The notes under the pieces are model-generated. The model was given only the letters and a program-made list of their open reading frames with translations, was not told where the DNA came from and made no database searches. From positions 2,941 to 66,940 of the forward strand of contig JAHINB010000006.1 in the NCBI GenBank assembly GCA_018896215.1: 64,000 bases of DNA. Direction: 5' to 3'. Source of the DNA: Patescibacteria group bacterium. GTDB lineage: Bacteria > Patescibacteriota > WWE3 > 0-14-0-20-40-13. The position numbers and the translations under genes were made by a program. Shown here one piece after another: positions 1 through 64,000 of this stretch. Each line of letters begins with the position of its first letter. Position 1 is the first letter of the stretch.

Positions 1-794
1 CCCGACATCCTTAACTCGTAATTATTTGCCATCACCAGCATATAGGTTTTAGGTGTGGTAAGTCCCAAAAGATCAGGGAGAATGGAAAACAACTTGTCCA
101 GCGTTGGTACCTTAACGCTTACCTCATGTACGCTTGACTTTACTTGAGAAATACCCTCGCGAATTTTAATCCCCCGTATTTCTTCTGGGTATCTGTTTTC
201 ATCAATTAATGAAAGTTCGCTGTCTATATCGGCAACCCTTGCCAAATTGGCGCTTAGTTGAGGAGAAATCTCGGGCATAAGCTTTAACAAATTAAAGATT
301 CTAGTTTTATTGTCAACCTCTTCGCCCGACCCGCCGTCTTTAAACCCAAGTTGCGAAGCAAATGGTTCCAAAGTAGAAAGTAAATCCGAAACAACACCTA
401 TTGTTGTTTTTCCCGAATTTATCGCATGCAAGCCATCATTATAATAAGGTCTAACAAAGGGAATTTGAGAAGCTACTTTTAGTCTTCTTTTGTAGGTGTC
501 TTCAAAACTATCCAAATCCCTAGATGTTTTGACTAAGTTTTGCTGAACCAAAGTAAAATCTTTCTCTGTGAAGGCGTCTTTGATGGCTCTGGCATCTGTT
601 CTTAGTATTTCGGATTGTTTTTTTAACTCTATCCCAGGAAGTACCACAAAAACAGCGCCAGCTATAGTTGACATAACCAATAGAAAAGCGATTACAATAA
701 AAAATATCGCTACGCCACGACCGGGTTTGGGAAAGCTAAATTTTGGAATAGCAAAACCTCCCCCATAAGATTTATAAATTGCTTTTGTAGTCAT
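1..794 (-). CDS. Membrane-anchored hypothetical protein. This is the N-terminal 264 aa; the gene continues past the left window edge. Possibly a DUF4012-like polysaccharide-locus protein.
   Basis: Own translation of the reverse strand gives an uninterrupted frame from ATG (792-794) to position 1: MTTKAIYKSYGGGFAIPKF...VAIFFIVIAFLLVMSTIAGAVFVVLPG... One N-terminal TM helix. Missing from the supplied ORF track, presumably because no stop lies in the window. The start abuts the stop (795-797) of the upstream gene. Confidence 0.5.
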   Translation of the reverse strand, partial: MTTKAIYKSYGGGFAIPKFSFPKPGRGVAIFFIVIAFLLVMSTIAGAVFVVLPGIELKKQSEILRTDARAIKDAFTEKDFTLVQQNLVKTSRDLDSFEDTYKRRLKVASQIPFVRPYYNDGLHAINSGKTTIGVVSDLLSTLEPFASQLGFKDGGSGEEVDNKTRIFNLLKLMPEISPQLSANLARVADIDSELSLIDENRYPEEIRGIKIREGISQVKSSVHEVSVKVPTLDKLFSILPDLLGLTTPKTYMLVMANNYELRMS

Positions 795-1421
795 CTAACA
801 AGCGCCCTCTGCCCTAAGGACGGCTAACGGTGTCTTAAGAATGATAATAATATCAAATTTAATCGATTTAATACCTGCATATTCTGCCTCCATTCTAATT
901 CGTTTGTCAAATGGAATTTTGCTTCGCCCGCTTACCTGCCAATATCCCGTAATTCCCGGTTTTACCGACAATACTTTATCTAAATAAGGAGTCTCCTGGG
1001 GATTTTCCGCCTCATATTTTTTAAGTTCGTCGGGTCTTAAGGCTCTGGGACCCACAAAACTCATTAATCCGCTTAAAACATTAAAGAGCTGGGGGAGCTC
1101 GTCAATAGAATACTTTCTAATAAACTTTCCAATTTTTGTTACTCTAAAATCATCTTTAACTTTATTTGTTCCGCTTCTCATTTTTTCGTAAAGCTCTCTA
1201 TTAGAATATAGTATAGCGTCGGCATTTTTTACCATTGACCTAAACTTATAGAATGTAAATTCCTGCCTTTTTAGTCCAACTCTTTTGTGGGAATACAAAG
1301 GAGACCCACCGTCTTGAAGAAAAATGGCAATAGCCACAACAATAAAAACAGGAGATAAAATAACAAGAGCTACAAGAGAAATTGCTAAATCCATTGCTCG
1401 CTTAGTTTGCTCGTAAAACAT
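795..1421 (-). CDS. Monotopic phosphoglycosyl transferase (bacterial sugar transferase family, PglC / WbaP C-terminal domain type); the initiating enzyme on polyprenol phosphate.
   Basis: Hallmark motifs KRAMDLAISLVALVILSPVF (single TM), RVGLKRQEFTFYKFRSM, DELPQLFNVLSGLMSFVGPRALRPDE. The ORF-track N-terminal extension (1422-1520) overlaps the 78-bp repeat and the upstream gene; the likely true start is ATG at 1421 (MFYEQTKRAMD). Confidence 0.8.
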   Translation of the reverse strand: MFYEQTKRAMDLAISLVALVILSPVFIVVAIAIFLQDGGSPLYSHKRVGLKRQEFTFYKFRSMVKNADAILYSNRELYEKMRSGTNKVKDDFRVTKIGKFIRKYSIDELPQLFNVLSGLMSFVGPRALRPDELKKYEAENPQETPYLDKVLSVKPGITGYWQVSGRSKIPFDKRIRMEAEYAGIKSIKFDIIIILKTPLAVLRAEGAC

Positions 1422-1430
1422 CGGTTGAGT

Positions 1431-1510
1431 ATATACCCATCTTATGCTAGTTTGCAACCCGTAGGGTTGGAAAAATAGCTTAGATGGGTATATACCCGTA
1501 GGGTGTACCA
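1431..1510 (-). repeat. About 78-bp intergenic repeat, copy 1 (copy 2 at 40045-40123). On the minus strand it contains a sigma70-like TTGCAA-N18-TATACT placed 6 nt before the ATG at 1421.
   Basis: tatacccatcttatgctagtttgcaacccgtagggttgg...cttagatgggtatatacccgtagggtg is about 85% identical to 40045-40123. Internal direct repeat acccgtagggt. Confidence 0.6.
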
Positions 1511-2625
1511 CCCATGACACTTAGATAGCCATCCAATGTTTTTTGAGCCATATCTCGCCAATTGTATTGCAAAAGCAACCTTTGTGATTTTACAACAAGA
1601 CTTTCCCGCAACTTCTCGTCCAAAGTAATTCTTTTAATCGCCTCTTCTATTTCTATGATACTTTTGGGATTAAAGTACAAAACAGAATCCTGGTAAACCT
1701 CTCGGTGACACTCTATATCAGATAAAGCGCAAGGAATTTTTGACGCAATTGCCTCCAACGGTGTTAGATTAAAACCTTCTTCTAGTGACGCTGTGATATA
1801 GGAATTAGCATTTTGATATATTTGAGAGAGCGTATCGTCATTTATATACGAGTACCCCTCTATGAAAGAGGGAAAAATTACTCTATCTTGCAACGATAGA
1901 CTATACGCCAACTCCTTGATTCTGGCAAGATAAATATCCCGTTGCCCTACAATTACCAAACTTCCAGTGAATTCTCCCCAATCTACAATTTTCTTAAAAG
2001 CTATTATTAAATCACGAAGATTTTTATGCTCGTAAGCATTTCCAACATACAAAATATAGGGCTTGGTAATTCCAATTCTATCTAAAGCAACAAGGTCTGG
2101 TTCGGAAGATTGATAAAAAATTGGATCTACTCCTTCATAAGTTATAACAGCCTTTTTGTCTAGATTAAGATACCACAAAACTTTCTTTATTCGATCAAAT
2201 GAGGCGCGAGTTGGAATAAATATTTTACGCGCCTTAATTGCTGATATTACTACCACCAATTTGTAAACAAGCTGTTTAACATTGGCATCACCAGAAGAAT
2301 GCATTATTAAATCGTGAATTGTAATAACATGTTTTTTAAAATATAAAATGGGAACATTAAAATGCGGTACATGAAGTAAATCTAACTTTTCTTGATAGAG
2401 CACAATTGGAAAGAAAATCTGCTCTACAAGTGAATAGCAAGCAAAATCCGCCAACACTTTTTTAAAGTTCGGATTTTGTGGGGTGTACAATTCGTAATTT
2501 TGTGATCTTAAAAAAATCGCGTACTCGTTTTTAGTATCTAATTTTTCCAGCTCACTGATTAAATTCTTTATGTACCTACCAAGTCCAGACGATCCATAAA
2601 GCCTAGCATCAATTCCAATTTTCAT
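1480..2625 (-). CDS. Glycosyltransferase family 1 (GT4-type, retaining).
   Basis: Classic N-terminus MKIGIDARLYGSSGLGRYIKNL. C-terminal domain GNAYEHKNLRDLIIAF...EGFNLTPLEAIASKIP. Strong SD (AGGAGGA) 9 nt upstream of ATG 2625. Confidence 0.8.
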   Translation of the reverse strand: MKIGIDARLYGSSGLGRYIKNLISELEKLDTKNEYAIFLRSQNYELYTPQNPNFKKVLADFACYSLVEQIFFPIVLYQEKLDLLHVPHFNVPILYFKKHVITIHDLIMHSSGDANVKQLVYKLVVVISAIKARKIFIPTRASFDRIKKVLWYLNLDKKAVITYEGVDPIFYQSSEPDLVALDRIGITKPYILYVGNAYEHKNLRDLIIAFKKIVDWGEFTGSLVIVGQRDIYLARIKELAYSLSLQDRVIFPSFIEGYSYINDDTLSQIYQNANSYITASLEEGFNLTPLEAIASKIPCALSDIECHREVYQDSVLYFNPKSIIEIEEAIKRITLDEKLRESLVVKSQRLLLQYNWRDMAQKTLDGYLSVMGGTPYGYIPI

Positions 2626-2640
2626 CCTTAATTTCCTCCT

Positions 2641-3564
2641 TTAAACTTTCATTTTAACTTTTGAAAGCAATTTTTTAAGATCTATTCCAACAAAAACCAA
2701 ACCTCGTATAATTTTTGGGTATTTGTTTTTGTAATGCTTGTCGTAAAACATCTTCATTGTATCAAAAAAGGCGTTGAACGCTACCTCTTTTTCTTTTTGC
2801 GTTACTGGAACTTGAGTTTTTAAATTGCCTTTAATTCCCGAGGACATTCCCTTGTAATGATAAGCCTTAACAAAAGGGCAAAAGTATGTTTTCCACCCTA
2901 CCTCTTTTACGCGATAGCACAAGTCTAGATCCTCCGCATACATAAAATAATCTTCGTCTAGTAGTCCTACCTCTTTAAGAGCTGTCGATCTTACTAACAT
3001 AAACGATCCCGAAACGGCATCTACTTCATGAGTTTTATTGAAGTTTTTATACGATTGATGATACTGACTGAACATGGGTAGTCTAGGAAACAGTTTTTCC
3101 AAACCCAGATAATATGTTAAAGATGCCCATGGTGTTGGAAAACCACGATGAGATGCTGGGTCTATTTTGGAACTTGCCACAAGCTCAACAAAACAAGTCG
3201 CGATACCGGCTTTTGGAGTGCTATCCATAAAAGTAATCATTTCCTCTAAAGTATTTTTGGCAACAAAGGCGTCGGGGTTTAAAAGAAGAATGTAGCGACT
3301 GGAACATTTTTTTATTCCCAAATTATTACCTTTGGAAAATCCCAAATTCTCGTGGCTTTGGATTAATTTAACGAGAGAGTAATTATTTAAAACTATTTTT
3401 GAGGTACCGTCCCGGGAAGCGTTATCTACAACTACAATCTCTCCTTGATATTTCCCTTTACGGGAATCGAAGGAAATCTCGTGAGAATTGATGAGACTAT
3501 CAACACACCCTTGGATAAAGTTTTGGGAATCAAAAGTTAAAATTACAACCGATAGATCAAGCAT
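2641..3564 (-). CDS. Glycosyltransferase family 2 (soluble).
   Basis: LSVVILTFDSQNFIQGCVDSL...VVVDNASRDGT... and a DxD-type segment FMYAEDLDLCYR. Confidence 0.75.
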   Translation of the reverse strand: MLDLSVVILTFDSQNFIQGCVDSLINSHEISFDSRKGKYQGEIVVVDNASRDGTSKIVLNNYSLVKLIQSHENLGFSKGNNLGIKKCSSRYILLLNPDAFVAKNTLEEMITFMDSTPKAGIATCFVELVASSKIDPASHRGFPTPWASLTYYLGLEKLFPRLPMFSQYHQSYKNFNKTHEVDAVSGSFMLVRSTALKEVGLLDEDYFMYAEDLDLCYRVKEVGWKTYFCPFVKAYHYKGMSSGIKGNLKTQVPVTQKEKEVAFNAFFDTMKMFYDKHYKNKYPKIIRGLVFVGIDLKKLLSKVKMKV

Positions 3565-3567
3565 AAG

Positions 3568-6552
3568 TTATTCGTTAAACCATTTAGAACCAAACATTTC
3601 TTTCTCAAAATAAAAAGGGTCGTATTCCGCTGGCGTTATTTGATACGGTTGTTGCGTAAATATAGGAGGAACGGTAAGCCAGTCTTTTCCAAACAAAACG
3701 AAATCTCCTTCCTTTCTATATACCATAATTCGTGAACTGGGGTATTTGACAAGCAGCTTCTTGTAACTAGATTCGGAAGATATCGCCATAAACGCTTTGC
3801 CTTTTGGGCTTTTTATCATATCGGAAAGTTCGTTTCCCGAAACAGGTCGAGAAAATCGCAGGATGTAAAAATACGCGGGACCAGGAGACATGTTATAAAA
3901 ATACACCGCTGACTTTCGCGGTAAAAATGCCGAATCGTCATTTAACTCCGAAACTGTCGCTCCAAGGGTCGCAATATCGCGATTTACATCATCAAGAAAC
4001 CACATAGACTTCCAACGAATTAGCAAAAAAACAGATGCTATAGTTATTACAAATACTAAAGCAATGAAACTAATATTTTTCCACAATCTCGTAAAAGAGA
4101 CGCTAGTGATTCTATCTAAAGCCCAACAGATAAACCATCCAACCAAAATAGCCAACGGTGGGTAAATTGGAACCAAGTACCATTGAATTTTAGATTTAGA
4201 AATAGAGAGAATTAAAAAAGTCACAAACCCCCATAAAATTAAGAAAACAAGTGGGCGTTTTTGCTCCTTTGAGAATCTATTTGAGACCACAGTGTAAATT
4301 GAGAACACAAGCGAGGGGATTAATACCACCGCCCAATGCCTAAACCAAACTTTTAAAACCACAAGATACCACCAAAAATCTTGGGTGTGTCCTTCAATCC
4401 CTTGAGATCGTTCCAAGATATGATAAAGAAAGTAAGAGTCGATAAACTCCCTCCCAAATCGAATGATCTCAATAGCGTGCCAAGGAACAGCTATTATTAA
4501 AAACCAAAGAATGATTGTTAAGAAATGTTTTAGTCTGTACAGTTTGTTTTTTAGGAAAATAAAATCAACGAGAACAAATAGAGATAATACGGCAATAGGA
4601 ATAGCAACAACCGCACCTTTTGTCATAGCAACTAATCCTAAAAATATTCCCACCCACTTCCAACTTGTTTGCGTCTTTTGAGATTTCCAAAAAGAATACA
4701 TTGCGAGAAGTATCCAAACCGCAGTTAAAATATCTAAAGTTCCGTTTCGGGACTGAAAAATCCAATGTGTTGTGGTTGCCAAAACTACAGCTGAAATAAT
4801 TCCAATTTTTTCGGAAAACATTTTTTTGCCAAAAAGATAGACCGCTAATACTCCAGCAACGCCTGCTATTGCCGAAACAAATCGCGCCGAAAATTCATTA
4901 ATCCCAAAAATAAAATAAGTAAAAGCAGTCAGCCACATATATAAAGGTGGCTTCTCGAACCAATAACCATTACCATCGCGAAGCGCGTTTTCCCGCCAAA
5001 CGAGCGCAAAAGCATCCCCCTTTAAATGCAAAATGTTCTCAGAGATTAATGCGTAAATAGATTCATCCCAGTCAGAAAGCGCTGGACGACCCAGTTTATA
5101 AAAAATAAACGATCCTGCAAGCACTACCAAAAAAGTCACAATTCCAATATCTTTTGTGGATAATTTAATTTTCTGCAAATTGTGCCAAGAAAGAAACACC
5201 GCAATAAAAACAAAAAAGTAAAAGAACTCGAGATTATAAGAATAAAAGACCCCCGAAGTAAAAATAGAAACAAGACCAGCAAAAACACCCAAGATAATAA
5301 TTGAATTTCTCTCTTTATTTTGAAGCGATTTTCTTAACCTATAAGCTAATGCCAAAAAAAGAGTCCCAATTAAGAAATAAAACGGGACTGTCCCTACTAG
5401 TCCTGTCGCCGAAAGCGGTTCAAACCAAACACTGTGCGCTGGAATTTTGGCATCTTTTACGGGATCTAACTCAAAATAATCTTTAGCAATAGGAGTTTCC
5501 CTAAAGCGCTTGTCAAACGACCCATACCCCCCGCCAATTACTGGATTGTCTTCCAGAATTTGCCATGAGCCTAAAATTAACGCGGAGTGGGCATTAATAG
5601 AACTGTCCCAAACACGATAAGAAAAATTAAGTGACGAAAATCTTTCTACTAACCTTTTTGGGATTTTTACAAAACCCAGATTAACTAGACAAAAACCAGA
5701 ACTAACGATTATCAAGATGGTAACAATTCCTAAAAATAAAGCCTTTAAACGATGACCAAACGCCAATCCTAAAATGTAAGCTGATAACCCAACACCAAAG
5801 CCTATAAATGCGCTTCTTGATAAGGTTGCGACAAACGAGACTACAACCAAAATAGTCGCCGGAACTAGCAAAGGCAGATATTTTTTTGCAGTCGTCACAA
5901 GATACGAAAAGCTCAAAAAAACTATTGTGGCGGCAAAAGCGCCGTAGTGATTAACATCCCAAAACAGGGAGCCTATCCTTACTGGAGAATTTGGAAGCGG
6001 CCAAACTCCAGGAAGAATACGACCTTGGAACTTATAAAAGTAGTATTGAATTGGAGTAAATCCAGCTAAAACAACACCGGTTACAAAATAGATAAAAAGG
6101 CAATTATAAAGAAACTTTTCCCCGGATAAGAAAAACGCCTTCCTTAAGACTATGTAGAGTAATACTATTTCAGTAAAGAAAATGTTGATGTTTAAGCTTG
6201 CGGGAATATCCAAAGACCAAGCGGTTGAAACAAGGCGAATTAACCACACAATTAATAACAAAAAGAGAAACTTGTCTTCCGTGATTCTTGTCTCTAACCT
6301 AAGCGACTTAAGTGACCTAAGCGACTTAATAACTACAAGGTTTTTAAGAGTAAAAGAAAGGAGATACCACGCAATAATCCCGAGCAACGCCCATCTTGCT
6401 GGAGTTGCTCGCTCCAATCCCCAATTAAAGTAGATTCTATTATCCAGCGGTAAAAGGGGAATAAGATAATAAATAGATTTTACAAAATCCTTTTTAGCAA
6501 GAAAAAAATACAAGATTGTCAGAACAATCCCAGCAAAAAGAAGCGGTTCCAT
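3568..6552 (-). CDS. Large polytopic fusion protein: N-terminal O-antigen ligase/polymerase-like (Wzy_C) domain plus C-terminal ArnT/PMT_2-like GT-C glycosyltransferase domain.
   Basis: N-part: ATLSRSAFIGFGVGLSAYILGLAFG (Wzy_C-like SR motif), many TMs. C-part: EKPPLYMWLTAFTYFIFGINEFSARFVSAIAGVAGVLAVYLFGKKMF...TTTHWIFQSRNGTLDILTAVWILLAMY (PMT_2-like). Confidence 0.55.
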   Translation of the reverse strand: MEPLLFAGIVLTILYFFLAKKDFVKSIYYLIPLLPLDNRIYFNWGLERATPARWALLGIIAWYLLSFTLKNLVVIKSLRSLKSLRLETRITEDKFLFLLLIVWLIRLVSTAWSLDIPASLNINIFFTEIVLLYIVLRKAFFLSGEKFLYNCLFIYFVTGVVLAGFTPIQYYFYKFQGRILPGVWPLPNSPVRIGSLFWDVNHYGAFAATIVFLSFSYLVTTAKKYLPLLVPATILVVVSFVATLSRSAFIGFGVGLSAYILGLAFGHRLKALFLGIVTILIIVSSGFCLVNLGFVKIPKRLVERFSSLNFSYRVWDSSINAHSALILGSWQILEDNPVIGGGYGSFDKRFRETPIAKDYFELDPVKDAKIPAHSVWFEPLSATGLVGTVPFYFLIGTLFLALAYRLRKSLQNKERNSIIILGVFAGLVSIFTSGVFYSYNLEFFYFFVFIAVFLSWHNLQKIKLSTKDIGIVTFLVVLAGSFIFYKLGRPALSDWDESIYALISENILHLKGDAFALVWRENALRDGNGYWFEKPPLYMWLTAFTYFIFGINEFSARFVSAIAGVAGVLAVYLFGKKMFSEKIGIISAVVLATTTHWIFQSRNGTLDILTAVWILLAMYSFWKSQKTQTSWKWVGIFLGLVAMTKGAVVAIPIAVLSLFVLVDFIFLKNKLYRLKHFLTIILWFLIIAVPWHAIEIIRFGREFIDSYFLYHILERSQGIEGHTQDFWWYLVVLKVWFRHWAVVLIPSLVFSIYTVVSNRFSKEQKRPLVFLILWGFVTFLILSISKSKIQWYLVPIYPPLAILVGWFICWALDRITSVSFTRLWKNISFIALVFVITIASVFLLIRWKSMWFLDDVNRDIATLGATVSELNDDSAFLPRKSAVYFYNMSPGPAYFYILRFSRPVSGNELSDMIKSPKGKAFMAISSESSYKKLLVKYPSSRIMVYRKEGDFVLFGKDWLTVPPIFTQQPYQITPAEYDPFYFEKEMFGSKWFNE

Positions 6553-6554
6553 AG

Positions 6555-7691
6555 CTATTCAGTAGAAGACCCTAAAACCCTCTGATAAACTTCCAAGGTT
6601 TGTTTGGCACAATTCTCCCATGTATAAGTCTTTTTAACAAATTCTGGAAAACTTTTAGCTACCGTCGGTCTTTGCGCTTCTATCAATGCCTTATAGATTG
6701 AATTGACTGATGCAGGATCGCAATACACAGCATTGTCGCCAAGGTACTCCCCTGCTCTATCCCCTGACGCAACAAGAGAAGATACACCACACACCGTTGC
6801 CTCCAAAAAGACCAGACCCGTGGTCTCAAACCAAGAAGGAGAAGCAAAAATTGAGGCGGTTTGGTATAAATTGCACAATTTTTCTTGCTCAACAAACCCC
6901 AAATATTCAAAAAGTTCTTGGTCATGGATGGTTCTATAAAATTCTTTAAGATAAGTTGGGTGGTGTAAGTTACCCTTTCCAATAAAAATCATCTTGTAAC
7001 CAGAAAGCTCCCCCGAATTTACCGCTCTAATAAAAGCCATAGCCAAGTTAATTTGGTTTTTTCTAGGTTCAATTCTCCCGACCGATAGAATTACTTTTTC
7101 TTTTTTAACATTTAGAGTATCTCCAAACTTTTCTGGGTTAATTCCGTTGACAACTTTTTTCCATTTAAAATCTCCGGTCTTATAATCTAATTTCAAATCT
7201 TTTGCCTCTAGATCTGTCTGCACCAACACATAATCGCTCATGGCAACATCTCGGCGCTGCTCGTTTCTAATCCCAAAAAACAACTGGTAAAAAGCGGGAT
7301 AGAGTTTTTTAGGATATAAAATCCCCTTGATTAAATTTTTTATCGTATCACGAGCAGGCTGGTTGGTTAAAACGGCATTTCCCAAAACAGACAATCCCCA
7401 GCGATTAAGTTGTTCGTATTTTAAAAATTCCGCAAGGCTATGATGAATTGGAGAAAGCACCACTTTTTTCCCCTGTCTTTTAGCATTTTTTATTTGAAGA
7501 TACGGTTCGCAAACCCAATCTAGATTAAAAACATGAACAAGGTCATATTGAGAAAGATCCAAAGAAAGCTCGCAGTTAATATCAACAGAAACACCAAGCG
7601 CTTCAAGCGCCTTTTTAGTCTCCAACATCTGCACCGTATCCCCACCGTATTTGTCAAACAAATCCAATCGTGATTGAAAAAGTACTTTCAT
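6555..7691 (-). CDS. Glycosyltransferase family 1 (GT4).
   Basis: ASIFASPSWFETTGLVFLEATVCGVSSLVASGD (GT4 EX7E region). The ORF-track start is GTG at 7709, inside the hairpin; ATG at 7691 (MKVLFQSRLD) is more likely. Confidence 0.75.
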   Translation of the reverse strand: MKVLFQSRLDLFDKYGGDTVQMLETKKALEALGVSVDINCELSLDLSQYDLVHVFNLDWVCEPYLQIKNAKRQGKKVVLSPIHHSLAEFLKYEQLNRWGLSVLGNAVLTNQPARDTIKNLIKGILYPKKLYPAFYQLFFGIRNEQRRDVAMSDYVLVQTDLEAKDLKLDYKTGDFKWKKVVNGINPEKFGDTLNVKKEKVILSVGRIEPRKNQINLAMAFIRAVNSGELSGYKMIFIGKGNLHHPTYLKEFYRTIHDQELFEYLGFVEQEKLCNLYQTASIFASPSWFETTGLVFLEATVCGVSSLVASGDRAGEYLGDNAVYCDPASVNSIYKALIEAQRPTVAKSFPEFVKKTYTWENCAKQTLEVYQRVLGSSTE

Positions 7692-7699
7692 GCTATTTA

Positions 7700-7728
7700 A
7701 GGGTGACACCCTATTAGGGTGTCACCCT
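7700..7728. repeat. Perfect palindromic hairpin: 13-bp stem agggtgacaccct, 3-nt loop. It fills the spacer between two minus-strand genes.
   Basis: agggtgacaccct att agggtgtcaccct. Overlaps the stop codon (7722-7724) of gene 7722-9986 and ends 8 nt before the ATG at 7691. Same sequence family as the hairpin at 16153-16182. Confidence 0.7.
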
Positions 7729-9986
7729 AAAACTGAATACAACTTCTTGTAGGAATCTAAAAATTTCTCCATAGAATAAATTTTAGCAACTAAATCGTAA
7801 GCTTCTTTTATCTTTTTTTCGTTATATTTAAAATTTAAAATCTTTTGAGCTAAATCATCGGAATCACCTCGTTCAAAGTAGTTTATGGTGTCTTTTCCAA
7901 CATCCTTAAAAACCGGAAGATTGGAAGCCAAAACAGGAACCTCGGCATTCATTGCTTCAATTATTGATATACCAAAACCTTCGGCAAGACTTGGCGAAAC
8001 AAAAAGGTCAAAACTTGTCAATATTTGATATTTTTGGTCGTTCTTAAAGCTTCCTAAAAACCTAACCTTGGAGGAAATATTAAGCTTTCGGCAAAGACCC
8101 TCCAAGGATTCTCGTAAATTGCCATCCCCAGCTAAAACAAGATAAGCATTATTATTTTTTTGCAGAATCTTGGAAAATGCTCTAATTAAAACCTCGTGTC
8201 CCTTTTCTACAGTTAGTCTCCCTATGTTACCTATAACAAAAGCTTCTCTGGGAATTTTCCAATGTATTCTTAGAGCTGTTGGGGATTTCGGGTATACCTT
8301 GATACCAATCCCATTGGGAACAATTTCTATCTTGCTTGGGTTTATCCCCTCCTTTTCTACTCTTTCAATCTTAATTGATTTCGTTAGCGCAATAACTTTT
8401 GTGGCTAAAAAGTTTCCGGCAATTTTATTCGCTACGAGATTTAATTTAAAAAGGATGGGCTTTTTCCATTTCGGAAGTTGCCAATAAGTTATCGGGGTAT
8501 GAACATGATAAATCCTTGCTGGTGTTCCTGCTAAAAAACCCGCGAGCATGGCGTTAAAACCCGCTTTTAGCTCGTGGGCATGAAGAGCAATGGGATTAAG
8601 TGGCTTAACTAGCTTAAGTAGCTTAAATACATACAAAGGATCGAAATCCAGACAAGGATATAACTCCACAAAATTAGCACCACTTGCTTGATATTCTTTG
8701 ACCATGGAACCACCTTTGCAAACAACCGTAAAATTAAAATCTTTTGCAAGACCTTTTACAATATCTCCCACCTGGCGTTCTACACCTCCTAATTGTTCTC
8801 CCGAATTAAGTGCAATTACAACATTTGGCTTTTTTTTTGGTCTCACCCCTTTTTGGATCCCTTTTTGAATTATTTCGAGTTGATTCTTTACTTTATTGTC
8901 CCAAGAATTATTTTTGGCTAGTAATATTCGTGCCTCCCTTTTTTCCTTATTGTCTTCCTTCAAGGATTTTACAATTAGTTTTACGAATTCATTGTGATCT
9001 TTTGCAATGTAGCATTGATCTTTATAATTAAAATAGCTTTTAAGAGCAGTTACGATTGTGGGAAGACCGCAAGATAGAGCCTCAAAAAATTTAACGGGAA
9101 AAGATGTATAATTTTTCGGATCGTAGGGGATAAAGTAGGCATCAAAATTTTGGTAGTAAGCTGGGAGATCAACAAATCTTTTCTGACCTAACAAATAAAT
9201 ATTTTTATATTTTAAAAGGGCCGTGGAATCAAATTGAGAATTTTGGGAAACTTTTTGCGGACCAATTAAAACAAAAGAGACTGCGGGAAGTTCTTGGGCG
9301 CATTTTGCAACAAGCAAGATATCTATTTTAAAATCATCCAGCGCTCCCGCAAAACCTACTATTGGGTGTGGTATATTCCGCAAATCCTCTGGGGTACTAT
9401 TTTGAGGCTTAGAGAATAATTCAAAATCTCCCGCGTTTGGCGTGTAATAACTGTTTTGATTAATTTTTTTTGCTTTCTCGTAAAGGGAAACTGCCGAGGT
9501 AAAACAAAGGTTCGCTTTTTCTAGTAACCACTGTTCCCTTTGGTGCAACCAATCTTTTACTTTTGCGTACTCTGGAAATTCTGTATATTCATCAACCATG
9601 TCGTAAATTAATTTTGTCGGTTTAATTTGTTTAATTAGCAATTCTAAATCGGGATAGCCGACATGATAAACCCAAAGTACTATATTTTTGCCAGCCAGTA
9701 TTTTGATTTTCCAGGCTGTGTATTTAGTAAATAGCCAATCTAGCACGGGAAATGTTTTAGAAATGTCTTTCTGGGGCGATGGTCTAAATAAAGTCAGAAC
9801 TCTTACTCCATAGAAATCTACACTACAGTCTTTTTTTGTAAAAGTATTGCGTAAAGCTTTTAACCTTAGCGGAGGATCTACAAATACCACTTTATGACCA
9901 AGTTTGGCAAGTCTTGTTGCCACATGCCATTTGTTGGTTTTTAATTCCTGCGAAAACGACTGATTGGATAAAATAACTATATTCAT
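7722..9986 (-). CDS. Two-domain glycosyltransferase: N-terminal GT-B-like domain fused to a C-terminal GT4 domain. The fusion looks recent (see findings).
   Basis: The C-domain begins like an independent GT4 (KPNVVIALNSGEQLGGVERQV...GRLTVEKGHEVLIRAF...SLAEGFGISIIEAMNAEVPVLASN). The linker GVRPKKKPN is encoded by a remnant of an intergenic palindrome plus an A9 tract. Confidence 0.7.
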   Translation of the reverse strand: MNIVILSNQSFSQELKTNKWHVATRLAKLGHKVVFVDPPLRLKALRNTFTKKDCSVDFYGVRVLTLFRPSPQKDISKTFPVLDWLFTKYTAWKIKILAGKNIVLWVYHVGYPDLELLIKQIKPTKLIYDMVDEYTEFPEYAKVKDWLHQREQWLLEKANLCFTSAVSLYEKAKKINQNSYYTPNAGDFELFSKPQNSTPEDLRNIPHPIVGFAGALDDFKIDILLVAKCAQELPAVSFVLIGPQKVSQNSQFDSTALLKYKNIYLLGQKRFVDLPAYYQNFDAYFIPYDPKNYTSFPVKFFEALSCGLPTIVTALKSYFNYKDQCYIAKDHNEFVKLIVKSLKEDNKEKREARILLAKNNSWDNKVKNQLEIIQKGIQKGVRPKKKPNVVIALNSGEQLGGVERQVGDIVKGLAKDFNFTVVCKGGSMVKEYQASGANFVELYPCLDFDPLYVFKLLKLVKPLNPIALHAHELKAGFNAMLAGFLAGTPARIYHVHTPITYWQLPKWKKPILFKLNLVANKIAGNFLATKVIALTKSIKIERVEKEGINPSKIEIVPNGIGIKVYPKSPTALRIHWKIPREAFVIGNIGRLTVEKGHEVLIRAFSKILQKNNNAYLVLAGDGNLRESLEGLCRKLNISSKVRFLGSFKNDQKYQILTSFDLFVSPSLAEGFGISIIEAMNAEVPVLASNLPVFKDVGKDTINYFERGDSDDLAQKILNFKYNEKKIKEAYDLVAKIYSMEKFLDSYKKLYSVLG

Positions 9987-10012
9987 TTTTGTATCATAAA
10001 AAACAAACTCGT

Positions 10013-11644
10013 TTATTTTTCAAATCCCAAAACGGCAACTGTAGGCTCAACAGAACTTCGGGCAGGAAAAAGCTTTATAACTCGCATAGTATCTATTGCC
10101 CAAGCATCACCACTAGGATATCTGCAGTTTGCTGGAAAATTAGTCTTTAAACGAGCATCTAAATCGTAATCTCCTGTTACCACTAAACTTATTCCTTTGC
10201 TTTTAAAATAAGCAATTTGATCGGTATGCCCAATTTCTCGGTCCATCTCCCTAAAAACCTCGTCGATTTTTACTGCGTTATACCCCGCTCCATTTACATA
10301 ATCATCTAGATTTACGCTATAAGCACCACTAATACCAACAATTGAGCCCGGAGTAACATTCTGTAAAATCCAATTTTCGGCTCGCCTTCTGGTATCACCT
10401 GTTGCAAAAACATAATTCATTACAACCCCACGATAAAACAAACCTCCAAATGTTAAGATAAAAAATAAACCAAGTAGCATACCTCTTACCGTGGGTTGTT
10501 GAATTCTGTGAAATATGTAATTTACAGCGTGCTTAAATCCAACCGCAGATAAAATGGCAAAGAAGGGGTAAACTGGATTTAGGTAGTGTTGATAGAACAA
10601 TTTTAAAGTCCCCATATACCAAAAATACGCTAATGGGAAAAACAATAGAAAAAAACTAATGTTTGTATAATTTCTAAGCACGGCAAATATCCCAAGCAGC
10701 ACTAATAACGCCCCTATAACCCCAAAGGATAGTCCGACACCTGTCTTATATCTAGATTCTCCAAGATTAAAATTTAATAGGGATTCTGATATTGGACCTC
10801 TTTGTCTCTTAAATTGCCACAACGCTCCGACCGGAGAATCACTTTTTACAAAAGTTTTAAAATCTAACAAGGCATAAGGAGTACCAATAAAAAATCCCGC
10901 CACAGACATTACTGCTGCAATTATAAGATTCTTTGAAAAAATAACCTCCCGATACGATTTCTTAAATTTGATAACATTTGTCACATGCGCAGAAAAAATG
11001 AGCAAAACGGCAAAAGCACCATTATATTTTGTTGATGTCGCAAATCCTGCAAAAAGACCTGCTAAAGCATAATTTATTAATTTAGTATTTCTTAAAATTC
11101 TTTGCGAAAAGAAAAAAACTAAAACAACCCAAAAGGTAAGCGCGGACTCCAATGTGGCATAATGGGCATCCTCTATATTTTGCAAACTTAAAGCAAAGAA
11201 CAACAGAGATATAACAGCAACATTACGCCCCAAAAATTCCCTTACGCCCTTATAAAAAATTACCAGGGACAAGGATGACATTAAAAATGACACGAAACGA
11301 ATCGCCAGGTAAAATGATGCAGGTCTTTCTAAGAATATAGAACTGGAGTTGTTAACCGAAATGCCAAAAAGGTTTCCGTAAATATCTGTAATTTTTGCCC
11401 AAGCCGAAACTGCAAAAAGAGAAATATACATTTGCATATGAGGCCAATCAAAATGCTTAAGGTTAGAAACTATTCTTAGACCCAGGCCTCCGCTAACGAG
11501 GGCGGTCTCATCGGGATGGTAAATTTTTGGCAGATTCCACCAAATACCAACAAATCTAAGAGCAATCCCTAGAAAAATGATTGATACTACGAACCACTTA
11601 GAGTTGAATATTTTTGTAAAGGTAGTAGTAGTCATATGATCCAA
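10013..11644 (-). CDS. Polytopic membrane protein, GT-C-like (ArnT/PMT_2 superfamily) with a C-terminal extracytoplasmic domain.
   Basis: About 11 predicted TM helices. YHPDETALVSGG motif after TM1 (PMT_2-like acidic loop); paralogous to 17736-19301. The start is probably internal (MTTTT...) given the 47-bp overlap with the next gene. Confidence 0.45.
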   Translation of the reverse strand: MDHMTTTTFTKIFNSKWFVVSIIFLGIALRFVGIWWNLPKIYHPDETALVSGGLGLRIVSNLKHFDWPHMQMYISLFAVSAWAKITDIYGNLFGISVNNSSSIFLERPASFYLAIRFVSFLMSSLSLVIFYKGVREFLGRNVAVISLLFFALSLQNIEDAHYATLESALTFWVVLVFFFSQRILRNTKLINYALAGLFAGFATSTKYNGAFAVLLIFSAHVTNVIKFKKSYREVIFSKNLIIAAVMSVAGFFIGTPYALLDFKTFVKSDSPVGALWQFKRQRGPISESLLNFNLGESRYKTGVGLSFGVIGALLVLLGIFAVLRNYTNISFFLLFFPLAYFWYMGTLKLFYQHYLNPVYPFFAILSAVGFKHAVNYIFHRIQQPTVRGMLLGLFFILTFGGLFYRGVVMNYVFATGDTRRRAENWILQNVTPGSIVGISGAYSVNLDDYVNGAGYNAVKIDEVFREMDREIGHTDQIAYFKSKGISLVVTGDYDLDARLKTNFPANCRYPSGDAWAIDTMRVIKLFPARSSVEPTVAVLGFEK

Positions 11645-13109
11645 TATAAAACACTCTATCTAAACTCATGCTCTTAAGAATTAAAGGCGATCTAGCATCA
11701 TCCCTTTGCACTACAACGTAATCGACTTCTGAAAAGTCGGTAACGGAATCTATTGAAACAACAATACCCAAAAATGTTGGTCTTACACTAGCATCATTAT
11801 AAGTGGCAAGTGTAATATTTTCCACCCCCGGCTTTTTATTTAAATAATTAGTAACCCGCATGTATCCAGTTGCCCAATCCTGAAGCCCAACGGCATTTAC
11901 TGCCATATGAGACCCACCAACAAGCGGGTTAAAGTAGGCAAAAAAATCTGGGAACAGAGGAAGTATTTGAACAGCAGATACAACAACCAGCACTACAGCA
12001 ACAAAAAACTGCTTTCGCGGAACTACCTTGGATAATGCGTAGCCTGCAAAAATTGCCAGTGGCGGAAAAAGGGGAATGAGGTACCTGTCTATCTTTTTTG
12101 TGGAAACTGTCATAAAAACAAAATAAACCAAAGTATAAATAGAAACCCCAAGTATCGTCATGGTTTTTGATGACTTTAGTCCTTTAAGCACAACTTTGTA
12201 ATTTGAAAATATTAGGTATAAAGCAACAGTTAAAAGAATTATTAAAACTGGGCTGGCTCTAAAAATAAATTGTGTGGGGTAAAACAGTATTCCTGGATTT
12301 AAAGATTCTTGCCCAAAGAAAATTTGGGGCTGCCCACCCTGACCTGTCTTAATAACCCCGTCGTAGATTATTTTTGTTATAACACGAATTGGATCTACCC
12401 AACAGGCTGGAAACAAAATTAAAAACGCTGTAAGTCCTGCTACTGCATAAATTACTAAGGACAGTATATTGCCGAATAACAGAGAGATTATTACAATGGT
12501 TGGAAATAATGTAAGGGAGGAGACCTTTGTCAATACTGCCAACCCAAATAATATCCCAGAAAAAATGGCGTCTTTAGTGCGTTTGGATTTTTGATACTTT
12601 ATAAAAAACAAAACGGAGTTAATTCCCAAAAGAGAAAGCATACCGTCTAGATGTAAAACCCTGGTGTTACCTATAAAAAATGGCTCCAGTAATAAAATTA
12701 AAACCGAATAAAAAGCTATCTTTTGATTAAACAATTTCTCAATCAATTTGTAGAGCAAAATTATAAAGGCGAAGTTAAAAAGTACTAAAGGAAGGGTCTC
12801 GGAAAATAATATCCAACGAAAATTGCTAACATTAAAATAAACAGGTCTTATCCCGTACTTTAATTTATAAAATACACTATATATCTCCTGCCCAAAACCA
12901 GAAAGCCACATGAGGGTAACTCCGGGGTGATATGTCCTATAAGTCTCTAAAAAATTATAGTTTTTAAGATATGCCCAAAATTGCACAGCCCTGTAGTTCC
13001 ATGCGGGAGCATCCACATTCACAATATCGTTTCCCAACATTGGCAGACGAGAAATAAAGTAGACGAGAGATAAAAATATCAGATTAAGATGTTTCTTTAG
13101 ATTTATCAT
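11598..13109 (-). CDS. Polytopic membrane protein, GT-C-like; member of the HPGVT-MW paralog family.
   Basis: WNYRAVQFWAYLKNYNFLETYRTYHPGVTLMWLSG motif shared with 27951-29450, 37092-38699 and 34046-35563. Many TMs plus a C-terminal soluble domain. Confidence 0.45.
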   Translation of the reverse strand: MINLKKHLNLIFLSLVYFISRLPMLGNDIVNVDAPAWNYRAVQFWAYLKNYNFLETYRTYHPGVTLMWLSGFGQEIYSVFYKLKYGIRPVYFNVSNFRWILFSETLPLVLFNFAFIILLYKLIEKLFNQKIAFYSVLILLLEPFFIGNTRVLHLDGMLSLLGINSVLFFIKYQKSKRTKDAIFSGILFGLAVLTKVSSLTLFPTIVIISLLFGNILSLVIYAVAGLTAFLILFPACWVDPIRVITKIIYDGVIKTGQGGQPQIFFGQESLNPGILFYPTQFIFRASPVLIILLTVALYLIFSNYKVVLKGLKSSKTMTILGVSIYTLVYFVFMTVSTKKIDRYLIPLFPPLAIFAGYALSKVVPRKQFFVAVVLVVVSAVQILPLFPDFFAYFNPLVGGSHMAVNAVGLQDWATGYMRVTNYLNKKPGVENITLATYNDASVRPTFLGIVVSIDSVTDFSEVDYVVVQRDDARSPLILKSMSLDRVFYIGSYDYYYLYKNIQL

Positions 13110-13983
13110 TACTCACTAGAAGCAAAAATCCACCAATAAGACTAACCGAGACTCGTGTGGCATGGTACAGCAGCGAAGATGTTGCCGACAGAACAGGGGA
13201 GATTCCCCAAAATAGTAAGAATTTACCATAGAAAAAATCTTGAATACCAATACCATTAAAAGACAAGGGCAAGAAACTTAAAAATCCAATTATAGGAAAT
13301 ACAAAAAAAGCCTGTGGGAGTGTAATTGATATACCAACTGACCTGGTGGCAAAAAAATGCGCCAAGTTTGCCACAATTTGAACGAGCAACGAAAAAAACA
13401 GAGACTTGACAATGCTATCTTTGTGAAAGCGATAGAGATGAATTGCATCGTTAAAAGGCTTTAATTTTGGAATTAGTCTGGAAAATAAATCAAGCGAAAC
13501 AAAACCAAGTATACAAAGAATCCAAAAAGCGATAAAAATCAAAATCCCCCAAAATCCCAAAAGTACAACCAAACTTATAGTCGAAAGTAAAGCTAAGATA
13601 ACTAAACCGGAAAGCCTGTTAGCAAAGGTTGCTCCAGTAGCTTTTGGCATATCATTAGTGTTTTTCCCAAGAACATAGGCTTTATAAACATCGCCCCCGA
13701 TACTCGTGGGCATAAAATTATTAAAGAAAGCCCCAATAAAATACAGCTTAATCAACTTAAAAACACCACGACCGTTAAACGAGGAAGAAAAAAAGATTAA
13801 AGACCGCCACCTAAAACCACTAATTATGTAATTAAGACAGATCATTAAAAATGACAAAAGCAGATACCACAAGTTGGCGGTTCTTATGGTAGCAAGTACC
13901 GAATTAAAATCCAACTTTTGATAGAGGATAGAAAGAACAAGAAGTGATATTACCAATCGTAAAATGAGGGATTTATTGCTCAT
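13084..13983 (-). CDS. Flippase-like membrane protein (lysylphosphatidylglycerol-synthase TM region / UPF0104-like).
   Basis: 299 aa, about 8 TMs, the RW motif (ISGFRWRSLIF), and adjacency to a GtrB/ArnC-type GT2. Confidence 0.45.
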   Translation of the reverse strand: MSNKSLILRLVISLLVLSILYQKLDFNSVLATIRTANLWYLLLSFLMICLNYIISGFRWRSLIFFSSSFNGRGVFKLIKLYFIGAFFNNFMPTSIGGDVYKAYVLGKNTNDMPKATGATFANRLSGLVILALLSTISLVVLLGFWGILIFIAFWILCILGFVSLDLFSRLIPKLKPFNDAIHLYRFHKDSIVKSLFFSLLVQIVANLAHFFATRSVGISITLPQAFFVFPIIGFLSFLPLSFNGIGIQDFFYGKFLLFWGISPVLSATSSLLYHATRVSVSLIGGFLLLVSNDKSKETS

Positions 13984-13991
13984 GTGAGATG

Positions 13992-14990
13992 TTAAGCTAC
14001 CTCTTCTCTAACAATATAAGTTCTTTTGCCTTGAGATTCAAAATAAATTCTAAGCATAAGTTCTCCCAAAAGACCGAGAGAGATAAACTGAAATCCCAAA
14101 ATAATAAGAAGGACCGACAAAAACAAAAGCGGTCTTGTGCCAATATTTTGACCCAATACAATTTTATCAAAGGCTAAAATACTACCTAAAAATCCGCCTA
14201 GTATCATGGAGATAATCCCCGTACCGCCAAAAATCCTAATCGGCATCATAGTAAAAGGTTTGGTAGAAAAAGAAAGCAAAAATTTTAAAGCGATGATATC
14301 TAAAAACACCTTAAATGTCCGAGATAAACCAACCTTACCATAGGCAGACTCCCCATAAATACGAGGATTAAAAGCCACATCAACTTCGCAAATCTTTGCT
14401 CCAAACATAGAGCAGTAAGCAGGCAAAAACCTATGCATATCTCCATAAAGATGCATATTTTGAACAAGTACTCTCCTAAAACCCTTTACTCCTGAACCCG
14501 TATCTTTAACCTGCAACCCAGACATCTTGTTAATAACTCTGTTCGCCAAAATCGATGGGATTCTTTTAAAGAACGATTTTCCTGCATCTTCTTTGTAGCG
14601 TTCTTCCCTATTTGTGTTTACCATATCATAGCCCTCCTCAAGCTTGCCTATGACTTTTTCTATCTCTTCTGCCGGGGTTTCGTTGTCCGAAGAAAAAGTT
14701 ATAACAAAATCGCCTTTTGACGCGTCAAACCCCGCTTGGTAGGCTGCCGTTTGCCCATAATTTCTCATGTGTCGAACGCCTTTAAAGCCTTTATTTTGTG
14801 AGAAACAAACTTGTTTATTTTCTCTACAAACTTGTGTTATTTCTTCCCAAGTAGCATCCTTTGACCCATCGTCAACAAAAATCACCTCCCAAGACTTACC
14901 AATTTTTGTGAGAACTTCTTTGAGACCATCTGCCGATGGTCTGATATTTTTTTCCTCGTTATAGCAAGGAACTACAATTGAAATGTTCAT
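13992..14990 (-). CDS. Family-2 glycosyltransferase of polyprenol-phosphate sugar synthase type (ArnC/GtrB/DPM1-like) with a C-terminal double TM.
   Basis: MNISIVVPCYNEEKNI, VIFVDDGSKD, and a C-terminal TM hairpin FTMMPIRIFGGTGIISMILGGFLGSILAF...LLFLSVLLIILGFQFISLGLLGE. Confidence 0.75.
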   Translation of the reverse strand: MNISIVVPCYNEEKNIRPSADGLKEVLTKIGKSWEVIFVDDGSKDATWEEITQVCRENKQVCFSQNKGFKGVRHMRNYGQTAAYQAGFDASKGDFVITFSSDNETPAEEIEKVIGKLEEGYDMVNTNREERYKEDAGKSFFKRIPSILANRVINKMSGLQVKDTGSGVKGFRRVLVQNMHLYGDMHRFLPAYCSMFGAKICEVDVAFNPRIYGESAYGKVGLSRTFKVFLDIIALKFLLSFSTKPFTMMPIRIFGGTGIISMILGGFLGSILAFDKIVLGQNIGTRPLLFLSVLLIILGFQFISLGLLGELMLRIYFESQGKRTYIVREEVA

Positions 14991-16144
14991 GTAATGTTAT
15001 TATACAACTTGAGATATCTTTGTGCTATTTCTGACCAATCAAACTCTTGAGAATATTTCTTTTGGTACTCTTGAATCTTACAATAGAGATCTTTATCTTT
15101 TATTAGCTTGATAATTTTATTAGCCATATCTACAAAGTTCCCAGGTTTAAACAGCAACCCAGTTTGAAGATCCTTAACATAGTCCCAAGTACCTGGGCTA
15201 TTAGCTGCAACAATTGGTAACTTTGCCGATATTGCCTCTAGGATTACATTGGGACAACCCTCTATTAACGAACTAAAAACAAACAGGTCGGCTTTGTTAT
15301 ATAAATCCAAAACTTCCTGCGGAGGATATTGCAAAAAGTCACCACGATCTTTTGGAAGTTTCCCAAGCAGAGTTACATTGTTTGTAATCCCGAGTTGAGA
15401 AATGATTGGAGTAAGCCCCCCTTCGTTCCCGCCAACAATGTCAAGATGGGCTTGCGGGAACTCCTTGACAACTACAGCTAAAGCTTTAAGCATTGTAGGA
15501 TAATCCTTCTTTGGTACATTCCTTCCAACAGTTAGCAATCTTATCTCCCCTATCTTCTTCGTTACCCCAATTTCCCCTATCTTAAATTTCTCTAAATCGA
15601 CACCGTTTGAGATTCCCACAATCTTTTCTTTTAGCTTACCGTTGGTAAACTCCATAATGGTTTTTTTGACAGTAGGACTTATGGCAACAATTTTTGTGGC
15701 AAGATTAAGAGCTTGAGTAACTCGTGATTTATAAAATGGGTTGGAGATTCTTCCGTATGAGATAGATTTGTCAAACTGAATATCTTCGCCAGTTGGTCGT
15801 AAAATAACCGGGACATTAAATATTTTTCCAAAAATTCCTGCGACAAATCCAGGCTCATACAAAACAACTGCTTGAACAAGATTAAAGCGGTATTTCAAAT
15901 GATAATAGGAAAGATTGAGTAAGAGGATTGCTTCTAATAGTCTTTTGTGCTGTAAAAAAGGGTTGATAAATCGCAGGCGTAATATTGAATAATTGGGCTT
16001 AAAATTAACTAGCATCTTTTGATCAAAAGGGACAAGAACAAAAACGGTTTGAGATTCGGATAGATGGGTTCCTAATCCATGAATAAATCTCTCCCCCCCA
16101 CCCGTATTCGGAAAAAAAGTTGTCGAAAATATACAAATATTCAT
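14987..16144 (-). CDS. Glycosyltransferase family 1 (GT4).
   Basis: LLTVGRNVPKKDYPTMLKA...SSLIEGCPNVILEAISAKLPIVAAN. The track start is TTG at 16150; ATG at 16144 is more likely. A G7 homopolymer lies in the 5' region (16091-16097). Confidence 0.75.
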   Translation of the reverse strand: MNICIFSTTFFPNTGGGERFIHGLGTHLSESQTVFVLVPFDQKMLVNFKPNYSILRLRFINPFLQHKRLLEAILLLNLSYYHLKYRFNLVQAVVLYEPGFVAGIFGKIFNVPVILRPTGEDIQFDKSISYGRISNPFYKSRVTQALNLATKIVAISPTVKKTIMEFTNGKLKEKIVGISNGVDLEKFKIGEIGVTKKIGEIRLLTVGRNVPKKDYPTMLKALAVVVKEFPQAHLDIVGGNEGGLTPIISQLGITNNVTLLGKLPKDRGDFLQYPPQEVLDLYNKADLFVFSSLIEGCPNVILEAISAKLPIVAANSPGTWDYVKDLQTGLLFKPGNFVDMANKIIKLIKDKDLYCKIQEYQKKYSQEFDWSEIAQRYLKLYNNIT

Positions 16145-16152
16145 ATGCAAAT

Positions 16153-16187
16153 GGGGTGAGACCCAAAATCGGGTCTCACCCCTTTTT
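16153..16187. repeat. Perfect palindromic hairpin (12-bp stem ggggtgagaccc, 6-nt loop) followed by TTTTT on the plus strand. Sits in the spacer between two minus-strand genes.
   Basis: ggggtgagaccc aaaatc gggtctcacccc ttttt. Overlaps the stop codon 16176-16178 of the flippase gene and ends 8 nt before the ATG at 16144. Terminator-like on the plus strand, yet both flanking genes are on the minus strand. Confidence 0.7.
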
Positions 16188-17726
16188 AAATATTAATTGC
16201 TTTAATTCGGTCAGTTTCTTAACTTTTAACAAATAACAAGATAATAAATAAACTAAAAGTCCATATGCGGAGAAAAACCCAAGTGACACAACACCCCCGA
16301 TAAACGATAAAGACAGGTACAAATAGCTGGAGTGGACAAAGAATTTGTAAAAGGAAAATATAGCAAAACCGGCTATTGCCCCAGAAGACAAAACCTTGCC
16401 CCATTCAACGATATATTCTTTAGTTATGGCAAGCCGTATTTTCTTTTTAAGCTTTACAAACATAAAAGCAAACAGCAGAAAAGAGGTAAAAGATGTAGAA
16501 ACAGCAACTCCTGGATAACCCAATGCTTTTATAAACAAAATGTTGGTTACGACATTAATTACAGCTCTAATGTTTCCCACCCAAAATGGCGTCCAAGTAT
16601 CTTCTATTACTAAAAATGCACGAGTTAGGATCCGCCCCAGCATAAGAGGCAAAAGACCAAAAAGATAAAGACCTGTAAGCAGTGCGGTTTTGTAGGTTAA
16701 ATCTGGGGTAAAGTTCTTGCGCTCATACAGCAATTTAACTAAAGGCTCTCTTAAAACGAACATGGCAACCAAAATTGGAATAAATATCATTCCCACAGCA
16801 ATTAGCGAATTTAATAAACTTTCTTTGAGTGAATCGTCTCCTTCCAAATTCTCCTTTAATGACCAATGGGTAAGAATTACAGTTAAAAAACCTCCGGTAA
16901 GCAAAATCGCCGGAATTGCAGAAATTTTGTTAGCGTAATTGATAATTGTTACACCCCCAACTAAAACTGGCGCAATAAAAGAGGCGTCAACAAAATCATT
17001 TATTCGAGTAGTAGCATTGCTCAAAAACGACGGAAGCGAGATTGTTACCATGCGTTTTACTGCAGGATGGAAAACTAGCTTAAATCCAAAATAAATTCCC
17101 TTGTACTTTAAAATGGTAAATAAAATTACTAGATGAGCAAGTTCCGCAAAGGAATTTCCAATGGAAAGACTCTCTACCCCTAAGTTTGATTTGGTAAACC
17201 AAACAAACGCAATAAACACAACACTTCGAAAAATTGGCGTTAAAATTGGAATAATATACTTTTGATAGGTGTTATAAACGGTAGAAAGACACTCCACAAG
17301 ACCACTTGCGATAATAAGAAACGACAATTCAAAAAGCATTCTAAACAAAAGTTCCCGATCCAAAATTCCAGGAATTGTTACATGGGCAGTTACAAGATAA
17401 GAGGTAATGTTAAAAAGAGACCAAATAACAAGCAGAAATATGCAAAAGTATAAATAAAACGAGCCCAAAATTTCCTTCTCGTCTTGTTTTTCCTTATGCA
17501 CAAAACGCAAAAAAACCGAGGTAAAAACTGACTTTAAAACCCCGGTGATGGCTGCATTTACCACCATTACCGCAGCTAAAGCATAAAAAAATGCGTCGGT
17601 GCTCTCGGTGGCACCATATTGTGCCGCAATAATTGCTGAAATTAAAAAAGTAAAAAACTGGGCAAAAAGATTAGCTCCCGTAGCAGAAACGCTGTCCGAA
17701 AGTAAGGATTTTCGAGCTTTTAGCAT
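16176..17726 (-). CDS. MOP-superfamily flippase (MurJ/Wzx-like polysaccharide biosynthesis protein).
   Basis: 516 aa with about 14 TMs. N-terminus LKARKSLLSDSVSATGANLFAQFFTFLISAIIAAQYG resembles the MurJ/Wzx N-terminal helix. Confidence 0.6.
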   Translation of the reverse strand: MLKARKSLLSDSVSATGANLFAQFFTFLISAIIAAQYGATESTDAFFYALAAVMVVNAAITGVLKSVFTSVFLRFVHKEKQDEKEILGSFYLYFCIFLLVIWSLFNITSYLVTAHVTIPGILDRELLFRMLFELSFLIIASGLVECLSTVYNTYQKYIIPILTPIFRSVVFIAFVWFTKSNLGVESLSIGNSFAELAHLVILFTILKYKGIYFGFKLVFHPAVKRMVTISLPSFLSNATTRINDFVDASFIAPVLVGGVTIINYANKISAIPAILLTGGFLTVILTHWSLKENLEGDDSLKESLLNSLIAVGMIFIPILVAMFVLREPLVKLLYERKNFTPDLTYKTALLTGLYLFGLLPLMLGRILTRAFLVIEDTWTPFWVGNIRAVINVVTNILFIKALGYPGVAVSTSFTSFLLFAFMFVKLKKKIRLAITKEYIVEWGKVLSSGAIAGFAIFSFYKFFVHSSYLYLSLSFIGGVVSLGFFSAYGLLVYLLSCYLLKVKKLTELKQLIFKKG

Positions 17727-17735
17727 ATTTACATC

Positions 17736-19301
17736 TTACCTTTCCATCAAATATATGCAAATATCCGGTCCCGTAAAGTTGATTAGACCATCTTCGTTAG
17801 TTCTGATACATTTAATTTGCTTAGTAAACGACTCGATACTCTTGTAATAATCAATCCATTTTTGTGAAGCAGTCGGAAATAGCGCTCTAAAATCAGAAGA
17901 ATTGTAATAATCAATAAATTTGCTACTAGTTACCACATACAGGGGTTTTGGGATAATATCTAAATTGGGGGTGGATTCGTTCTCATAAGCCTCATTCACA
18001 TTATATTTTGCATGGGGTACCTCAAATACTTGGTATTTTTCATCGTCAAAAGGACTTCGAGCAACAAGTATAGGGTCGGATAAGATTGTGGAACTTTGGG
18101 GTATATTTTCTTCGACCCAAGTAACAATTGTTGGTCTCGTGTCTCCTTTAGCAAAAGATAGGGACACAGTTACCGATTTATAGATTGGAAAAAGCAGAAA
18201 TAGAAAACCAATTACTAGAGCTGTTTTTTTAGATTTTAGGCTGGAGAAAAAGTACCCAACCAGTATAGCAATCATTGGTATTTCAAACATTAACCATCGC
18301 ATTTCTTTAGAAATAGAAGCTGATACAAAACAAAAATAACAAATAACAAAGCCTGATAAATATTTTGCAAAGGCATTTTTGTGGAACCATGGATAAAATA
18401 CTGCAATAAAGACCACTAACAGTGCTAAAGGACCCAAATCAAAAAATAAGCTGTTTCCAAGGAAACGACCCATGGAGGAGCTGTCATTATTGACAAGAAG
18501 ATAAAAGAACCTAGGGCTAACCGAACCTAATATCCCCCCGCCATTTCGAGCAAATTGATTTTTTATGTCTAGAGCAAATTCAGGAAAATTTAAAATTACA
18601 TGGGGGTTGGTGATTATAAAAACAACGATTGCGCAGACAGTATATTTTAGTAACTTTGTTAGACGTGATTTTAGACTACCTTTGAGAAATATTAAAATCC
18701 CCAGACCCAGAAATACTGCAAGTATTGCAGGATAATATTTTGTCCCAATCCCAAGACCTACCATAATTGAAGATGCGAGAAGTTTCCTTCTCGAAAGAAA
18801 GTAGATAGAGGCTACTCCAAAAAATGTCGCAATAATATCTGGAGAAAAATAGTGCGAATTGATAACATGGGTTGGAAAAAAAGCTAGAACAAGAGCGGAA
18901 AGTAAACCAACCTTCTCTCCAAATGAATCTCTACCTAATCTGTAAACAAAATATACTGTAGCCGTAGCAAACAACACGGTGATAAATCTTGCCAAAAGAA
19001 AAATTGGAGACAACGATACAAGATTAAAAACACTAAAATTACGACCCACGAAAGATACTAACTTAATTGTACTGGTCAGAATAAAAAAATTAACCCCTCC
19101 GTAATAAAAGATGTGAGGATTAAAAAAAGCATTGTCTCCCCTCCCCTGCAAAGATTCCACGAAATTAACTGACATAGAGTTCGCGGGGTAGATAATTTTT
19201 CCCTCGTCGGGATGAAGTTCTAAAGGCAAACCAAAATTAATTCCCACAACGCGAACCAAAAAAGCCAAAACTATAATAGGTACAAGAAGATTTATTTTCA
19301 T
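17736..19301 (-). CDS. Polytopic membrane protein, GT-C-like (ArnT/PMT_2 superfamily).
   Basis: LHPDEGKIIYPANSM motif after TM1; paralogous to 10013-11644. A conserved GIGTKY follows the TM bundle (PMT_2-like K). Confidence 0.45.
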   Translation of the reverse strand: MKINLLVPIIVLAFLVRVVGINFGLPLELHPDEGKIIYPANSMSVNFVESLQGRGDNAFFNPHIFYYGGVNFFILTSTIKLVSFVGRNFSVFNLVSLSPIFLLARFITVLFATATVYFVYRLGRDSFGEKVGLLSALVLAFFPTHVINSHYFSPDIIATFFGVASIYFLSRRKLLASSIMVGLGIGTKYYPAILAVFLGLGILIFLKGSLKSRLTKLLKYTVCAIVVFIITNPHVILNFPEFALDIKNQFARNGGGILGSVSPRFFYLLVNNDSSSMGRFLGNSLFFDLGPLALLVVFIAVFYPWFHKNAFAKYLSGFVICYFCFVSASISKEMRWLMFEIPMIAILVGYFFSSLKSKKTALVIGFLFLLFPIYKSVTVSLSFAKGDTRPTIVTWVEENIPQSSTILSDPILVARSPFDDEKYQVFEVPHAKYNVNEAYENESTPNLDIIPKPLYVVTSSKFIDYYNSSDFRALFPTASQKWIDYYKSIESFTKQIKCIRTNEDGLINFTGPDICIYLMER

Positions 19302-20698
19302 GGGTAAAATCCAAATTTAATTAGCGCCAACCTTGCAAAATACACTAGCATGGAATCCTTTAGAGACCAGAGCCAAGATGTAGAAAAGGGACCAGCATCG
19401 TATGTTGCATGCCAGTACCTAAAATCAAAAAGCAAACTTATTACTTGAACTAAAATGGATACAATGAGTAGAAAATAGAAACGCCTTAAAACATTTGTTT
19501 TCTTGAAATTAAAGCTTAGATAGATACCAAGAAATATAGTCAAAAACGGTAATGCTTCTGACACCATTCTATAACCAAATGACCATCCACCATACCAATG
19601 AATCCACTTTCCCATAACGAGAAAAAACACCAACAAGGCTATTGATAAGGCTTTATATTCTAATCCAGTTTTATAACAAGATTTATGTGAGATTTCTTCC
19701 GATAAATTTCCCCGACCCTGTGTCGGGGGCGTTACATAATCCAACGCACTTGTGCGTGGGATTCTATTTTTCCTCCACACATAGTAAATTCCCGTTAAGG
19801 CAAAGATGAAAACCGGGGACAAGATCAGCAAACCCTTACTTGGAGAAATCAGAAGACCTAAAAATCCCTCGGGAAACCTACCTTGCCAATTGGTAAACTG
19901 CTGGACACTATATGGGTGGTTTAAAACCCCACCTAAGTAAGTCACATCGTACCAAAATTGAAAAAGCAATGGAGGCAAACTCCATAACAAAAACACAAAA
20001 GCCTTTTTGCGATCTTTAATTAAAACATAAACAAATGCCCAAACAGCAAAGATAATATTAGTCGGTCGGCTAAAAACAGCCAAAGAAAATAAAATTGATG
20101 AATAAGATTTATTAAATAAAAGCAAATAGAAACCGGCCGATAAAAGAAATTGATTTATTCCATGTTGCCATAAACTTTGAGAAGTTGTACCCCAACAAAT
20201 GCTTCCAAAGGCGTAGGCTACTACCGAAAGAATACTGACTTTGCGGTTTCTCGTAATCTTAACTAAAGATAAATAAACAAATACTACCGATAAAGCAACA
20301 AAAAACGCCGAGGCGCACCTTGCGGTAATTGGAATTAAGTCGGAGCTATAATGAATTCCCAAAATTGATACTGGAAGGTAAAAGGGTACCGCTAATATTG
20401 GAACAATTACTGGAAAAGCCGAGATATACTCGCCGTTTTGAGAATTGAACAAATAATATGGCTTCCCAAGCTTATTTTCGGGATTGGGCCATTGTTTTTT
20501 AAAATAGTTATAATATTCGGTAAGCACGAATCCTCGACCGTCAAGTAATGACAGAGGAAGATATGTAGCGGGGATTGCATCTTCGCTTTGAATTAATAAA
20601 TCGTTTTTGGAAGTAATATTTAACCCCAACCAAAAAACGAAATAGGCAAAAAAGCTTAGTATAAATAGTATTAGCGGGATTCTTAGTGAAGTACTCAT
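19298..20698 (-). CDS. Polytopic membrane protein of unknown family (possible GT-C).
   Basis: 466 aa with more than 10 TMs; sits in the glycosylation array directly upstream of a DPM1-like GT2. Confidence 0.35.
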   Translation of the reverse strand: MSTSLRIPLILFILSFFAYFVFWLGLNITSKNDLLIQSEDAIPATYLPLSLLDGRGFVLTEYYNYFKKQWPNPENKLGKPYYLFNSQNGEYISAFPVIVPILAVPFYLPVSILGIHYSSDLIPITARCASAFFVALSVVFVYLSLVKITRNRKVSILSVVAYAFGSICWGTTSQSLWQHGINQFLLSAGFYLLLFNKSYSSILFSLAVFSRPTNIIFAVWAFVYVLIKDRKKAFVFLLWSLPPLLFQFWYDVTYLGGVLNHPYSVQQFTNWQGRFPEGFLGLLISPSKGLLILSPVFIFALTGIYYVWRKNRIPRTSALDYVTPPTQGRGNLSEEISHKSCYKTGLEYKALSIALLVFFLVMGKWIHWYGGWSFGYRMVSEALPFLTIFLGIYLSFNFKKTNVLRRFYFLLIVSILVQVISLLFDFRYWHATYDAGPFSTSWLWSLKDSMLVYFARLALIKFGFYP

Positions 20699-21385
20699 TT
20701 AATTTGTAAATCTAAATTTAATCAATGTCCAAAGTGCCGAAAATCCGTCTTGCCAGGTGATGTGTTTACCCTCACTGTGTGTTCTACCAAAATATGAAAT
20801 GGGAACTTCTTTAATTTTGTAGCCCATTTTTAGAATTTTGGCGGTAATTTCGGGTTCAAAATTAAACCTCTTGGATTTTATATCGACCTCTTTTATAACC
20901 TCAATCGGAATCAACTTATAACAAGTCTCCATATCGGTCAAAGATTGCCCATATAGAATATTTGTAACAAGGGTTAAAACTTTGTTTCCAATATAATGCA
21001 AATTTGACATATCTTTATACTGACCCATAAATCTAGAACCATAGACAACCTTAAATTTACCGTTCTTTAACTCGTTAAGAAGAATTTTGTAGTCTTGAGG
21101 GTTATATTCCAAATCAGCGTCTTGAACAATAACATAGTCACCGGAAGCATGTTCGAAACCAGTTTTTAAAGCACCACCCTTCCCTTTATTTTTACCGTGA
21201 CTTAATACTATAAAACCTTTTTTACTGGCGTACTGTTTTAATATATCAGCGCTTTTATCCTTGGAACAATCGTTGATAAGTATTACTTCTTTATCAACAA
21301 AGTTAACTGCTTGTATTTTTGAAATTAACCTCTTTAATGTTTTTTCCTCGTTATAAACCGGAACCACAATCGAAAGTTTCATCAT
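20699..21385 (-). CDS. Family-2 glycosyltransferase, DPM1-like soluble polyprenol-phosphate mannose/glucose synthase type.
   Basis: MMKLSIVVPVYNEEKTLKRL, VILINDCSKDKS, VIVQDADLEYNPQDY. 228 aa with no TM. Confidence 0.75.
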   Translation of the reverse strand: MMKLSIVVPVYNEEKTLKRLISKIQAVNFVDKEVILINDCSKDKSADILKQYASKKGFIVLSHGKNKGKGGALKTGFEHASGDYVIVQDADLEYNPQDYKILLNELKNGKFKVVYGSRFMGQYKDMSNLHYIGNKVLTLVTNILYGQSLTDMETCYKLIPIEVIKEVDIKSKRFNFEPEITAKILKMGYKIKEVPISYFGRTHSEGKHITWQDGFSALWTLIKFRFTN

Positions 21386-22906
21386 TTAATATTTTAACCG
21401 AAAAATCTTTGAGTACCTAATATAACCACCATCATTTATTGTAAATTTCTTTACAAGCTCAACATCGTTTTCTCTATCCTCCCTTTCCAAAAAAATCAGG
21501 CGCCTGTACTCATCGAATTCGTTCGTAACTAGAGCGTACTTAACACTTTGTGATCTTAAAAAATCAACGCTTTCTTCCCCATCAGTGTCGTCAAAATATA
21601 ATGTGTCATGACCAGCTAAATACCATGAGGTAATACCGGTTTCGTCGCTGTAGGCTATTTTCCCATCTAAATCTTTAGAGAAGAGCACGGCTTGATATAC
21701 AGTCCGATAAACATCTTTAAAACGAATTGTATAGGCAACCGCGGAAACAAGTATTGAAAGCGCTAAAAAACCCAGGAAAAGTTTGGCTTTATCCGCAATA
21801 AAAAATAGCATTGTAGCAACTGACAATACTAAAAATACCAGCAAAAACCATTTGCCCAAAACCAAAAAATGATAACGGTATTCCATTCTAAACAAAATAA
21901 ACACTATAGTATTTATAAATAGTGTTATAAGGTAGAATTTAGATTTAAACCAAGGTTTAGACAATGTCTCCAATACTGGAGGAACTGTAAAGATAGCAAA
22001 AACTGGAATTAGGTAAACAAACAAACGGGGCATTGCCGCAATCCAAAAAAAGAATAGGGCAATACTCATAATCAAATAGAAAAATATGGGACGATGCTCA
22101 ACAAGAAGTTTTTTAATTGATGTGATTAGCAACAAAGGAGAAATGAGCAAATTTCCAAAACAAAACAAAAAAGCCGAGACGACGATGAGTACTGATTTAA
22201 AGTTGTAGCTAAAACCAGCAGGCTCCAAAAAATAAGCCGATTTTATTGGATTAGCAAAAATTAATATATTGCGAACAATTACGGGACTTGCAACCAGGGT
22301 AAACCCCAGCACCAAAAGCCCGAAGTTCCTAAATTTTTTGGCAATTAGAGCGTCCAAACCAAAAGCAAATATCAGCAAAGCTCCTTCATACCTAGTTAAA
22401 AAGCATAGCCCCGCAACTAATCCTAGAACTAAATACTTTTTCTTAAGAAGATAAAGATATAAGAATAACAGCAGAAAAAAAGCGAACTGCCCTTCGGCAA
22501 GAACCCGTGATGTTCCATAAAAGAAAATTGGGGAAAGTGCAGTGAGTAGTAGAGTAAAAAAGGCAATTCTAAAATTATTAAAAAGCCTTAAAGATATTTT
22601 AAATGTTAAAAGTAACGATCCCAAACAAAAAACTGTGGCTACAAATCTTCCCCACCAGATTGGATCAAAAAACTTAATTTCGTTAGAAACAAACTTGTTT
22701 ACTCCTAAGGATAAAAACCAAGGAAAAAGAGGAAGGCGTTTTTCATTTAGCGGGTAGCTAAAAGAGGACAGAGAAAGCCCCGCTTTTAAAAAACGGTAAG
22801 AATCACCAACCTCCGTGGGATTTAAAAAATACAGAGCAACTTTAATAACGAAATAAAAAAACAAAAAACTCCCCACCAAAATTAGTTGCTTTTTAGATAA
22901 TTTCAT
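21386..22906 (-). CDS. Polytopic membrane protein, GT-C-like (PMT_2-like).
   Basis: VGDSYRF...FGTSRVLAEGQFAFFLLLFLYLYL...GLCFLTRYEGALL pattern, plus a C-terminal soluble domain. Confidence 0.45.
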   Translation of the reverse strand: MKLSKKQLILVGSFLFFYFVIKVALYFLNPTEVGDSYRFLKAGLSLSSFSYPLNEKRLPLFPWFLSLGVNKFVSNEIKFFDPIWWGRFVATVFCLGSLLLTFKISLRLFNNFRIAFFTLLLTALSPIFFYGTSRVLAEGQFAFFLLLFLYLYLLKKKYLVLGLVAGLCFLTRYEGALLIFAFGLDALIAKKFRNFGLLVLGFTLVASPVIVRNILIFANPIKSAYFLEPAGFSYNFKSVLIVVSAFLFCFGNLLISPLLLITSIKKLLVEHRPIFFYLIMSIALFFFWIAAMPRLFVYLIPVFAIFTVPPVLETLSKPWFKSKFYLITLFINTIVFILFRMEYRYHFLVLGKWFLLVFLVLSVATMLFFIADKAKLFLGFLALSILVSAVAYTIRFKDVYRTVYQAVLFSKDLDGKIAYSDETGITSWYLAGHDTLYFDDTDGEESVDFLRSQSVKYALVTNEFDEYRRLIFLEREDRENDVELVKKFTINDGGYIRYSKIFRLKY

Positions 22907-24587
22907 AAACTAGTACTCTGGGCAATTTGTTTTCGTCATTGCCGGAGTAAGAAAATACTAAACTCCAATTTTTGGGGGTTGTAACAATTTTTACCCTTCC
23001 AGAGTTAAAGTTAAAATACCCATCATAAATCTCTGGAAATGAATACACCGTTGATGAACCCAAAATAATATATCTAATTTTGTTTTCCTTTATAAAATTT
23101 ACAAACTCCGCAAAGGAATTTAGGTAGGGGTGAATTATTTTTACCCCCGAAATACTGGTATACCACTCATATGACAACCGTTCTTCGTTGCCTTTAATGT
23201 AAATTGTATCTTTAGTAAAATTAATTTGCGCAAAATTTATCAACGCCGATTGCTCCGACGGCATTTCTATTAACCCAGCCTCTACTTTGGGCAATGGAAC
23301 AACTTTCCCCGTTTGATATGCCAGTATTAGTGGGGTAAACGAGATTAAAAGCATAAGTAACTTAAGTACCTTAGATGACTTAAGTATAGAAACTAGAAAG
23401 AAAGTCGGGTAGCAAATAAACAAAAACCCAACCGGAATAAGATGGCGGTAATGAGGACTAACCCGATAATTGTAGGAAAAAAAGACAAAAAACGCACCAA
23501 AAAGAACCATCGAAAACAATGCTCGCTTTTTTTGCGGGTCAAATAACATCCCGAGCAACATTAATCCTAAAAGGATAATAGGATAACGCAGTTGTTGTAC
23601 CTCAAACAAGGCAATTAAAGAAACATTAGATAAAATCCTTACAGAATTTTGGGCTAGCTGAGAAACTTCATTACCAAGCTGATGTGTTTTAAAATAATTC
23701 AAAGCTGTGGGGGGATTTTCCCTAAAACCAACTGCCCTTCTCTCCTGCCTATTATCAATCCATAATAGCGAGGTGTTATTGTTATAGAAAGGATTCCTAT
23801 AGACAATGATATTACGCAAAAAAAGTGGGGAGGAAACTAAGAAAAATGTAACTAACGATAACCAAAAGTTTCTATTTGATAAAACTTTAAATTTAAAGAT
23901 TAACCCTACCGAAAAAATATAAGATAATAAAACTAAAATCCCGGCGGGCTTGGCAAAAAAAGCCAGCGACGCTACCCCCATACCCCAAATTAATTTTTTT
24001 GACGCATTTTCTTCTAGTCCTCTCCAGAGAAAAAACCACGATACGGCACAAAGACCAACAAAAAGACTATCTGGAACAACCACCGCAAATTCTTCGATTA
24101 AGAATTTATTGCAGGAAAAAACAACCGCTACAGCCATAGCTGGAACGATTCCAAACGACTTTAGAACCACGCCAAAAATAGTAATTAGTAGAGTAAAAGA
24201 CAAAATATAGTTTATAAACTTGGCATCCCTAAAAAAACTTGGATTTGCCTTGGCAAAGGGAGAGAGTAAAACAGCATATAAAGGGTTTTTCCGATTCTCG
24301 CTAAAGTTGTTAGTAACAAGATTATAGGGAAATTTTAATACCCCACCAGTATCTTTGATTTGGATAGCATAGGATAAATAATCGGATTGATCGTCAAAGG
24401 GGTACGAATTGCGAGAAAGGTAGTATCCTTGGTAATAAAACCAGCCTAATACTATTGGTATAAGAAAAAGATATTTTAAATGGGATAAATTAATTTTCGA
24501 CAAGATGCTCATAGATTTTTTGAATTTCTTGCGCCTTTGCCTTCCAGCTATAATATTTTTCGATATAGTTACTATCAACTTTGACAT
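22893..24587 (-). CDS. Polytopic membrane protein, ArnT/PMT_2-like GT-C glycosyltransferase.
   Basis: FDDQSDYLSYAIQIKDTGG...NPLYAVLLSPFAK...FAKPAGILVL. The start is possibly internal (MSILSK at 24512) because the track ORF overlaps the next gene by 98 bp. Confidence 0.5.
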   Translation of the reverse strand: MSKLIVTISKNIIAGRQRRKKFKKSMSILSKINLSHLKYLFLIPIVLGWFYYQGYYLSRNSYPFDDQSDYLSYAIQIKDTGGVLKFPYNLVTNNFSENRKNPLYAVLLSPFAKANPSFFRDAKFINYILSFTLLITIFGVVLKSFGIVPAMAVAVVFSCNKFLIEEFAVVVPDSLFVGLCAVSWFFLWRGLEENASKKLIWGMGVASLAFFAKPAGILVLLSYIFSVGLIFKFKVLSNRNFWLSLVTFFLVSSPLFLRNIIVYRNPFYNNNTSLLWIDNRQERRAVGFRENPPTALNYFKTHQLGNEVSQLAQNSVRILSNVSLIALFEVQQLRYPIILLGLMLLGMLFDPQKKRALFSMVLFGAFFVFFSYNYRVSPHYRHLIPVGFLFICYPTFFLVSILKSSKVLKLLMLLISFTPLILAYQTGKVVPLPKVEAGLIEMPSEQSALINFAQINFTKDTIYIKGNEERLSYEWYTSISGVKIIHPYLNSFAEFVNFIKENKIRYIILGSSTVYSFPEIYDGYFNFNSGRVKIVTTPKNWSLVFSYSGNDENKLPRVLVYEII

Positions 24588-25632
24588 TAGATTGCACTAT
24601 TTTTAAAATATTGCTTGCAATTTTTCGTGGCGTGGGGTTATCTATAAAAAACAGGCCGCTGATTGGAGATTTAATACTAAACCCCGACGCCAGTACCGGA
24701 ATTCCCGATGCCAACGCCTCTAAAACTACTTTGGGAAGACCCTCATAGAGCGACGGGATGACGAAAATGGCAGATTCCGCGTAGTATTTTGGCAAATGAG
24801 CATTTTCTATGTATCCTTCAAAAATAACTCTCTCTAAAACCCCTGTGTCTTTTGCGATTTCTTTTATCTTGTTAACGAAACTTTCGAAGCCTCTTCCAAT
24901 AATCTTCAGATTGTACAAATCGGGAAGATACTGCAAAGAAGCAACCAAGGATTCTACATTTTTTCTGGAATTTAAAGCTCCTACATAAAGTATTTGCTTT
25001 TTATCGCCTTTCTGAATCTTGTTATCAAACACCTCTGTTGCCACGCCACTTTCTACCAAAAAACATTTTTCCCGAGGAACATGATAATATTTAATCGCTT
25101 CATCGATATTTTGTTTGCTTACAAAAATACACGCTCTTGCCACTTTGACCGCTAGTTTATCGGAGATTAAAGACAAAAGTATTGCAATGTTTTTAACGAA
25201 AAAACCGTCTTTGTTTACAGATTCCCCATTGGTAATTGCAATTCTTCCCGCAGTAGTGTTATGAAAATGAGCCACAAGAGGAGTTTTATCCAACCAACCA
25301 AAAAGGAATTTGTAAAGATAGATATACAAACCAAAATGCCCATGGACATGATAAATGTCAACTTTGTTAAATACTCTCCAAAACAAAAAATATAAGGACA
25401 TTAAAGGCGCTGTGGTAAGCAGCATAACGCCTTCTACAGGCTCGCGAGGAAAAGAGATTATGCTAACACCGGAGATTTTTTCGGGACCGCCGGATTTATT
25501 CCAACGACCGCAAAAAACGGTCAGAGAATTACCCAAAAGCTTTTGATGTTTTGTTAGATAGTATGGTGCTGGTGCCAACCCATCCCAAGGCTTTGGCCAA
25601 TCATAGATAATTCTTGCTATTCTAAAACTCAT
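24490..25632 (-). CDS. Glycosyltransferase family 1 (GT4).
   Basis: ILYVGALNSRKNVESLV...VIPSLYEGLPKVVLEALASGIPVLASG. Confidence 0.7.
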   Translation of the reverse strand: MSFRIARIIYDWPKPWDGLAPAPYYLTKHQKLLGNSLTVFCGRWNKSGGPEKISGVSIISFPREPVEGVMLLTTAPLMSLYFLFWRVFNKVDIYHVHGHFGLYIYLYKFLFGWLDKTPLVAHFHNTTAGRIAITNGESVNKDGFFVKNIAILLSLISDKLAVKVARACIFVSKQNIDEAIKYYHVPREKCFLVESGVATEVFDNKIQKGDKKQILYVGALNSRKNVESLVASLQYLPDLYNLKIIGRGFESFVNKIKEIAKDTGVLERVIFEGYIENAHLPKYYAESAIFVIPSLYEGLPKVVLEALASGIPVLASGFSIKSPISGLFFIDNPTPRKIASNILKIVQSNVKVDSNYIEKYYSWKAKAQEIQKIYEHLVEN

Positions 25633-25636
25633 TGCA

Positions 25637-26818
25637 CTATTTTACCACCAATGTAAGATATTTTTTTACCATGGTTTGTTGACTATATTTTTCTTTGGAG
25701 GCAATAAGAGCGTTTTCTGACAGAGTTTCTTGCAATTTTGGATTCTCTGCAAGTTGTCTAATAGCATTAGAAAGCCCTTCTTGAGATGCTGGAGTAACCA
25801 AAATACCATTCTCACCACTAACAATTGCCGAAGGAATTCCACCAACACGGGACGCGATGATTGGAAGACCAGAAGCCATTGCTTCGGCTAAAACCATGGG
25901 AAATCCCTCTTGTCTAAGGGTCGGGAGAACAAAAACATCTGCTTGCTGATAATATTTAACAGTTTCTTCGTTTGTGACTTCTCCCACAAAATCCACGGGG
26001 AGCGCCAGTGTTTTAGCGAGAGATTTAAAATACTCCAAGTCGCTTCCCCCACCAACGATGGTGAGTCTAAGTGACCCAAGCTCCTTAAGTGACTCAAGAC
26101 TCTCAAAAAGCACCTCTAACCCTTTCTCTTTTACTACTCTTCCCACTGTTAACAACCTCATTTCCTTTTTGTCATTTGATCTTAATTTGACATTTGTCAT
26201 TCGACATTTGAACTTTTCGATATCTACTCCATTATCAATCACTACCAGCTTATCTTGGAACTTTGGAAACTCTTTTTCTACCCTACCCTTAACAACTCCG
26301 CTTACACAGACAATTTTATCCCCCAATTTAAAAAGTCGATAGTCCTCCAAATATCCCCCAACTAACATGGGAAGATCTTTTATAATAAGCCGAATCAAAT
26401 TTCTTAGAGAATGAACTTGTTTTAGGCGAGTTTGAAACTCCCCAAAAGAAGTGCCGTGATTAATTGCAATTTTCTTGACATTGACATTACGAGCATTCTT
26501 AAAAACAGCAAGTCCAGCACTACTTTGGCTAATTAGGACATCTATTTTTTCTTTGGATGATAAATCTTTATAAGCCTTAACGCTTTCCTTGAACCACTGC
26601 AAAGAATATTTCCCAGGTTGAGAATTAGTAAATACATAATTAGGAACATGATTAGGGATTATCCCAAATTTGGGATAATCCCTATTTAAACTTGTGGTGA
26701 CAACAAAAACTTTGTGACCAGCTTTTACTAACCCTTCGCATAAAACTTTGTTTTGGGTTTCTAGACCTCCAGATTTGTTGTGATATGTTGTGGAGCGGAT
26801 AAATACACAAAAGGTCAT
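25637..26818 (-). CDS. Glycosyltransferase family 1 (GT4); contains an in-frame heptanucleotide-repeat tract.
   Basis: LLTVGRVVKEKGLEVLFESL...LPTLRQEGFPMVLAEAMASGLPIIASRVGGIP. The inter-domain loop KCRMTNVKLRSNDKK is encoded by (TTTGWCA)n at 26168-26215. Confidence 0.75.
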   Translation of the reverse strand: MTFCVFIRSTTYHNKSGGLETQNKVLCEGLVKAGHKVFVVTTSLNRDYPKFGIIPNHVPNYVFTNSQPGKYSLQWFKESVKAYKDLSSKEKIDVLISQSSAGLAVFKNARNVNVKKIAINHGTSFGEFQTRLKQVHSLRNLIRLIIKDLPMLVGGYLEDYRLFKLGDKIVCVSGVVKGRVEKEFPKFQDKLVVIDNGVDIEKFKCRMTNVKLRSNDKKEMRLLTVGRVVKEKGLEVLFESLESLKELGSLRLTIVGGGSDLEYFKSLAKTLALPVDFVGEVTNEETVKYYQQADVFVLPTLRQEGFPMVLAEAMASGLPIIASRVGGIPSAIVSGENGILVTPASQEGLSNAIRQLAENPKLQETLSENALIASKEKYSQQTMVKKYLTLVVK

Positions 26819-27954
26819 GTTCTAAAAAAACCTTTGATGGTTTTTACCACCTCACTAGCCTCCTCATCAGTTAAATATGGATGTAGTGGGATTGTTAAAA
26901 CCTCGCGACAGGCTTTCTCGGCGTTAGGAAAATCCCCTTCTTTGTAGCCTAAATACGAGTAACATTTTTGCAGGTGAAGCGGGATTGGGTAGTGAATAGC
27001 TGTTTTAATTTCTTTTTCCGCTAAAAACTTTGCGAGCTCGTCTCGTTTTGATGTTGCTAGAACAAAAAGATGGTATACCGGTTCAGAACCTTCTAATACT
27101 TTAGGAAATTTAAGATCGCCGACTCCTGTTAGATTTTCTAAATAATATTTGGCTATTTGTTGTCTTCGCTCTGTCCATTTTTTTAGGAACTTGAGTTTAA
27201 CTTGTAATATTGCTGCCTGCATTTCATCAAGCCGCGAGTTGACGCCTAAAATATCGTGTTGATATTTGGCTGATTGACCACCCTCGCGAAGCATGCGAAG
27301 CTTTTTATCAAGATTGGCATCGTTTGTAACTACAGCCCCACCATCACCATAGGCTCCAAGATTTTTTGTGGGATAAAAACTGTAGCAACCCAATTCTCCA
27401 AATGTTCCTACAGTTTTGCCCCGATATTTTGCCCCATGAGCTTGAGCACAGTCTTCCACTAGAACCGCCCCTGTTTCCTTACAGTAGTTGACGATGGGGT
27501 CCATATCGCAGGGATTTCCGTATAAATGTACTGGTACAACTGCTTTTATTTCGTGAGAAACAAACCTGTTTATTTTTGAACTTTGTCCGCCGATTGGCGG
27601 ATTGAACTTTAAATTTACATCTATATTGTAAGTCTCATCAATATCACTAAAAACTGGAACCAATCCCGCCATATTAATCGCCAATGAAGTGTAAGTTGCC
27701 GTAAACGGGGTGGTTAAAACTTGCGAGCCTGCAGGTAAATCCAATGATTTAAGGGCGAGCGCAATCGCGTCGGTTCCGTTGCCACAAGAAACAGCAAATT
27801 GTGACGAGGAGTATTTGGCAAACTCTTTTTCAAAAGATGTAACTTCTGATCCTAGCACAAACCAACCTCTGTCTAAAACCCTCTTTATCGAGGCGTTGAC
27901 TTCTGAACCAATCTCTAGCAATTCTTTTTTAAAATCAACAAACCAATTGATCAT
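26815..27954 (-). CDS. DegT/DnrJ/EryC1/StrS-family PLP-dependent sugar aminotransferase (ArnB/PglE-like).
   Basis: WFVLGSEVTSFEKEFAKY...CGNGTDAIALALKSL...HLYGNPCDMD...SFYPTKNLGAYGDGGAVVTND. Confidence 0.8.
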   Translation of the reverse strand: MINWFVDFKKELLEIGSEVNASIKRVLDRGWFVLGSEVTSFEKEFAKYSSSQFAVSCGNGTDAIALALKSLDLPAGSQVLTTPFTATYTSLAINMAGLVPVFSDIDETYNIDVNLKFNPPIGGQSSKINRFVSHEIKAVVPVHLYGNPCDMDPIVNYCKETGAVLVEDCAQAHGAKYRGKTVGTFGELGCYSFYPTKNLGAYGDGGAVVTNDANLDKKLRMLREGGQSAKYQHDILGVNSRLDEMQAAILQVKLKFLKKWTERRQQIAKYYLENLTGVGDLKFPKVLEGSEPVYHLFVLATSKRDELAKFLAEKEIKTAIHYPIPLHLQKCYSYLGYKEGDFPNAEKACREVLTIPLHPYLTDEEASEVVKTIKGFFRT

Positions 27955-29450
27955 ATCCTCTCATACAAGAAATAATAATCGTAACCTGACACTTTGAAAG
28001 TCTTTGATAAGTGATACTTACTGCTAGGCAAAAACTCATTTCCCAAATTTATTGGCAGCAAAACATAGTCTGTATCCACATCTTTTCCGTATATCGTCTG
28101 ATAAGATTTTAGCATAATGGCATTACCTTTAAAAATCGGAGTGAATGCGTTGCTGTCGTACATGGCAACTGTTGTTGCTGGAGTCGAAATCTTATTGAGA
28201 TAATTCGCGACTTCTTTGTACCCCGTAGCATCTTGGTTTAAATTAATCACATCTTGGGCTCGCGATATACCCCCAATAAGCGGGTTAAAATAAACAAAAA
28301 AGTTAGGGTAGATTTTAACAATTGTAAATAGCTGAAAAGCAAATATTACAACTATCAAACCAACTCTCTTTATCCTAGAAAGAACAAGTCCTGCTATAAC
28401 TGCAAAGACTGGAACAATCGGCAAAACATATCTAAATATTTGCTTATCAGGAATGGTAATAATTAGATAGTAAAAACAAGCAAAAAGCCCTACAAATCTC
28501 ACAAACTTTCTCGATTCCAGCTCCAGCTTCTTTCTTTCTACAACAACAAAATATAAAGATAACAGTAGTATTACGGGGGTTAATCTAAAGAGTAAATATA
28601 TAGGATAAGTAAATACTTTTTGGATAAACGGAAAACTAGACAGTGCCAAAAACACATTTCGCCTAGAATCTTCCAATAAAGCCGTATCAAGTACCCCCTC
28701 TTTTAATACCTTAAACAAAGTATCTAGAGGATTAAACCACATGGCGGGAAATAAAAGATAAAACACTGCAAATGCCACAATTCCAACCAAAAATAAGGAC
28801 TTTACTCCTTGTACAAGTTGCATTTTCTTTCTAAATGTTCTGTAGAGTATGTAAACGACAAAAAACACAAAAACCGCCCCTGTGTTGATGCGAGTGAGTA
28901 ACCCAAGTCCTAAAAACACCCCACTTGCCACAAAATCTAGTTTGACAAAATCTTTGAGCCCTAGATAAAAATAGCTTAAAGAAATAAAACCGAAAAGTGT
29001 GACGAGAGTATCCATATGAATAGATCTGGCATTTCCCAAGAAAAACGGCTCCAAAAGCAAGACGGCAACGGATAAAAAAGCCGATCTTTCCCCAAGTATT
29101 CGGGATAAAACCTTATACAAAACAATTAAGGCTCCTATTTCTGCCAAAACAACCGAGAGTGTCGTTAAAAAGATATATTGAGGAAAAATATCAAAAGAAA
29201 AAATATCCACCCCTCCATTAATCTTGTAAAAAATCCCCGAAGTTACCCCCACAAGCCACATAATAGTTACCCCTGGGTGGTACATGGTATAAGAACCTTC
29301 AAAATTAAAACTTTTTACAGCATAGTAAAAATGCACGGCGCGCTGTATCCAAAGATCTGTGGTGGGCTGAATATAGTAAATCCCAAGATATGGGATTAGT
29401 AGGCAGATTGAGAATAAAAGAATAAGCGGGAGGTAATATCTTGATGGCAT
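27951..29450 (-). CDS. Polytopic membrane protein, GT-C-like; HPGVT-MW paralog family.
   Basis: WIQRAVHFYYAVKSFNFEGSYTMYHPGVTIMWLVG. Confidence 0.45.
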   Translation of the reverse strand: MPSRYYLPLILLFSICLLIPYLGIYYIQPTTDLWIQRAVHFYYAVKSFNFEGSYTMYHPGVTIMWLVGVTSGIFYKINGGVDIFSFDIFPQYIFLTTLSVVLAEIGALIVLYKVLSRILGERSAFLSVAVLLLEPFFLGNARSIHMDTLVTLFGFISLSYFYLGLKDFVKLDFVASGVFLGLGLLTRINTGAVFVFFVVYILYRTFRKKMQLVQGVKSLFLVGIVAFAVFYLLFPAMWFNPLDTLFKVLKEGVLDTALLEDSRRNVFLALSSFPFIQKVFTYPIYLLFRLTPVILLLSLYFVVVERKKLELESRKFVRFVGLFACFYYLIITIPDKQIFRYVLPIVPVFAVIAGLVLSRIKRVGLIVVIFAFQLFTIVKIYPNFFVYFNPLIGGISRAQDVINLNQDATGYKEVANYLNKISTPATTVAMYDSNAFTPIFKGNAIMLKSYQTIYGKDVDTDYVLLPINLGNEFLPSSKYHLSKTFKVSGYDYYFLYERI

Positions 29451-29451
29451 T

Positions 29452-30489
29452 TTACCAATAATGCTTTTTATGCTTCTTGTAATAGGAAATTGTTCTTCTT
29501 AGACCCTCTTCTATGGATACTTTAGGACGCCAGCCTAGATCTTCTTTTATTTTAGTGTAATCTCCAACATAATCTCCAATATCTATTTTTTTACGACCTT
29601 CGGGAAATGGTATTAAATGATAACTACTGCCTTTAACCATTTTTACAATGTTTTTAGTAAAATCTAACAGAGTAATAGGTTTTATGCCCCCTATATTGTA
29701 GTATTTGCCATTAGAAGTGTCACTTTGCCCGGCCAACAACATAGCATCGTTGGCATCGGTCACATAAGTCATATCTCTAACCTGCAACCCATCGCCATAA
29801 ACGCTAATTTCTTTGCCATCTAGCGCCAATCGGATAAAAAACGGAATAAAACCTTGCCGTCCATGCCTCATGAGTTGTCTGGGTCCAAAAGTGTTGGTTA
29901 ATCTAATGGAAGTGGTTTTTAAACCATACACCGAAGCGTAGACCATGTGGTACCATTCGCCGGCAAATTTGCTAATGCCGTTGGTATCGGAGGGCCTGAC
30001 CAAATGCCTTTCGTTAACTGGAATATGCTCTATTTTTCCATAAATTTGCCTAGTTCCGGAGTGGATAACTTTAGCTGTGGGATTGACTCTTCTTAAGGCT
30101 TCTAAAAAATAAATGTTAGAGGTGGCGTTAAGTTCTAAATCCCACAAGGGATCTACCATTCCATCCTCGTGACTTACCTGACCTGCAATATTAAAAACAA
30201 CCTCCTGCCCTTCCAAAACCTTCTCCATTTTGGCAGAATCTCGCATGTCAGCAATTACAACTTTGACATCTTTTTTTATGGGGTCTATATTAAACTGATT
30301 GCCCCCAAGTTCTGGGATAAGCGCATCGACAACGGTAACTTCGGAGCCGAGCTCTACCAGTTTAATGGCTAAATTGCTTCCAATAAAGCCTAGACCACCC
30401 GTAACCAAAACTTTTTTTCCCGGATAAAAGCTAAAGTCGTACATGATCGTAAATTTCTTCCAACCTCTTGCCTTGCTTATGATTGTCAA
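29452..30489 (-). CDS. NAD-dependent epimerase/dehydratase (extended SDR; a nucleotide-sugar epimerase or decarboxylase).
   Basis: KVLVTGGLGFIGSNLAIKLVELGSEVTVVD Rossmann motif; YGDGLQVRDMTYVTD. The start is possibly internal (MYDFS at about 30447). Confidence 0.75.
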   Translation of the reverse strand: MTIISKARGWKKFTIMYDFSFYPGKKVLVTGGLGFIGSNLAIKLVELGSEVTVVDALIPELGGNQFNIDPIKKDVKVVIADMRDSAKMEKVLEGQEVVFNIAGQVSHEDGMVDPLWDLELNATSNIYFLEALRRVNPTAKVIHSGTRQIYGKIEHIPVNERHLVRPSDTNGISKFAGEWYHMVYASVYGLKTTSIRLTNTFGPRQLMRHGRQGFIPFFIRLALDGKEISVYGDGLQVRDMTYVTDANDAMLLAGQSDTSNGKYYNIGGIKPITLLDFTKNIVKMVKGSSYHLIPFPEGRKKIDIGDYVGDYTKIKEDLGWRPKVSIEEGLRRTISYYKKHKKHYW

Positions 30490-31597
30490 ACTCTTCTTCT
30501 ACATGCTTTCGAGCTGATTTGGCAAGCATTTCCCACAAATTAGGCGATTTAAGAAAAGAGACTATTTTATCGGCTAAGTCGTTAGCATCCCTTTGATTCA
30601 CCATGTGACCGGTTTTTTCGTGATAGATAAGTTCAGTTCCCGATTCTGTTGTAGCAAAAGCATGGGTGCCAACTGCCATAGCCTCTATTATTGTAGTATT
30701 GATTCCACCCTCCTCATCTCCCAAAACTTTTACGCTGGGTGACAAAAACAGATCGGCCTTTTGCATCTCTGCCATGTAGTCGTTGTAACCCAAAAGACCT
30801 AAAAATTTGACGGAGTCTGTGATTCCTAATGAGTTGACGAGGGCTGTTATTTTTTCTTTTTCGGAACCATCGCCAATTATTCTAAGTGTGGCATTTGGGT
30901 ATTGAGTCAAAACCTTGGCAAAGGCGCTAACGGCGTATTCCATGCCCTTTTTGGGAACAAATCTATTGGCAATTAGAATAACTGGAGCGGTGGTGGGCTT
31001 TTTAATAACTAGGTGATATTTGTCCAAATTCATTCCTAGATGCAGTGGGATAACTTTATCCGCAGGAGCTCCCAACTGGTTGACTAAAGTATCCTTCATC
31101 AGCTGACAAGTTACGGTAAAAGCGCTTCCCACCTCCCACAATCTTTTATAGGCAAGCTCCCAATAGAATCTATCGGTGGGGAGCTTAAATTTGCGCATTT
31201 TATCGGCTAATCCTTGGTAGCTGGTATCAAACCCATAAAAAGATGTCACCAGCGGAATACCGAATCTTGAGGATAACGGCGCCGAGTAAACGCCATTAGA
31301 GCCAAAATGAGCGTGAATTAAAGCCGGCTTGTTACGGCTGATAACCTGCGCCATGGCCTCTTCTACGGCTAAGTGACGAGGAATAAAGGCCCTCACTACC
31401 GAACCTAAAGCTTTTTTAGCGCCTTTCGCGGGGTCTATTTTGTAAATGGGTTTAAAGGGAAAAAGGTCTAAATTCTTCTCTACCTCACATATAATAAACG
31501 GGTCGTAGCGAGTCAAGTTTCTAATATACTCCCAAACCCAAATTTCAGTTTTTTCTAAATACACGGGCTTAATGTGGGCTATCTTCGGATTTTCCAT
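30431..31597 (-). CDS. Glycosyltransferase family 1 (GT4).
   Basis: LIANRFVPKKGMEYAVSAF...SPSVKVLGDEEGGINTTIIEAMAVGTHAFATTESG. Confidence 0.7.
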   Translation of the reverse strand: MENPKIAHIKPVYLEKTEIWVWEYIRNLTRYDPFIICEVEKNLDLFPFKPIYKIDPAKGAKKALGSVVRAFIPRHLAVEEAMAQVISRNKPALIHAHFGSNGVYSAPLSSRFGIPLVTSFYGFDTSYQGLADKMRKFKLPTDRFYWELAYKRLWEVGSAFTVTCQLMKDTLVNQLGAPADKVIPLHLGMNLDKYHLVIKKPTTAPVILIANRFVPKKGMEYAVSAFAKVLTQYPNATLRIIGDGSEKEKITALVNSLGITDSVKFLGLLGYNDYMAEMQKADLFLSPSVKVLGDEEGGINTTIIEAMAVGTHAFATTESGTELIYHEKTGHMVNQRDANDLADKIVSFLKSPNLWEMLAKSARKHVEEEFDNHKQGKRLEEIYDHVRL

Positions 31598-31602
31598 ATT
31601 AG

Positions 31603-33105
31603 TTAGTATAATACCATACTGCTACGGATGTATGTAGTTATCAAGGGGAATTTATTACCTACAAGAACAGTGTTTATGAGCTTTAGATTTTCTAAATCTT
31701 CGCTTGTTACCATATTATCATACCAACGGTAATTTGTGTTTACGAGGACAAAATCCGCTTGTGAAAAATCAGCCGTGGATTTGTAGCCTTCTGGTAAATC
31801 TGGAATGATATGAACAGGACTTATGGCAAGATAAACCTTCTTGACAAGACTACTTTGAGATTTGGGTAAGCGCTTAACTGCTTCTAAAACCCCTTCTCCC
31901 CAACCGCCAATTTCAAAAAGGCGTTGGTTGTAGATTTTGTTACTTGAGACCAATCCGTTGTAGTAGTCCAAGTAGTAAGGGAAAAACCTAATTAAGGGCA
32001 AAGAGCAAAAACCAAAAATCAAAACTAAGATCGAAGACTTTAAGATTTTATTCTTTGCTAAATCAAGCAGAAAATTAACCCCCAAAGCACAAATTATAGA
32101 AAATCCTATTAAATACAAATTTACATAGCGCAAACCATCTTGCTTTAAGGGAAAAACGCTTGCTAAAAAGGGGAGTAAAAACAAGGCGATTAACATCAAT
32201 TTTTCTTTCTTTGGGCGACAAAAAACCCCTATCACAAAAGTCGCCAAGAGCAAAAGCGGGGTTCTAACACCAAAATAAACAAAATAGTAAAACCAAGGCG
32301 TATTCCCCAACTGCCCCATAAAGTATTCTCTGGTATGCACCTCTAAACCACGGTCTGCGCTGGCTAATAAATTAATAATTGTGCTATGCCAAAGGTATGG
32401 CCATATTCCAATTAATATTAAGAGAGAAAACACTGGCATTAAAACCATTTTTAGGGAGTCTCCTTTTTTGGGTTTGGGAGTCTCCCTAAAAAGGAGACTC
32501 CCTATAAAAAGTGGTAGTAACAACACCCCATTGTATCTAGTACCAATTAATAGCGTAAAACTGGCAACAACTGCTAAATAGTTTTTAAGTGATTTGGTAT
32601 TGGCATACTTTATAGAGAACAAAACAAACAGCGATCCAAAAAGCAACAACGGAACTTCCAAAGAAATTATTCGAGCGTAGGATTGAAACACTGGATTGAC
32701 AAATAAAAATGCCGATGAGAGAAGCGCAATCTGGCGCGATTTTGTTAATTCCCAAGCGATGAGAAAAATAATCGCGACAGTAATCGCAGACATCACAACA
32801 CTAAAAAATCGGGCAAAAACAAAATCGCGCCCCGCGGGATAATAACCACTCTTATCTTGCAAAAGTGAGATGTTCTTGGTTAAGAAACGAGCCACACCGT
32901 AAATATATTTAGCCACAGGCGGATGTTCGTGATTTAGTTCCCACGAACTGGGGCTAAAATCGCCATTTTTCATAAACCCTAAATATGATTCGCCAACCGA
33001 AGCAACTGTAACTTCATCCCAATGTTCCCCGACAGAATTTAGATTGACGGATAAAATTCCTAAACTAACAACAAAAACCAACACAGAAAGTATTGAGGAT
33101 TTCAC
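31603..33105 (-). CDS. ArnT/PMT_2-like GT-C membrane glycosyltransferase.
   Basis: HWDEVTVASVGESY...HPPVAKYIYGVARF...FARFFSVVMSAITVAIIFLIAWELT...GTRYNGVLLLP. Typical ArnT order: DE loop, PP(L/V) motif, lipid-A-transferase-like helices. Confidence 0.55.
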   Translation of the reverse strand: MKSSILSVLVFVVSLGILSVNLNSVGEHWDEVTVASVGESYLGFMKNGDFSPSSWELNHEHPPVAKYIYGVARFLTKNISLLQDKSGYYPAGRDFVFARFFSVVMSAITVAIIFLIAWELTKSRQIALLSSAFLFVNPVFQSYARIISLEVPLLLFGSLFVLFSIKYANTKSLKNYLAVVASFTLLIGTRYNGVLLLPLFIGSLLFRETPKPKKGDSLKMVLMPVFSLLILIGIWPYLWHSTIINLLASADRGLEVHTREYFMGQLGNTPWFYYFVYFGVRTPLLLLATFVIGVFCRPKKEKLMLIALFLLPFLASVFPLKQDGLRYVNLYLIGFSIICALGVNFLLDLAKNKILKSSILVLIFGFCSLPLIRFFPYYLDYYNGLVSSNKIYNQRLFEIGGWGEGVLEAVKRLPKSQSSLVKKVYLAISPVHIIPDLPEGYKSTADFSQADFVLVNTNYRWYDNMVTSEDLENLKLINTVLVGNKFPLITTYIRSSMVLY

Positions 33106-33962
33106 TTCTTTGTTCTAACAATCAGATCCGCCAACATTCCAATAGCCAAAATTTGGAGTCCTGCAAGAAAGAACAGCATCGAGGAGGTGGTAATGTTTAA
33201 ATAAGGCTCGACAAATAAATCGTAAACAAATTTAACAAACCCCAGACCCATTAAACCTAAAGCTGGCCACAGAAAAAATCTTAAAGGGTTAAAATACATC
33301 ACGGTTCGCAAAATTAAAAACAAAAAATCCGCTCCGTCTTTAGCCTTAACTTTAGAGACTCCTTTTCTAAAATCATATTCAATAGGAATATATTTTACGC
33401 TAAGTCCATTGGACATATAGGACAGAGTTGAAGTAGTGGTAAATGAAAATCTATCCGAAATAAGATTAAAAAATGGCGTGATATCGGTTTTTCTAAAAGC
33501 GCGCAATCCCGAGTTGATATCCTCAATCTTTCTACCTACGACCAAATTTGCAACTTGATCTAAAATAAATTTTGGAGCCGATTTAATAAAGGGTGTTTTT
33601 TTGTATCTACCAATTCTCTTTCCTACCACCATGTCATAACTTGTAAGACCAGCCAAAAGTTCTGGGATTCTTTCTATGGGATAAGTTCCATCGGCATCAC
33701 AAATGGCAATTTGATCGTATTTTGCAAGTTTTATGCCGTCTTTTAACGATGCCCCGTAACCCTTATTAACTGTGTGATTTAAAACTCTAAATTCATCGTA
33801 GGAAATGGCTTGTAAAACACCCAGCGAGCTATCTTTTGACCCATCATTGACCGCAATTACTTCGAACTTTTCACCCATTGATTTACAAACAGCATAAACT
33901 CTGTCAATCGTGTCTTTAACCGCCTTTTCCTCATTGTAAACCGGAACCACAATAGAATACAT
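33102..33962 (-). CDS. Family-2 glycosyltransferase of polyprenol-phosphate sugar synthase type (ArnC/GtrB-like) with a C-terminal TM hairpin.
   Basis: MYSIVVPVYNEEKAV, VIAVNDGSKD, ICDADGTYP, and a C-terminal TM pair. The track start is TTG at 33980; ATG at 33962 matches the other GT2 N-termini. Confidence 0.75.
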   Translation of the reverse strand: MYSIVVPVYNEEKAVKDTIDRVYAVCKSMGEKFEVIAVNDGSKDSSLGVLQAISYDEFRVLNHTVNKGYGASLKDGIKLAKYDQIAICDADGTYPIERIPELLAGLTSYDMVVGKRIGRYKKTPFIKSAPKFILDQVANLVVGRKIEDINSGLRAFRKTDITPFFNLISDRFSFTTTSTLSYMSNGLSVKYIPIEYDFRKGVSKVKAKDGADFLFLILRTVMYFNPLRFFLWPALGLMGLGFVKFVYDLFVEPYLNITTSSMLFFLAGLQILAIGMLADLIVRTKK

Positions 33963-34045
33963 ATTATTTAATACTACCAAATTCTACCCCAACATGCCTG
34001 TAAGTAAAGGGTGACAAATAAGAAACCTTTTGATAGATTAAAATA

Positions 34046-35563
34046 GTGAAATTTCATCAAAGGCTTAGATGCTGGTTGACCTCTAATTGGATTCTTATCC
34101 TTGTTATTATTTTTACCATATTTGCCCGTTTTTATAAACTAGGCTGGGACGAGTCCAATGATGATGCCTCATTTTGGTTTGGATGGAGCAAAAAACTTAT
34201 TGATAATTGGAAAAACGGGGTTTTTTCCACAATGCCAGATTATCAATACCCCGGAGTAACTTTAATGGCAAGCACAGGATTATTTTTAAATATTGCAGGA
34301 TTTGTAGTGCAAGCGCTTAGAGGGTATAAGTTTCCCATCTATGATGCCAACTATTTTCCAATTTATAATTTCTTCGCCAAGGTTCCCATAGAAATTGCTT
34401 ATCTCGCCTTTTCTGGTTACTTTTTTATTGGGCTCAAAAAGGTATTCAACAGAAGGATTGCCTTACTTGCATTATTTCTCCTTGTTGCCGAACCTTTTAA
34501 TTTAGGGATAACTAGATTTGTTCATGCCGAAGGGTATTTAAGTGCTTTTGTTGGAACATTGTTTATTTCGTATCTGCTATTTCTTAAAACCAAAAGATGC
34601 AGGTATCTATTTTTATTTTCCTTGTTTTCTGCACTTGCTCTGGTAACAAAATACATCTCGGCATATCCATTATTTGTTATTTATATGCACCTTCTTGCTA
34701 TTTCAATTCGCAACAAAAAAATACTTCTGTTTATTTATTCTTTGGTAGGTATTGGTGCTTTTACTCTCGCTTTTTTCCCTGCTCTTGTATTAAACCCAAT
34801 AAACACATTCTTAAAAATGAAAGAAGAGGTAGTAATGACCGCACTCGTGGGAAGAAACAACTTTGCCCCTTGGTACTTTTATATTGCTTCTATGTTTTTA
34901 AGATTTAGCATAATCTTTAGCTTTTGCTATGTATGGGGAATAAGATTGGGCGTGAGAAAGATTAAGCAGGGCTCAAGTTTATTCACACTTTTGACACTAC
35001 CCACTGTAACAATTATTTCTTTTGTAATATTTCTCTCATTTTTTAATCAAAAAATCGATCGCTATTTAATTACAATTTTTCCAATTATGGCAACCCTTAT
35101 AGCTTATATCTTAAACGACTTTCTGGAGTCAATAAAAAGAACACCTATTAAAAGATCCGTAATTTTGATGGGGGGGTTTTACTATTTATTTCTATTTATT
35201 TCTATTTCTCCAACTTACTCAGCTTACTACAACAAACTATACGGTGGGTTCGTATTTGCCAGAAAATATCTAGGTGCGGAGATGGTTGGTGAGGGTTTAT
35301 ATAAAGTGGCAGAAGATTTAAATACCAAAAATAATCCCGAGGATTTATCGGTATTAGTTCGTCCAACTTTTACCAGTTTTAAACCGTTTTTTAAAGGAAA
35401 AACTTTTGGTCCAAGTGATTATATCCCGGATTCCATTTCCTTAGATTATATTGTTGTAAAGAATAGTGATAGAATCCCTGACAAGTACATAAATTTATGT
35501 AGTTTTAATAAGACCTATTACTTATATTTCTCACCAGTTTATGATCTCTACCAATGCCAGTAA
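34046..35563 (+). CDS. Polytopic membrane protein, GT-C-like; divergent member of the HPGVT family (YPGVTLM).
   Basis: FWFGWSKKLIDNWKNGVFSTMPDYQYPGVTLMASTG. Contains a G7 tract at 35171-35177 and a 10-bp tandem tatttatttc x2. Confidence 0.45.
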   Translation: MKFHQRLRCWLTSNWILILVIIFTIFARFYKLGWDESNDDASFWFGWSKKLIDNWKNGVFSTMPDYQYPGVTLMASTGLFLNIAGFVVQALRGYKFPIYDANYFPIYNFFAKVPIEIAYLAFSGYFFIGLKKVFNRRIALLALFLLVAEPFNLGITRFVHAEGYLSAFVGTLFISYLLFLKTKRCRYLFLFSLFSALALVTKYISAYPLFVIYMHLLAISIRNKKILLFIYSLVGIGAFTLAFFPALVLNPINTFLKMKEEVVMTALVGRNNFAPWYFYIASMFLRFSIIFSFCYVWGIRLGVRKIKQGSSLFTLLTLPTVTIISFVIFLSFFNQKIDRYLITIFPIMATLIAYILNDFLESIKRTPIKRSVILMGGFYYLFLFISISPTYSAYYNKLYGGFVFARKYLGAEMVGEGLYKVAEDLNTKNNPEDLSVLVRPTFTSFKPFFKGKTFGPSDYIPDSISLDYIVVKNSDRIPDKYINLCSFNKTYYLYFSPVYDLYQCQ

Positions 35564-37095
35564 ACATTAAACCTTGGCACATTACAATTTTGCTATTTGT
35601 GATCTTGATTCCAGTTGCTTTATCTATCAACTTTATGCAAAACGATGAGTGGGTTCACTATTTAACAGTCAGCAATTTTCTTAGCAAGAACTTTACGCTG
35701 TATCCAATCATCGGATCGACCTTTTACACGCAGGGCCTGATGGCAACAATTTTTTCCAGAATATTTACTGTTAAATCATTACCCGTTTTGACCTTAATAG
35801 TATCCGTTGGAAACTTTTATATATTTTCTAGAATTATCTCACTTTATACAGCAAAAAGATCGGTGATAATACTATTATCACTTCTATTTTTTCTTAATCC
35901 TCTACACATTTACTCTACATTTGGTTTTATGACCGAAAACTATTTGGTTTTCTTTTGCCTACTTTCCTTATATTTCTTCTTAAAATTTAACCATAAAGAA
36001 AGAAAAAAAGATTTTCACCTAGCATTACTTTTTACTGTCTTAGCCTTTTTTGTCAAGCAAAATGCGATTTTGTTGGCTCTAAGTTTTGGGATATATCTTA
36101 TGGTCATTAAGAAATGGAAATATGCTCTGTCTTGCGTTTTTACCATTCTAATTCTGTTGGTTTTTTACCAATTTGTTTTTCCACAGACACAAACAATGCA
36201 AGAGATAAAAGGGATCCATTTAGACAATTTCTCCCATGCAACTAGCACTTACTCCATTATCTTTACCTCCCTAATTTACTTAATGGCATTTGTCGGGCCA
36301 CTCGCTTTAATACTAATATTAAGAAGCGTTAAATCGTTAAAACAGGGGGTTGTTTTAATCACAATATCGGTTGTTATAACCGTACTGCTTACTCATTTAC
36401 TTAATCTTAGCTTTACCGCGCGAGGCGAATTCCCTTATTTTCAAAACATTGCTGAAAGATCGGGATTTTACGCTAACAGTATTAACGGGTTAAAATACTC
36501 CTTTGCTGGAAATTTTGTTTTTTACCAAATATTAGACATCTTTAGCAAATTATCGGTGGGGTTTCTCGTAACTTATCTAATTTTTAATCCCAAAGGACTG
36601 ATTAACCCCTTGCTAATATTTATACTTATTAATGCTTTATCCTTAAACCTTAACCAAAGTTACCGAACAATTTACGATAGATACCTTTTACTAAGTTTTC
36701 CCATGTTGATTTGTTTTTTTGCATATAGTATTAAGTTACCTTTAAAACAATTTGAGAAGATACTAATTGGAGGATTTGTACTGTTTTTGCTTTTCCTTAA
36801 TTACCAATTTGTTGCCGATTTCATTCTTAATAACCGTTATGTCTGGGCAAGATCTAAAGAGTTGACAGAGAGCGGTGTTGCCCCAAATAAAATTAACCCT
36901 TCCCATGCTTGGAGAATGCTTTACCCAAACCCCAAAGATCCAAAAACTGATGAGCATGATTACACATACATTTTTAGTTATAATAAAGACGATGAGGATT
37001 TGCAAAATATGGGATATAAAACCAGTGAAACAAAAAAAATTTCTTATCCACTGTCATTTTTTATTGACCCCTACATTTACCTTTACGAAAGATGA
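35554..37095 (+). CDS. Polytopic membrane protein, PMT_2/ArnT-like GT-C.
   Basis: NDEWVHYLTVSNF... and many TMs. Start overlaps the previous stop. Confidence 0.45.
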   Translation: MPVNIKPWHITILLFVILIPVALSINFMQNDEWVHYLTVSNFLSKNFTLYPIIGSTFYTQGLMATIFSRIFTVKSLPVLTLIVSVGNFYIFSRIISLYTAKRSVIILLSLLFFLNPLHIYSTFGFMTENYLVFFCLLSLYFFLKFNHKERKKDFHLALLFTVLAFFVKQNAILLALSFGIYLMVIKKWKYALSCVFTILILLVFYQFVFPQTQTMQEIKGIHLDNFSHATSTYSIIFTSLIYLMAFVGPLALILILRSVKSLKQGVVLITISVVITVLLTHLLNLSFTARGEFPYFQNIAERSGFYANSINGLKYSFAGNFVFYQILDIFSKLSVGFLVTYLIFNPKGLINPLLIFILINALSLNLNQSYRTIYDRYLLLSFPMLICFFAYSIKLPLKQFEKILIGGFVLFLLFLNYQFVADFILNNRYVWARSKELTESGVAPNKINPSHAWRMLYPNPKDPKTDEHDYTYIFSYNKDDEDLQNMGYKTSETKKISYPLSFFIDPYIYLYER

Positions 37096-38699
37096 AGAAT
37101 GTTAGAAATATAATCTTTTGGTCAGTGCTTACAATTTTAGCCCTAATTCCACGCATGTATTTTTTGGGAAGGGATTTTTATTCTATTGATTCCAATCGCT
37201 GGTTTAGAAGAGCCGTAAACTTTCAACATGCCTTCTTAAACGGAGATTTTGCAGGAACTTATCAAAAACAACATCCTGGGGTAACAACCATGTGGCTTGG
37301 AGGAACTGCCTACAGAGCCTTAACTGTAATCTATCCAAAACTAACAGGACATATTTTGGATGAAAATATTCCAAACGACTTTGTAACCATTAATTTTGTC
37401 GTTAAGCTTTCGCAAGTTTTAGCAACACTAACTCTTGTTTTTATAGCCTACAGATTAATAAAAAAGTGCTTTGACAGAAAAATTGCCTTGCTGTATTTAT
37501 TGTTAGTTTTGATAGATCCTTTTTTTCTTTTTTATACGCGACAATTTCATGTGGATGTACTTTTTTCTTCTTTCTCATTGATAGGAGTTCTCTATACATA
37601 TTTGTTTATAAATTCTAAATCCGAAATCCTAAATTCTAAATTTAGATACCTCCTTCTTTCGGCAGTGTTTTTTGGTTTGGCGTTTCTATCTAAATCTCCA
37701 GCAATTGTAATCGCCTTTGGATGTGGATTGGCTATTCTAATTAAAGGAATGTTCGTAGATAAAAAGGTAGGGCAAACTCTAAAATCCTGTGTGATATTTT
37801 CCTTGATACTTTTGGCAACCTACCTTATCGTCTTTCCTGCCAACTGGGTAAATCCAGTAGAGGTAACAAGGCAAATCATTCACGATTCCTTAGAGAACAC
37901 AGATAAAATAAGCTCGGTGTATATTATTAATCACGCCGATTCTAATTTTGGCGATAAATTCTATCTGTTAGTATTTCTCTTTAGATTTTCTCCATTTCTC
38001 GTCGCGGGAATCCTATTTTTAACCGTAAGATATTTCTCATCGTTTGTTATCAGAACAATACAAAAAGGGACGATCCCGACTATGTCGGGTTCGTCCCTAA
38101 TGAAGTTCCTACCTTTTTCCGGATATCTTATTTTACTTGCCTTGCTTTTTGAAGACAACAAACTCTACGAGCGCTACCTTCTCCCTTTTGTATTACCGTT
38201 AACATTGCTCGTTGCTTATAAAATTGCTCCCCGTATAAAAACCTCTCTTATTAAACCTGCTACCATTTTCTCCCTTGTAGTATTTTCTTTTTACCAAATC
38301 TTTGTTATTGCCCCAAACTTTATTGTCTATCCTACTCTTTTTGCTACACGAAACATACAAATGAAACTCTTTATAGAACTTGGAGGTTGCGAATCGATGC
38401 TTTACAATGTGGCATCGGATATTAATAACATTGAAGGGAATGATGACGACACCTACTCTATTGGCATTGGAGGAACTTACAAAGGTTGTTTAAAACCCTA
38501 CACAATCGGGGTTGTGGATGACATGGCAGAGTATGTAAGACGCAAAACGCCACTTAACGAATACCCAAAATATTTAGTTTTATTTAAAACTGACAATAGA
38601 TGGCTAGAAAGCCCCTACATTATGAGCGCTTACAATCTAATTAACACCTATTACATCTCCACTACACCAATTTACTACTTGTACCAAAAGAAAATCTAA
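37092..38699 (+). CDS. Polytopic membrane protein, GT-C-like; HPGVT-MW paralog family.
   Basis: WFRRAVNFQHAFLNGDFAGTYQKQHPGVTTMWLGG. Confidence 0.45.
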   Translation: MKNVRNIIFWSVLTILALIPRMYFLGRDFYSIDSNRWFRRAVNFQHAFLNGDFAGTYQKQHPGVTTMWLGGTAYRALTVIYPKLTGHILDENIPNDFVTINFVVKLSQVLATLTLVFIAYRLIKKCFDRKIALLYLLLVLIDPFFLFYTRQFHVDVLFSSFSLIGVLYTYLFINSKSEILNSKFRYLLLSAVFFGLAFLSKSPAIVIAFGCGLAILIKGMFVDKKVGQTLKSCVIFSLILLATYLIVFPANWVNPVEVTRQIIHDSLENTDKISSVYIINHADSNFGDKFYLLVFLFRFSPFLVAGILFLTVRYFSSFVIRTIQKGTIPTMSGSSLMKFLPFSGYLILLALLFEDNKLYERYLLPFVLPLTLLVAYKIAPRIKTSLIKPATIFSLVVFSFYQIFVIAPNFIVYPTLFATRNIQMKLFIELGGCESMLYNVASDINNIEGNDDDTYSIGIGGTYKGCLKPYTIGVVDDMAEYVRRKTPLNEYPKYLVLFKTDNRWLESPYIMSAYNLINTYYISTTPIYYLYQKKI

Positions 38700-38703
38700 A
38701 ACC

Positions 38704-38729
38704 TAAAAAGCAAAATGTCCCCAAAATCT
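38704..38729. repeat. 26-bp direct repeat, copy 1 (taaaaagcaaaatgtccccaaaatct); right boundary of the putative 1.4-kb insertion.
   Basis: Exact 26/26 match to 40142-40167. Overlaps the stop codon of the ATPase gene. Confidence 0.8.
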
Positions 38730-39981
38730 AGGTTAATAACCATTTCCAAACAGGCGTAAGACTAATTTCCTTGTCTCCAATTGTCTCCAACCCCTCTTGA
38801 TCGTAAGTTAATATCTGTAGATTATTACACGAAAGCTCCTTTCCAGCGGTAATTAAAGCTGAAATTTCCCTATCTTTTGTTTTTTTATCCGAAATATCGT
38901 AACAAACTTGAATTAGTTGTCTTTTGTTTAAATAAAAATCTACTTCCTTGTTATTATCAGTTTTATAAGAAAAAACTTCAAAATTTGGTCTAGCTCCACG
39001 CCTTAGTAGCTCCAAAAAAACCATGTTTTCTAAAAACTTTCCGTAATCGTAAGAAAATTGAAAAGCCTGGGCATCTGCCACACCAGTATCAATTAAATAT
39101 GCTTTTTTTGGTGATCTTATTTGCTCCTTAACTTTGTGAGAATACCTGTTTAATACACAAATTAAAAAAGCAGAAACAGAAAAATCAACATATTTTTTAG
39201 TAGTATGCAAACTAGAAATCCCCAAAGAAAATTGTAATTTTCTGTAGCTAAATTCCGAAGAAAAATTAGAAAATAGATAAAAAATCAAATCTCTAACTTC
39301 TTGTGGATTACGAACTTTGTACCTAGAAACGATATCGTTTAAGATAACAGAATCAATAAGAGAAGACAGATATACTTTGGGACTCAAATTCTGCATTACG
39401 AGTTCAGGAAAACCACCAGATTTTAGATAATCGTCAAAGTTATCTTTCAATAAAGGACTTAAACCCCCGCGGTCTATCTCTTTAGCCAAAAGAAATTCTT
39501 TAAAACTAAACGGCATAATTTTTATCTCGACAAATCTACCTGTTAAGTGAGTGGACAACTCTTGACTTAATAGGTTAGCGTTAGATCCCGTCAGAAATAT
39601 ATTGTATCCCCGTCTTTGTAGACCATTCACAAATAACTCCCAGTCGAGCAGGTTTTGTATTTCATCTAAAAATACAATCTTTGTATTTGGATAGACGCTA
39701 AACAAAGCTTCTTCTAACTTACTATGATTTTTACATCCCTTTATAATAGCGTTATCAAAATTGGCGTAGGCAAAAGATTTACCTTTAAGAAGCAACAAAC
39801 AAAAAGTCGATTTCCCCGATCTTCTTGGTCCGGTCACAACTTTAATTAAAGTTTTTTCGACAAGGTTTTTAGCATCGGCGGTTTTTTCTCTTTCTATAAT
39901 ACTTGTATTCAGAATAGAATTAATATCGTTTTTTTGCTTAAAAAGCTCGTTTTTGATCATTTTAATAGTCATAATGCACAA
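38728..39981 (-). CDS. AAA+ ATPase of the COG1373 / DUF4143 family (predicted ATPase often found in mobile or variable regions).
   Basis: Walker A VVTGPRRSGKSTF, Walker B IVFLDEIQ, about 417 aa; architecture typical of DUF4143 ATPases. Flanked by 26-bp direct repeats. Confidence 0.7.
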   Translation of the reverse strand: MCIMTIKMIKNELFKQKNDINSILNTSIIEREKTADAKNLVEKTLIKVVTGPRRSGKSTFCLLLLKGKSFAYANFDNAIIKGCKNHSKLEEALFSVYPNTKIVFLDEIQNLLDWELFVNGLQRRGYNIFLTGSNANLLSQELSTHLTGRFVEIKIMPFSFKEFLLAKEIDRGGLSPLLKDNFDDYLKSGGFPELVMQNLSPKVYLSSLIDSVILNDIVSRYKVRNPQEVRDLIFYLFSNFSSEFSYRKLQFSLGISSLHTTKKYVDFSVSAFLICVLNRYSHKVKEQIRSPKKAYLIDTGVADAQAFQFSYDYGKFLENMVFLELLRRGARPNFEVFSYKTDNNKEVDFYLNKRQLIQVCYDISDKKTKDREISALITAGKELSCNNLQILTYDQEGLETIGDKEISLTPVWKWLLT

Positions 39982-40044
39982 AAAACAGTTTTTTGTTCAA
40001 TAAATTACACTTTTTATGTTAAACCAACTAGTTTTGGTTGTCAA

Positions 40045-40123
40045 ATCTATACCCATCTTATGCTAGTTTTAAACCCGTAGGGTTGTTAAAGTGGCTTAGA
40101 TAGGTATATACTCGTAGCTCACC
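40045..40123 (-). repeat. About 78-bp intergenic repeat, copy 2. Promoter-like TTTAAA-N18-TAGATT on the minus strand, facing the ATPase gene.
   Basis: About 85% identical to 1431-1510; ends right after the stop (40125-40127) of the upstream gene. Confidence 0.6.
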
Positions 40124-40124
40124 T

Positions 40125-41825
40125 TTAGCGAGCGGAGAGTGTAAAAAGCAAAATGTCCCCAAAATCTTTCTCCAAAGTAAGGTTTTCCCTAAAAAACTTC
40201 TCGGGGTCGGCGGACTTAACAAAGTTTGGGTCAGATTTAATCTCCTTTTGTAGATCAGTTTTGCTAAAAACAATATAAGAAACTCCATAGCTTCTTGCAT
40301 GTTCCAAACCCTCTTGCGTTGGAAGCCATTTGGTAAATTCCATTGAATCAAAACCATATTCGTCATTTTCATAATTCCTTGGGTTTATTAAGCCTTTTTG
40401 ATGCCTTGTAATCCAAAAGATATCATCGGAATTTTGTCTTGGGTAAGTAACGATTATTTCGGTACCCGTGTATTGACCAATTCTTCCTGTTTCTCCAACA
40501 AAATTAAAACTCACTTTTTTTGTATCTTGAGCAAGGTAGGTATAAACCTCTGGTGTTTTAGAAACATCTGTTATCGTTATTGGTATGTAAAACTCAAATA
40601 GCGTAAAAACAATGTATCCTATGATTATTAATCTTACTAAAAGAAGTTTTGTTTTAAAGTTTTTATATCTAGTTACAATTTCGCTAAGAAAAACACCATT
40701 TACAATGAGAACGCACATTAATATCACTATCCCCAATCTTTGTGTAACCCTGAACATAGGAAACAATTTGTACAAAATAAATCCCAAAGTATAAATTTTA
40801 TGCCCCGCAAAATCAAAATAAGGGGGAAAAGTAAATAAAAACACCAGAAATCCCGTTAGTCCAAAAATTAATGCTGTTTTAATTTTGTCATTTGTCATTT
40901 GACATTTGGATCTCTTTACAAAATAAGCTATTGAAAAAATAAAAACTAAAATGTTCCCCCATCCCAAAAACATCTCGGGACTTTCATTATTAAAATAATC
41001 ATCCGCCAAAAAATACCCCCAATCGCTCTTCATCCAATTTAAAACCGATTTCGTAACCCCTCCAAATACTGGATTTTGAATTGGAGGCAAAACTAAATAC
41101 CACGGTCTGCCACTAAAATTCTGGAAATCTTCCAAAGTTCTACTCACACCCCCATCAAAAGATGGTGTAATCCTATATGAAGATTTAAAATAGGTAAGAA
41201 GTGTTGGGATACAAATTAATAGAACCACTCCAAAAATCACTAAATATTTAACGAGCTCTAATTTGAACCAACCAAAGGTGAACTTTTTAAAAGTTAGTTT
41301 GATAGTAATATTAGCTAACAAAAAACTGCCCGCAAAAAGCAACAAAAAATAACCTAAATAATTACTCACAAATATTGCAAAAGCGATAAACACCCCTGTG
41401 ATAATTTGTTGTTTTAAAGTCTGGGATTTGAGAAGTAAAATAATACCAGCTGGAATCATCCAAACTTGCATTAACGCAGGATGCACCCCTAAATGAAGAT
41501 AAGTGTAGGGAGAAAAAGTAAATAGGATTGACAAAAGAAGGCTTACAAATATATTAACCTTTAGATATTTAAAAAGCAAAAAGCAAAAAATCAGAAGCAA
41601 TAAAACGCTAATTATAGAAAACAGATTAGAGAATAATATTGGATTAAATATCTGTGACCCCTCATTATAAATTAAAGAAAATATTGGCTGATTACTTTCC
41701 AAAAGATGTGTGGGGTTGTTATTAAAAGGGGCACCAATTAGTTTTTTATTAGAGAGCGCAATAAACCCACCCACCTGGTCACCTAACCCACCAATGATAT
41801 TACTTTTTAGAAATTCTATGATCAT
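40125..41825 (-). CDS. Polytopic membrane protein of unknown family; its 3' end is remodelled by the insertion and it contains a heptanucleotide-repeat tract.
   Basis: 566 aa with more than 12 TMs. In-frame (TTTGWCA)3.5 at 40884-40912 encodes KCQMTNDKIK. The last 5 codons (TLSAR) lie inside the putative inserted segment. Confidence 0.35.
   Translation of the reverse strand: MIIEFLKSNIIGGLGDQVGGFIALSNKKLIGAPFNNNPTHLLESNQPIFSLIYNEGSQIFNPILFSNLFSIISVLLLLIFCFLLFKYLKVNIFVSLLLSILFTFSPYTYLHLGVHPALMQVWMIPAGIILLLKSQTLKQQIITGVFIAFAIFVSNYLGYFLLLFAGSFLLANITIKLTFKKFTFGWFKLELVKYLVIFGVVLLICIPTLLTYFKSSYRITPSFDGGVSRTLEDFQNFSGRPWYLVLPPIQNPVFGGVTKSVLNWMKSDWGYFLADDYFNNESPEMFLGWGNILVFIFSIAYFVKRSKCQMTNDKIKTALIFGLTGFLVFLFTFPPYFDFAGHKIYTLGFILYKLFPMFRVTQRLGIVILMCVLIVNGVFLSEIVTRYKNFKTKLLLVRLIIIGYIVFTLFEFYIPITITDVSKTPEVYTYLAQDTKKVSFNFVGETGRIGQYTGTEIIVTYPRQNSDDIFWITRHQKGLINPRNYENDEYGFDSMEFTKWLPTQEGLEHARSYGVSYIVFSKTDLQKEIKSDPNFVKSADPEKFFRENLTLEKDFGDILLFTLSAR
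40142..40167. repeat. 26-bp direct repeat, copy 2; left boundary of the putative insertion. Lies inside the 3' coding end (KDFGDILLF) of gene 40125-41825.
   Basis: Exact match to 38704-38729. Confidence 0.8.
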
Positions 41826-42762
41826 TAATTATTTTTTGAACTACAGCGTATGGTCTATTCTTTACCTCTTCTAATATTCTTCTTAGATATTCTGCGACAA
41901 TGCTTACACACACAAGCTGGACACTGCCAACAAATAAAACCAAAATAGCAACCGGAGAGAAAAGCCTTGCTCCAGTGGGGGCAAAAATTGCAACTCCCAA
42001 ATATAACAAAACCGTAATTAGTGTCACAAAAATTCCTACTATCGCAGAATAAAAAATCCAATCAAAAGGAGCGTAAGAAAAAGTAAATACCTCCTTGCGT
42101 ACCCAATATAATTTTCTTGAAACGCCACTTGTCGCAACACCAGTACCCCAGAACCTTTCTGGTCTAACATAAGAGACACCTATTTGTCTAAAACCCGCCC
42201 AAGCCCTAAGACCTCGTACAAATCTATCCTTTTCTGGAAGAGAGTTAATAATATCAACAACCTTACGATCCATTAGTGAAAACTCTCCCACATCAACCGG
42301 CATTTTGACATAGCTTATTCTACTAAAAAATACATGGAAATTATGTTGCACTAACTCCCAAAACTTTCCCATACTTTTTTCTCTTTTGCTTCTATGTCCA
42401 TACACCACATCGTAACCTTCTTGCCATTTTTTAACAAAGTCAACAATAAGCTCTGGGGGATCCTGCAAATCACCATCCATTATTACTACTGCATCACCAA
42501 GAGCTTGCTCCATCCCTGTAGAAAACGCGCTTTGATTGCCAAAATTCCGGGAATGCGTAATTACAGTCACTCTTTTATCTTTTCCGGCAAGGCTTTCTAG
42601 AATCTCCTGTGATTTGTCAGGACTGGCATCATTTACATAGATTATTTCGTAGTCAGAAGTTACTTCTTGCATTACTTTGACCACTCTTTTGTAGAGTTCT
42701 TCTATATTCCCCTCGTCTTTGTACGATACAGGAACTATGGATATTTTTTTCTTGGTAAGCAT
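41800..42762 (-). CDS. Family-2 glycosyltransferase, GtrB/ArnC-like polyprenol-phosphate sugar synthase with a C-terminal TM hairpin.
   Basis: ISIVPVSYKDEGNIEEL, IYVNDASPDKS, VIMDGDLQDPPE, and C-terminal TMs (IFYSAIVGIFVTLITVLLYLGVAIF...). Confidence 0.75.
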   Translation of the reverse strand: MLTKKKISIVPVSYKDEGNIEELYKRVVKVMQEVTSDYEIIYVNDASPDKSQEILESLAGKDKRVTVITHSRNFGNQSAFSTGMEQALGDAVVIMDGDLQDPPELIVDFVKKWQEGYDVVYGHRSKREKSMGKFWELVQHNFHVFFSRISYVKMPVDVGEFSLMDRKVVDIINSLPEKDRFVRGLRAWAGFRQIGVSYVRPERFWGTGVATSGVSRKLYWVRKEVFTFSYAPFDWIFYSAIVGIFVTLITVLLYLGVAIFAPTGARLFSPVAILVLFVGSVQLVCVSIVAEYLRRILEEVKNRPYAVVQKIINDHRISKK

Positions 42763-45700
42763 ACTTTGTTAAAAACTAAGTACTCCTTTAGCTTTATTAC
42801 CCCACGGATTATCACATAAGTTAGAGAAGAAAAGAAAGTAGTAAGACAAATCCCAATAAGTAGGTCTATTTTCCTTTGCACTACATACTCAACAGTCAGC
42901 GTATAACTTGATGCATCACCAACATCCTCGGGTTCTATTTTCCACAAATTAGCATAACCATTGATTTTAAAATGACGAGTTGATGAGATTTCATTTCTAC
43001 CTTTAAAATATAGCTTCCAATTCTTATCAAACGATTCGTTAAAAACCAGGTTGTAGGAGTCTCCTGACTCATCAACTTGAACCCGATATTTTGTAGGGTT
43101 GATTTTTGTATAAGTGATATTAGGGGGTCTGGTTTTCTGTTGCTTCTCGTCACTGACTTTCTTTAAAACCACCGAGGGGCTTCCTGCCTTCGCAAACGAG
43201 ATATTCATAAAATCAACTTTTGACTTTAACTTATCGTTTATTAGAAACTCTTGTTTTAGAAATAGTAGGGAATTAGTATCTTTTTTTAACTCCATTTCGT
43301 TGTAATATGCTCCAGCCCCACTAAACTTTTCGGAAAATATTTTATACCCGCCATCTTGTTGCACACCAACAACAGCAAACCCTAAGATATCTTTAGAAAA
43401 ATTATAATCCAAAGATATACTGTAGCTACCACTGAGCTCTTTTGAGTCTACAAACTTATAATAAATATCACCCCCCTCTTCCAAAAAAAGAGTTTTGGCG
43501 AGATCGGCATAGTTATTCTCACCAATTAAATTGGATTTGTGCCATGGTTCGGTTCCCGCCAATATATTTTTCCCCCTTGGAATATCAAGAAAAAAAGAAT
43601 ATTCTTTACTATCCTCAAGTGATGTATTTCCAATGTTATACCACCCCTTAACAATATCTAAGGATGGCGTTAATTTAAATCCGGTGAGTCCGATTTTATC
43701 TCCTTTAATAAAAACATTGTAACTTCCTTTTTCTGGTACAGTGACCAAATAATGTCCCCGAGACAAATAATCCCGCTTACCGACTCCGTAAATTTGATTT
43801 GGAGAAAAAGATTCTTTTACAGAGGAAAAGTCTATGTCTTCCAAAAACAATCCTGTTGAACTTAATGCTCCTGTAAAACTTAGAAGCTCTGAAATGTCTT
43901 CTATCTCTCCATTTACATAGTAAATATTACCTATGGGATAAAATTTTTGAGAATCTTCCGTTCCATCTACTTGGTAAATCTCGAGGGCGGGTCTATTCAG
44001 AAGTTCCTTGTATAGCTCATTTTTTAGATTAACATTAGGATCGTCATTGACAATTGTCTCCAGATATTCCGGCGTAAATTTTCCAAATTCTGCCACTTTT
44101 ATAACATTTAACTTTTTTATCCAATCATCAAGTTGGCTCGGCGATAAAGTTAGTTCTCCAGAATATCTCCAATCTAAATCGTTTTCGCGAAGAATATACT
44201 TAACGCCCAAAAAGTTAAAATAATTTGAGTTTACATTACTATCACTATAAAAATTTCCAACTACTTTTTCGGAAGTGGATCCTGTATTTATTGGTCTTCC
44301 AAGAATTGTATTACCATTGCTTACAAAATTGACAGCGACATCATCAGCACTGGAAAAACCCTTAGGCCAATTCCAAGCCGACCCATAATAAGTTTTTGGA
44401 ACAGTAAGAATTCGTTCGTCTTTTAAATTCTTTTTTTGGAATTTGTAAAAGTCATCCCAATATTGAGGTACAGATACTCTAAAAGTTCGCATACTTCCAT
44501 TCCATTTATCCCAAACATGCTCACCTAAAATTGCTGGCTTACCAAAAATAAATACCAAAAATAAAAATAAAATGAAGATATTTGTTCTAAAATAGGGCTT
44601 AATCCAGTCTCTAATCCCCAACAACAATCTGTAAAAAAGAAGGGAGAATGCCAAAACATATAACTCACCAAACTTGGTAAAAGGCTCTCTAAAAACCTTA
44701 AAAGCAGAGATGTGATCGTATAAAAACCTGTACAAAATACCAAAGGGGGGTCTTGAACCACCAACCAAAAATAAACTAATCAAAAGAAACACCAACGCAA
44801 ACAATGCTGGTCTATCTTTTTTTAGCGCCAATACAACCCCATACCCCATCGTAAGAGCGACAACTAGGTAAGTAGCAATAACTACAAGAGGAGAATCGTA
44901 ATACTGGCTAAAGGGATAATAATTATAGAGATAGTGCCCCTCATACCAACCCCACTGACCAATAAATCTAAGATTTTGAAACAAGCTACCTTGATTTGTA
45001 AAGTCAGACCAATTACCATTAGAAAGTATCCCAACGCTGGAAAAATAGTATTGAACTTGCGCTACAATCCACCATAAATTACACAAGATCAAAACCATTG
45101 AATATAAAAACAGATTTAAGAGCTTAATTTTGCTCAGTCTATGAAGATTAAATATTAAATAGATGAGTTGGGGGATAAAAATCGTCATGGATAAAGCAGG
45201 ATTAGAATTTAATGAGGAAAAAATAACACTAGATAAAGCAATTATCGAAAGAGTCAAATAGTCTACTCTTTCACTTTTCAAAAGACGAACAAAGAGATAC
45301 AGGGAAAGGGGAAGATATGCCCCATCTAAAAGATAAAGATAAGAGAATGGATTTAGAGCTCCAAAAGGATTAAAAACAAGCAAAAGACACGCTGGAATAC
45401 AAGCAAAAAGCAAAAATCTTTTAAAAAGTGCTTTTGAAAGCAAAAAAAACCCAAAATATTTTAAAAAATACAGAGTAAAAATTAACAAACGCTCCGAAAT
45501 GTCTTGGGATAAAAAACACGTAAGCTTTGAATATAAGGGAATTCCAAACAAATTTGCTACATCGTAACCTGGTCCACCAAACGGAAGAGACTCCTTCCAA
45601 GAATAATTATTTGTGGTTTCTTTACAAAGTTGTAGGTACTGATAATTATCTCCACCCGCAAGTAGATGTCCATCACCAAATAACAATTGGATGTGAATAA

Positions 45701-45779
45701 TCTCTATAACCGCAATTAAAAAAAACAAAAGGACTCCTGGGGTTTTTATTGACTTAGTCAACGATAATTTTACTCCCAC
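42735..45779 (-). CDS. Giant membrane protein (1014 aa): N-terminal polytopic GT-C-like domain, large extracytoplasmic domain, C-terminal TM anchor. Tandem paralog of 46128-49799.
   Basis: Blocks shared with its paralog: LLAGGDNYQYLQL, FIGQWGWYEGHYLYNYYPF, FKVFREPFTKFGELYVL, LGEHVWDKWNGS, DDVAVNFV, ENDLDWRYSGELTLSPSQ, NGYANLWKIEPED. Confidence 0.5.
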   Translation of the reverse strand: MGVKLSLTKSIKTPGVLLFFLIAVIEIIHIQLLFGDGHLLAGGDNYQYLQLCKETTNNYSWKESLPFGGPGYDVANLFGIPLYSKLTCFLSQDISERLLIFTLYFLKYFGFFLLSKALFKRFLLFACIPACLLLVFNPFGALNPFSYLYLLDGAYLPLSLYLFVRLLKSERVDYLTLSIIALSSVIFSSLNSNPALSMTIFIPQLIYLIFNLHRLSKIKLLNLFLYSMVLILCNLWWIVAQVQYYFSSVGILSNGNWSDFTNQGSLFQNLRFIGQWGWYEGHYLYNYYPFSQYYDSPLVVIATYLVVALTMGYGVVLALKKDRPALFALVFLLISLFLVGGSRPPFGILYRFLYDHISAFKVFREPFTKFGELYVLAFSLLFYRLLLGIRDWIKPYFRTNIFILFLFLVFIFGKPAILGEHVWDKWNGSMRTFRVSVPQYWDDFYKFQKKNLKDERILTVPKTYYGSAWNWPKGFSSADDVAVNFVSNGNTILGRPINTGSTSEKVVGNFYSDSNVNSNYFNFLGVKYILRENDLDWRYSGELTLSPSQLDDWIKKLNVIKVAEFGKFTPEYLETIVNDDPNVNLKNELYKELLNRPALEIYQVDGTEDSQKFYPIGNIYYVNGEIEDISELLSFTGALSSTGLFLEDIDFSSVKESFSPNQIYGVGKRDYLSRGHYLVTVPEKGSYNVFIKGDKIGLTGFKLTPSLDIVKGWYNIGNTSLEDSKEYSFFLDIPRGKNILAGTEPWHKSNLIGENNYADLAKTLFLEEGGDIYYKFVDSKELSGSYSISLDYNFSKDILGFAVVGVQQDGGYKIFSEKFSGAGAYYNEMELKKDTNSLLFLKQEFLINDKLKSKVDFMNISFAKAGSPSVVLKKVSDEKQQKTRPPNITYTKINPTKYRVQVDESGDSYNLVFNESFDKNWKLYFKGRNEISSTRHFKINGYANLWKIEPEDVGDASSYTLTVEYVVQRKIDLLIGICLTTFFSSLTYVIIRGVIKLKEYLVFNKVCLPRKKYP

Positions 45780-46131
45780 TTTTTTTTAGTTTCTTAAAAA
45801 ATGCAACTACCAGATAAAAATATGCCCAAATAGAAATTTTCTCGGCGACAGTTTCAAGACTAAGAAACTTAAGCGGCAGCACCAAAGACAGTAATACTAT
45901 TGAAAGCATCAGGTACCAATCATGTTTTCGTGTATACACCAATTCGCACAGTAACCACAAAACCATTAAGGGAAAAAATACAAACGAATAAACAAACTCT
46001 AGCAATACCATATCCATCAAAACACCCAGCATGAACAGGAAAAGCAACATAACCTTGTTTTTTACCAGGAATTTCTTAAGGAGCTTCAGCAATCTTGCAA
46101 CTTTTAATTTTAATTTAAGAATTATCTTCAT
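45754..46131 (-). CDS. Small 4-TM membrane protein (125 aa), possibly a GtrA-like flippase subunit.
   Basis: Basic N-terminus KLKLKVARLLKLLKK followed by four hydrophobic helices. Its start and stop overlap the two giant genes, suggesting translational coupling. Confidence 0.35.
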   Translation of the reverse strand: MKIILKLKLKVARLLKLLKKFLVKNKVMLLFLFMLGVLMDMVLLEFVYSFVFFPLMVLWLLCELVYTRKHDWYLMLSIVLLSLVLPLKFLSLETVAEKISIWAYFYLVVAFFKKLKKSGSKIIVD

Positions 46132-49100
46132 GACAAACTATGAACTCTAATAGCAGTGATAAATTTAAACATTCGTGCCGTTATAAAATATATCGTGGCT
46201 ACCAAAAATGTGCTCAAACTCAAAATAACACAAATCCTAAAAATCCTTTGTGGGTAAAACTCGATGACTAATGTATAACTTTCTTTATTATCTGCATCCT
46301 CGGGACTTACATGCCACAGATTTGCATATCCATTAACAATATCATGACTAGAATTAGAAATAAGTTTTGTCCCATCCAGATACATTCTCCAACCACGATT
46401 GTAACTCTCACTAAAAATTAAATCGTAAGGATCGGTTACTCCTGAAACACTAACCTTGTACTTAGTCGAATTTATCTTAGAAAACACTATGTTAGGAACA
46501 GTTGGGGTCGTATCTAGCGACTTATTCCCCCCTTTCTTAACTACAATGATGGGTTCTAACACCTCCTCTACACTAATATTCTTTACCCTTACATGGGAAG
46601 CCTTCCGAGCATACGGGTAGGCATAAATGTAAAATAGCGCCGACTTAGCATCGTTACTTGCCCTAAAAATCTTTTTGTAACTACGCCAACAATTGGACTC
46701 TCCAGATCTATCCAAACAGCTCTGATCTAATTCAGCCTTGACTAAAACTTTAGTCAAAAGCAACTGACTATTAGAGATTGGGGTTTGAACTGGGGAATTT
46801 GATTCAATAATAGCTATGCCCAAGCCTCCCGAATCAGTCGAATACTCAAAAGATACCGAATATTTCTTACCACTCTCAAAATTTTCCAATGGTTTGTAAT
46901 GTATCATGTCGTCCCACAAAACTAGGCTAGATTCTATTTCCCTAGGACGAGCGATATCTGAACCAAGCACATAATAACCCGGAAAAATGTTTTGCATAAC
47001 AAAATCTGCACTTGAACTATCTAAAGTAGCGAAGTTCGGAACCAACCACCCGCCAGAACCAATTAAATTCTTACCTTTAGGGAGCGATAAATTTACAATA
47101 TAATTTTTGCCTTTTTGAAATGTGGTAATACCATCGTAATACCAACCTTTTATCTCATCCTTTTGGTTTTTGACCTCCGTGTATTCCAAATCAGCAATTT
47201 TGACTTTTGGCAAAATTAGTTTTGCCAAAACACTATCACCAACATAAACACTGTACCTCCCATCTTCCGGAACTTTAAAAGTGTAACAGTAATCGCCACA
47301 ATCGGGGGTCGAGACCTCGTAAATCCAAGCAACAAAGTTTTTATATAGAACTCTAGGATCTTTGCTGTTACCAAAAGTATATTCAGAAAGAGGAATGGTT
47401 GCGTTGGATCTCTCAACATACATTAACACCTTACCCACCATTCCCCAAAAATCCCCCTCACTTTCATCGTCATTCATTATTTTTTCCTTTGGAACATTTT
47501 TAAGCACCTCCATTGATTGATCTACCAGATTCGCATAATCCCTAACAAGTTGTTCCTCTAATTGTGGGGGTACTCTATACTTAGCTATCTCCGCAGCTCT
47601 TTTTGCAGCAAGCCAAAGTAACAAGTCCGCCTTATCAAGGGGGTTTTTGGGGATAGCTTTTTCTATATCTTCCTTTACCTGCACAAATTTGTACTTAAAA
47701 TCTGTGGGATTCGTGTTAACCACAACCGGCCAAGCCCAACCCTCTTTCCATGTTAAATTTTCCAAGGAAAACCGCGAAAACTTTCTAGTACCAAAAATTA
47801 CTCTATCTGCGGATTCTCTCAAAGGTGATTCATCAACCTTCTCTGTATCTTTTATAAAAACCCCAATACCCTTTGCATAATTAGATGTACTCAAAACATA
47901 GGGTAACTCTTGAATAGTTGACCACGAATATACGAGATCTTTCGGAATGTAAAACTTCGGCAATTTATTATCTTCTGGAACCTTATACAGAACTAAAGCG
48001 GGTCTCCCTGTAAGTTCGGCATAGAGCTCTTCTCTTAAAGAAGTATTTGCTTCTCCGTTAGGTATTTTTAAAAGATACTTTGGGTCAAATTCGCCAAACT
48101 CTTGGATCTTTTCAACACCTAACTTATTAATTGCTAAATCATTTTGACTGGGTGGCAGAGTCAACTCCCCCGAATACCTCCAGTCTAAATCATTCTCTTG
48201 CAATATATAATCAACAGATAACAATGCGAGATAATTCTTAGGCAAGTCCGCAACCCGAAATATATTATCTATAACTTCACCCGCTTCGGAACCTGAAGCA
48301 ATGGGGTTTCTCAAAACACTGTTTCCCCCATCCACAAAGTTTACCGCTATGTCATCGGCTGATGAAAATCCATAAATCCAATTCCAAGCTCCACCATAAT
48401 AGGATTTTGGGGTAGTTAGTATTCGAGCATCTTTTAAATTATCGTGAGTAAATTTTTCAAATTCTTTCCAGTATGTTGGTATATTTATCCTTGAAGTTCT
48501 AACGCTCCCATTCCACTTAGACCACACATGCTCGCCCAAAAGAACTGGTTTTGCGTTCATAAGAACTAACAACAAAACGAACATAAATAATCCAAATTTC
48601 CACTTTCCCTGAAAACGCTTTTCAATATTTGTGAGTGCTACATAAAATAAAACCGAGAAGGATAGCACATACAATTCACCGAATTTTGTAAAAGGTTCTC
48701 TAAAAATCTTGAATCCGGGAAAGTAATTAAACAACAAGGTGTAAACGAAACCAAAAGGCGAACGAGACCCCCCTACCAAAAACAGGGAGAGCAAAAATAG
48801 AGCAATAAAAAAGATTTGGGGTTTTCTTGAACTCACTTTTTGTCCAAAAGACAAAGCGATCGTAAAAATAACCAATGCATAGCTAAAAAAGAAAATGGTT
48901 GGCTTGTCATACCAATCATGAAATGGGTAATAATCGTATAGAAAGTGTTTGCCGTACCAACCCCACTGCCCAATGAATCTAAAATTCTGATACAAGTGCC
49001 CCACCGATGAAGCAGAAAACCACCCGCTCTTAAAAACCCTATTTGCATTTTCCATATAATAATAAAGCATAGGTGTTACCCACCACAAATTTACCAAAAT

Positions 49101-49799
49101 AAAGGCGATGTAATAACTTAATACATTTAAAACCCTCGCTCTATGCATATTCTTTATTGATAAAACTAGATACAAAGCCTGGGGAATAAATATGGTCACA
49201 GACAAAGCAGGATTTGAATTTATGGGAGTGAAAATCACCGATAACACCAGTAACTTAAATATGTAAGAAAAACTAAAACTTTTACTTTCTACCAACTTAA
49301 TAAAATAATATAAAGAAAGTGGAAGATATGCCCCATACATTAAAGGAAAAAATGAAAATGGATTCAAAGATCCAAATGCGTTAAATGAAAAAAGCACCGT
49401 TGCAGGAAGAAGCGCAAATACGGAAAATTTCCGGGAGAATAATCTCGTTAATTTGTAGAAACCCACGAACCCAAAAAAATACAAACAGAAAATCAACAGC
49501 CTTTGAAGAACAGCCGTTGATAGAAAGCTAAACAGTGTTGAATAGAGGGGAAATCCCAATAAGTTTGGGGTTGCGTTGTTTATACCCCCTAAAGGAATAG
49601 CGGTATCCCAAATGTATAAGTTAAATGCCCTCTTTCCCAATTGTAAGTATGTGTAATTATCTCCACTAGCCAACAGTTCGACATCACCAAACAGAATGTA
49701 TACATAAACTGCTTCCAAGATTGCAATACAAAGAAAAAATAGCACTTCGGGTCTAAAAGCAAGTTGTTTAATTTTTGGAATACCCATTTTTATCACCAT
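46128..49799 (-). CDS. Giant membrane protein (1223 aa); tandem paralog of 42735-45779 with an additional insertion of about 200 aa in the extracytoplasmic domain.
   Basis: Conserved blocks: LLASGDNYTYLQL, FIGQWGWYGKHFLYDYYPF, FKIFREPFTKFGELYVL, LGEHVWSKWNGS, DDIAVNFV, ENDLDWRYSGELTLPPSQ, NGYANLWHVSPED. C-terminal TM ICVILSLSTFLVATIYFI. Confidence 0.5.
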   Translation of the reverse strand: MVIKMGIPKIKQLAFRPEVLFFLCIAILEAVYVYILFGDVELLASGDNYTYLQLGKRAFNLYIWDTAIPLGGINNATPNLLGFPLYSTLFSFLSTAVLQRLLIFCLYFFGFVGFYKLTRLFSRKFSVFALLPATVLFSFNAFGSLNPFSFFPLMYGAYLPLSLYYFIKLVESKSFSFSYIFKLLVLSVIFTPINSNPALSVTIFIPQALYLVLSIKNMHRARVLNVLSYYIAFILVNLWWVTPMLYYYMENANRVFKSGWFSASSVGHLYQNFRFIGQWGWYGKHFLYDYYPFHDWYDKPTIFFFSYALVIFTIALSFGQKVSSRKPQIFFIALFLLSLFLVGGSRSPFGFVYTLLFNYFPGFKIFREPFTKFGELYVLSFSVLFYVALTNIEKRFQGKWKFGLFMFVLLLVLMNAKPVLLGEHVWSKWNGSVRTSRINIPTYWKEFEKFTHDNLKDARILTTPKSYYGGAWNWIYGFSSADDIAVNFVDGGNSVLRNPIASGSEAGEVIDNIFRVADLPKNYLALLSVDYILQENDLDWRYSGELTLPPSQNDLAINKLGVEKIQEFGEFDPKYLLKIPNGEANTSLREELYAELTGRPALVLYKVPEDNKLPKFYIPKDLVYSWSTIQELPYVLSTSNYAKGIGVFIKDTEKVDESPLRESADRVIFGTRKFSRFSLENLTWKEGWAWPVVVNTNPTDFKYKFVQVKEDIEKAIPKNPLDKADLLLWLAAKRAAEIAKYRVPPQLEEQLVRDYANLVDQSMEVLKNVPKEKIMNDDESEGDFWGMVGKVLMYVERSNATIPLSEYTFGNSKDPRVLYKNFVAWIYEVSTPDCGDYCYTFKVPEDGRYSVYVGDSVLAKLILPKVKIADLEYTEVKNQKDEIKGWYYDGITTFQKGKNYIVNLSLPKGKNLIGSGGWLVPNFATLDSSSADFVMQNIFPGYYVLGSDIARPREIESSLVLWDDMIHYKPLENFESGKKYSVSFEYSTDSGGLGIAIIESNSPVQTPISNSQLLLTKVLVKAELDQSCLDRSGESNCWRSYKKIFRASNDAKSALFYIYAYPYARKASHVRVKNISVEEVLEPIIVVKKGGNKSLDTTPTVPNIVFSKINSTKYKVSVSGVTDPYDLIFSESYNRGWRMYLDGTKLISNSSHDIVNGYANLWHVSPEDADNKESYTLVIEFYPQRIFRICVILSLSTFLVATIYFITARMFKFITAIRVHSLS

Positions 49800-49830
49800 A
49801 TGTATGGGTAACTCCCCTGACTAAAAATAA

Positions 49831-52125
49831 TTAATCACTATAAAAAACCCGAAATTGTAGACCGGGAATATTCTTCTCTTCCGTAGCTACACCAAAATCA
49901 CCAGGTATCATAGTACTTTTGGCTTCTATTGTGGCCGTCTTGGTGTCTGGATTCCAAGAAAGTGTGCTGATATTTGAAAAAACCTTCTGAATATTGTCCA
50001 CATTTTCTGGCAATCCCTCAACCCTAATTCTGTAAGTACCCTTAAAAAATACCCTAAATCTGGTGCTATGACAATACAAGCCTGCTGTTCTGGCCCCAAT
50101 TCCAATGTCGCTGGGAGGCTCAACTTTCTTGCCATCGGATACATACTTCGTATCGGGGTAGGAGTAGCAAGGAGGAAACATATAACCATCCTTTAAGGTA
50201 GCCATATTAAAGGTTAGCGACTTCGGAAAAAAGTAATGAGACATGTCTTTAAACCCCACACTGTAATTTAAACTAATATTGGAAACCCGTTCTTTAAGTT
50301 TAACAACCGCATACTGAGTTTCCAAAAGAGAATCTATTTCCGGATTCCATGTAATTCCAAGCACCTTCCAAGCAAAATACTTTGTTATGTGCATATAAAA
50401 TGCACCAAAAGTTGGAAATCGGTAAAAAATTTTCTCCATATACTTATCAATAAACGCCCTCTGGTTGTGGGTTCCTAAATCAACATTTTTCGTCGTATAA
50501 ACCAAACCAATGTTCCAATAAGGCCAAAGAACATAACGCACATCCTTGTTCTTTTCCTCCGTGATTTTTTCCAAAGAGTCACTTCCTATAGTTTTTGGTG
50601 TGTAACCAGTAAACCACATCATCTTTTGAATCATTTCCTCTTTCGCAATGCCCAAATCAGAGGCTAGCTTCTCTGTATCAATATAGGTTAACGGAAAATT
50701 TCCCTTTTCTGGAAAATCCGTTCTTATCATGTCGACAGTAATTAACACTCTTAGAGAGGTAGTAATCAGGAAAATTCCAAGGAAACCAAAGAGAACCTTC
50801 TTTAGAGACCATCTTTTCAGAGGATCTAGAATCAGAACAGCTTTTTCTAATACCATGGATAAGAGCATTATTCCCAAAAATCCTATCGGGACCCCCCATC
50901 TGGACCAGTGAACAACTCGCATGGAAACCCCTAAATAGTAAAACACCAGCGATAGCGCTAGAACAAGTCCTGTGTAAGGATACAGATCCCCTTCAAAAAT
51001 ACTTCTTATGTTAACTTTTTGTAGCATTTTATTAAAAATCTTTCTTAAATCGTTTTTCTTAACGAGAATAAAAAGTAAAAGAACTAGTACGACAGCCACA
51101 AGGGCTGATAGTCCCAAATATTCAGCAAAAAAATCATATATATAAACCTTCCAACTCCCAAAGGATTGACTCGGATAATCAAAATCAAACTGCGTACTGT
51201 GAACAGTTGCTTTCTTTACCCCATACCAAAATCTAATGTAATCAAAAGGCTTAGGCATAAAAATCACCCAAAGAAGAATCCCGCCAAAAAAAATCCCAGC
51301 GGTGTAAAGGACAGATTTGTATAGATAATTTATGCTAAAAGAGGTGTGTTTCTGTCGCGACCATAAAAATGAATTTACTGTTGTGATGGAAAAAATTGGA
51401 AGAAACAAGAATAAAGACTTTAAATTGGTAAAAGAGCCCAAAAACAAAAATGCGAGATTAATCACAAAAGTTTTGGCAACCGATGCCTTGCTTTTTTGTA
51501 ACCAGAAAGAGATGATAAGATAATTCAAAAAAACTATTACCATCATCGAGTCAGAATTTATCCTAATAAATCTCTCCAAAATTCCTGGGGATGCGAAATA
51601 CAGAACACTAAAAAAGACTGAGCGCAATTTAATTTTGCTATCGTTCTTTTGCAAGACAATAAGTCCTAAGATATAGGCCAAAATATAGAGGATGAATCCA
51701 AACCAATGACCCCAAAAGTATGTGGCCAACGAGGGATCGCCTTGGGGAAAATTTACCCCTGAGCTAGTAACTAGATTTATAAAAGAAAAAAACCCCGCAA
51801 GCAAATATTCGGTTAAAGCGACATGAATATAATTGTGAAGTTCTTGACCAGCCATTATAGTAAAAGCATTAAAATAAAACTGATATTCGTCGGAGTGAGC
51901 CATAGTTCTGGATACTATAGGGATGGTGATGATAAGACCAAAGACAAAAACTAAAATCAAAGGAATAATAAGTAGGTTTGCTAATAAACTCCTTTTAACA
52001 AACAAGTATATCTCCCTAACGGTAGCGTTTTTTCTTAAGTATTTCCAAAACTCTATTATTTTTTTTCTAGCAACATTTATTATTGTTAATATTTTCATAG
52101 GTTTATTTTGTAACTTTAGGAACAC
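49831..52125 (-). CDS. Polytopic membrane protein, GT-C-like (ArnT/PMT_2-like) with a C-terminal soluble domain of about 350 aa.
   Basis: AHSDEYQFYFNAFTIMAG acidic loop after TM1 and about 12 TMs. Confidence 0.45.
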   Translation of the reverse strand: MFLKLQNKPMKILTIINVARKKIIEFWKYLRKNATVREIYLFVKRSLLANLLIIPLILVFVFGLIITIPIVSRTMAHSDEYQFYFNAFTIMAGQELHNYIHVALTEYLLAGFFSFINLVTSSGVNFPQGDPSLATYFWGHWFGFILYILAYILGLIVLQKNDSKIKLRSVFFSVLYFASPGILERFIRINSDSMMVIVFLNYLIISFWLQKSKASVAKTFVINLAFLFLGSFTNLKSLFLFLPIFSITTVNSFLWSRQKHTSFSINYLYKSVLYTAGIFFGGILLWVIFMPKPFDYIRFWYGVKKATVHSTQFDFDYPSQSFGSWKVYIYDFFAEYLGLSALVAVVLVLLLFILVKKNDLRKIFNKMLQKVNIRSIFEGDLYPYTGLVLALSLVFYYLGVSMRVVHWSRWGVPIGFLGIMLLSMVLEKAVLILDPLKRWSLKKVLFGFLGIFLITTSLRVLITVDMIRTDFPEKGNFPLTYIDTEKLASDLGIAKEEMIQKMMWFTGYTPKTIGSDSLEKITEEKNKDVRYVLWPYWNIGLVYTTKNVDLGTHNQRAFIDKYMEKIFYRFPTFGAFYMHITKYFAWKVLGITWNPEIDSLLETQYAVVKLKERVSNISLNYSVGFKDMSHYFFPKSLTFNMATLKDGYMFPPCYSYPDTKYVSDGKKVEPPSDIGIGARTAGLYCHSTRFRVFFKGTYRIRVEGLPENVDNIQKVFSNISTLSWNPDTKTATIEAKSTMIPGDFGVATEEKNIPGLQFRVFYSD

Positions 52126-53146
52126 CTAATTCTAAAAAAGCAAGTATTTTGTGGGGTAAAAAGTACATATTTTTCATAACTTCTATATCACCAACGGTAC
52201 GAATCTGCTGAATCTGCTTTCTCTTACTAAATGTGCTTTTTATATTTTTAATATTCCATACATACGCCCTAAAGTATGAATTGTAGGCAGAAGAAGCCTG
52301 TCCAGTTAGAACCAAAGCCACAGCCTCAACTATATTAATACAAAAATAGTATAGCAAAATCCACCAAACATTCCAAACAGAATAATTTTTTAGGATATTT
52401 CGAATAATATTCCTTTCGGCCAAAAATCTTCTCTTAGAGTTGGTAACATATTTTTCTTTGGGATTTGGATACCCACCAATACCAACGCTACCACCACTAA
52501 AATGGTAGATAACAGAATCAAAAACTGGAATCACAGACATCCCCATTAAGTGAGCTTTCCATGAGAGATCTACATCTTCGGCAAACAAAAAAGTGACTTC
52601 GTCCATCATTCCAATTTTAATGTAGTTCTCTCGTTTCATAAAAACACTAGTCCCATCAGCATAAAAGATTTTTTTTAACCTTTTTTTACCATCCCTGCTA
52701 TAAGTTCTTGCAGGATATCCAAAAATGTCAGCTGCGATCCCGCAGCTAATAAATTCTTTGCCATCGTAGGTCATTTGTCTTGCGGTATATATTTGTTCGT
52801 CATCTTTTTCCGCAGCTTTAACGAGCAGTTCCACACATTTCGGATCAGTCCAAGTATCGGGACCTAAAAGAAATATATATTTTCCGGTCGCATTTAAAAC
52901 TCCAAGATTGTTTCCAGCCGCACAACCCGCATTTGTGGGAGACACCACTACCTGACCTCTTTTAATTCTTTTTTGGGCGTCAACAACTGTATTATCTGGA
53001 GATAAACTATCCACAAAAATTACCTCAATATTTGGGTAGGATTGATTATTAACAGAATCAAAATATTTTTGATTAAATCTTTCGTTTTTATAGGCTGTGG
53101 TGACAATAGAAACCAGTGGCTCTTTAAATTTTCTATCTTTTGGCAT
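52103..53146 (-). CDS. Glycosyltransferase family 2 (rhamnosyl/glucosyl-transferase-like) with a single C-terminal TM.
   Basis: PLVSIVTTAYKNERF, IEVIFVDSLSPDNT, and a DXD-like FAEDVDLSWK. Confidence 0.7.
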   Translation of the reverse strand: MPKDRKFKEPLVSIVTTAYKNERFNQKYFDSVNNQSYPNIEVIFVDSLSPDNTVVDAQKRIKRGQVVVSPTNAGCAAGNNLGVLNATGKYIFLLGPDTWTDPKCVELLVKAAEKDDEQIYTARQMTYDGKEFISCGIAADIFGYPARTYSRDGKKRLKKIFYADGTSVFMKRENYIKIGMMDEVTFLFAEDVDLSWKAHLMGMSVIPVFDSVIYHFSGGSVGIGGYPNPKEKYVTNSKRRFLAERNIIRNILKNYSVWNVWWILLYYFCINIVEAVALVLTGQASSAYNSYFRAYVWNIKNIKSTFSKRKQIQQIRTVGDIEVMKNMYFLPHKILAFLELGVPKVTK

Positions 53147-54044
53147 TTCTAAATTTTAACATTTTGTTTAAGTACGACTCTAAAGCTATTTCCCAATTTC
53201 TCATAACTTTAAGACCCAATTTATGAATTTTCTGATTAATAGCGACCTCAAAAGGCGGTCGTGGTGCATAATAATTCTTGGCAAAAAAATCGGAGGTGAC
53301 CTCCGTCAGCTTAACATGACTAAAATCAAAAAATTCAATTATCTTTTCTGCTACATCGTAACGAGAACAATTTCCTTCGCTAACCATATGATAAAGTCCC
53401 GAATCGGCTACGCGCAACATTTTTACAATACCCTTAGAAAAATCCTCGGTGTATGTAGGACAACCAAACATATCAGTAAGAGCGTATAACTCGGTCTTCC
53501 CTTGATCAACTTGATCCAAAATCTTTTTAACAAACTTTTTATCTCTGTCAAAACCACCCATCATCCAACCCGCTCTAAAAATGTGATAATTCCCTTTTAA
53601 TATTCTCTGTACCGAAAGATCACCTTGGTGCTTGGCCTTTCCATAAACATTTACTGGGTTGGGTTTATCTTCTTCGGTATAAGGGATTTTTTTTGTCCCA
53701 TCAAAAACTCCAGCGGTACTGATATGAACCATTGGGATACCGTATTTTTTGCAGACTAAAGCTACATTTTCGGCTCCTTGGGCATTAGTTTCGTAAGCTT
53801 CGTTGGAATGGGATTCACAATATTCAACATCTGTAAGTGCTGCAAAATTAAAAATATAATCGGGTTTTATTTTTTTAGCCAGCAAAGATATGGAATTTTT
53901 ATCTCTTACATCCAACCTTTGCGTCCAAGGGTCTAGGGGTTTAAGATCCGTGGAAACAATATCAAACAAATTTTTAAAGGTACTATAAAAGGTTGTGCCT
54001 AACATACCAGAAGCACCAGTTATTAGGATACGATTTTTTTTCAT
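53133..54044 (-). CDS. RmlD-like SDR (dTDP-4-dehydrorhamnose reductase family).
   Basis: ILITGASGMLG, LDVRD, PDYIFNFAALTDVEYCE, VHISTAGVFDG...NVYGKAKHQGD, IFRAGWMMG; length 303 aa. This order and spacing of motifs is typical of RmlD. Confidence 0.65.
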   Translation of the reverse strand: MKKNRILITGASGMLGTTFYSTFKNLFDIVSTDLKPLDPWTQRLDVRDKNSISLLAKKIKPDYIFNFAALTDVEYCESHSNEAYETNAQGAENVALVCKKYGIPMVHISTAGVFDGTKKIPYTEEDKPNPVNVYGKAKHQGDLSVQRILKGNYHIFRAGWMMGGFDRDKKFVKKILDQVDQGKTELYALTDMFGCPTYTEDFSKGIVKMLRVADSGLYHMVSEGNCSRYDVAEKIIEFFDFSHVKLTEVTSDFFAKNYYAPRPPFEVAINQKIHKLGLKVMRNWEIALESYLNKMLKFRNAKR

Positions 54045-54075
54045 AAAACAAGAAATACCACTAAAGCTACGGGGG

Positions 54076-54939
54076 CTAGTCTAACATAATATTTCGAAAC
54101 AGAAAATCCCCAACTGTTATAGGTCCATAACCTTTATCGGTAAAATTTCTAAAATAAACCAACTGAAAATTAAATTTATCGCTATACAACAAAGAGTTGA
54201 TTTGGCTAAAGGTGTAATTATTGTTATCTTCTAAACTTATCTCTATATGTAAATACTTTGTTTTGATAAGAGTCTTTTGAGCCCCTCTTAAAACATGAGC
54301 CTCGTAACCTTCGGTGTCAATTTTTAAAAGGTCAATGACCCTAATTTTTTCTTGAAGACACCAGTTATCCAAAGTTGTGGATCGCACTTTAACAGTTTTA
54401 CCACTATCCTTTGCATCCCTATCAATAACATGACTAACGGCGGACTCTTGATCCTTAAAACTCATAGAAACCATTCCATCCTTATCTGAAATAGCAACAC
54501 CATATACTTTGTCAAGGTTAGAAGTGAGGTTTGCTTTAAGATTTGTAAAAATCTGCGGGACAGGCTCTATAGCATAAATTTGCGCTTTTGGATAAAGTTC
54601 TCGTAGCATCATAGAAAAAAACCCTACATTAGCACCAATATCAACAATTGTATTTGCCGTCTTTGAACCCGCATCGCGCAACATTCTTTGTTGCCTCACT
54701 AACATACTTTGATACCCTGCAATTCCATAAGGGGAATCGTAAAAAATCCTTTTTCCAAAAAGATTGGTGTAATTCTCCCCAAAGACAAATTTTTTTATTC
54801 CTGATGAAAGCAAAAATAACTCCCAGTATTTTTTAAAAAGAAATTCTATTTTCTTAGAAAATTCCCAATGACAAACTGCAAACATCCCCAAATCAAGTTC
54901 AATTGAGGATTTAACAAACCAAAACATTCCTTTTATCAT
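54076..54939 (-). CDS. FkbM-family SAM-dependent methyltransferase.
   Basis: DIGANVGFFSMMLRELYPKAQIYAIEPVPQIFTNLKANL and KIDTEGYEAHVL (FkbM domain signatures). Confidence 0.7.
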   Translation of the reverse strand: MIKGMFWFVKSSIELDLGMFAVCHWEFSKKIEFLFKKYWELFLLSSGIKKFVFGENYTNLFGKRIFYDSPYGIAGYQSMLVRQQRMLRDAGSKTANTIVDIGANVGFFSMMLRELYPKAQIYAIEPVPQIFTNLKANLTSNLDKVYGVAISDKDGMVSMSFKDQESAVSHVIDRDAKDSGKTVKVRSTTLDNWCLQEKIRVIDLLKIDTEGYEAHVLRGAQKTLIKTKYLHIEISLEDNNNYTFSQINSLLYSDKFNFQLVYFRNFTDKGYGPITVGDFLFRNIMLD

Positions 54940-55033
54940 TTCAAATAAGGCTTACGCTCAAAAAATATTCCTTTTAATTTTTCGTATTTTATGCCAATAT
55001 CTTCCAAGAACAATTTAGACTACAATTTTAATT

Positions 55034-57349
55034 ATGACAAGCAACAAAAAGGCATTGGTTGGGATTCTGTTCTTTATTCTTTTAATCTTTGTCCGAAATA
55101 TCGCTCTTTGGTCCCAAGAGCAAACATTCATCTTTGCTGATACTGCCATCTACGCTTTACAGCTTTCCGCATTTTCCCAAAATATCACAAGTATCTTTTC
55201 GCAACACTCGAGCTTTTTAGGATGGAACCCTAATTATCTCTCTACTGGTATTCCAACCTTGTCTGTAGTCGACTTTGGTTACCTGTATCCACCAGACTTT
55301 GTCATAGCTTTAATTTCTAAAATTTTCGGAAATAGTTTACTGGTTTTTCCTTTTACCACCTTGCTTGCTTATTTACATCTGGCATTTGGAGCATTTTTTG
55401 TTTACAAAATATTAAAAGATTATTTTAAACTCGAAAATTATTCTAGTCTTTTTGGGGGACTTCTTTGGGTTATTACGGGTTACAATCTGGAATATTTAGC
55501 TGCAACCTCTGTTCTTTACGCTGGAAGTTATCTTCCTGTCTGTTTTTATCTAAATCTTAAAAGGAAAGAGAAAGATGAATTTAGATACTTTTTTTTGTTC
55601 TACCTACTTTTAGCCTTTAGCTTTTTAGCCGGATACCCCATGCCTTCAGTTCTTATAGTCTTGACAGTAACCACATACAATATATTAACAGGTGACAAGA
55701 TTAAGTACACACTCATTTCCGTAATCAAGGATAACCTAAGAGGGCTGTTTTTAATAACTTTTCCATTGATCTCGCCACTCTACTTTTCGGCTATTGCCAA
55801 TTTCCCCCAAAGTGTTCGAGGTACTGTTTTAACTTTGGAGGGTTTTATAAGCAACCCCATAAAAATATTTAATCTCGCGGAAGGGATTTTGCCAGTTAAT
55901 ACGCTTTTTAATACAGCAAGCTCCACAAACATTGTTCACCTCTCTTTGAGCACCGTTGTTTTAATAATTCTTTTACAAGCAAAAAACAAAGGGGAAGTTT
56001 TTAGAGATAAAAGACTTTTGTCCTTACTGGCACTTGCTATTTTTGGAGCAATTTTGTCCGCGGGAGGAACAACTTATTTTCCGACTTTAATTTATCTAAC
56101 AACTCCAATCATTAGTTTTTTTAGAAGGCTTGCTGTATTTTCTTTAATCCCAGGATTTGCGGTTTGTTTAATTGCCCCCTTTTATATTAAAAACGCCCTT
56201 GGTCAGAGAGGAATATCCCAGCCTTTGGGATTTGGGATTAAAATCTTTGCCATCCTGGCTCTTGTAACACAAGCCTATAAAATTGCCTTTATAGGAAAAG
56301 TGGAGATTCTAAATTATCCGGCGCTGGTTCAAAACCTAAGCATTATTTTTGTGATTGGAATGCTCTCTGTACTCTCTTTTATTGTTTATCATAAGAATAA
56401 AAGAATTGGTTTTGCCATTCTTGGTTTTGCCTTAATAGTTGAATCTGGAACTCTTGTTGCCAGTAAAGTTTACCTAAATTCTAAAACAAACCCCGAGGCG
56501 GTTTTCCAACCGAACGAGCTTACAAATTATTTAAAAGAGAATACTAAACCAGGAGAGCGCGTTGATATGTTATTTACACAGCATAGCTATAGTACAGACT
56601 ACCTAGGATTGGAACAAACGGCGGGATACATGTCATTAGCAAGCGAGTATGGTGTTAGAATAAATGAGCTTTTGCCTTTGCCCCAAAGCCAGTACGACTC
56701 CAAAAGCTTAAGGGACATTTTAGGAGTTAAATATATTGTAAGAAAAGGAGATTGGGAAGACACCAATCTAAAAAAAGTTGCCGAAATTAAGCAAAACCCT
56801 CTAAAACCTAACTTTTACTCATTTGATTATAATTCGCTTTCTTGGTGGCCAGATCCTGTGGACACTTATTATAGTGTTTATCAGAACCCCACGGCACTTC
56901 CAAGATTGTACTTAGCATCAAATATTATTCCAACAGCAAGACAATCAAAATATCTTTTGCCCTATTTCGAAAAGCTAGAAGATCCAAAAACCGTTTTTCT
57001 TGAAGCAGATAAATTACAACCAGGAAAAATTTCACCCGAGGGGGAAGTTGTCATAAAGGATTATCAAAGAAACTACATCAAAGCCGAGGTGACAGCAGAG
57101 AAACAAACATTCCTCGCCAATTCCACAGGTTTTTATCCTGGCTGGAAGGCAAGGATTAACGGAACAAAGGTTGCCCCAATTCGCACTAATTGGTTCATGA
57201 TGGGAGTATACCTGCCGGCGGGAGAAAACACAGTTGAGTTTATTTATACCCCTTACGAGGCAAACATTGGTCTGTTGTACATAATATTAGCAACAACATA
57301 TTGGTTTTTTTCCAGAATTCTTAGACATAAATATGAACAAACTTTATGA
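55034..57349 (+). CDS. Large polytopic membrane protein (771 aa); possibly YfhO-like GT-C.
   Basis: About 14 TMs in the N-terminal 480 aa, then a soluble C-terminal domain. Sits in the methyltransferase/GT sub-cluster. Confidence 0.35.
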   Translation: MTSNKKALVGILFFILLIFVRNIALWSQEQTFIFADTAIYALQLSAFSQNITSIFSQHSSFLGWNPNYLSTGIPTLSVVDFGYLYPPDFVIALISKIFGNSLLVFPFTTLLAYLHLAFGAFFVYKILKDYFKLENYSSLFGGLLWVITGYNLEYLAATSVLYAGSYLPVCFYLNLKRKEKDEFRYFFLFYLLLAFSFLAGYPMPSVLIVLTVTTYNILTGDKIKYTLISVIKDNLRGLFLITFPLISPLYFSAIANFPQSVRGTVLTLEGFISNPIKIFNLAEGILPVNTLFNTASSTNIVHLSLSTVVLIILLQAKNKGEVFRDKRLLSLLALAIFGAILSAGGTTYFPTLIYLTTPIISFFRRLAVFSLIPGFAVCLIAPFYIKNALGQRGISQPLGFGIKIFAILALVTQAYKIAFIGKVEILNYPALVQNLSIIFVIGMLSVLSFIVYHKNKRIGFAILGFALIVESGTLVASKVYLNSKTNPEAVFQPNELTNYLKENTKPGERVDMLFTQHSYSTDYLGLEQTAGYMSLASEYGVRINELLPLPQSQYDSKSLRDILGVKYIVRKGDWEDTNLKKVAEIKQNPLKPNFYSFDYNSLSWWPDPVDTYYSVYQNPTALPRLYLASNIIPTARQSKYLLPYFEKLEDPKTVFLEADKLQPGKISPEGEVVIKDYQRNYIKAEVTAEKQTFLANSTGFYPGWKARINGTKVAPIRTNWFMMGVYLPAGENTVEFIYTPYEANIGLLYIILATTYWFFSRILRHKYEQTL

Positions 57350-58070
57350 ATCAAAATACCATAGATTAGAAACTAATTACTGGTTGTTTATAGCACGAAG
57401 AGATGCGGTTATAAATTTAATTAAAAAGGTTGATATAGGTAAAACTGATAAAATTTTAGATATTGGTTGCTCCGGTGGTCCTCTCATAAATTTACTAAAA
57501 GAAAATGGGTTTATGAATATTTATGGAATCGACATTAGTGTGGACGCAATCAATTTATGTAAAAAAAGAGGCATAAATAATGTAACGGTTATGGATGGCA
57601 CAAAAACACTATATAAAGATGGGGAATTTGACACAATAATAGCTTCTGATATTTTAGAACATTTAAAGGACGAGGATTCTGCTTTATCTGAATGGTATAG
57701 ATTACTAAAACCTAATGGTAAATTAATACTATCTGTTCCTGCATTGAATTCTTTGTGGAGCGGTCATGATGAAATTAACGGACATTATAGAAGATATAAT
57801 AAATCATCGCTAATAAAGAGATTAGAAAAAGCACAATTTAAATTGCACAAAATCTCTTATTGGAACTTTACCCTCTTTTTTCCTATTTATGTACTAAGTA
57901 TGTTTCAACACCTTTTACCCAAAAATAAAAGCGCCTTAAAAGATCGCTTGTATGAGTTATGTCCCCTAATCAATGGAACATTAGTTGCTTTATTAAAAAC
58001 AGAGAATTTTTTCTTAAAATATATTAATTATCCGGTTGGAATTAGTATTTTTACGGTATGGAGAAAATAA
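57333..58070 (+). CDS. Class I SAM-dependent methyltransferase.
   Basis: ILDIGCSGGPLINLLKENGF (motif I); LLKPNGKLILSVP. Confidence 0.7.
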   Translation: MNKLYESKYHRLETNYWLFIARRDAVINLIKKVDIGKTDKILDIGCSGGPLINLLKENGFMNIYGIDISVDAINLCKKRGINNVTVMDGTKTLYKDGEFDTIIASDILEHLKDEDSALSEWYRLLKPNGKLILSVPALNSLWSGHDEINGHYRRYNKSSLIKRLEKAQFKLHKISYWNFTLFFPIYVLSMFQHLLPKNKSALKDRLYELCPLINGTLVALLKTENFFLKYINYPVGISIFTVWRK

Positions 58071-58091
58071 AACCAGAAGATCCGTCGCCGT

Positions 58092-58586
58092 ATGATTGAT
58101 ACTTCGATGTTTTTAGAAAAATATCTGCAAAATTACCGCTTTAAAATGGCGGCGCCTTATCTAATTGGAGATGTTTTGGATTTTGGCGGCAACAACGGAG
58201 AGTTAAAAAGGCTGGTTAAAGGCAAATATCTTGTTGTTAACTACGATCATTCCGTAATGAAAAATGCCCATTGTGACACCATTGTAAGTTTAGCGGTTAT
58301 TGAGCATATATCAGTTAAAGAAGTATTTAAGATTTTTAAAAAATTTAAAGATATTTTAAATATGAATGGTAGAATTTTTATAACAACCCCAACAAAAATG
58401 GCAAAGCCTGTTCTGGAATTTATGACTTTCTTTGGAATTTTTGATAAAGAAAATATGGGTGAGCATAAACACTATTGGAATGAAAAAGATATCCGCTATC
58501 TGGCAAAAAAAGCAGGCTTTGCGGTAAAAAAATATAAAAAATTCCAATTTGGATTTAATCAATTGGCTGTTTTTGAGCACAAGTAG
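58092..58586 (+). CDS. Small class I SAM-dependent methyltransferase-like protein.
   Basis: VLDFGGNNGEL, IVSLAVIEHI, NGRIFITTP. Confidence 0.5.
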   Translation: MIDTSMFLEKYLQNYRFKMAAPYLIGDVLDFGGNNGELKRLVKGKYLVVNYDHSVMKNAHCDTIVSLAVIEHISVKEVFKIFKKFKDILNMNGRIFITTPTKMAKPVLEFMTFFGIFDKENMGEHKHYWNEKDIRYLAKKAGFAVKKYKKFQFGFNQLAVFEHK

Positions 58587-58587
58587 T

Positions 58588-59748
58588 ATGGAAGAAAAAG
58601 AAATTAAAAATACCATATTTATAGTTACCACCCACATTTTATTTCGCGATATCTATAAACCCAACGAACCTGTGGAGGGTCCGTATACCTCTGTAATTAA
58701 TGCCCTTAGAGATAAAGCAAAACTTGTTGAAGTTCTAGGATTTCCTTTAATTGGCTACAAACACCCCATTATTTACGGTAAAGAATCCAGCACAAAAATC
58801 CTTAAGCTACCAAATTTCTTGGGTGTTATCCCTCCAATCAAATATCTGGTAGACATTGTTTTGACTATCGTACTTTTAACACAAACGCTTATCAAAAATC
58901 GCAAGGAAAGTATTATAGTAGTTGGAATTGATCCGCTTTCTTCAATCCCCGCTTTGATACTAAAGCCCATCTTTAGATTTAAGTTTATCTTCTATTGCGT
59001 TGATTTTAATGAGAATCGTTTTAAGAACGGTTTAATGCAAGGCATTTATCAGTATTTTGATCGGCTCTCCAGTATTAAAGCCGATCAAGTCTGGGTTGTT
59101 TGTGATTCGTTAAAGGAATACAAAAAGAAACACTTTGGGGCAGATTCGATTTACATTCCCAATTCCCCACTCCACGATCCAGCACTTAGCAAAGAAGGGA
59201 AAAATAAAAGAACTGGTAATAAATTGGCGTGGACTGGAACTCTTTTAACCGAAAGGCAATTTGGAATCTTTTTTGATGTGGTGGAAAATATCTTAAAAGT
59301 TAGACCCGATTTGGAGGTCTATTTGGTTCCCATAAAAGACCACGAAAAGTTTGAAACAATTATTAAAGAAAGAAAATTAAATAATGTCAAGGTGATTCGA
59401 CTTACAAGTCGCCGAGCCTGGCAAGAATTTGTGGCCACTTGCGATGTGGGACTGGCAGTTTATGACGATAAATTTGGGTCAACAAAATATATTGAGCCAC
59501 TTAAGATCTGGGATTTTATGCTTTGCGGAGTTCCTTTTATAATTTCCTGTGAGCCTTCTATTGCCAAACCTGTAGTGGATTCTAAAGTCTGTTACCTACT
59601 AGGACCCGCCAATAGTTTTCCCAATGAGATGGGATTAAAGAAGTTTTTGGAAAAGGGAAATCTTGATACTTTATTTGAAAAATGTCTTACCTTGTCTCGT
59701 GACTTCGCCATAGACAAGCGGATTATCTCATCTCTTAAATCCCTATAA
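58588..59748 (+). CDS. Putative glycosyltransferase (GT-B-like C-terminal domain).
   Basis: LAWTGTLLTERQFGIFFDVVENILKVRPDLEVYLVP...CGVPFIISCEP. The track ORF starts at 58549 inside the previous gene; MEEKEIK at 58588 is the likely start. Confidence 0.4.
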   Translation: MEEKEIKNTIFIVTTHILFRDIYKPNEPVEGPYTSVINALRDKAKLVEVLGFPLIGYKHPIIYGKESSTKILKLPNFLGVIPPIKYLVDIVLTIVLLTQTLIKNRKESIIVVGIDPLSSIPALILKPIFRFKFIFYCVDFNENRFKNGLMQGIYQYFDRLSSIKADQVWVVCDSLKEYKKKHFGADSIYIPNSPLHDPALSKEGKNKRTGNKLAWTGTLLTERQFGIFFDVVENILKVRPDLEVYLVPIKDHEKFETIIKERKLNNVKVIRLTSRRAWQEFVATCDVGLAVYDDKFGSTKYIEPLKIWDFMLCGVPFIISCEPSIAKPVVDSKVCYLLGPANSFPNEMGLKKFLEKGNLDTLFEKCLTLSRDFAIDKRIISSLKSL

Positions 59749-59758
59749 AAAAACAACT

Positions 59759-59808
59759 GACCGAATGCTCTGGAAGAGTGAACTACCTCTATCACAAAAC
59801 ATCCGGTC
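59759..59808. repeat. 50-bp imperfect-palindromic cassette-end repeat, copy A; immediately 3' of the stop of gene 59814-60359.
   Basis: gaccgaatgctctggaagagtgaactacctctatcacaaaacatccggtc. Termini are inverted (gaccgaatg / catccggtc). 46/50 identical to 60660-60709. Confidence 0.7.
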
Positions 59809-59813
59809 ACAGC

Positions 59814-60359
59814 CTAAAGCGGTATACTTTCGTGTCTCCTCCTCGCCATCTCCTCGTACTTCACCACCGCCATTTTGTTGAGCACGACTTCGTGCTCAAT
59901 CAGATTGGCGGGGAGATTCGACACCGAATGCCAATTCCCAGGGACATTGGGTGTTTCGGTTGTCTCGCAGATCAAGACTACCGAAATTTCCTTCCCTCGG
60001 GGGGTGTCGGTGAGGATTACACCAGCCAAATGGGGCTCTGTCGCGTATTCAACACCACCCAGCTCCCCATTTTTCACCCGAGCGATAGCATCAGGAAAGA
60101 ACCCGGGTTTGTCGGTCCACCTCACCATCGACCCCGGGTGATGCACCTTGTCGTGGTAGATCTTGTCTTCCCGAGGTGTCAGGAAGACCTCTACCACGGC
60201 CTCCGTTCGGCGAAGTATCACCTGATAAACCGCCGTGAGAGCCGTAATCCGGTTAACAGAGTTGTAGAACCTCTCCGTCCAAGGCTGGGCAACTTTCCCC
60301 AGCAAGCCAATCAGCGTTTCTTCTTCACCAGCAGTCAAACCACCGGTAATCGTAGCCAT
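59814..60359 (-). CDS. Nudix-fold protein with a degenerate Nudix box; encoded in GC-rich (about 55%) foreign DNA. Paralog of 61286-61807.
   Basis: About 35-40% aa identity to 61286-61807 across the full length (VILRR...VEVFL, HSPG vs HHPG, RV.K.ELG). GC content far above the host. Own promoter plus SD upstream. The antisense ORF 59778-60377 is a GC-rich artefact. Confidence 0.5.
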   Translation of the reverse strand: MATITGGLTAGEEETLIGLLGKVAQPWTERFYNSVNRITALTAVYQVILRRTEAVVEVFLTPREDKIYHDKVHHPGSMVRWTDKPGFFPDAIARVKNGELGGVEYATEPHLAGVILTDTPRGKEISVVLICETTETPNVPGNWHSVSNLPANLIEHEVVLNKMAVVKYEEMARRRHESIPL

Positions 60360-60408
60360 GAAAAACTCCTTTCCTGAGTGAGTTTGCTACATTCTAGAAC
60401 TGCGGTAA

Positions 60409-60438
60409 TTATATCATAAACTATAGGTATAAGTCAAA
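60409..60438 (-). promoter_or_regulatory. Near-consensus sigma70 promoter TTGACT-N18-TATAAT driving the cassette gene 59814-60359, followed by SD AGGAG 7 nt before the ATG.
   Basis: Read directly on the reverse strand of 60409-60438, and SD at about 60366-60372. Confidence 0.5.
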
Positions 60439-60440
60439 AT

Positions 60441-60567
60441 TGGGGTGTTATTTTTTTATTCTTTTTTGTAAGAATCCAAGACTTTGGCTATAAGAATGTA
60501 GTGGTGGGGAACAAGATTTTCGGGAAGATTACTAGTATTATAAAACTTGCCAACTTTGGGCTCTTGA
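60441..60567 (-). pseudogene. Truncated 3' fragment (last 35 codons or so plus 3' flank) of a paralog of the Nudix-fold gene 61286-61807.
   Basis: The reverse translation DQEPKVGKFYNTSNLPENLVPHHYILIAKVLDSYKKRI matches VEKEPKTGKFYDVRNLPENLLPHHYIVIAKVLDYYKKQ*. The downstream ggggt(g)ttatt flank is also conserved. Confidence 0.55.
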
Positions 60568-60659
60568 TCTATTTAAAATCACTAAACGAAACCTTAAATA
60601 AAATCCCTATTATAAAATCATTTTCTGCATTCCATGTATTTTTGTGCAGAAAATAAAGC

Positions 60660-60709
60660 GACCGAATGTTTTGGAAGAGTGAAATACCTCTAGCACAAAA
60701 CATCCGGTC
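60660..60709. repeat. 50-bp imperfect-palindromic cassette-end repeat, copy B; immediately 3' of the stop of gene 60719-61192.
   Basis: gaccgaatgttttggaagagtgaaatacctctagcacaaaacatccggtc. Confidence 0.7.
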
Positions 60710-60718
60710 GTAGCGCTT

Positions 60719-61192
60719 TTACATCTCCACACTTCGTCCCCTCACCACCGACTTCAAGCATTGCTCTATGATGGTGATATGGTGCGAAATCATTGGTGCT
60801 GGAAGAGCGGTTATCGGAAAGAGATGCGCATTCTCGGTTTCCGTGAGGGGGATTGTACTCAAATCCAACACCATAGGGATGTGGACTAGGTGACCCCGCA
60901 CTTCGTGCGGATTGTTTAGAACCAGACCAGAAAATGTGACGGGAATCCCAGAAATGTCCCATCTCAATTCCTTTACAGAAATGCGTCGTACGCACTCTTC
61001 AAATGTCTCATTTTTGAGAAGGAAACCTCCGGGCAGATGCCACATACCCGCATAGGACTGATCCTTCCCAGAGATCTCTCTCTTGATCAGCCAAATCCTC
61101 TCCCCGCTCACTACGAGGAGATCAACGACTGGCCATGGGACGACTTCCATGACCTCTAACCACCTGTCGTACGGAATAGTTTTTCCTGGCAT
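60719..61192 (-). CDS. Nudix hydrolase (canonical-looking Nudix box); GC about 50%.
   Basis: GMWHLPGGFLLKNETFEECVRRISVKELRW fits GX5EX7REUXEEXGU with minor deviations. Extended -10 (TGtTATAAT) and SD GGAGGT upstream. Confidence 0.6.
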   Translation of the reverse strand: MPGKTIPYDRWLEVMEVVPWPVVDLLVVSGERIWLIKREISGKDQSYAGMWHLPGGFLLKNETFEECVRRISVKELRWDISGIPVTFSGLVLNNPHEVRGHLVHIPMVLDLSTIPLTETENAHLFPITALPAPMISHHITIIEQCLKSVVRGRSVEM

Positions 61193-61285
61193 TCTTAACC
61201 TCCGTGGTAGTTTGTCCTGTGTATTGAAGTATCGATATTATAACATAGCAACAAAGAAAAAGCTATAGGATAGATAGATAGGGGT

Positions 61286-61807
61286 TTATTGCTTTTTGTA
61301 GTAATCTAACACCTTGGCAATAACAATATAGTGGTGCGGGAGGAGATTTTCTGGTAGATTTCGTACATCGTAAAATTTGCCAGTTTTAGGTTCTTTTTCA
61401 ACTTCACAAAGGAAAACCAACGAGTTTTCTGGTCCGCGACTGGTATGGAAATAATATGATCCGACAAATTCTGGCGGAAAGACAAAATTGACCCCCAATT
61501 CGTTTTTTTGCACCCTTTCAAAAGCATCTTGATAAGACCCTGGTCTATCGGAGGCTCTTAGAATTGTCCCGGGAGAATGGAGCATATTAGGGTAGTATGC
61601 ATCGGTCGGAGGGCGCTTAGCCAAAAAAACCTCAACTTTGCCCTGTTTTCTTCTTAAAATTACAGTTTCTATGGCAACTAGCACAAACTTAGCAGCCACA
61701 GCATTGTAGACGGGAGTTGGCATCTTGGGACCAACTTTATCTAACAAACTTACAAGCTTTTTTTCTTCGGTTTCGCTCAAGTTATCTGCGATGCTAAACA
61801 ATTCCAT
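61286..61807 (-). CDS. Nudix-fold protein (degenerate box); low-GC paralog of 59814-60359.
   Basis: LVAIETVILRRKQGKVEVFLAKR...HSPGTILRASDRPGSYQDAFERVQKNELGV. Confidence 0.5.
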   Translation of the reverse strand: MELFSIADNLSETEEKKLVSLLDKVGPKMPTPVYNAVAAKFVLVAIETVILRRKQGKVEVFLAKRPPTDAYYPNMLHSPGTILRASDRPGSYQDAFERVQKNELGVNFVFPPEFVGSYYFHTSRGPENSLVFLCEVEKEPKTGKFYDVRNLPENLLPHHYIVIAKVLDYYKKQ

Positions 61808-61825
61808 AGGCAGTATTAAAATTCT

Positions 61826-63151
61826 TTAGAACCTCTTTAGAAACTCGTTAATCTTACCAGCCATATAGTCAATGTGACGATTGTCTAGTTTAGGATAAAC
61901 TCCCAAAAAGAAGGTGTTGTAAAGAATTCTATCAGAATTTTCTAGGTTGCCTACAATTCTCATATTTATGCCACGATAAGCCGGTTGCTTAGTAAGGTTG
62001 CCACCAAACAGCGTTCGGGTTTGGATTTTGTTTTCTTCCAAAAACCTTGTGATCTCTAGTCGATCAAATTTGGCATCGTCTTTAATTGTAAGTGGATAGG
62101 CAAACCAAGAAGGTTTCGCGCCTGTTGTGGCTTTTGGCAAGACAAAAAATCTTTCCCATCTACCTTCTTTGGCATGATAAGCAAATCTTGCAAAATTTTT
62201 CCTTCTTATTCTTGTAAATTCGTTAAGTCTTTTAAGTTGAATTACCCCCATAGCAGCCTGTGGCTCAATAGGCTTTAAATTATAACCAATCTGACTAAAA
62301 ATATACTTGTGGTCGTAGGGCTTCCCGCCAATCTTGTAATTAAACCTAGCATTACAGGCACCATATCTTCCTTTTTCGTCTCCCCTGCACCAGCAAGCCC
62401 TGCCCCAATCGCGCAACGATCTGGTAATGCGCTCAAAAATACGGTCGTTGTAGTTGACCGCCCCACCTTCCCCCATGGTTAAATGATGCGGAGGATAAAA
62501 AGATTGGGTAGAAAGAATACCAAAACTACCAGTCTTTTTTCCTTTATAAATTGACCCCAGAGCATCGCAGTTATCCTCAATTAAAAACAAACCCTTCTCT
62601 TTACAAAAATTGACCAGCAAATCCATATCGTGAGGGTTTCCTAAAGTATGAGCCAAAAAAACCGCTTTGGTTTTACTAGATGTTGCATGTTGTAAATCCT
62701 CTATCTTTATAGAATATGTTCCCAGGTTAACATCCATAAAAACTGGTACTAACCCCAATTGAATTATTGGATTAACGGTTGTAGGAAAACCACAGGCAAG
62801 AGTAATAACTTCATCTCCAGGATGAAGCCTCTCTGGAAACATGGGAGACATTAAAGAAGCTACAGATAGTAAATTAGAACTGGAGCCAGAGTTTGTAATA
62901 ATACTGCCTGTTGCTCCAATATACTTTGCCAGCCCCCTTTCAAAATCTTCGGCAAATTGACCCAAACCAAACCAACCATCTAACCAAGTAGAAATAACAT
63001 TGTTAACCTCTTTATCATCAAAAACCGATCCGGCGTATTGGATAAACGACTTTCCGGGAATAAACTCGCTATCTTCTTGCTTTTTTATTTTAAAAATTTC
63101 TTGAACTATCTTTTTTATTTGTAATCTTAATTCTTTTTCTTTTTTATCCAT
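61826..63151 (-). CDS. DegT/DnrJ/EryC1-family PLP enzyme, RfbH/DdhC-like (CDP-6-deoxy-D-xylo-4-hexulose-3-dehydrase type).
   Basis: 441 aa. N-terminus IPGKSFIQYAGSVFDDKEVNNVISTWLDGWFGLGQFAEDFERGLAKYIG and GDEVITLACGFPTT, typical of RfbH-type E1 dehydrases. Confidence 0.65.
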   Translation of the reverse strand: MDKKEKELRLQIKKIVQEIFKIKKQEDSEFIPGKSFIQYAGSVFDDKEVNNVISTWLDGWFGLGQFAEDFERGLAKYIGATGSIITNSGSSSNLLSVASLMSPMFPERLHPGDEVITLACGFPTTVNPIIQLGLVPVFMDVNLGTYSIKIEDLQHATSSKTKAVFLAHTLGNPHDMDLLVNFCKEKGLFLIEDNCDALGSIYKGKKTGSFGILSTQSFYPPHHLTMGEGGAVNYNDRIFERITRSLRDWGRACWCRGDEKGRYGACNARFNYKIGGKPYDHKYIFSQIGYNLKPIEPQAAMGVIQLKRLNEFTRIRRKNFARFAYHAKEGRWERFFVLPKATTGAKPSWFAYPLTIKDDAKFDRLEITRFLEENKIQTRTLFGGNLTKQPAYRGINMRIVGNLENSDRILYNTFFLGVYPKLDNRHIDYMAGKINEFLKRF

Positions 63152-64000
63152 TTTTAAACCAATTGATAGTTTTTAATAATCCATTCTCTAAAGAATTTTC
63201 GGGTTGCCACCCCAAAATCTCTTTGGCTCTTGCGATACTGGATAGCATCATATCTGCCTCCCCAACTCTATCTGGAAACACTCCAAGATTTATGGTTGAT
63301 TTGCTTTTACACAGCTCTACAATTTTCCTCGCTAAATACTCTAATTTGTAAGATTTACCCCCACCTAAATTAAATTCCAAACCCAAAGCCTTTTTTGACA
63401 GCGCAATTTTTACCAGCCCACTCACGGCATCTTCCACAAAAATATAATCTCTTTCTTTTTGACCAGAATTTAGATCGATATTTTCTCCCCGTAAGGCTTT
63501 GTTTATTATGGTCGGTATTAATCTAGTATTTTGCTGAAAACTCCCATAGGCAGTTGACATCCGAACGATTGAATAATCTAAATTGCATACGGTTTTGTAA
63601 TATTTACAAAAACTTTCACCTGCCACTTTAGAAATTGCATAAGGAGAAGGTGGTAAAAGCGGTTGATTTTCTTTGTAGGGTGTTTTGGAATTGCCATAAA
63701 CCTCTTGGGTGCTCATAAATACAATCTTAGAAACCTTTGCTTGCACACACGCCTCTAGCACATTAAGAGCGCCCTTGATATTAATGTCCACACAGTTTTG
63801 AGCGACTTTAAAATCACGCGAGAGGTCTACTAACGCCCCAAGATGAAAAACTACCTCGGGATTAAATTCCAAAAAAGCCCCTTTAATTTGCTCAAAATCC
63901 CTTAAATCAACAGTTTCGTCTAGACCGCAAACAGTAGCTCCAAGGGATTCCAAATTATGCACCAGATTTTGACCAACAAACCCACTTGCCCCAGTAACGA
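63144..64000 (-). CDS. NAD-dependent epimerase/dehydratase (extended SDR). The 5' end lies beyond the window.
   Basis: The reading frame continues to the right edge (…VTGASGFVGQNLVHNLESLGATVCGLD…), so the track ORF 63144-63962 is an internal start. Downstream YGNSKTPYKENQP and YAISKVAGE (the YxxxK catalytic motif). Confidence 0.65.
   Translation of the reverse strand, partial: VTGASGFVGQNLVHNLESLGATVCGLDETVDLRDFEQIKGAFLEFNPEVVFHLGALVDLSRDFKVAQNCVDINIKGALNVLEACVQAKVSKIVFMSTQEVYGNSKTPYKENQPLLPPSPYAISKVAGESFCKYYKTVCNLDYSIVRMSTAYGSFQQNTRLIPTIINKALRGENIDLNSGQKERDYIFVEDAVSGLVKIALSKKALGLEFNLGGGKSYKLEYLARKIVELCKSKSTINLGVFPDRVGEADMMLSSIARAKEILGWQPENSLENGLLKTINWFKNG

Follow-up and report, generated by a model that had tools for sequence, protein, structure and literature searches.

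The window analysed here, a stretch of 64,000 nucleotides, stems from the metagenome-assembled, tiny genome of an uncultivated WWE3 bacterium (candidate phyla radiation (CPR), Patescibacteria). Its interval 795-59748 belongs to a conserved locus some 60 kb long and holds 42 tightly packed ORFs (g01-g42), a number slightly below the about 45 consecutive genes listed in a first-pass annotation. As that annotation had described, the ORFs form four co-directional arrays (g01-g25 on the minus strand, g26-g28 plus, g29-g38 minus, g39-g42 plus) with frequent overlaps of stop and start codons, and their summed length nearly equals that of the interval. Coordinates below refer to the minus strand unless marked (+). 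A glycan-pathway assignment was possible for 40 of the 42 ORFs, in agreement with the earlier view that almost all are glycosylation-related; the exceptions are g29, an AAA_14 ATPase (AAA_14/DUF4143), and g33. The left border is an open frame (3-794) for the N-terminal 264 residues of a DUF4012 protein of 645 aa in full, and the same gene was called PF13196 DUF4012 in four assemblies. DUF4012 is enriched in the CPR and tied to CPS/EPS loci (PMC6744442). On the other side, the locus runs on past position 59748 and past the window end, where g47 is followed by a second DUF4012 gene and then by GT2 and SDR genes.

The most prominent group comprises 17 large polytopic proteins of 466-1223 aa, a range close to the 500-1200 aa initially given, which together account for 56% of the interval. 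All 17 resemble GT-C enzymes, a kind that attaches lipid-borne sugars at the outer side of the cell, and there is no transporter among them. The initial count of at least 17 such proteins was borne out, and the donor-chemistry reading, which would have failed had most of them matched transporter or unrelated families, was not refuted. Twelve scored above the Pfam gathering scores for PMT_2, PMT, GT-C_AftD or YfhO. Eight of these are PMT/PMT_2-type enzymes: g07 (10013-11644; PMT 43.6, PMT_2 41.6 bits; HPDE after TM1), g08 (11598-13109; PMT_2 49.3 bits), g13 (17736-19301; PMT_2/GT87-like, PMT_2 50 bits; HPDE), g16 (21386-22906; PMT_2 34.5 bits), g21 (27951-29450; PMT_2 42 bits), g24 (31603-33105; PMT/PMT_2, PMT 53.8 bits; HWDE), g27 (35554-37095 (+); PMT_2 marginal with 26.9 bits versus a cutoff of 26.1; NDE) and g28 (37092-38699 (+); PMT_2 55 bits). 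The ninth, g04 (3568-6552; Wzy_C 49, PMT_2 65, PMT 55 bits), is a fusion with 19 hydrophobic segments, in which a Wzy_C domain of the O-antigen polymerase/ligase type (aa 1-455) precedes a PMT_2 GT-C domain (aa 456-994) with a DWDE motif at 494-497. Full-length relatives of g04 fall into about 30-40 representative clusters at 50% identity, and the gene is kept in the WWE3 loci L005 and L012. Two AftD-family proteins, g32 (42735-45779; 1014 aa; GT-C_AftD 48 bits) and g34 (46128-49799; 1223 aa; marginal with 27.1 bits), are paralogs with 47% identity across 658 aa; the transmembrane map of g32 places a large C-terminal region on the extracytoplasmic side and shows a TM helix at the terminus, and the g34 ortholog in locus L011 matches GT-C_AftD. 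The twelfth, g39 (55034-57349 (+); 771 aa), is YfhO-like (36 bits, cutoff 28.5); the match is limited to its C-terminal part, and its TM region aligned to the g30-family profile with an hhalign probability of 80% (E 1.4e-5).

Two further proteins remained below threshold yet are paralogs of GT-Cs scoring above the Pfam cutoffs. For g17 (22893-24587; DD motif), PMT_2 reached 23.5 bits (cutoff 26.1); it resembles g16 (BLASTP E 1e-5), and its ortholog in a sister species matches PMT_2. For g26 (34046-35563 (+); GWDE motif), both PMT_2 and Glyco_transf_22 were sub-threshold; it is related to g08 (BLASTP E 5e-27) within a paralog group of g08, g21, g26 and g28 (g08 versus g21, BLASTP E 1e-73). The distantly PMT_2-like g14 (19298-20698) gave no match in the Pfam search and was placed by profile-profile comparison of its family with a PMT_2 paralog profile (hhalign probability 96.8%, E 2.8e-10); its 313 homologs, part of them carrying PF13231, are mostly from WWE3 and conserve E39-D40. 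AlphaFold models and fold searches against the PDB placed the remaining two. The current Pfam search gave no match for g30 (40125-41825), whose homologs bear the precomputed label PF19830 DUF6311; its model (pLDDT 87.7) matched STT3, AglB, ArnT, PglB and AftA in Foldseek with probability 1.0. g35 (49831-52125) represents a family without a Pfam model and with a conserved H-x-D-E motif, and its named homologs are all from WWE3/Patescibacteria. The ArnT/PMT_2-like sequence features initially ascribed to the whole set were found in part of it: DE follows TM1 in 7 of the 17 GT-Cs and DD or ED in two more, and PP(L/V) motifs occur at varying positions in eight. Acidic first-loop motifs are kept throughout the g35 and g14 families.

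The locus encodes six GT2s, four of which (g10, g15, g25, g31) resemble polyprenyl-phosphate-sugar synthases (GtrB/ArnC/DPMS). The number of four agrees with the first-pass annotation; the C-terminal two-helix TM hairpin credited to all four is present only in g10, g25 and g31, each of which aligns full-length to ArnC/GtrB. g10 (13992-14990) covers the ArnC (163 bits) and PgfS models, with TM helices at 256-274 and 289-307, g25 (33102-33980) covers those of AglJ (97 bits) and ArnC and aligns to PDB ArnC at aa 8-288, and g31 (41800-42762) matches GtrB (PDB 5EKP, E 4.5e-61, aa 6-309), ArnC and PgfS (NCBIfam, 200 bits). The candidate g15 (20699-21385) lacks TM helices; it matches the NCBIfam models AglJ (122 bits), PpgS and Dol-P-hexose transferase, and its best PDB matches are DPMS (5MLZ) and ArnC over aa 2-207. 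The fifth GT2, g03 (2641-3564; Glycos_transf_2/Glyco_tranf_2_3), is an ordinary soluble enzyme with neither a TM helix nor an ArnC/GtrB match. The sixth, g36 (52103-53146; Glycos_transf_2 82 bits), which the first-pass annotation had counted as its fourth hairpin GT2, was rejected as a GtrB-type synthase, having a single C-terminal hydrophobic helix, no ArnC, GtrB, PgfS or AglJ match and PDB matches limited to the N-terminal GT-A core; it is possibly a rhamnosyltransferase, and its counterpart in L011 is fused to an epimerase domain. Every GT2 gene adjoins a GT-C gene with a gap of at most 8 nt or an overlap (g36>g35, g31>g30, g25>g24, g15>g14, g10>g09>g08, g04>g03), the four putative synthase genes lying just upstream of theirs, often with overlapping codons. 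The proposed polyprenol-phosphate donor chemistry is supported by this proximity and by the homology of the four GT2s to structurally characterised polyprenyl-phosphate glycosyltransferases.

As annotated initially, the locus has a single monotopic phosphoglycosyltransferase (PGT), and the MurJ-family flippase and the LPG_synthase_TM protein are likewise present in one copy each. The PGT g01 (795-1520; Bac_transf 202 bits; NCBIfam EPS_sugtrans/WbaP C-terminal domain) is a small initiating enzyme with one hydrophobic helix. Instead of nine GT4s, we found seven clear genes, namely g02 (1480-2625; Glycos_transf_1 78.6 bits), g05 (6555-7709; 63 bits), g06 (7722-9986; two Glycos_transf_1 stretches, 150 bits), g11 (14987-16150; 101 bits), g18 (24490-25632; 80 bits), g19 (25637-26818; 141 bits) and g23 (30431-31597; 106 bits), plus the weak GT-B/GT4-like g42 (58549-59748 (+); Glyco_trans_1_4 17.8 bits, E 0.004), which is kept in L011. 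The two modules of g06 are separate genes in L005 and L012. Between g10 and g08 lies the MprF-flippase-like g09 (13084-13983; LPG_synthase_TM 120 bits; TIGR00374 63.7 bits, above its cutoff). g12 (16176-17726) belongs to the MurJ family of MOP flippases (Pfam MurJ 164 bits; TIGR01695 177 bits, below the cutoff of 235). The 125-aa, 3-TM protein g33 (45754-46131), which may be a flippase or an accessory subunit, gave no match in Pfam and NCBIfam searches; a counterpart occupies the same position in the sister species (125 aa) and in L011 (106 aa; tblastn E 0.029). Flippases of the GtrA family were not detected.

Precursor and modification enzymes include the sugar aminotransferase g20 (26815-27954; PseC/LegC/DegT type; DegT_DnrJ_EryC1 355, NCBIfam PseC 219 bits), the NDP-sugar 4,6-dehydratase/epimerase g22 (29452-30489; GDP_Man_Dehyd/Epimerase; dTDP-glucose 4,6-dehydratase model 170 bits), the dTDP-4-dehydrorhamnose reductase RmlD (g37, 53133-54044; TIGR01214 226.5 bits, cutoff 224) and three methyltransferases: g38 of the FkbM family (54076-54939; Methyltransf_21 79 bits, TIGR01444), the class I SAM enzyme g40 (57333-58070 (+); Methyltransf_23/11) and the SAM methyltransferase-like g41 (58092-58586 (+); Methyltransf_23 44 bits). 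Beyond the interval follow an RfbH-type 3-dehydrase of the 3,6-dideoxyhexose pathway (g46, 61826-63151; NCBIfam RfbH 566 bits, cutoff 423) and the NDP-sugar dehydratase/epimerase g47 (63144-64000; Epimerase/GDP_Man_Dehyd; 294 aa in full, start outside the window).

The same gene order was present in at least six independent assemblies, which excludes an assembly artefact. In the sister species GCA_002774285.1 the cluster is collinear, with amino acid identities of about 50-72% (measured for g01-g11, g14 and g30), and WWE3 genomes at a greater distance have modules in common with it, among them the Wzy_C-PMT_2 fusion. WWE3 has been described as rich in glycosyltransferases (Kantor et al., 2013; PMC3812714).

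We consider it fairly probable that the bacterium makes its envelope glycans mainly from this locus, which would combine a Wzx/Wzy-like route with several multi-component transmembrane glycosylation modules. In the first route that we infer, precursors would come from RmlD, the 4,6-dehydratase with the aminotransferase, the RfbH-type 3,6-dideoxyhexose branch and the methyltransferases. The PGT g01 would prime polyprenyl phosphate, and the seven or eight GT4s with g03, probably also g36, would build a lipid-linked oligosaccharide at the cytoplasmic face. This could be flipped by g12, which may instead be the housekeeping lipid II flippase, and polymerised or ligated by the Wzy_C domain of g04. 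In the second route, g10, g15, g25 and g31 would load single sugars onto polyprenyl phosphate. These may be flipped by g09, a candidate through its homology to the MprF flippase domain, or perhaps by g33 or g12, and transferred by the 17 GT-Cs at the outer face as branches or extensions, the acceptor being the polymer, or proteins or lipids, and the outcome one product or several. Since only four putative synthases face 17 GT-Cs, donors would be shared or some GT-Cs would use polyprenyl-PP-oligosaccharides, as do STT3, PglB and WaaL-like enzymes. Within the window we found no Wzz/PCP chain-length regulator, LCP ligase or candidate acceptor protein.

Two known systems had been invoked for comparison. 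PMT-type protein O-mannosylation is not established here, since neither MIR nor PMT_4TMC domains are present. The likeness to mycobacterial arabinogalactan assembly was overstated: with the genes for decaprenyl-phospho-arabinose absent (UbiA-type phosphoribosyltransferase, DprE1/E2) and no Emb-, AftA- or AftB-family match, it is one of scale only, namely the number of GT-Cs and the two AftD-family matches. Among known systems, multi-component transmembrane glycosylation as found in Gram-positive bacteria comes closest, here multiplied and set atop a Wzx/Wzy-like pathway; the GT-A/flippase/GT-C scheme also covers Wzx-type flippases and TM-less GT-As that are paired with a small membrane protein (PMC8035078). 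The types of components are already known, the number of GT-Cs is unusually large, and the locus belongs to a lineage, the uncultivated WWE3, in which no envelope glycan has been characterised, in line with the first-pass annotation.

The window had a GC content of ~36% and contained 47 substantial ORFs, 42 of which (g01-g42) were located between positions 795 and 59748. The first-pass annotation had described this interval as ~45 consecutive genes; the substance of that description was correct, but the count is 42. The summed ORF length corresponded to nearly the entire interval, stop and start codons often overlapped, and the genes were arranged in four co-directional arrays, g01-g25 (minus strand), g26-g28 (plus), g29-g38 (minus), and g39-g42 (plus). 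When every ORF was scanned with Pfam and NCBIfam, 40 of the 42 could be assigned to glycan biosynthesis, and genes for GT-C-like proteins made up 56% of the interval. The two exceptions were g29 and g33, the latter encoding a 125-aa protein with three TM helices and without a family. Only the ATPase gene g29 (38728-39981; AAA_14 and DUF4143) received an assignment outside glycan synthesis. Judging by overlaps of 98 nt between g17 and g18 (22893-24587/24490-25632) and of 59 nt between g22 and g23 (29452-30489/30431-31597), translation of g17 and g22 seems to start further downstream than at the first listed in-frame start codon.

Identical sequences of g04 and g46 were present on contigs of several independent assemblies, including the NCBI MAGs GCA_022012835.1 (JAKLRK010000018.1), GCA_043812435.1, and GCA_043827225.1, and an assembly artefact was ruled out by the same gene order in several independent assemblies. 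In the record GCA_022012835.1 (locus tags L6255_), the organism is given as 'Candidatus Parcubacteria bacterium', which is probably imprecise, because all organism-named close homologs derive from candidate division WWE3. On the left flank, the phosphoglycosyltransferase (PGT) gene g01 has a DUF4012 gene as its next neighbour (N-terminus encoded at window positions 3-794), and further out lie genes for RecO, GlyRS, RsmH, FtsL, and a PBP. Beyond position 59748 on the right, we found g46, encoding an RfbH protein, and the dehydratase/epimerase gene g47, followed outside the window by a second DUF4012 gene, a GT2 gene, and an SDR gene. Based on this flanking gene content, the locus is chromosomal, lies between two DUF4012 genes, and is larger than the interval 795-59748. 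The bracketing paralogs have 645 and 593 aa; one is located at window positions 3-794 and beyond, the other past the right edge (2363-4144 on the contig of GCA_043827225.1). The N-terminus of DUF4012 gave no significant Pfam match. The DUF4012 family is overrepresented in CPR and Gram-positive bacteria and has been connected to CPS/EPS loci (PMC6744442). A mobile island was rejected, as neither a tRNA nor an integrase was found and the GC content was even (33-41%) along the locus.

The g46 gene (61826-63151) encodes an RfbH-type dehydrase (NCBIfam RfbH, 566 bits, above the equivalog cutoff), which points to a predicted 3,6-dideoxyhexose pathway (abequose/tyvelose/ascarylose-type) in a CPR bacterium. 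The plus-strand ORF g43 (59778-60377), whose 199 aa include many His, Arg, and Pro residues, is probably not a real gene; an antisense ORF of 181 aa (59814-60359, minus strand) was called by gene callers in four assemblies. With a GC3 of 0.63 compared to a window mean of 0.34, the 181-aa gene is a compositional outlier. By eye it resembles a paralog of g45 (61286-61807), and it adjoins the NUDIX gene g44 (60719-61192), which is missing from one otherwise identical strain (GCA_043827225.1).

Seventeen large membrane proteins of the interval had been considered GT-C-like. A Kyte-Doolittle scan, a crude predictor and not a topology model, found 7-19 hydrophobic segments in all of them. Twelve scored above the Pfam gathering thresholds, namely with PMT_2 or PMT (g04, g07, g08, g13, g16, g21, g24, g27, g28), GT-C_AftD (g32, g34), or YfhO (g39); PF02366 (PMT) itself was above threshold in g04, g07, and g24. 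The proteins g17 and g26 were sub-threshold in Pfam, but are paralogs of above-threshold members. No Pfam match even at E up to 10 was obtained for g14, g30, and g35, and the profiles of these three families gave no match to PDB sequences either. As sequence-level methods fail for them, fold or profile-profile methods are needed. A profile of 31 g14 homologs, mostly from WWE3, aligned with the profile of the PMT_2 paralogs of the window (hhalign probability 96.8%, E 2.8e-10), and showed no relation to the g35 family. The predicted model of g30 (pLDDT 87.7) matched the folds of STT3, AglB, ArnT, PglB, DPY19, and AftA at probability 1.0, and some g30 homologs carry a precomputed DUF6311 label. 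The membrane region of the YfhO-like protein g39 matched the g30 family profile (hhalign probability 80%) and was unrelated to the PMT_2 paralog profile. All 17 proteins thus combine a polytopic core with a sequence-family or fold match and belong to the GT-C superfamily; their donors would be lipid-phosphate-linked sugars. Paralog groups among them were g32/g34 (47% identity), g08/g21/g26/g28, g07/g13, and g16/g17, the rest being singletons.

The first-pass annotation had listed an acidic D-E loop after TM1 and PP(L/V) motifs as common features of these proteins. The former holds in part, with DE in 7 of the 17 and DD or ED in two more (within ~30 aa after TM1), but mostly a single Asp in the others; the acidic motif was kept in at least 90% of the members of the g35 and g14 families. 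The PP(L/V) motifs were not consistent among the 17. In the g30/DUF6311-type family (g30, 40125-41825), the invariant residues G12 and D16 precede the first predicted TM helix, whereas the catalytic acid of typical GT-C enzymes comes after TM1. This leaves two readings, an N-terminus translocated without a TM1 or a permuted start of the fold. The matches of g32 and g34 to PF11847 (GT-C_AftD; 48 and 27 bits) were confined to the GT-C core and weak in g34. Both proteins have large extracytoplasmic C-terminal regions, and those of g32, g34, g35, and g04 showed no significant Pfam match. In none of the 17 proteins was a MIR or PMT_4TMC domain detected at E up to 0.01 with Pfam, the PMT/PMT_2 N-terminal domain occurring alone, so that the proposed kinship to PMT-type (GT39) protein O-mannosylation was not confirmed.

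Six GT2 proteins are encoded in the interval (g03, g10, g15, g25, g31, g36). Four GT2s had been credited with the C-terminal TM hairpin of polyprenyl-phosphate-sugar synthases; we also arrived at four candidate synthases, but a different four (g10, g15, g25, g31), and the hairpin is present in three of them. The g31 protein could be aligned from end to end, TM hairpin included, with the crystal structure of GtrB (5EKP aa 27-327, E 4.5e-61) and also with ArnC, and its best NCBIfam match was PgfS. The proteins g10 (ArnC model 7-311 of 316) and g25 (ArnC 10-296) likewise aligned full-length with ArnC structures and with three models, ArnC, PgfS, and AglJ, and like g31 both possess two C-terminal TM helices. 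The g15 protein (228 aa) lacks a TM helix; its whole catalytic domain best matched DPMS (5MLZ), ArnC, AglJ, and PpgS (DPMS/ArnC aa 2-207), and we take it to be similar to TM-less synthases such as PpgS. All NCBIfam GT2 scores were far below the curated equivalog cutoffs (ArnC 163 versus 529; PgfS 200 versus 500). The sequence comparisons support the GtrB/ArnC/DPMS family type for these four proteins, which are candidate enzymes below the cutoffs for named enzymes. The g03 protein is an ordinary GT2, and in both g03 and g36 no alignment to GtrB/ArnC/DPMS beyond generic similarity was seen. A GtrB-type synthase function of g36 was rejected, as it has a single hydrophobic C-terminal helix, generic GT-A similarity, and no ArnC/GtrB/AglJ match. 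Its gene adjoins that of a bona fide RmlD (226.5 bits, above cutoff), and its counterpart is fused to an epimerase in another WWE3 genome (GCA_001772885.1); a rhamnosyltransferase-like role of g36 appears as likely as a synthase role.

Each of the GT2 genes adjoined a GT-C gene, with gaps of ≤8 nt or overlaps, in g36>g35, g31>g30, g25>g24, g15>g14, g10>g09>g08>g07, and g04>g03. Five GT2>GT-C junctions were counted, and the linkage is kept in a sister species (GCA_002774285.1). The g09 gene, located between g10 and g08, encodes an LPG_synthase_TM/TIGR00374 protein homologous to the flippase domain of MprF and is, together with g12, a flippase candidate. GtrA (PF04138) was not matched anywhere, including g33 at E up to 10, and g33 was rejected as a GtrA protein; it showed a weak positional and sequence match to a small ORF in GCA_001772885.1.

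Besides these modules, the locus contains the component set of a Wzx/Wzy pathway: the PglC-like monotopic PGT g01 (Bac_transf), seven clear GT4 genes (g02, g05, g06 with a double module, g11, g18, g19, g23) plus the weak g42, the MurJ-family MOP protein g12 (177 bits, short of the equivalog cutoff for MurJ), and a Wzy_C domain in the N-terminal half of g04, where it is fused to a GT-C. Further genes encode the sugar-nucleotide enzymes RmlD (g37), a dehydratase (g22), and an aminotransferase (g20), and the methyltransferases g38, g40, and g41. With Pfam, no Wzz/PCP or LytR_cpsA_psr (LCP) match was found among the window ORFs. Of 1.84 billion cluster representatives (50% identity), roughly 30-40 are full-length Wzy_C-PMT_2 fusions, and many stand-alone halves exist too. 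The g06 gene (7722-9986) is a fusion of two GT4 genes, which are separate ~375-aa genes in CG08 WWE3 and RIFOXYC1 WWE3.

The nearest species representative, and the sole one returned by a g04 search of genome contigs, was candidate division WWE3 bacterium CG08_land_8_20_14_0_20_40_13 (66% identity for g04). In this sister species, a collinear cluster is distributed over its contigs and comprises at least 14 GT-C genes, GT2>GT-C junctions matching those of the window, MurJ, LPG_synthase_TM, and a homolog of the 125-aa g33, at ~50-72% amino acid identity (measured for g01-g11, g14, and g30). In place of g26-g29 (three GT-Cs and the ATPase) it carries just two genes, one for PMT_2 and one of 431 aa; it also has g06 as two genes, a NUDIX gene between two GT4 genes, and one GT4 gene repositioned. 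In more distant genomes, parts of the locus recur in other arrangements: GCA_001772885.1 contains a module FkbM > g35-like > epimerase-GT2 > AftD-like > small ORF > g30-like, and on an 897-kb contig of GCA_001773215.1 the order DUF6311 > ... > g14-like > three GT4s > Wzy_C-PMT_2 fusion was found beside a Polysacc_synt Wzx.

The best-supported model is a Wzx/Wzy-like repeat-unit pathway joined to several GT-A > flippase > GT-C modules. It builds on the family or fold memberships, gene adjacency, and conservation that we observed; the lipid carrier, sugars, flippases, and acceptor are putative, and there may be one product or several. Donors are shared among GT-Cs in mycobacteria, where PPM and DPA serve this purpose. 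With four synthase candidates for 17 GT-Cs, donors may be shared here too, or some GT-Cs might take polyprenyl-PP-linked oligosaccharides. A review covers modules of the GT-A > flippase > GT-C kind in the teichoic acids and rhamnose polysaccharides of Gram-positive bacteria (PMC8035078), and a further report describes the same kind of module for pentofuranose addition (PMC11127046).

As in CsbB/GtcA/YfhO, L. lactis CsdAB/CD/EF, GacI/J/K/L of GAS, and GtrA/B/C of Shigella phages, a GtrB/ArnC-type GT-A gene lies beside a PMT_2/YfhO-type GT-C gene. As in Gram-positive multi-component systems, one module includes a flippase-like gene, and a rhamnose (RmlD) and Wzx/Wzy-type polysaccharide pathway is encoded alongside the modules. 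The TM-less GT-A variant g15 and the small 3-TM protein g33 recall GacI and GacJ. The locus differs from these systems in scale (17 GT-Cs with 4 synthase candidates at a single locus, compared to 1-3 pairs per genome in characterized cases), in an MprF-flippase-like protein where a GtrA-family flippase is absent, in three GT-C families without a Pfam model or with a DUF label only, and in the fusion of one GT-C to Wzy_C. It shares with Wzx/Wzy loci for O-antigen, capsule, or secondary cell-wall polysaccharide the PglC-like PGT, many GT4/GT2 genes, a MOP flippase, Wzy_C, RmlD/DegT/RfbH, and co-directional operons. In contrast to these, the MOP protein belongs to the MurJ family and not to Polysacc_synt, which occurs in the distant relative GCA_001773215.1, no Wzz/PCP or LCP gene was found, Wzy_C is fused to a GT-C, and DUF4012 genes bracket the locus. 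With the Pgf system of S. mutans (PgfS, PgfM1, PgfE, PgfM2) it has in common full-length matches of g31 and g10 to PgfS and the linkage of GT2, GT-C membrane proteins, and epimerase; unlike in Pgf/PMT O-mannosylation, scores remained below the equivalog cutoffs and MIR/PMT_4TMC are absent.

Among other explanations for the locus, we consider a mosaic of independent, partly alternative decoration modules unlikely, though a serious possibility. Its modules would resemble Gtr-like serotype-conversion cassettes kept under phage or host-attachment pressure, with the 17 GT-Cs acting on several acceptors or conditionally. The modular GT2>GT-C pairs, the differing content of relatives (g26-g29 replaced, NUDIX gained or lost, GT4 repositioned), the shuffled modules in more distant WWE3 genomes, and the separate GT-A/GT-C pairs for different polymers in L. 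lactis and B. subtilis (PMC8035078) are consistent with it. However, the sister species retains most genes, among them at least 14 for GT-Cs, in collinear and intact form, which argues for stable, long-term co-inheritance and not for cassette turnover, and a tRNA scan and Pfam search of the window revealed no phase-variation repeats, recombinases, or tRNA/integrase signatures. Rather improbable in our view is that the locus serves mainly protein O-glycosylation, with PMT/Pgf-like GT-Cs modifying Ser/Thr-rich surface proteins (pilins, S-layer, disordered regions) with sugars from polyprenyl phosphate and the Wzy_C domain of g04 as a PglL-type O-oligosaccharyltransferase. The Wzy_C family does include the O-oligosaccharyltransferases PglL and PilO, PF02366 is above threshold in g04, g07, and g24, the best NCBIfam match of g31 is PgfS of the S. 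mutans protein-glycosylation operon (PMC5856776, PMC12041528), and glycoproteins or a glycosylated S-layer are among the options of Kantor et al. (2013; PMC3812714). Against this stand the lack of MIR/PMT_4TMC in all 17 proteins, the lack of a candidate acceptor protein in or beside the locus, and the sheer number of 17 GT-Cs, 8 GT4s, and a PGT, which far exceeds known bacterial O-glycosylation systems; moreover, PMT_2 enzymes of Gram-positive bacteria also modify polymers and lipids (PMC8035078).

A backbone assembled outside the cell as in mycobacterial arabinogalactan/LAM (Emb, AftA-D, Mpt, PimE; DPA and PPM donors), with GT-Cs, notably g32/g34, polymerizing the main chains on the outer face from polyprenyl-phosphate monosaccharides and the cytoplasmic GT4 route providing a primer or linker only, is in our judgment quite improbable. 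The number of GT-Cs resembles the complement of M. tuberculosis, the share of GT-C genes in the locus fits, both systems have many GT-C paralogs with presumably few shared polyprenyl-phosphate-monosaccharide donors, and the locus has two AftD-family members with large extracytoplasmic regions. The first-pass annotation had called the elaboration of the pathway comparable to mycobacterial arabinogalactan assembly, a comparison that holds for scale only: Pfam revealed no Emb, AftA, or AftB family match among the window ORFs, DPA pathway genes are absent, with neither a UbiA-type decaprenyl-phosphate phosphoribosyltransferase nor a DprE1/DprE2-like pair in the window, and the AftD-family matches of g32 and g34, limited to the GT-C core, are the only ones. 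Furthermore, the mycobacterial genes are dispersed and here they are clustered, in a genome of presumably ~0.9 Mb, and the PGT, GT4s, MOP flippase, and Wzy_C argue for a conventional repeat-unit route to the backbone. Finally, that the large membrane proteins are transporters or other non-glycosyltransferases, and the cluster an annotation illusion, can be dismissed for practical purposes. It could draw on the missing Pfam matches of g14, g30, and g35, but these are GT-C proteins by profile-profile or fold search, transporter folds reached a probability of ≤0.15, and the other 14 proteins match GT-C families, as the first-pass annotation had expected.

A more far-reaching reading of the locus is tentative and rather unlikely. 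According to this reading, 14-17 GT-Cs fed by few polyprenyl-phosphate monosaccharides would build or heavily remodel the main WWE3 surface glycoconjugate on the outer face, following a logic that is convergent with that of mycobacterial arabinogalactan/LAM but encoded in a cluster. This assembly would involve at least one unmodelled GT-C family (g35-type) and a Wzy_C-GT-C fusion physically coupling repeat-unit polymerization or ligation to side-chain addition. If true, such a glycan could be the surface for episymbiotic attachment and phage recognition in WWE3.

CPR bacteria (Patescibacteria) have minimal genomes, are thought to be host-attached, and their cell surfaces are almost unknown. 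Kantor et al. (2013; PMC3812714) noted a particular wealth of glycosyltransferases in WWE3 genomes and suggested as products polysaccharides, glycoproteins, or an S-layer with glycosylation. Apart from this general remark, we found no paper in the CPR/WWE3 literature describing the GT-C expansion, the Wzy_C-GT-C fusion, or the modular GT2>GT-C layout. Mechanistically, every part is of a known kind and no new principle is involved; what sets the locus apart are the scale, the clustering in a ~0.9 Mb genome, the fusion, and GT-C families absent from Pfam. The genome size is an estimate from the largest WWE3 contigs (852-897 kb). If a genome of this size carries the locus, ~7% of it would be devoted to one glycan locus, over half of which encodes extracytoplasmic GT-Cs. 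Such a share would imply a surface glycan central to the lifestyle, where it may serve attachment, help to evade phages, or keep the envelope intact in the absence of an outer membrane. The four polyprenyl-phosphate-sugar synthases, the 17 GT-Cs, the Wzy_C-GT-C fusion, and the MprF-like flippase candidate are clonable candidates. The locus adds GT-C families missed by current domain libraries and offers a good entry point to CPR surface biology.

What the first reader, a model, noticed from the sequence alone, without database searches (positions are those of the whole stretch)
38704..40167. 1.4-kb insertion flanked by exact 26-bp direct repeats, carrying a COG1373/DUF4143 AAA ATPase and a promoter-like 78-bp element, inserted into the 3' end of a membrane-protein gene
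Seen:
- taaaaagcaaaatgtccccaaaatct occurs identically at 38704-38729 and 40142-40167 and nowhere else that I noticed.
- Copy 2 lies inside the codons KDFGDILLF of gene 40125-41825, which then reads TLSAR-stop from the inserted DNA.
- Copy 1 overlaps the stop of the ATPase gene, 5 bp from the stop of the convergent gene 37092-38699.
- Conceptual excision of one repeat plus the intervening 1412 bp would leave the membrane-protein frame ending ...ILLFRF-stop at a stop overlapping the convergent neighbour. That is a tidy ancestral arrangement.

Inference: this is a site-specifically integrated small element or cassette, with the 26-mer acting as an att-like core or a long target duplication. Its only cargo is a DUF4143 ATPase, a family recurrently found in variable or defence regions. 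No integrase lies within the element, so mobilisation would be in trans.
Basis: partly seen in the sequence, partly recalled or inferred. Interest (0 to 1): 0.6.

Follow-up and report, generated by a model that had tools for sequence, protein, structure and literature searches.

The report
Defence-gene cassette inserted with target duplication
A single candidate anti-phage gene with its own promoter was spliced into the very end of a sugar-coat gene in an uncultured ultra-small bacterium, duplicating 26 bases of the target, and relatives of this gene across bacteria and archaea carry similar flanking duplications far more often than chance, which suggests the gene family moves as a one-gene cassette without any recombinase of its own.

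Summary
The exact 26-mer occurs only at 38704-38729 and 40142-40167. It brackets 1412 bp that hold one gene, an AAA_14+DUF4143 ATPase (PADLOC candidate PDC-S01). The insertion is real. Homologues of the interrupted DUF6311 protein end in LF[KRN][FL]-stop, which is what copy 1 plus the next 8 bases encode (ILLF-RF-stop). The nearest related lineage has the predicted empty site, with 7 bp between the convergent genes.

The 70-nt palindrome is not a promoter. It is absent from two sister lineages with the same insertion, so it arrived later. The likely promoter is TTGACA-17-TAACAT at 40044-40016.

No recombinase domain was found in any ORF of at least 150 aa in the 64-kb window.

Across 76 homologous loci, 12 ATPase genes have exact flanking direct repeats of at least 19 nt. 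Shifted control positions gave 5 of 616. Two-copy pairs extend to 26-132 nt, are unrelated in sequence and have no inverted ends.

This matches "insertion with long target duplication", described so far for restriction-modification genes. A fixed att core does not fit the family-wide data.

One point is unexplained. The repeat copies are identical within genomes but differ between lineages, so they were homogenised after the lineages split.

The parts
38704..38729 (-). Direct repeat copy 1. This is the displaced copy of the last codons (K)DFGDILLF of the DUF6311 gene, now lying between the ATPase stop and the convergent PMT_2 stop.
   Evidence: Exact 26/26 match to 40142-40167; 0 expected by chance.
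38696..38703 (-). Displaced native end of the DUF6311 gene. With the last base of copy 1 it reads AGG TTT TAG (R-F-stop). Its TAG overlaps the TAA of the convergent gene.
   Evidence: Sequence. The homologues compared end in LF[KRN][FL]-stop, except P0003, which carries an 8-residue tail. The empty-site lineage L006 ends CTTTTTAAGTTCTAG, 7 bp from the convergent gene.
38728..39972 (-). ATPase gene, 414 aa. Domains are AAA_14 and DUF4143 (PD-(D/E)XK superfamily). It belongs to the PADLOC candidate defence family PDC-S01.
   Evidence: Pfam AAA_14 5.9e-31 and DUF4143 8.5e-19. PADLOC PDLC04787 1.2e-107 over the full length. The exact protein is called on 5 other contigs. AF2 pLDDT 89.5, with Orc1/Cdc6-, SSO1545- and STAND-like matches.
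39975..39999 (-). Palindromic operator-like site just upstream of the start codon: TGAACAAAAAAC-T-GTTTTTTGTGCA.
   Evidence: Read from the sequence. Many of the 75 homologous loci show equivalent half-site pairs upstream, with co-varying central bases, by visual inspection. k-mer counts support this: TGCATAA in 18 loci against 0 control regions, TTGTGCA 13 against 2.
40016..40044 (-). Sigma-70-like promoter of the ATPase, TTGACA-17-TAACAT. This is the left end of the original cassette.
   Evidence: Best promoter-like site in the region, 10/12. Nucleotide homology to the sister cassettes L016 and L013 starts exactly at 40044. TTGACA is conserved at the same place in both.
40045..40141 (-). Secondary insertion of about 97 bp. 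It consists of a 24-nt filler, which supplies the new TLSAR-stop tail of DUF6311, and a roughly 73-nt imperfect palindrome (core 40048-40117).
   Evidence: Absent from L016, where the junction reads ...GCTTTTTA-AAC-TTGACAACC, and from L013. A second copy lies at 1432-1501, 89% identical. It forms a stable hairpin on either strand. There is no Rfam match. It is present in all five contigs of this species, with variants that match the other copy.
40142..40167 (-). Direct repeat copy 2. This is the in-gene copy, still encoding (K)DFGDILLF of DUF6311.
40125..41825 (-). Target gene: a DUF6311 membrane protein of a glycosylation cluster. Its last two codons were replaced by TLSAR.
   Evidence: PF19830 annotation on the identical protein. 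C-terminal alignment.
37092..38699 (+). Convergent PMT_2 (GT-C) gene that abutted the DUF6311 gene before the insertion.
   Evidence: Pfam PMT_2 1.3e-14. Same convergent pair with a 7-bp gap in L006-L008 and L098.
1432..1501 (-). Second copy of the palindromic element. It lies between a GT4 gene and a sugar-transferase gene and belongs to the repeat family, not to the cassette.

Best explanation
The segment 38730-40044 is a self-contained one-gene cassette: a promoter, a palindromic operator-like site and a PDC-S01 ATPase gene (Orc/Cdc6-like AAA+ domain followed by DUF4143, a PD-(D/E)XK-superfamily domain). It was inserted into the last codons of a DUF6311 glycosylation gene in a Patescibacteria (WWE3-like) genome. 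The insertion duplicated at least 26 bp of the target, so one intact, slightly re-tailed copy of the gene survives and the original end (RF-stop) was displaced 1.4 kb away.

Shown: the insertion, the duplication, the empty site in a related lineage, and the absence of any recombinase domain.

Inferred: the mode is recombinase-independent 'insertion with long target duplication'. In this model a staggered break is filled in after foreign DNA is captured. It is the integrase-free mobile form described for restriction-modification genes.

Also inferred: the two repeat copies later recombine with each other, through gene conversion, pop-out or re-integration. That would explain why they stay identical within a genome and how a precise empty site can be regenerated.

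A 97-bp segment carrying a REP/MITE-like palindrome was inserted later, at the junction between the in-gene repeat and the cassette's -35 box.
For: 1. The repeat is exact and unique in the window.
2. Homologues P0002-P0009 end in LF[KRN][FL]-stop (P0003 adds an 8-residue tail), as does the frame read through copy 1.
3. An empty site with conserved synteny, GT2 -> DUF6311 -> <- PMT_2 with a 7-bp gap, exists in the nearest lineage (L006-L008, L098).
4. The same cassette sits at the same site in two further lineages. In L013 it is flanked by a 37-nt repeat (36/37) of the same codons.
5. Family-wide, exact flanking repeats of at least 19 nt occur in 12 of 76 loci against 5 of 616 shifted controls (Fisher p = 5e-9). 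By blastn, 14 of 72 loci against 6 of 399 controls (p = 2e-8).
6. Three of the control hits flank neighbouring cassettes of the same type: two other DUF4143 ATPases and a two-gene pair that looks AbiE-like from sequence recall only.
7. In the ten simple two-copy GTDB cases plus the window and L013, the repeats are 26-132 nt at 91-100% identity and unrelated in sequence between loci. Several overlap the first or last codons of a neighbouring gene, and there are no terminal inverted repeats. The other two positive loci, L042 and L065, sit in multi-copy repeats and are set aside.
8. Those twelve units are 1373-1947 nt long, which leaves no room for a second gene.
9. No integrase, transposase or recombinase domain was found in any of the 47 ORFs of at least 150 aa in the window, and there is no tRNA gene.
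10. The published precedent is Furuta et al. 2010 (PMC2853133): R-M genes inserted with long, variable target duplications and no mobility gene, some overlapping 3' ends of genes.
Against: - No empty site was found in a close relative. The nearest is 56-69% identical at protein level, and the exact empty-junction pattern is absent from JGI metagenomes.
- The exact repeat is 26 bp, below the 30-bp cut-off Furuta et al. used. It may have been about 31 bp before the palindrome arrived.
- The identity of the two copies cannot be a passive relic. Synonymous sites between lineages are saturated, yet the copies are 26/26 and 36/37 and differ between lineages at the same three synonymous positions. 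A pure one-off duplication does not predict this. It points to ongoing recombination at the repeats or to site-specific re-insertion.
- The biochemical mechanism of long target duplication is unknown even for R-M genes.
- In this ATPase subfamily the canonical E-x-K of the nuclease motif is replaced by Q-V-C, with Q355 invariant in 32 sequences and the K-to-C change read from the window protein. The cassette probably does not cut its own target.
Confidence: 0.6

Rival explanations
1. Site-specific integration. The 26-mer is the identity block of attL/attR, and a tyrosine, serine or Xer-type recombinase encoded elsewhere in the genome integrates and excises the cassette at the 3' end of DUF6311 genes.
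For: - Three sister cassettes (100, 83 and 76% aa identity; the next relative is 52%) all sit at the same site, although the DUF6311 gene bodies are only 31-41% identical.
- The left junction is the same in L016 and L013: TTTTTA + 3 nt + TTGACAA.
- The repeat copies are identical within genomes and co-vary between lineages despite saturated synonymous divergence. That is expected if attP and attB must match at each integration.
Against: - No recombinase domain is present in the cassette or in any ORF of at least 150 aa of the 64-kb window.
- The 26-mer has no dif-like or other dyad symmetry (read from the sequence).
- Across the family the flanking repeats have no common core and range from 26 to 132 nt.
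- The right junction differs between lineages. The stop codon overlaps the repeat in the window and L016. In L013 there is a 10-nt gap and the repeat extends 11 nt further.
Confidence: 0.2
2. Campbell-type homologous integration. A cassette circle, released from a related genome by recombination between its flanking repeats, carries one copy of the conserved DUF6311 3' end. It integrates into another genome by a single homologous crossover in those 26-37 bp. The first duplication arose elsewhere.
For: - It explains the same site in related lineages without a recombinase.
- It explains the variable repeat length (26 versus 37 nt).
- It explains identity of the copies, through heteroduplex repair at each integration.
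- It explains why the last 35-95 nt of DUF6311 are far more similar between lineages than the rest of the gene.
- It is consistent with the 'amplify and release through the repeats' life cycle proposed for R-M units (PMC2853133).
Against: - 26 bp is, from my own recollection, near the lower limit for RecA-dependent recombination.
- It does not explain how the first duplication arose. It therefore complements the main explanation rather than replacing it.
- No circular junction was observed, and this could not be searched for.
Confidence: 0.15
3. Not a duplication made by insertion. Copy 1 would be the last remnant of a deleted second DUF6311 paralogue, or a chance or motif-driven repeat, or an assembly chimera.
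For: - Tandem DUF6311 paralogues exist in a related contig (L120).
- EKDFG..LLF is a conserved C-terminal motif of the family.
Against: - The match is exact at nucleotide level, including synonymous sites that differ between lineages.
- Paralogues are under 50% identical.
- The remnant is followed by exactly RF-stop overlapping the neighbour's stop, as in the empty-site lineage.
- Five independent assemblies agree.
- No third copy occurs even with 3 mismatches allowed.
Confidence: 0.03

Closest known systems
Insertion with long target duplication of restriction-modification genes (Furuta, Abe and Kobayashi 2010, PMC2853133; the earlier Nobusato et al. 2000 work is cited there)
   Same: A small defence-type unit with no mobility gene is flanked by direct repeats that correspond to a single-copy sequence at the empty site. 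Repeat length varies from case to case, and repeats often overlap the 3' end of a neighbouring gene. One intact copy of the target survives.
   Different: - The cargo is one ATPase gene, not an R-M pair. There is no methyltransferase, and the nuclease motif is degenerate (Q-V-C for E-x-K).
- The repeat here is 26 bp exact, below their 30-bp threshold.
- The host is a CPR bacterium.
- The same mode recurs across bacteria and archaea for this family, whereas no archaeal R-M case survived their screen.
- The repeat copies show concerted evolution.
PDC-S01, a PADLOC 'phage defence candidate' (single gene, AAA_14 + DUF4143)
   Same: Full-length HMM match at 1.2e-107 and the same two Pfam domains. 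It shows the wide inter-domain distribution reported for the family (PMC12988326).
   Different: Defence activity has not been validated for the family. The papers found here describe no mobile form, flanking duplication or conserved operator for it.
Integrase-borne genomic islands and prophages that insert into the 3' ends of genes and carry a replacement gene end (attL/attR)
   Same: Insertion at the 3' end of a gene, flanking direct repeats, the gene kept functional with a new tail, and the same site used in related genomes.
   Different: There is no integrase in the element or the window, the element is only 1.3 kb, and there is no shared att core across the family.
Integron gene cassettes
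   Same: A one-gene unit of about 1.3 kb with no recombinase of its own. In the window an imperfect palindrome lies next to it.
   Different: - The palindrome is a later addition, absent from sister lineages, and lies upstream of the ORF.
- The cassette has its own promoter.
- Direct repeats of target sequence are not an integron feature.
- No IntI-like domain is present in the window.
Xer-dependent elements (IMEX, and the pdif modules of Acinetobacter plasmids; recalled from general knowledge)
   Same: Small cargo units flanked by sites of about 28 bp and moved by host recombinases in trans. 174 Acinetobacter plasmids carry a homologue of this ATPase.
   Different: The 26-mer has no XerC/XerD-like dyad arms. 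It is coding sequence of a conserved protein C-terminus and is present once at the empty site. The plasmid contexts were not examined.
REP/MITE-like palindromic repeats (for the 70-nt element only)
   Same: A short imperfect palindrome, multicopy, at gene boundaries, present or absent between lineages.
   Different: Only two copies were seen, with no clear target-site duplication and no Rfam family.

Membership tests
PDC-S01 / AAA_14-DUF4143 ATPase | Full-length match to the PADLOC PDC-S01 profile | tested here: met
   PDLC04787, E = 1.2e-107, residues 20-413 of 414.
PDC-S01 / AAA_14-DUF4143 ATPase | Pfam AAA_14 and DUF4143 above their gathering scores | tested here: met
   107.6 bits against a cut-off of 27, and 68.3 bits against 28.1.
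PDC-S01 / AAA_14-DUF4143 ATPase | Canonical PD-(D/E)XK catalytic motif (D ... E-x-K) | tested here: not met
   E315 and D345 are present, but E-x-K is replaced by Q355-V-C357. Q355 is invariant in 32 subfamily members. The second ATPase of L013 has E-I-K.
PDC-S01 / AAA_14-DUF4143 ATPase | Protects against phage | not testable with these tools
   Reported as unvalidated for the family (PMC12988326).
Insertion with long target duplication (criteria of Furuta et al. 2010) | The flanking direct repeats correspond to a single-copy sequence in a genome that lacks the insert | tested here: met
   L006-L008 and L098 have one homologous copy at the DUF6311 end, 7 bp from the convergent gene. The empty-site lineage is distant (56-69% aa).
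Insertion with long target duplication (criteria of Furuta et al. 2010) | No mobility-related gene in or next to the insert | tested here: met
   The insert holds one ORF. All 47 ORFs of at least 150 aa in the window lack recombinase or transposase domains.
Insertion with long target duplication (criteria of Furuta et al. 2010) | Duplication longer than 30 bp | tested here: not met
   26 bp exact in the window. The sister lineage has 37 nt. Family members have 26-132 nt.
Insertion with long target duplication (criteria of Furuta et al. 2010) | The repeat is not a multicopy genomic repeat | tested here: inconclusive
   Unique within the 64-kb window. The rest of the genome was not available.
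Integrase-mediated att integration | A recombinase gene in the element or adjacent to it | tested here: not met
   A recombinase elsewhere in the genome cannot be excluded.
Integrase-mediated att integration | A conserved att core shared by related elements | tested here: not met
   Flanking repeats of 12 family members are unrelated in sequence and length. Only the three sister cassettes share a site.
Integron cassette | An attC recombination site at the 3' end of the ORF as part of the cassette | tested here: not met
   The only palindrome lies upstream of the ORF and is absent from sister cassettes.
Transposon / IS / MITE | Terminal inverted repeats and a short target duplication of fixed length | tested here: not met
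   Terminal 25-nt complementarity is 1-9 of 25 in 12 units. Repeats are 26-132 nt.
Xer/dif-dependent element | A 28-bp site with XerC/XerD dyad arms around a 6-bp spacer | tested here: not met
   The 26-mer has no dyad symmetry (read from the sequence). It is coding sequence conserved as protein.

The most novel reading that the evidence does not exclude
PDC-S01 genes may not be defence genes, or not only defence genes. [quoted passage not shown] They would prefer gene ends and the flanks of resident copies, and would so build co-oriented stacks. That would make the fourth most common 'defence candidate' of prokaryotes a new class of recombinase-less selfish element. It would also give a molecular handle on the long-unexplained 'long target duplication' mode.
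Probability: 0.12. Interest if true: 0.9.

Novelty: new variant of a known kind. Interest (0 to 1): 0.62.

Why it matters
PDC-S01 is reported as the fourth most common defence candidate in prokaryotes and as repeatedly exchanged between bacteria and archaea (PMC12988326). How such single genes move without recombinases is not known.

This study documents one clean insertion, with its empty site and its displaced gene end. It also shows that 13-19% of homologous loci in about 20 phyla carry comparable flanking duplications, against about 1% of control positions. That extends the integrase-free 'insertion with long target duplication', described so far for restriction-modification genes, to a different and very abundant gene family, and to archaea and CPR bacteria.

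It suggests a simple route by which defence islands grow. Each insertion regenerates its target, and divergent copies stack in the same orientation.

The concerted evolution of the repeat copies and the conserved co-varying operator are concrete, testable handles on the mechanism.

Tried and rejected
- **Empty site in the same species.** An exact 38-nt junction pattern found nothing in JGI metagenomes. All five other contigs of the species carry the insertion, or the covered part of it.
- **Second empty site.** A gapped junction pattern for the distant family member L116 found nothing in viral contigs.
- **More lineages of the locus.** The PMT_2-based metagenome scan returned only the lineages already known. 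The context of P0003 was uninformative because a co-oriented paralogue follows it.
- **Dating the insertion by dS.** Synonymous sites are saturated for both cassette and flanks in the A-C and A-D comparisons. Vertical inheritance and horizontal spread could not be separated that way.
- **RNA families.** Rfam gave nothing relevant for the palindrome or the cassette.
- **Protein annotation.** NCBIfam and PDB sequence searches gave no hit for the ATPase.
- **Structure.** The fold search showed only AAA+ (Orc/Cdc6, STAND) relatives and no recombinase-like fold.
- **Viruses as vehicles.** Only 17 hits in 2.9 million viral contigs.
- **Considered and rejected:**
  - Integron attC: the palindrome is secondary and lies upstream of the ORF.
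  - Xer/dif site: no dyad symmetry.
  - IS or MITE-type transposition of the cassette: no terminal inverted repeats, and repeat length is variable.
  - Assembly chimera: independent assemblies agree and GC content is similar.
  - Remnant of a deleted paralogue: the copies are identical at the nucleotide level.
- **Excluded from the repeat count.** L042 and L065 sit in multicopy repeats and are not counted as simple target duplications.


Full report
**1. The observation**

The 26-mer TAAAAAGCAAAATGTCCCCAAAATCT is present at 38704-38729 and 40142-40167. It occurs nowhere else in the window, even with three mismatches allowed, and none is expected by chance.

The 1412 bp between the copies hold one ORF on the minus strand, 38728-39972 from its ATG, encoding 414 aa. 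It carries Pfam AAA_14 and DUF4143.

Copy 2 lies in the codons KDFGDILLF of the minus-strand gene 40125-41825 (DUF6311, PF19830). That gene then reads TLSAR-stop.

Copy 1 overlaps the ATPase stop codon by 2 nt and begins 4 nt after the stop of the convergent PMT_2 gene 37092-38699. Read on the minus strand, copy 1 continues AGG TTT TAG (R-F-stop). That TAG overlaps the TAA of the convergent gene.

Five further contigs from independent samples are 99.6-100% identical. They come from GCA_043827225.1, GCA_018817985.1, ERZ27247128, JGI 3300014656 and SRR35107410. The four that span both positions carry both repeats; the SRR35107410 contig ends inside the ATPase gene. The structure is therefore real and fixed in this population.

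**2. It is an insertion, and the predicted ancestral state exists**

Homologues of the DUF6311 protein, at 42-56% identity, end ...[IV]LF-[KRN]-[FL]-stop. One, P0003, carries an extra 8-residue tail after the motif. The window protein ends ...ILLF-TLSAR, but the frame read through copy 1 gives ...ILLF-RF-stop, which is the family ending.

The organism is a Patescibacteria / WWE3-like bacterium. Its nearest relative at this locus is WWE3 CG08 (L006-L008 and L098). There the synteny GT2 -> DUF6311 -> <- PMT_2 is conserved, with 7 bp between the convergent genes, one copy of the homologous sequence, and no ATPase.

All 47 ORFs of at least 150 aa in the window are glycan or envelope biosynthesis genes or lack any Pfam match. 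None has a recombinase, integrase or transposase domain, and there is no tRNA gene. The ATPase is the only gene of a clearly different kind in a 64-kb glycosylation cluster.

**3. Sister lineages define the original cassette and show that the palindrome is secondary**

Only two other protein clusters are close to this ATPase, at 83% and 76% identity. The next relative is 52% identical. Both sit at the same place.

- In L016 and L017 (83%), homology to the window runs from 40232 to 40138, then jumps directly to 40044 and continues to 38704. The junction reads ...GCTTTTTA-AAC-TTGACAACC....
- In L012-L014 (76%), homology likewise begins at 40044.

Window 40045-40141 is therefore a later insertion. 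It consists of a 24-nt filler and a roughly 73-nt imperfect palindrome, and the filler supplies the present TLSAR-stop tail.

A second copy of the palindrome lies at 1432-1501, between two glycosyltransferase genes. It folds into a long hairpin on either strand and matches no Rfam family. It varies between strains at positions where some strains match the other copy.

The best promoter-like site is next to it: TTGACA-17-TAACAT at 40044-40016. TTGACA is conserved at the same place in both sister lineages.

The original cassette is thus 38730-40044, running from the -35 box to the stop codon, about 1.3 kb.

**4. What the gene is**

The protein matches the PADLOC candidate PDC-S01 over its full length, with E = 1e-107.

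DUF4143 is listed in the PD-(D/E)XK superfamily (PMC3424549). PDC-S01 is described as an ATPase fused to a PD-(D/E)XK domain. It is reported as the fourth most common defence candidate in prokaryotes, unvalidated, with multiple transfers between the domains (PMC12988326).

An AlphaFold model (pLDDT 89.5) resembles SSO1545-type archaeal AAA+ ATPases, Orc1/Cdc6 and STAND NTPases. No recombinase-like fold appears.

In this subfamily the E-x-K of the nuclease motif is replaced by Q355-V-C357. Q355 is invariant in 32 sequences. A divergent paralogue in L013 keeps E-I-K.

The family is spread over about 20 bacterial and archaeal phyla at 40-50% identity. It is rare on viral contigs, with 17 hits, and is present on 306 plasmids.

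**5. Flanking duplications are a property of the family**

I fetched 80 homologous loci from species-representative genomes. For each I compared the 400 nt upstream of the ATPase ORF with the 400 nt downstream.

| Test | ATPase loci | Shifted control positions | Fisher p |
|---|---|---|---|
| Exact direct repeat of at least 19 nt | 12 of 76 | 5 of 616 | 5e-9 |
| blastn hit of at least 40 bits | 14 of 72 | 6 of 399 | 2e-8 |

The largest repeat against a reversed-sequence null was 12 nt.

Inspection of the control hits showed that three of them flank neighbouring units:
- a second DUF4143 ATPase in L066, with a 32-nt repeat;
- another in L088, with a 26-nt repeat;
- a two-gene pair in L044 that looks AbiE-like, judged from sequence recall and not profile-tested.

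Two loci, L042 and L065, sit in multicopy repeats and are set aside. A more distant homologue on viral contigs, L116 and L119, has an 80-nt duplication of the 5' end of the downstream gene.

After extension, the ten two-copy GTDB cases plus the window and L013 have repeats of 26-132 nt at 91-100% identity. Units are 1373-1947 nt long. In 9 of these 12 the downstream repeat begins between -14 and +52 nt from the stop codon. There are no terminal inverted repeats, and the repeat sequences are unrelated between loci. Several repeats overlap the first or last codons of a neighbouring gene, as in the window.

This matches 'insertion with long target duplication', which Furuta, Abe and Kobayashi described for R-M genes. 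Their cases have long, variable duplications, no mobility gene, some overlap of gene 3' ends, and an unknown mechanism (PMC2853133). I found no paper that describes this mode for DUF4143 / PDC-S01.

**6. What does not fit a passive scar**

Label the lineages A (the window), B (L016) and C (L013). Synonymous sites are saturated between A and C for both the cassette and the flanking genes; third-position identity is 0.43-0.49. A neutral remnant of an ancestral duplication should therefore have decayed.

It has not. The two copies are 26/26 identical in A and 36/37 in C. They differ between A and C at the same three synonymous positions in both copies: GGG GAC ATT against GGA GAA GTT. In B the downstream copy is largely unrecognisable.

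The empty-site lineage D (the L006 lineage) is closer to A than C is, judged by PMT_2: 69% against 56% aa identity.

The DUF6311 gene bodies of A, B and C are only 31-41% identical, but their last 35-95 nt are 80-86% identical. The gene is also a mosaic within species A (P0010).

Together these facts require recombination at or between the repeats after the lineages split. The candidates are gene conversion, pop-out and re-integration, or independent insertions at the same site. I cannot decide between these options with the data available.

**7. Verdict**

The insertion, the duplication and the ancestral arrangement are shown. The mechanism is inferred. My estimates are:
- recombinase-independent capture with a long target duplication, followed by recombination between the repeats: about 0.6;
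- a trans-acting site-specific recombinase: about 0.2;
- homologous Campbell-type spread of a circle that carries the target end: about 0.15, and partly complementary to the first;
- a deleted-paralogue remnant, a chance repeat or an artefact: below 0.05.

The window feature alone is a modest finding. The family-wide pattern, the conserved operator and the concerted evolution of the repeats make it a new variant of a known but mechanistically unexplained mobile form.

Noticed in passing
window 1432-1501 and 40048-40117: A roughly 70-nt imperfect palindrome is present twice in the window. The copy at 40048-40117 is a secondary insertion exactly at the junction between the in-gene repeat and the cassette's -35 box. 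Strains L004 and L005 carry variants that match the other copy, which suggests conversion between copies. There is no Rfam family for it.
   Followed up: partly
window 39975-39999 (minus strand); L018-L097, 75 nt upstream of each ATPase ORF: Many PDC-S01 homologues appear to have a palindromic pair of half-sites upstream, of the form TG-NN-CAAAAA ... TTTTTG-NN-CA. The central bases co-vary between the two half-sites (GAACA/TGTTC, GCACA/TGTGC, GGTCA/TGACC, GGACA/TGTCC). In archaea the pair brackets a TATA-like box. This is a visual reading supported by k-mer enrichment. It suggests autoregulation by the protein's own DNA-binding domain, and that the non-coding region travels with the gene.
   Followed up: partly
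L027, L028, L030, L045, L066, L071, L077, L080, L082, L087, L088, L089, L092, L096; also L013 and L116: 14 of 80 loci hold two or three divergent DUF4143 ATPase genes within 4 kb, always in the same orientation. In L013, L027, L071, L066 and L088 the repeat-flanked unit sits directly upstream of another copy. This looks like iterative stacking at one site.
   Followed up: partly
window 40125-41825; P0010; L016 2-574; L013 258-1829: The DUF6311 gene is a recombination mosaic. In one strain of the same species (P0010) the N-terminal 250 aa are about 49% identical while the rest is identical. This coincides with contig breaks at the same point in L003 and L004. Between lineages only the last 35-95 nt are well conserved.
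   Followed up: partly
window ATPase residues 355-357; alignment A2: The nuclease-motif E-x-K is replaced by Q-V-C. Q355 is invariant across the 32 aligned subfamily members. E315 and D345 are kept, so the nuclease domain is possibly inactive.
   Followed up: partly
L044 2105-3765: A two-gene unit next to the ATPase is flanked by a 31-nt direct repeat (93.5% identity). From sequence recall it looks like an AbiEii-type nucleotidyltransferase with an AbiEi-type partner; no profile search was run on it. Other defence-type cassettes may share the same mobile form.
   Followed up: no
L065 3364-8450: In a Saprospiraceae contig the ATPase lies between copies of a 340-415-nt repeat that is present four times at spacings of 1-2 kb. 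The arrangement resembles a cassette array. The repeat appears to encode a small multicopy protein beginning MKTHHDLDVWKK.
   Followed up: no
window 9985-10019, 14787-14821, 22671-22705, 27542-27576: A 35-nt motif containing the palindrome GAAACAAAC-TTGTTTA recurs four times at gene boundaries of the glycosylation cluster. It may be a shared regulatory site.
   Followed up: no
window 42735-45779 and 46128-49799: Two adjacent GT-C_AftD-like genes are paralogues, with 76-nt and 51-nt repeats at a spacing of 4011 nt. The whole 64-kb window is one very large glycan/envelope gene cluster with many PMT_2 (GT-C) genes.
   Followed up: no
plasmid collection: 306 plasmids carry a homologue, and 174 of them are from Acinetobacter. 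From memory, small accessory modules on Acinetobacter plasmids are often bounded by pdif (Xer) sites. Their contexts were not examined.
   Followed up: no

Follow-up and report, generated by a model that had tools for sequence, protein, structure and literature searches.

A Patescibacterial operon with predicted AftD-family glycosyltransferases, a GtrB-type synthase, and a small four-TM protein

Two giant paralogous membrane proteins, encoded on either side of a small membrane protein and next to a polyprenyl-phosphate glycosyltransferase, raise the question of whether such a locus is an enlarged version of the Gtr system for O-antigen glucosylation or a different kind of glycan-modifying machinery. 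The locus lies in a 64,000-nucleotide stretch of DNA (the window) from a Patescibacteria group bacterium (GCA_018896215.1, JAHINB010000006.1:2941-66940). A sequence-only reading of the window had proposed the former, with Gtr-type transferases that had acquired very large outer domains and with the small protein as a candidate GtrA.

Gene content of the operon

The four core genes are encoded on the minus strand in the order giant, small gene, giant, and GtrB-type gene, with successive overlaps of 4, 26, and 28 nt. The 4-nt overlap, read directly from the sequence, is an ATGA that joins the stop codon of the 1223-aa giant to the start codon of the 125-aa gene. Our open reading frame (ORF) calls agree with an independent gene call on the identical ENA contig, which gives the same gene boundaries, and the original description of four co-directional genes overlapping by 4 to 28 bp therefore stands. 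The unit had been delimited to 41800-49799. The genes are present there, but the unit extends further, since the core four are part of a nine-gene operon (40125-54939) within a glycan island that is rich in PMT_2-type enzymes. Every junction in this run is either overlapping or has a gap of 31 nt or less. From the first gene to the last, the operon comprises:

54076..54939, minus strand: FkbM-family methyltransferase, 287 aa, first gene of the co-directional run (PF05050, TIGR01444)
53133..54044, minus strand: dTDP-4-dehydrorhamnose reductase (RmlD), 303 aa (TIGR01214, 226.5 bits against a cut-off of 224.05; PF04321, E 9e-65)
52103..53146, minus strand: GT2 glycosyltransferase, 347 aa, with one C-terminal transmembrane (TM) helix (PF00535; generic GT2 matches in the PDB)
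49831..52125, minus strand: polytopic membrane protein, 764 aa, with an invariant HPDEYQF after TM1; conserved neighbor of the giants
46128..49799, minus strand: predicted AftD-family GT-C glycosyltransferase, 1223 aa, long ancestral-type form (PF11847, 27.1 bits against a cut-off of 26)
45754..46131, minus strand: membrane protein, 125 aa, four TM helices preceded by an N-terminal amphipathic helix (model pLDDT 88)
42735..45779, minus strand: predicted AftD-family GT-C glycosyltransferase, 1014 aa, GTG start, derived short paralog (PF11847, 48.3 bits against a cut-off of 26)
41800..42762, minus strand: GtrB-type polyprenyl-phosphate glycosyltransferase, 320 aa, with a GT2 catalytic domain (PF00535) and a C-terminal TM hairpin (aa 231-293)
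40125..41825, minus strand: polytopic membrane protein, 566 aa, end of the operon, with a conserved G12..D16 N-terminal motif and an extracytoplasmic C-terminal domain

Several of the accessory genes are conserved in related loci. The FkbM-family gene is syntenic in L001, L003, L005, L007, and L008, and the gene for the 764-aa protein, which has no match in Pfam, NCBIfam, or the PDB, is syntenic in these five as well as in L010 and L013. The 347-aa GT2 has no GtrB-type match among its PDB matches. In related loci, its position is directly upstream of the long giant, and fusions to an RmlD-like domain, 665 to 701 aa long, are frequent. The family of the 566-aa protein aligns to the TM domain of the giants (hhalign probability 91.9%, E 7e-7), and the protein itself has a weak match (E 0.021) to the C-terminal domain of an archaeal oligosaccharyltransferase (3vgp). 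Judged from its sequence, it is probably another GT-C-type transferase; in loci with a single giant, its gene is syntenic downstream of the small-protein gene. None of the nine genes matched a recognized flippase family in Pfam and NCBIfam scans.

The assignment of the 320-aa GT2 to the GtrB type, made in the sequence-only reading, is confirmed by homology. The protein matches GtrB of Synechocystis (sll0501, 5ekp) across its full length (residues 6-309, phmmer E 4.5e-61) and ArnC (E 3e-27), has full-length NCBIfam matches to PgfS and ArnC, and is approximately 33% identical over its full length to the GtrB proteins of phages SfV and P22. Together with the C-terminal membrane hairpin, these matches identify it, at the sequence level, as a genuine GtrB-type polyprenyl-phosphate glycosyltransferase. 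Among related loci, a GtrB-type gene was found beside the short paralog only.

Family and architecture of the giant proteins

An AftD-like or GT-C fold had been suggested as a test for the giants, and both the Pfam scores listed above and structural comparison bear it out. The fold comparison covers the 1014-aa paralog, for which an AF2 model (pLDDT 79, pTM 0.75) has AftD of Mycobacterium abscessus (6w98_A) as its top Foldseek match (E 1.1e-20, probability 1.00, TMq 0.54), spanning the whole chain. A precomputed PF11847 match is present on most homologs, and a protein identical to the 1014-aa giant is named "alpha-(1->3)-arabinofuranosyltransferase family protein" by NCBI. A profile of giants from Patescibacteria (CPR) did not reach AftD in an HMM search of PDB sequences. 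It is the Pfam model and the fold match that link the giants, as GT-C enzymes, to the existing AftD family (PF11847). Orthologs of the 1223-aa giant, about 1170 to 1240 aa long, occur in WWE3 and other Patescibacteria MAGs.

In the model of the 1014-aa giant, a TM domain (aa 1-417) is followed by a soluble alpha/beta domain (~aa 420-660) and beta-sandwich modules (~aa 662-965), and the chain ends with one C-terminal TM helix (aa 967-1007). In the 1223-aa giant, the polytopic N-terminal domain runs to ~aa 423, and an extracytoplasmic domain separates it from the only C-terminal TM helix (aa 1185-1210). In hydropathy scans, both giants are polytopic to ~residue 420, then non-hydrophobic over a long stretch, with exactly one hydrophobic helix at the C-terminus, as anticipated in the first description of an N-terminal polytopic domain, a huge outer domain, and a C-terminal anchor. 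The same number, exactly one C-terminal TM helix, held for all the giants inspected, five more distant relatives among them. Since the giants belong to the AftD family, their large outer domain is typical of that family rather than an addition to a Gtr transferase; the domain itself was recognized correctly, whereas its proposed acquisition gives way to normal AftD-family architecture.

An invariant aspartate is located in the first outer loop (D44 in the 1014-aa giant), corresponding to D47 in the GDNY motif of the 1223-aa giant, and 26 homologs all share D44, R364, E365, K369, and D480. Residues D41, K361, and D474 are essential in AftD (AftD paper), and the five invariant residues lie at positions resembling these when residue numbers are compared.

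The next-best fold matches after AftD are STT3 subunits of oligosaccharyltransferase (Foldseek E 1.7e-6). These, along with the many PMT_2-type enzymes in the island and the archaeal oligosaccharyltransferase match of the 566-aa protein, would be consistent with giants that glycosylate proteins (such as S-layer or pilus subunits) instead of polysaccharide, in the manner of oligosaccharyl- or mannosyltransferases. However, AftD is matched much more strongly (E 1e-20 versus 1e-6) and across the whole chain, the beta-sandwich modules of AftD bind long glycans, and the rhamnose-pathway and GT2 genes of the operon are of a kind typically involved in building glycans. We therefore consider a protein acceptor distinctly unlikely and favor transfer to a polysaccharide.

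The two giants are 47% identical by BLASTP over ~658 N-terminal residues (17-673 versus 14-668, E = 0) and 27% identical over the C-terminal ~400 residues (E 2e-37). All of the shared, near-identical blocks quoted in the sequence-only reading are seen in this alignment. The length difference of ~200 aa consists mainly of gaps of 120 and 39 residues within a single segment:

47286..47780, minus strand: segment of the 1223-aa giant (aa 674-838) missing from the 1014-aa paralog, mapped by alignment gaps

Four smaller insertions lie in the beta-rich region, and residues 697-768 of the 1223-aa giant have a weak match to DUF5667 (E 0.0036, below the cut-off). In a neighbor-joining tree, the ~1010-aa form is nested within the ~1200-aa family. 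While the segment that distinguishes the giants is real, the tree thus favors a loss in the short paralog over the insertion previously suggested for the long one.

The small membrane protein and its genomic association

The predicted 4-TM topology of the 125-aa protein is upheld by its structural model. Lysine and arginine residues are concentrated in the N-terminal segment, between TM2 and TM3, and in the C-terminal tail, suggesting an N-in/C-in topology, which would be needed following a TM12 that ends in the cytoplasm. The family is conserved at D40, P86, A96-E97-K98, and W102, and neither the protein nor its family has any match in Pfam, the PDB, or Foldseek searches.

Of the 19 AftD-like giants with a readable downstream (3') flank, 14 have the small-protein gene as their immediate downstream neighbor, even though the giants in those loci are only 27 to 45% identical. 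In most loci that pair a giant with the small gene, there is no close GtrB homolog within the flanks that were read. The small gene thus tracks the giant and not the GtrB gene. Within the operon, no second small gene follows the 1014-aa paralog.

By the sequence comparisons made, the small protein is not a member of the GtrA family (PF04138). Across 52 members of its family, the window protein had no match at E <= 0.1, five had none at E <= 10, and 46 had none at E <= 0.01, while three phage GtrA proteins used as a positive control scored 54 to 63 bits. Comparison of the family with GtrA by hhalign gave a probability of 0.2%. A protein that is GtrA-like by function, if not by homology, would export the polyprenyl-P-sugar produced by the GtrB-type enzyme, and the locus would then be a three-component Gtr system of the classical type, apart from the great size of its GT-C transferases. 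The size (~120 aa), the four TM helices, and the N-in/C-in orientation are those of GtrA, and the operon is shared with a true GtrB and GT-C enzymes and is devoid of matches to recognized flippase families. Tandem-duplicated forms also exist, as is common for small transporters, and the flippase role of GtrA itself is still a proposal. Yet, in addition to the PF04138 and hhalign results, the gene is tied to the 3' end of the giant even where the flanks read hold no close GtrB homolog, GtrB accompanies the short paralog only, the gene order is unlike gtrA-gtrB-gtrC, and fusions of the domain to extracellular TIG-domain proteins also occur. Overall, we regard a flippase as rather unlikely.

A second precedent is GacJ, a 113-aa, three-TM membrane protein that forms a complex with the GtrB-type GacI and stimulates it, and whose mycobacterial homolog stimulates PpgS. 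With a GtrB-type GT2 encoded two genes downstream, the small protein could be a GacJ/DUF2304-type activator that binds the polyprenyl-phosphate GT2 and raises its activity. A DUF2304 match is absent from both the window protein and its relatives, however, and the small protein has four TM helices and an amphipathic helix versus the three TM helices of GacJ. Moreover, GacJ genes adjoin or are fused to GT2 genes, whereas the gene for the small protein comes after the giant and is retained in loci with no close GtrB homolog in the flanks read, making an activator of this type very improbable. We instead favor the small protein as a partner subunit of the giant, possibly replacing the four-helix bundle of AftD.

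Proposed mechanism and comparison with known systems

In the mechanism we propose, the GtrB-type GT2 would move a sugar from a nucleotide sugar to polyprenyl phosphate at the inner face of the membrane, as expected for its enzyme class, and the lipid-linked sugar would then be flipped across the membrane. The two giants, as AftD-family GT-C enzymes, would pass the sugar to a polymeric acceptor held by their beta-sandwich modules; here the fold and family are supported by the comparisons above, and the acceptor and linkage are presumed. Because the paralogs differ most in their outer modules, each probably has an acceptor site or linkage of its own. Arabinofuranose is probably not the sugar transferred, since the adjacent donor synthase is of the GtrB type; enzymes of the decaprenyl-phospho-arabinose (DPA) pathway had no Pfam match among the window ORFs scanned. 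We have moderate confidence in this explanation as a whole, namely that a WWE3-like member of the Patescibacteria uses the operon to decorate a cell-surface glycan at the membrane's outer face by GtrB-type loading and AftD-family transfer, and that the AftD-like giant has the 125-aa protein, conserved and coupled to it in translation, as its membrane partner.

The small protein would most likely dock on the giant as a separate subunit. Mycobacterial AftD does not stop at TM12: four further helices (TM13-16) form an essential bundle, to which acyl carrier protein (ACP) binds at the inner face. The giants end at a single TM12-equivalent helix where AftD continues with TM13-16, suggesting that the small protein could occupy the place of the bundle, and it is approximately the size of the AftD bundle removed by a stop codon at T1285. 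That the small four-helix family is a free-standing counterpart of this essential bundle is a tentative reading, possible though doubtful. If true, AftD-type enzymes would be two-part machines, with a regulatory or docking module that is separate in Patescibacteria and fused in Actinobacteria. It would also define a new protein family and provide a minimal split system in which to ask what the bundle does where regulation by ACP may be absent.

Several observations count against the TM13-16 role. The conserved polar residues of the small protein sit near the outer membrane face in the model, while the AftD bundle binds ACP at the inner face. There is no detectable similarity to AftD: the small-family profile had no AftD match among PDB sequences at E <= 10, and a Foldseek search of the PDB with the small-protein model returned nothing at E <= 10. 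In a profile search of 1.84 billion representatives, the small domain was never fused to the C-terminus of any long protein. The tandem duplicates and TIG-domain fusions found elsewhere indicate that it is not exclusive to AftD-like enzymes, and the small gene is lacking after the 1014-aa paralog.

Of the known systems, AftD (Rv0236c of M. tuberculosis; 6W98 of M. abscessus; PF11847) shares with the giants its family and fold, a polytopic GT-C domain with an apparently equivalent aspartate in the first outer loop, the soluble alpha/beta GT-C domain, beta-sandwich (CBM-like) modules, and a single re-entry helix equivalent to TM12. However, identity is only ~11 to 12% in the Foldseek alignment, the giants are shorter than the AftD average of ~1381 aa, and their chain lacks the ACP-binding TM13-16 bundle, with a separate small four-TM gene following instead. 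The host is also a member of the Patescibacteria, while homologs were reported only in Actinobacteria (AftD paper).

In Gtr O-antigen glucosylation (GtrA/GtrB/GtrC of SfV, P22, and epsilon34), a GtrB-type synthase likewise feeds an outer-face GT-C. The operon differs in that its small protein is not GtrA, its gene order is different, its GT-C enzymes are of the AftD family and two to three times larger, and it encodes two GT-C paralogs and at least one further GT-C-like protein. The GacI/GacJ/GacK/GacL system of Streptococcus pyogenes also combines a GtrB-type synthase, a small membrane accessory, and a GT-C transferase, and it modifies a rhamnose-containing wall polysaccharide, comparable to the presence of rmlD here. 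Unlike GacJ, which partners a GT2, the small protein lacks a DUF2304 signal and appears to partner a GT-C, and the operon has no Wzx-type flippase. Three-component pentofuranose systems (GT136; Citrobacter and others) resemble the operon in that glycosylation takes place outside the cytoplasm and after polymerization, through a GT-C with a C-terminal CBM and a lipid-linked donor, but their phosphoribose synthase and their MATE flippase have no counterpart among the Pfam matches of the operon's proteins.

The overlapping core unit and its AftD-family giants

The operon of nine co-directional minus-strand genes at 40125-54939 contains the following four-gene core.

46128-49799, minus strand: 1223-aa giant (long form)
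45754-46131, minus strand: 125-aa small protein
42735-45779, minus strand: 1014-aa giant (short form), GTG start
41800-42762, minus strand: 320-aa GT2

The four co-directional, overlapping reading frames described in the sequence-only reading were recovered exactly, with overlaps of 4, 26, and 28 nt between successive genes, and the gene calls are the same on an identical ENA metagenome contig. Direct reading of the junction between the 1223-aa giant and the small gene shows ATGA, in which the stop and start codons overlap. Downstream of its GTG start, the 1014-aa gene has GGGAG and, six codons on, an in-frame TTG (45759-45779, minus strand). Translation could in truth begin at this TTG, in which case the gene would overlap the small gene by 8 nt instead of 26.

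The giants are paralogs with 47% identity across about 658 N-terminal residues (E = 0) and 27% across the C-terminal part. Every near-identical motif block that had been quoted for the pair is present in both, and the reported difference of about 200 aa is reflected in a length gap located mostly at aa 674-838 of the 1223-aa protein. Both match PF11847, the N-terminal GT-C domain of AftD, above the Pfam cut-off of 26 bits (48.3 bits for the 1014-aa and 27.1 bits for the 1223-aa protein), and NCBI already annotates them as AftD-family proteins. The NCBI entry identical to the 1014-aa protein is assigned to Candidatus Parcubacteria bacterium.

An AlphaFold2 model of the 1014-aa giant, built from an alignment of 26 homologs (pLDDT 79, pTM 0.75), reads from the N-terminus as a helical membrane domain ending at residue 417, an alpha/beta domain ending near residue 660, beta-sandwich modules as far as residue 965, and a single long C-terminal helix. 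When this model was searched against the PDB with Foldseek, three Mycobacterium abscessus AftD entries ranked first (E 1.1e-20 to 3.8e-18, TMq 0.51-0.54), followed by oligosaccharyltransferase STT3 subunits (1.7e-6). AftD was not reached in the PDB by phmmer with the 1014-aa protein or by hmmsearch with the 26-sequence profile, so the relationship is remote, and the connection is made through the Pfam model and the fold search only. Among the 26 homologs, the invariant positions include D44 (first outer loop), R364, E365, K369, and D480. The essential residues of AftD are K39, D41, E251, K361, and D474 (AftD structural paper), and, judged by position only, members of the two sets may correspond. 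In AftD, TM1-11 with the GT-C fold precede a large periplasmic part (three carbohydrate-binding modules and a beta-sandwich), followed by TM12, a long loop, and the TM13-16 bundle (AftD paper). The giants are laid out alike through their GT-C membrane domain, large outer part, and TM12 equivalent. The earlier view of Gtr transferases that had acquired huge outer domains thus gives way to membership of the AftD family, to which this architecture is native.

In a tree built by neighbour joining from the N-terminal 650 residues, the proteins of about 1010 aa form one clade inside the family of about 1200 aa, sister to the group holding the long giant of the window. Duplication, with loss of a stretch of about 160 aa, gave rise to the short giant. 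Similarity between the paralogs is highest in the catalytic half and lowest in the outer beta-rich modules, a pattern that fits two different acceptor specificities. Other relatives carry further size variants. The second giant of the closest WWE3 relative (P0002; locus L007, 9067-11274) has 735 aa. Its alignment to the 1014-aa paralog covers just the first ~61% of the latter, so that the beta-sandwich modules and the C-terminal helix appear to be missing. Since its cluster comprises five sequences on five contigs, this form is probably genuine rather than an assembly artefact. In loci L010 (9935-15489) and L013 (9941-15376), giants of just 827-847 aa are followed by a small protein and then by a polytopic protein of 854-867 aa without BLAST similarity to the operon proteins of the window.

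The small membrane protein and its partner

Synteny was compared across the related loci L001-L018. The common gene order is FkbM methyltransferase, 764-aa membrane protein, RmlD, 347-aa GT2, long giant, and small protein, then an optional short giant with GtrB, and finally the 566-aa membrane protein. The small gene directly follows 14 of the 19 giants with a readable 3' flank, some of them just 27-31% identical to those of the window, and of the five exceptions, three are short second copies with a small gene directly upstream. A GtrB-type gene occurs solely next to a short paralog: in the window, in L001 and L002 (near-identical copies of it), and in L006 and L007. L003 has the short paralog while the GtrB gene is absent. 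The small protein therefore tracks the GT-C enzyme, not GtrB. The relatives found are almost all from Patescibacteria; most belong to candidate division WWE3, and some are Saccharibacteria MAGs. Two MAGs labelled Pseudomonadales and Gammaproteobacteria (L009 and L015) carry this otherwise Patescibacteria-restricted locus type, possibly through mis-binning or mislabelling.

The model of the small protein (pLDDT 88) has an amphipathic N-terminal helix and four membrane helices, and the Lys/Arg distribution in its sequence points to an N-in/C-in topology. Contrary to the identity proposed for it, the protein is not GtrA. PF04138 was not matched by the window protein at E <= 0.1, by five family members including it at E <= 10, or by 46 further relatives at E <= 0.01, while GtrA of phages SfV, ST104, and epsilon34 scored 54-63 bits in the same search; profile-profile comparison of the family with GtrA gave 0.2% probability. 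DUF2304/GacJ was likewise rejected, with no DUF2304 match in the protein or the 46 relatives, in which a Pfam scan found TIG domains only, in fused forms. The family itself, without a Pfam match, is conserved and real but small. Its motifs (D, W, P, and AEK..W) recur among members, and a profile search of 1.84 billion representatives gave 50 relatives at E <= 0.001, from which the 46 scanned ones were drawn. The domain is fused to IPT/TIG-domain proteins in P0057, P0061, P0071, and P0077, and is duplicated in tandem in P0052, P0060, P0084, and P0086 (about 210-240 aa).

Building on the demonstrated enzyme classes, folds, operon structure, and partnership by synteny, we propose that the GtrB-type GT2 would charge polyprenyl phosphate with a sugar, that the lipid-linked product would then be flipped, and that the two AftD-like enzymes would add the sugar to a surface polymer gripped by their beta-sandwich modules. 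We favour a role for the small protein in which it would occupy the place of the TM13-16 bundle as a separate subunit, because every giant examined from the candidate phyla radiation ends after the TM12 equivalent and the translationally coupled gene that comes next codes for a four-helix protein similar in size to the AftD bundle. Removal of that bundle by a stop codon at T1285 is accompanied by loss of function (AftD paper). However, neither sequence nor Foldseek links the small protein to AftD: the family profile gave chance-level matches only against PDB sequences, and the model gave zero Foldseek matches in the PDB at E <= 10, a result neither for nor firmly against a match to TM13-16. 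Comparison of the family by hhalign with the giants and with the 566-aa and 764-aa families found no match. Fused intermediates are also lacking; none of the 50 relatives among the 1.84 billion representatives lies at the C-terminus of a long GT-C, and hence there is no natural Rosetta-stone fusion. Further, the conserved residues lie at the outer face and not at the inner, ACP-binding face, and the domain is also found with TIG-domain proteins. A live alternative to the bundle-like subunit is that the small protein acts as the flippase, because searches with the nine operon genes turned up no recognised flippase family.

Candidate donor synthases and the surrounding glycan island

The assignment of the 320-aa protein as a GtrB-type GT2 was borne out by full-length alignments with Synechocystis GtrB (5ekp, E 4.5e-61) and with ArnC, a C-terminal membrane hairpin, and about 33% identity to phage GtrB proteins. 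We also considered the 347-aa GT2 as a possible second donor synthase, which would make the lipid-linked donor of the long giant; it shows generic GT2 similarity only. In several lineages an RmlD-like reductase and a GT2 of the 347-aa type are fused (665-701 aa) directly upstream of the giant, suggesting that this GT2 uses the 6-deoxyhexose of the reductase.

RmlD-GT2 fusions in related loci
L005, 7956-9953
L008, 7895-9907
L010, 7868-9919
L013, 7818-9923

Up to about 57 kb, the window (GC ~36%) is almost wholly a glycan-assembly island with a Bac_transf initiating transferase, many GT4 and GT2 enzymes, a MurJ-type flippase, and a Wzy_C-PMT_2 fusion. About a dozen separate open reading frames at 1-38699 have PMT_2/PMT-type GT-C matches, some below the Pfam cut-off.

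Selected genes of the island and operon
3568-6552, minus strand: 994-aa fusion of Wzy_C (O-antigen ligase/polymerase domain) and a PMT_2-type GT-C
13084-13983: LPG_synthase_TM protein
13992-14990, 20699-21385, and 33102-33980: candidate polyprenyl-phosphate GT2 enzymes
16176-17726: MurJ-type flippase
38728-39981, minus strand: AAA_14/DUF4143 ATPase, between the operon and three plus-strand PMT_2 genes
40125-41825, minus strand: 566-aa membrane protein, operon end
49831-52125, minus strand: 764-aa polytopic protein

A similar 997-aa Wzy_C-PMT_2 fusion is present in L005, and an AAA_14/DUF4143 homolog follows the 566-aa-type gene in L017. The 566-aa protein has no Pfam or NCBIfam match and probably represents an undescribed GT-C family; its family profile matches the membrane domain of the giants (hhalign 91.9%, E 7e-7), and there is a weak match to the C-terminal domain of an archaeal oligosaccharyltransferase. 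The 764-aa family (mean column identity 62% among relatives, with an invariant HPDEYQF after the first helix) matches neither the giants nor PDB sequences, Pfam, or NCBIfam models, and is tandemly duplicated in L013. At the window edge (61826-63962, minus strand), an RfbH-type dehydrase (E 5e-170, above cut-off) adjoins a gene resembling sugar 4,6-dehydratases (below cut-off), which points to 3,6-dideoxyhexose synthesis.

Relation to mycobacterial AftD

AftD is an essential mycobacterial cell-wall enzyme with homologs reported only in Actinobacteria (AftD structural paper). Searches of a literature library found no paper linking AftD with the candidate phyla radiation and a single match on DUF3367, concerning M. 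abscessus. The giants show that a clear structural relative of AftD exists in tiny-genome Patescibacteria. Should the small protein prove to be the bundle split off from the giant, or a lipid-sugar flippase of a new kind, it would throw light on the regulation or supply of GT-C enzymes. Failing that, the locus is a well-explained part of a large glycan island and belongs to a known enzyme family under an existing annotation. The new elements are the occurrence in Patescibacteria of an AftD-type enzyme that lacks the ACP-binding bundle, the presence of a GtrB-type synthase alongside it, and the conserved small partner without a Pfam match. Compared with AftD, the Patescibacteria giants are paired with a GtrB-type donor synthase instead of an arabinose pathway. 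They have no ACP-binding bundle, and 14 of the 19 with a readable 3' flank are followed by a small conserved membrane protein.
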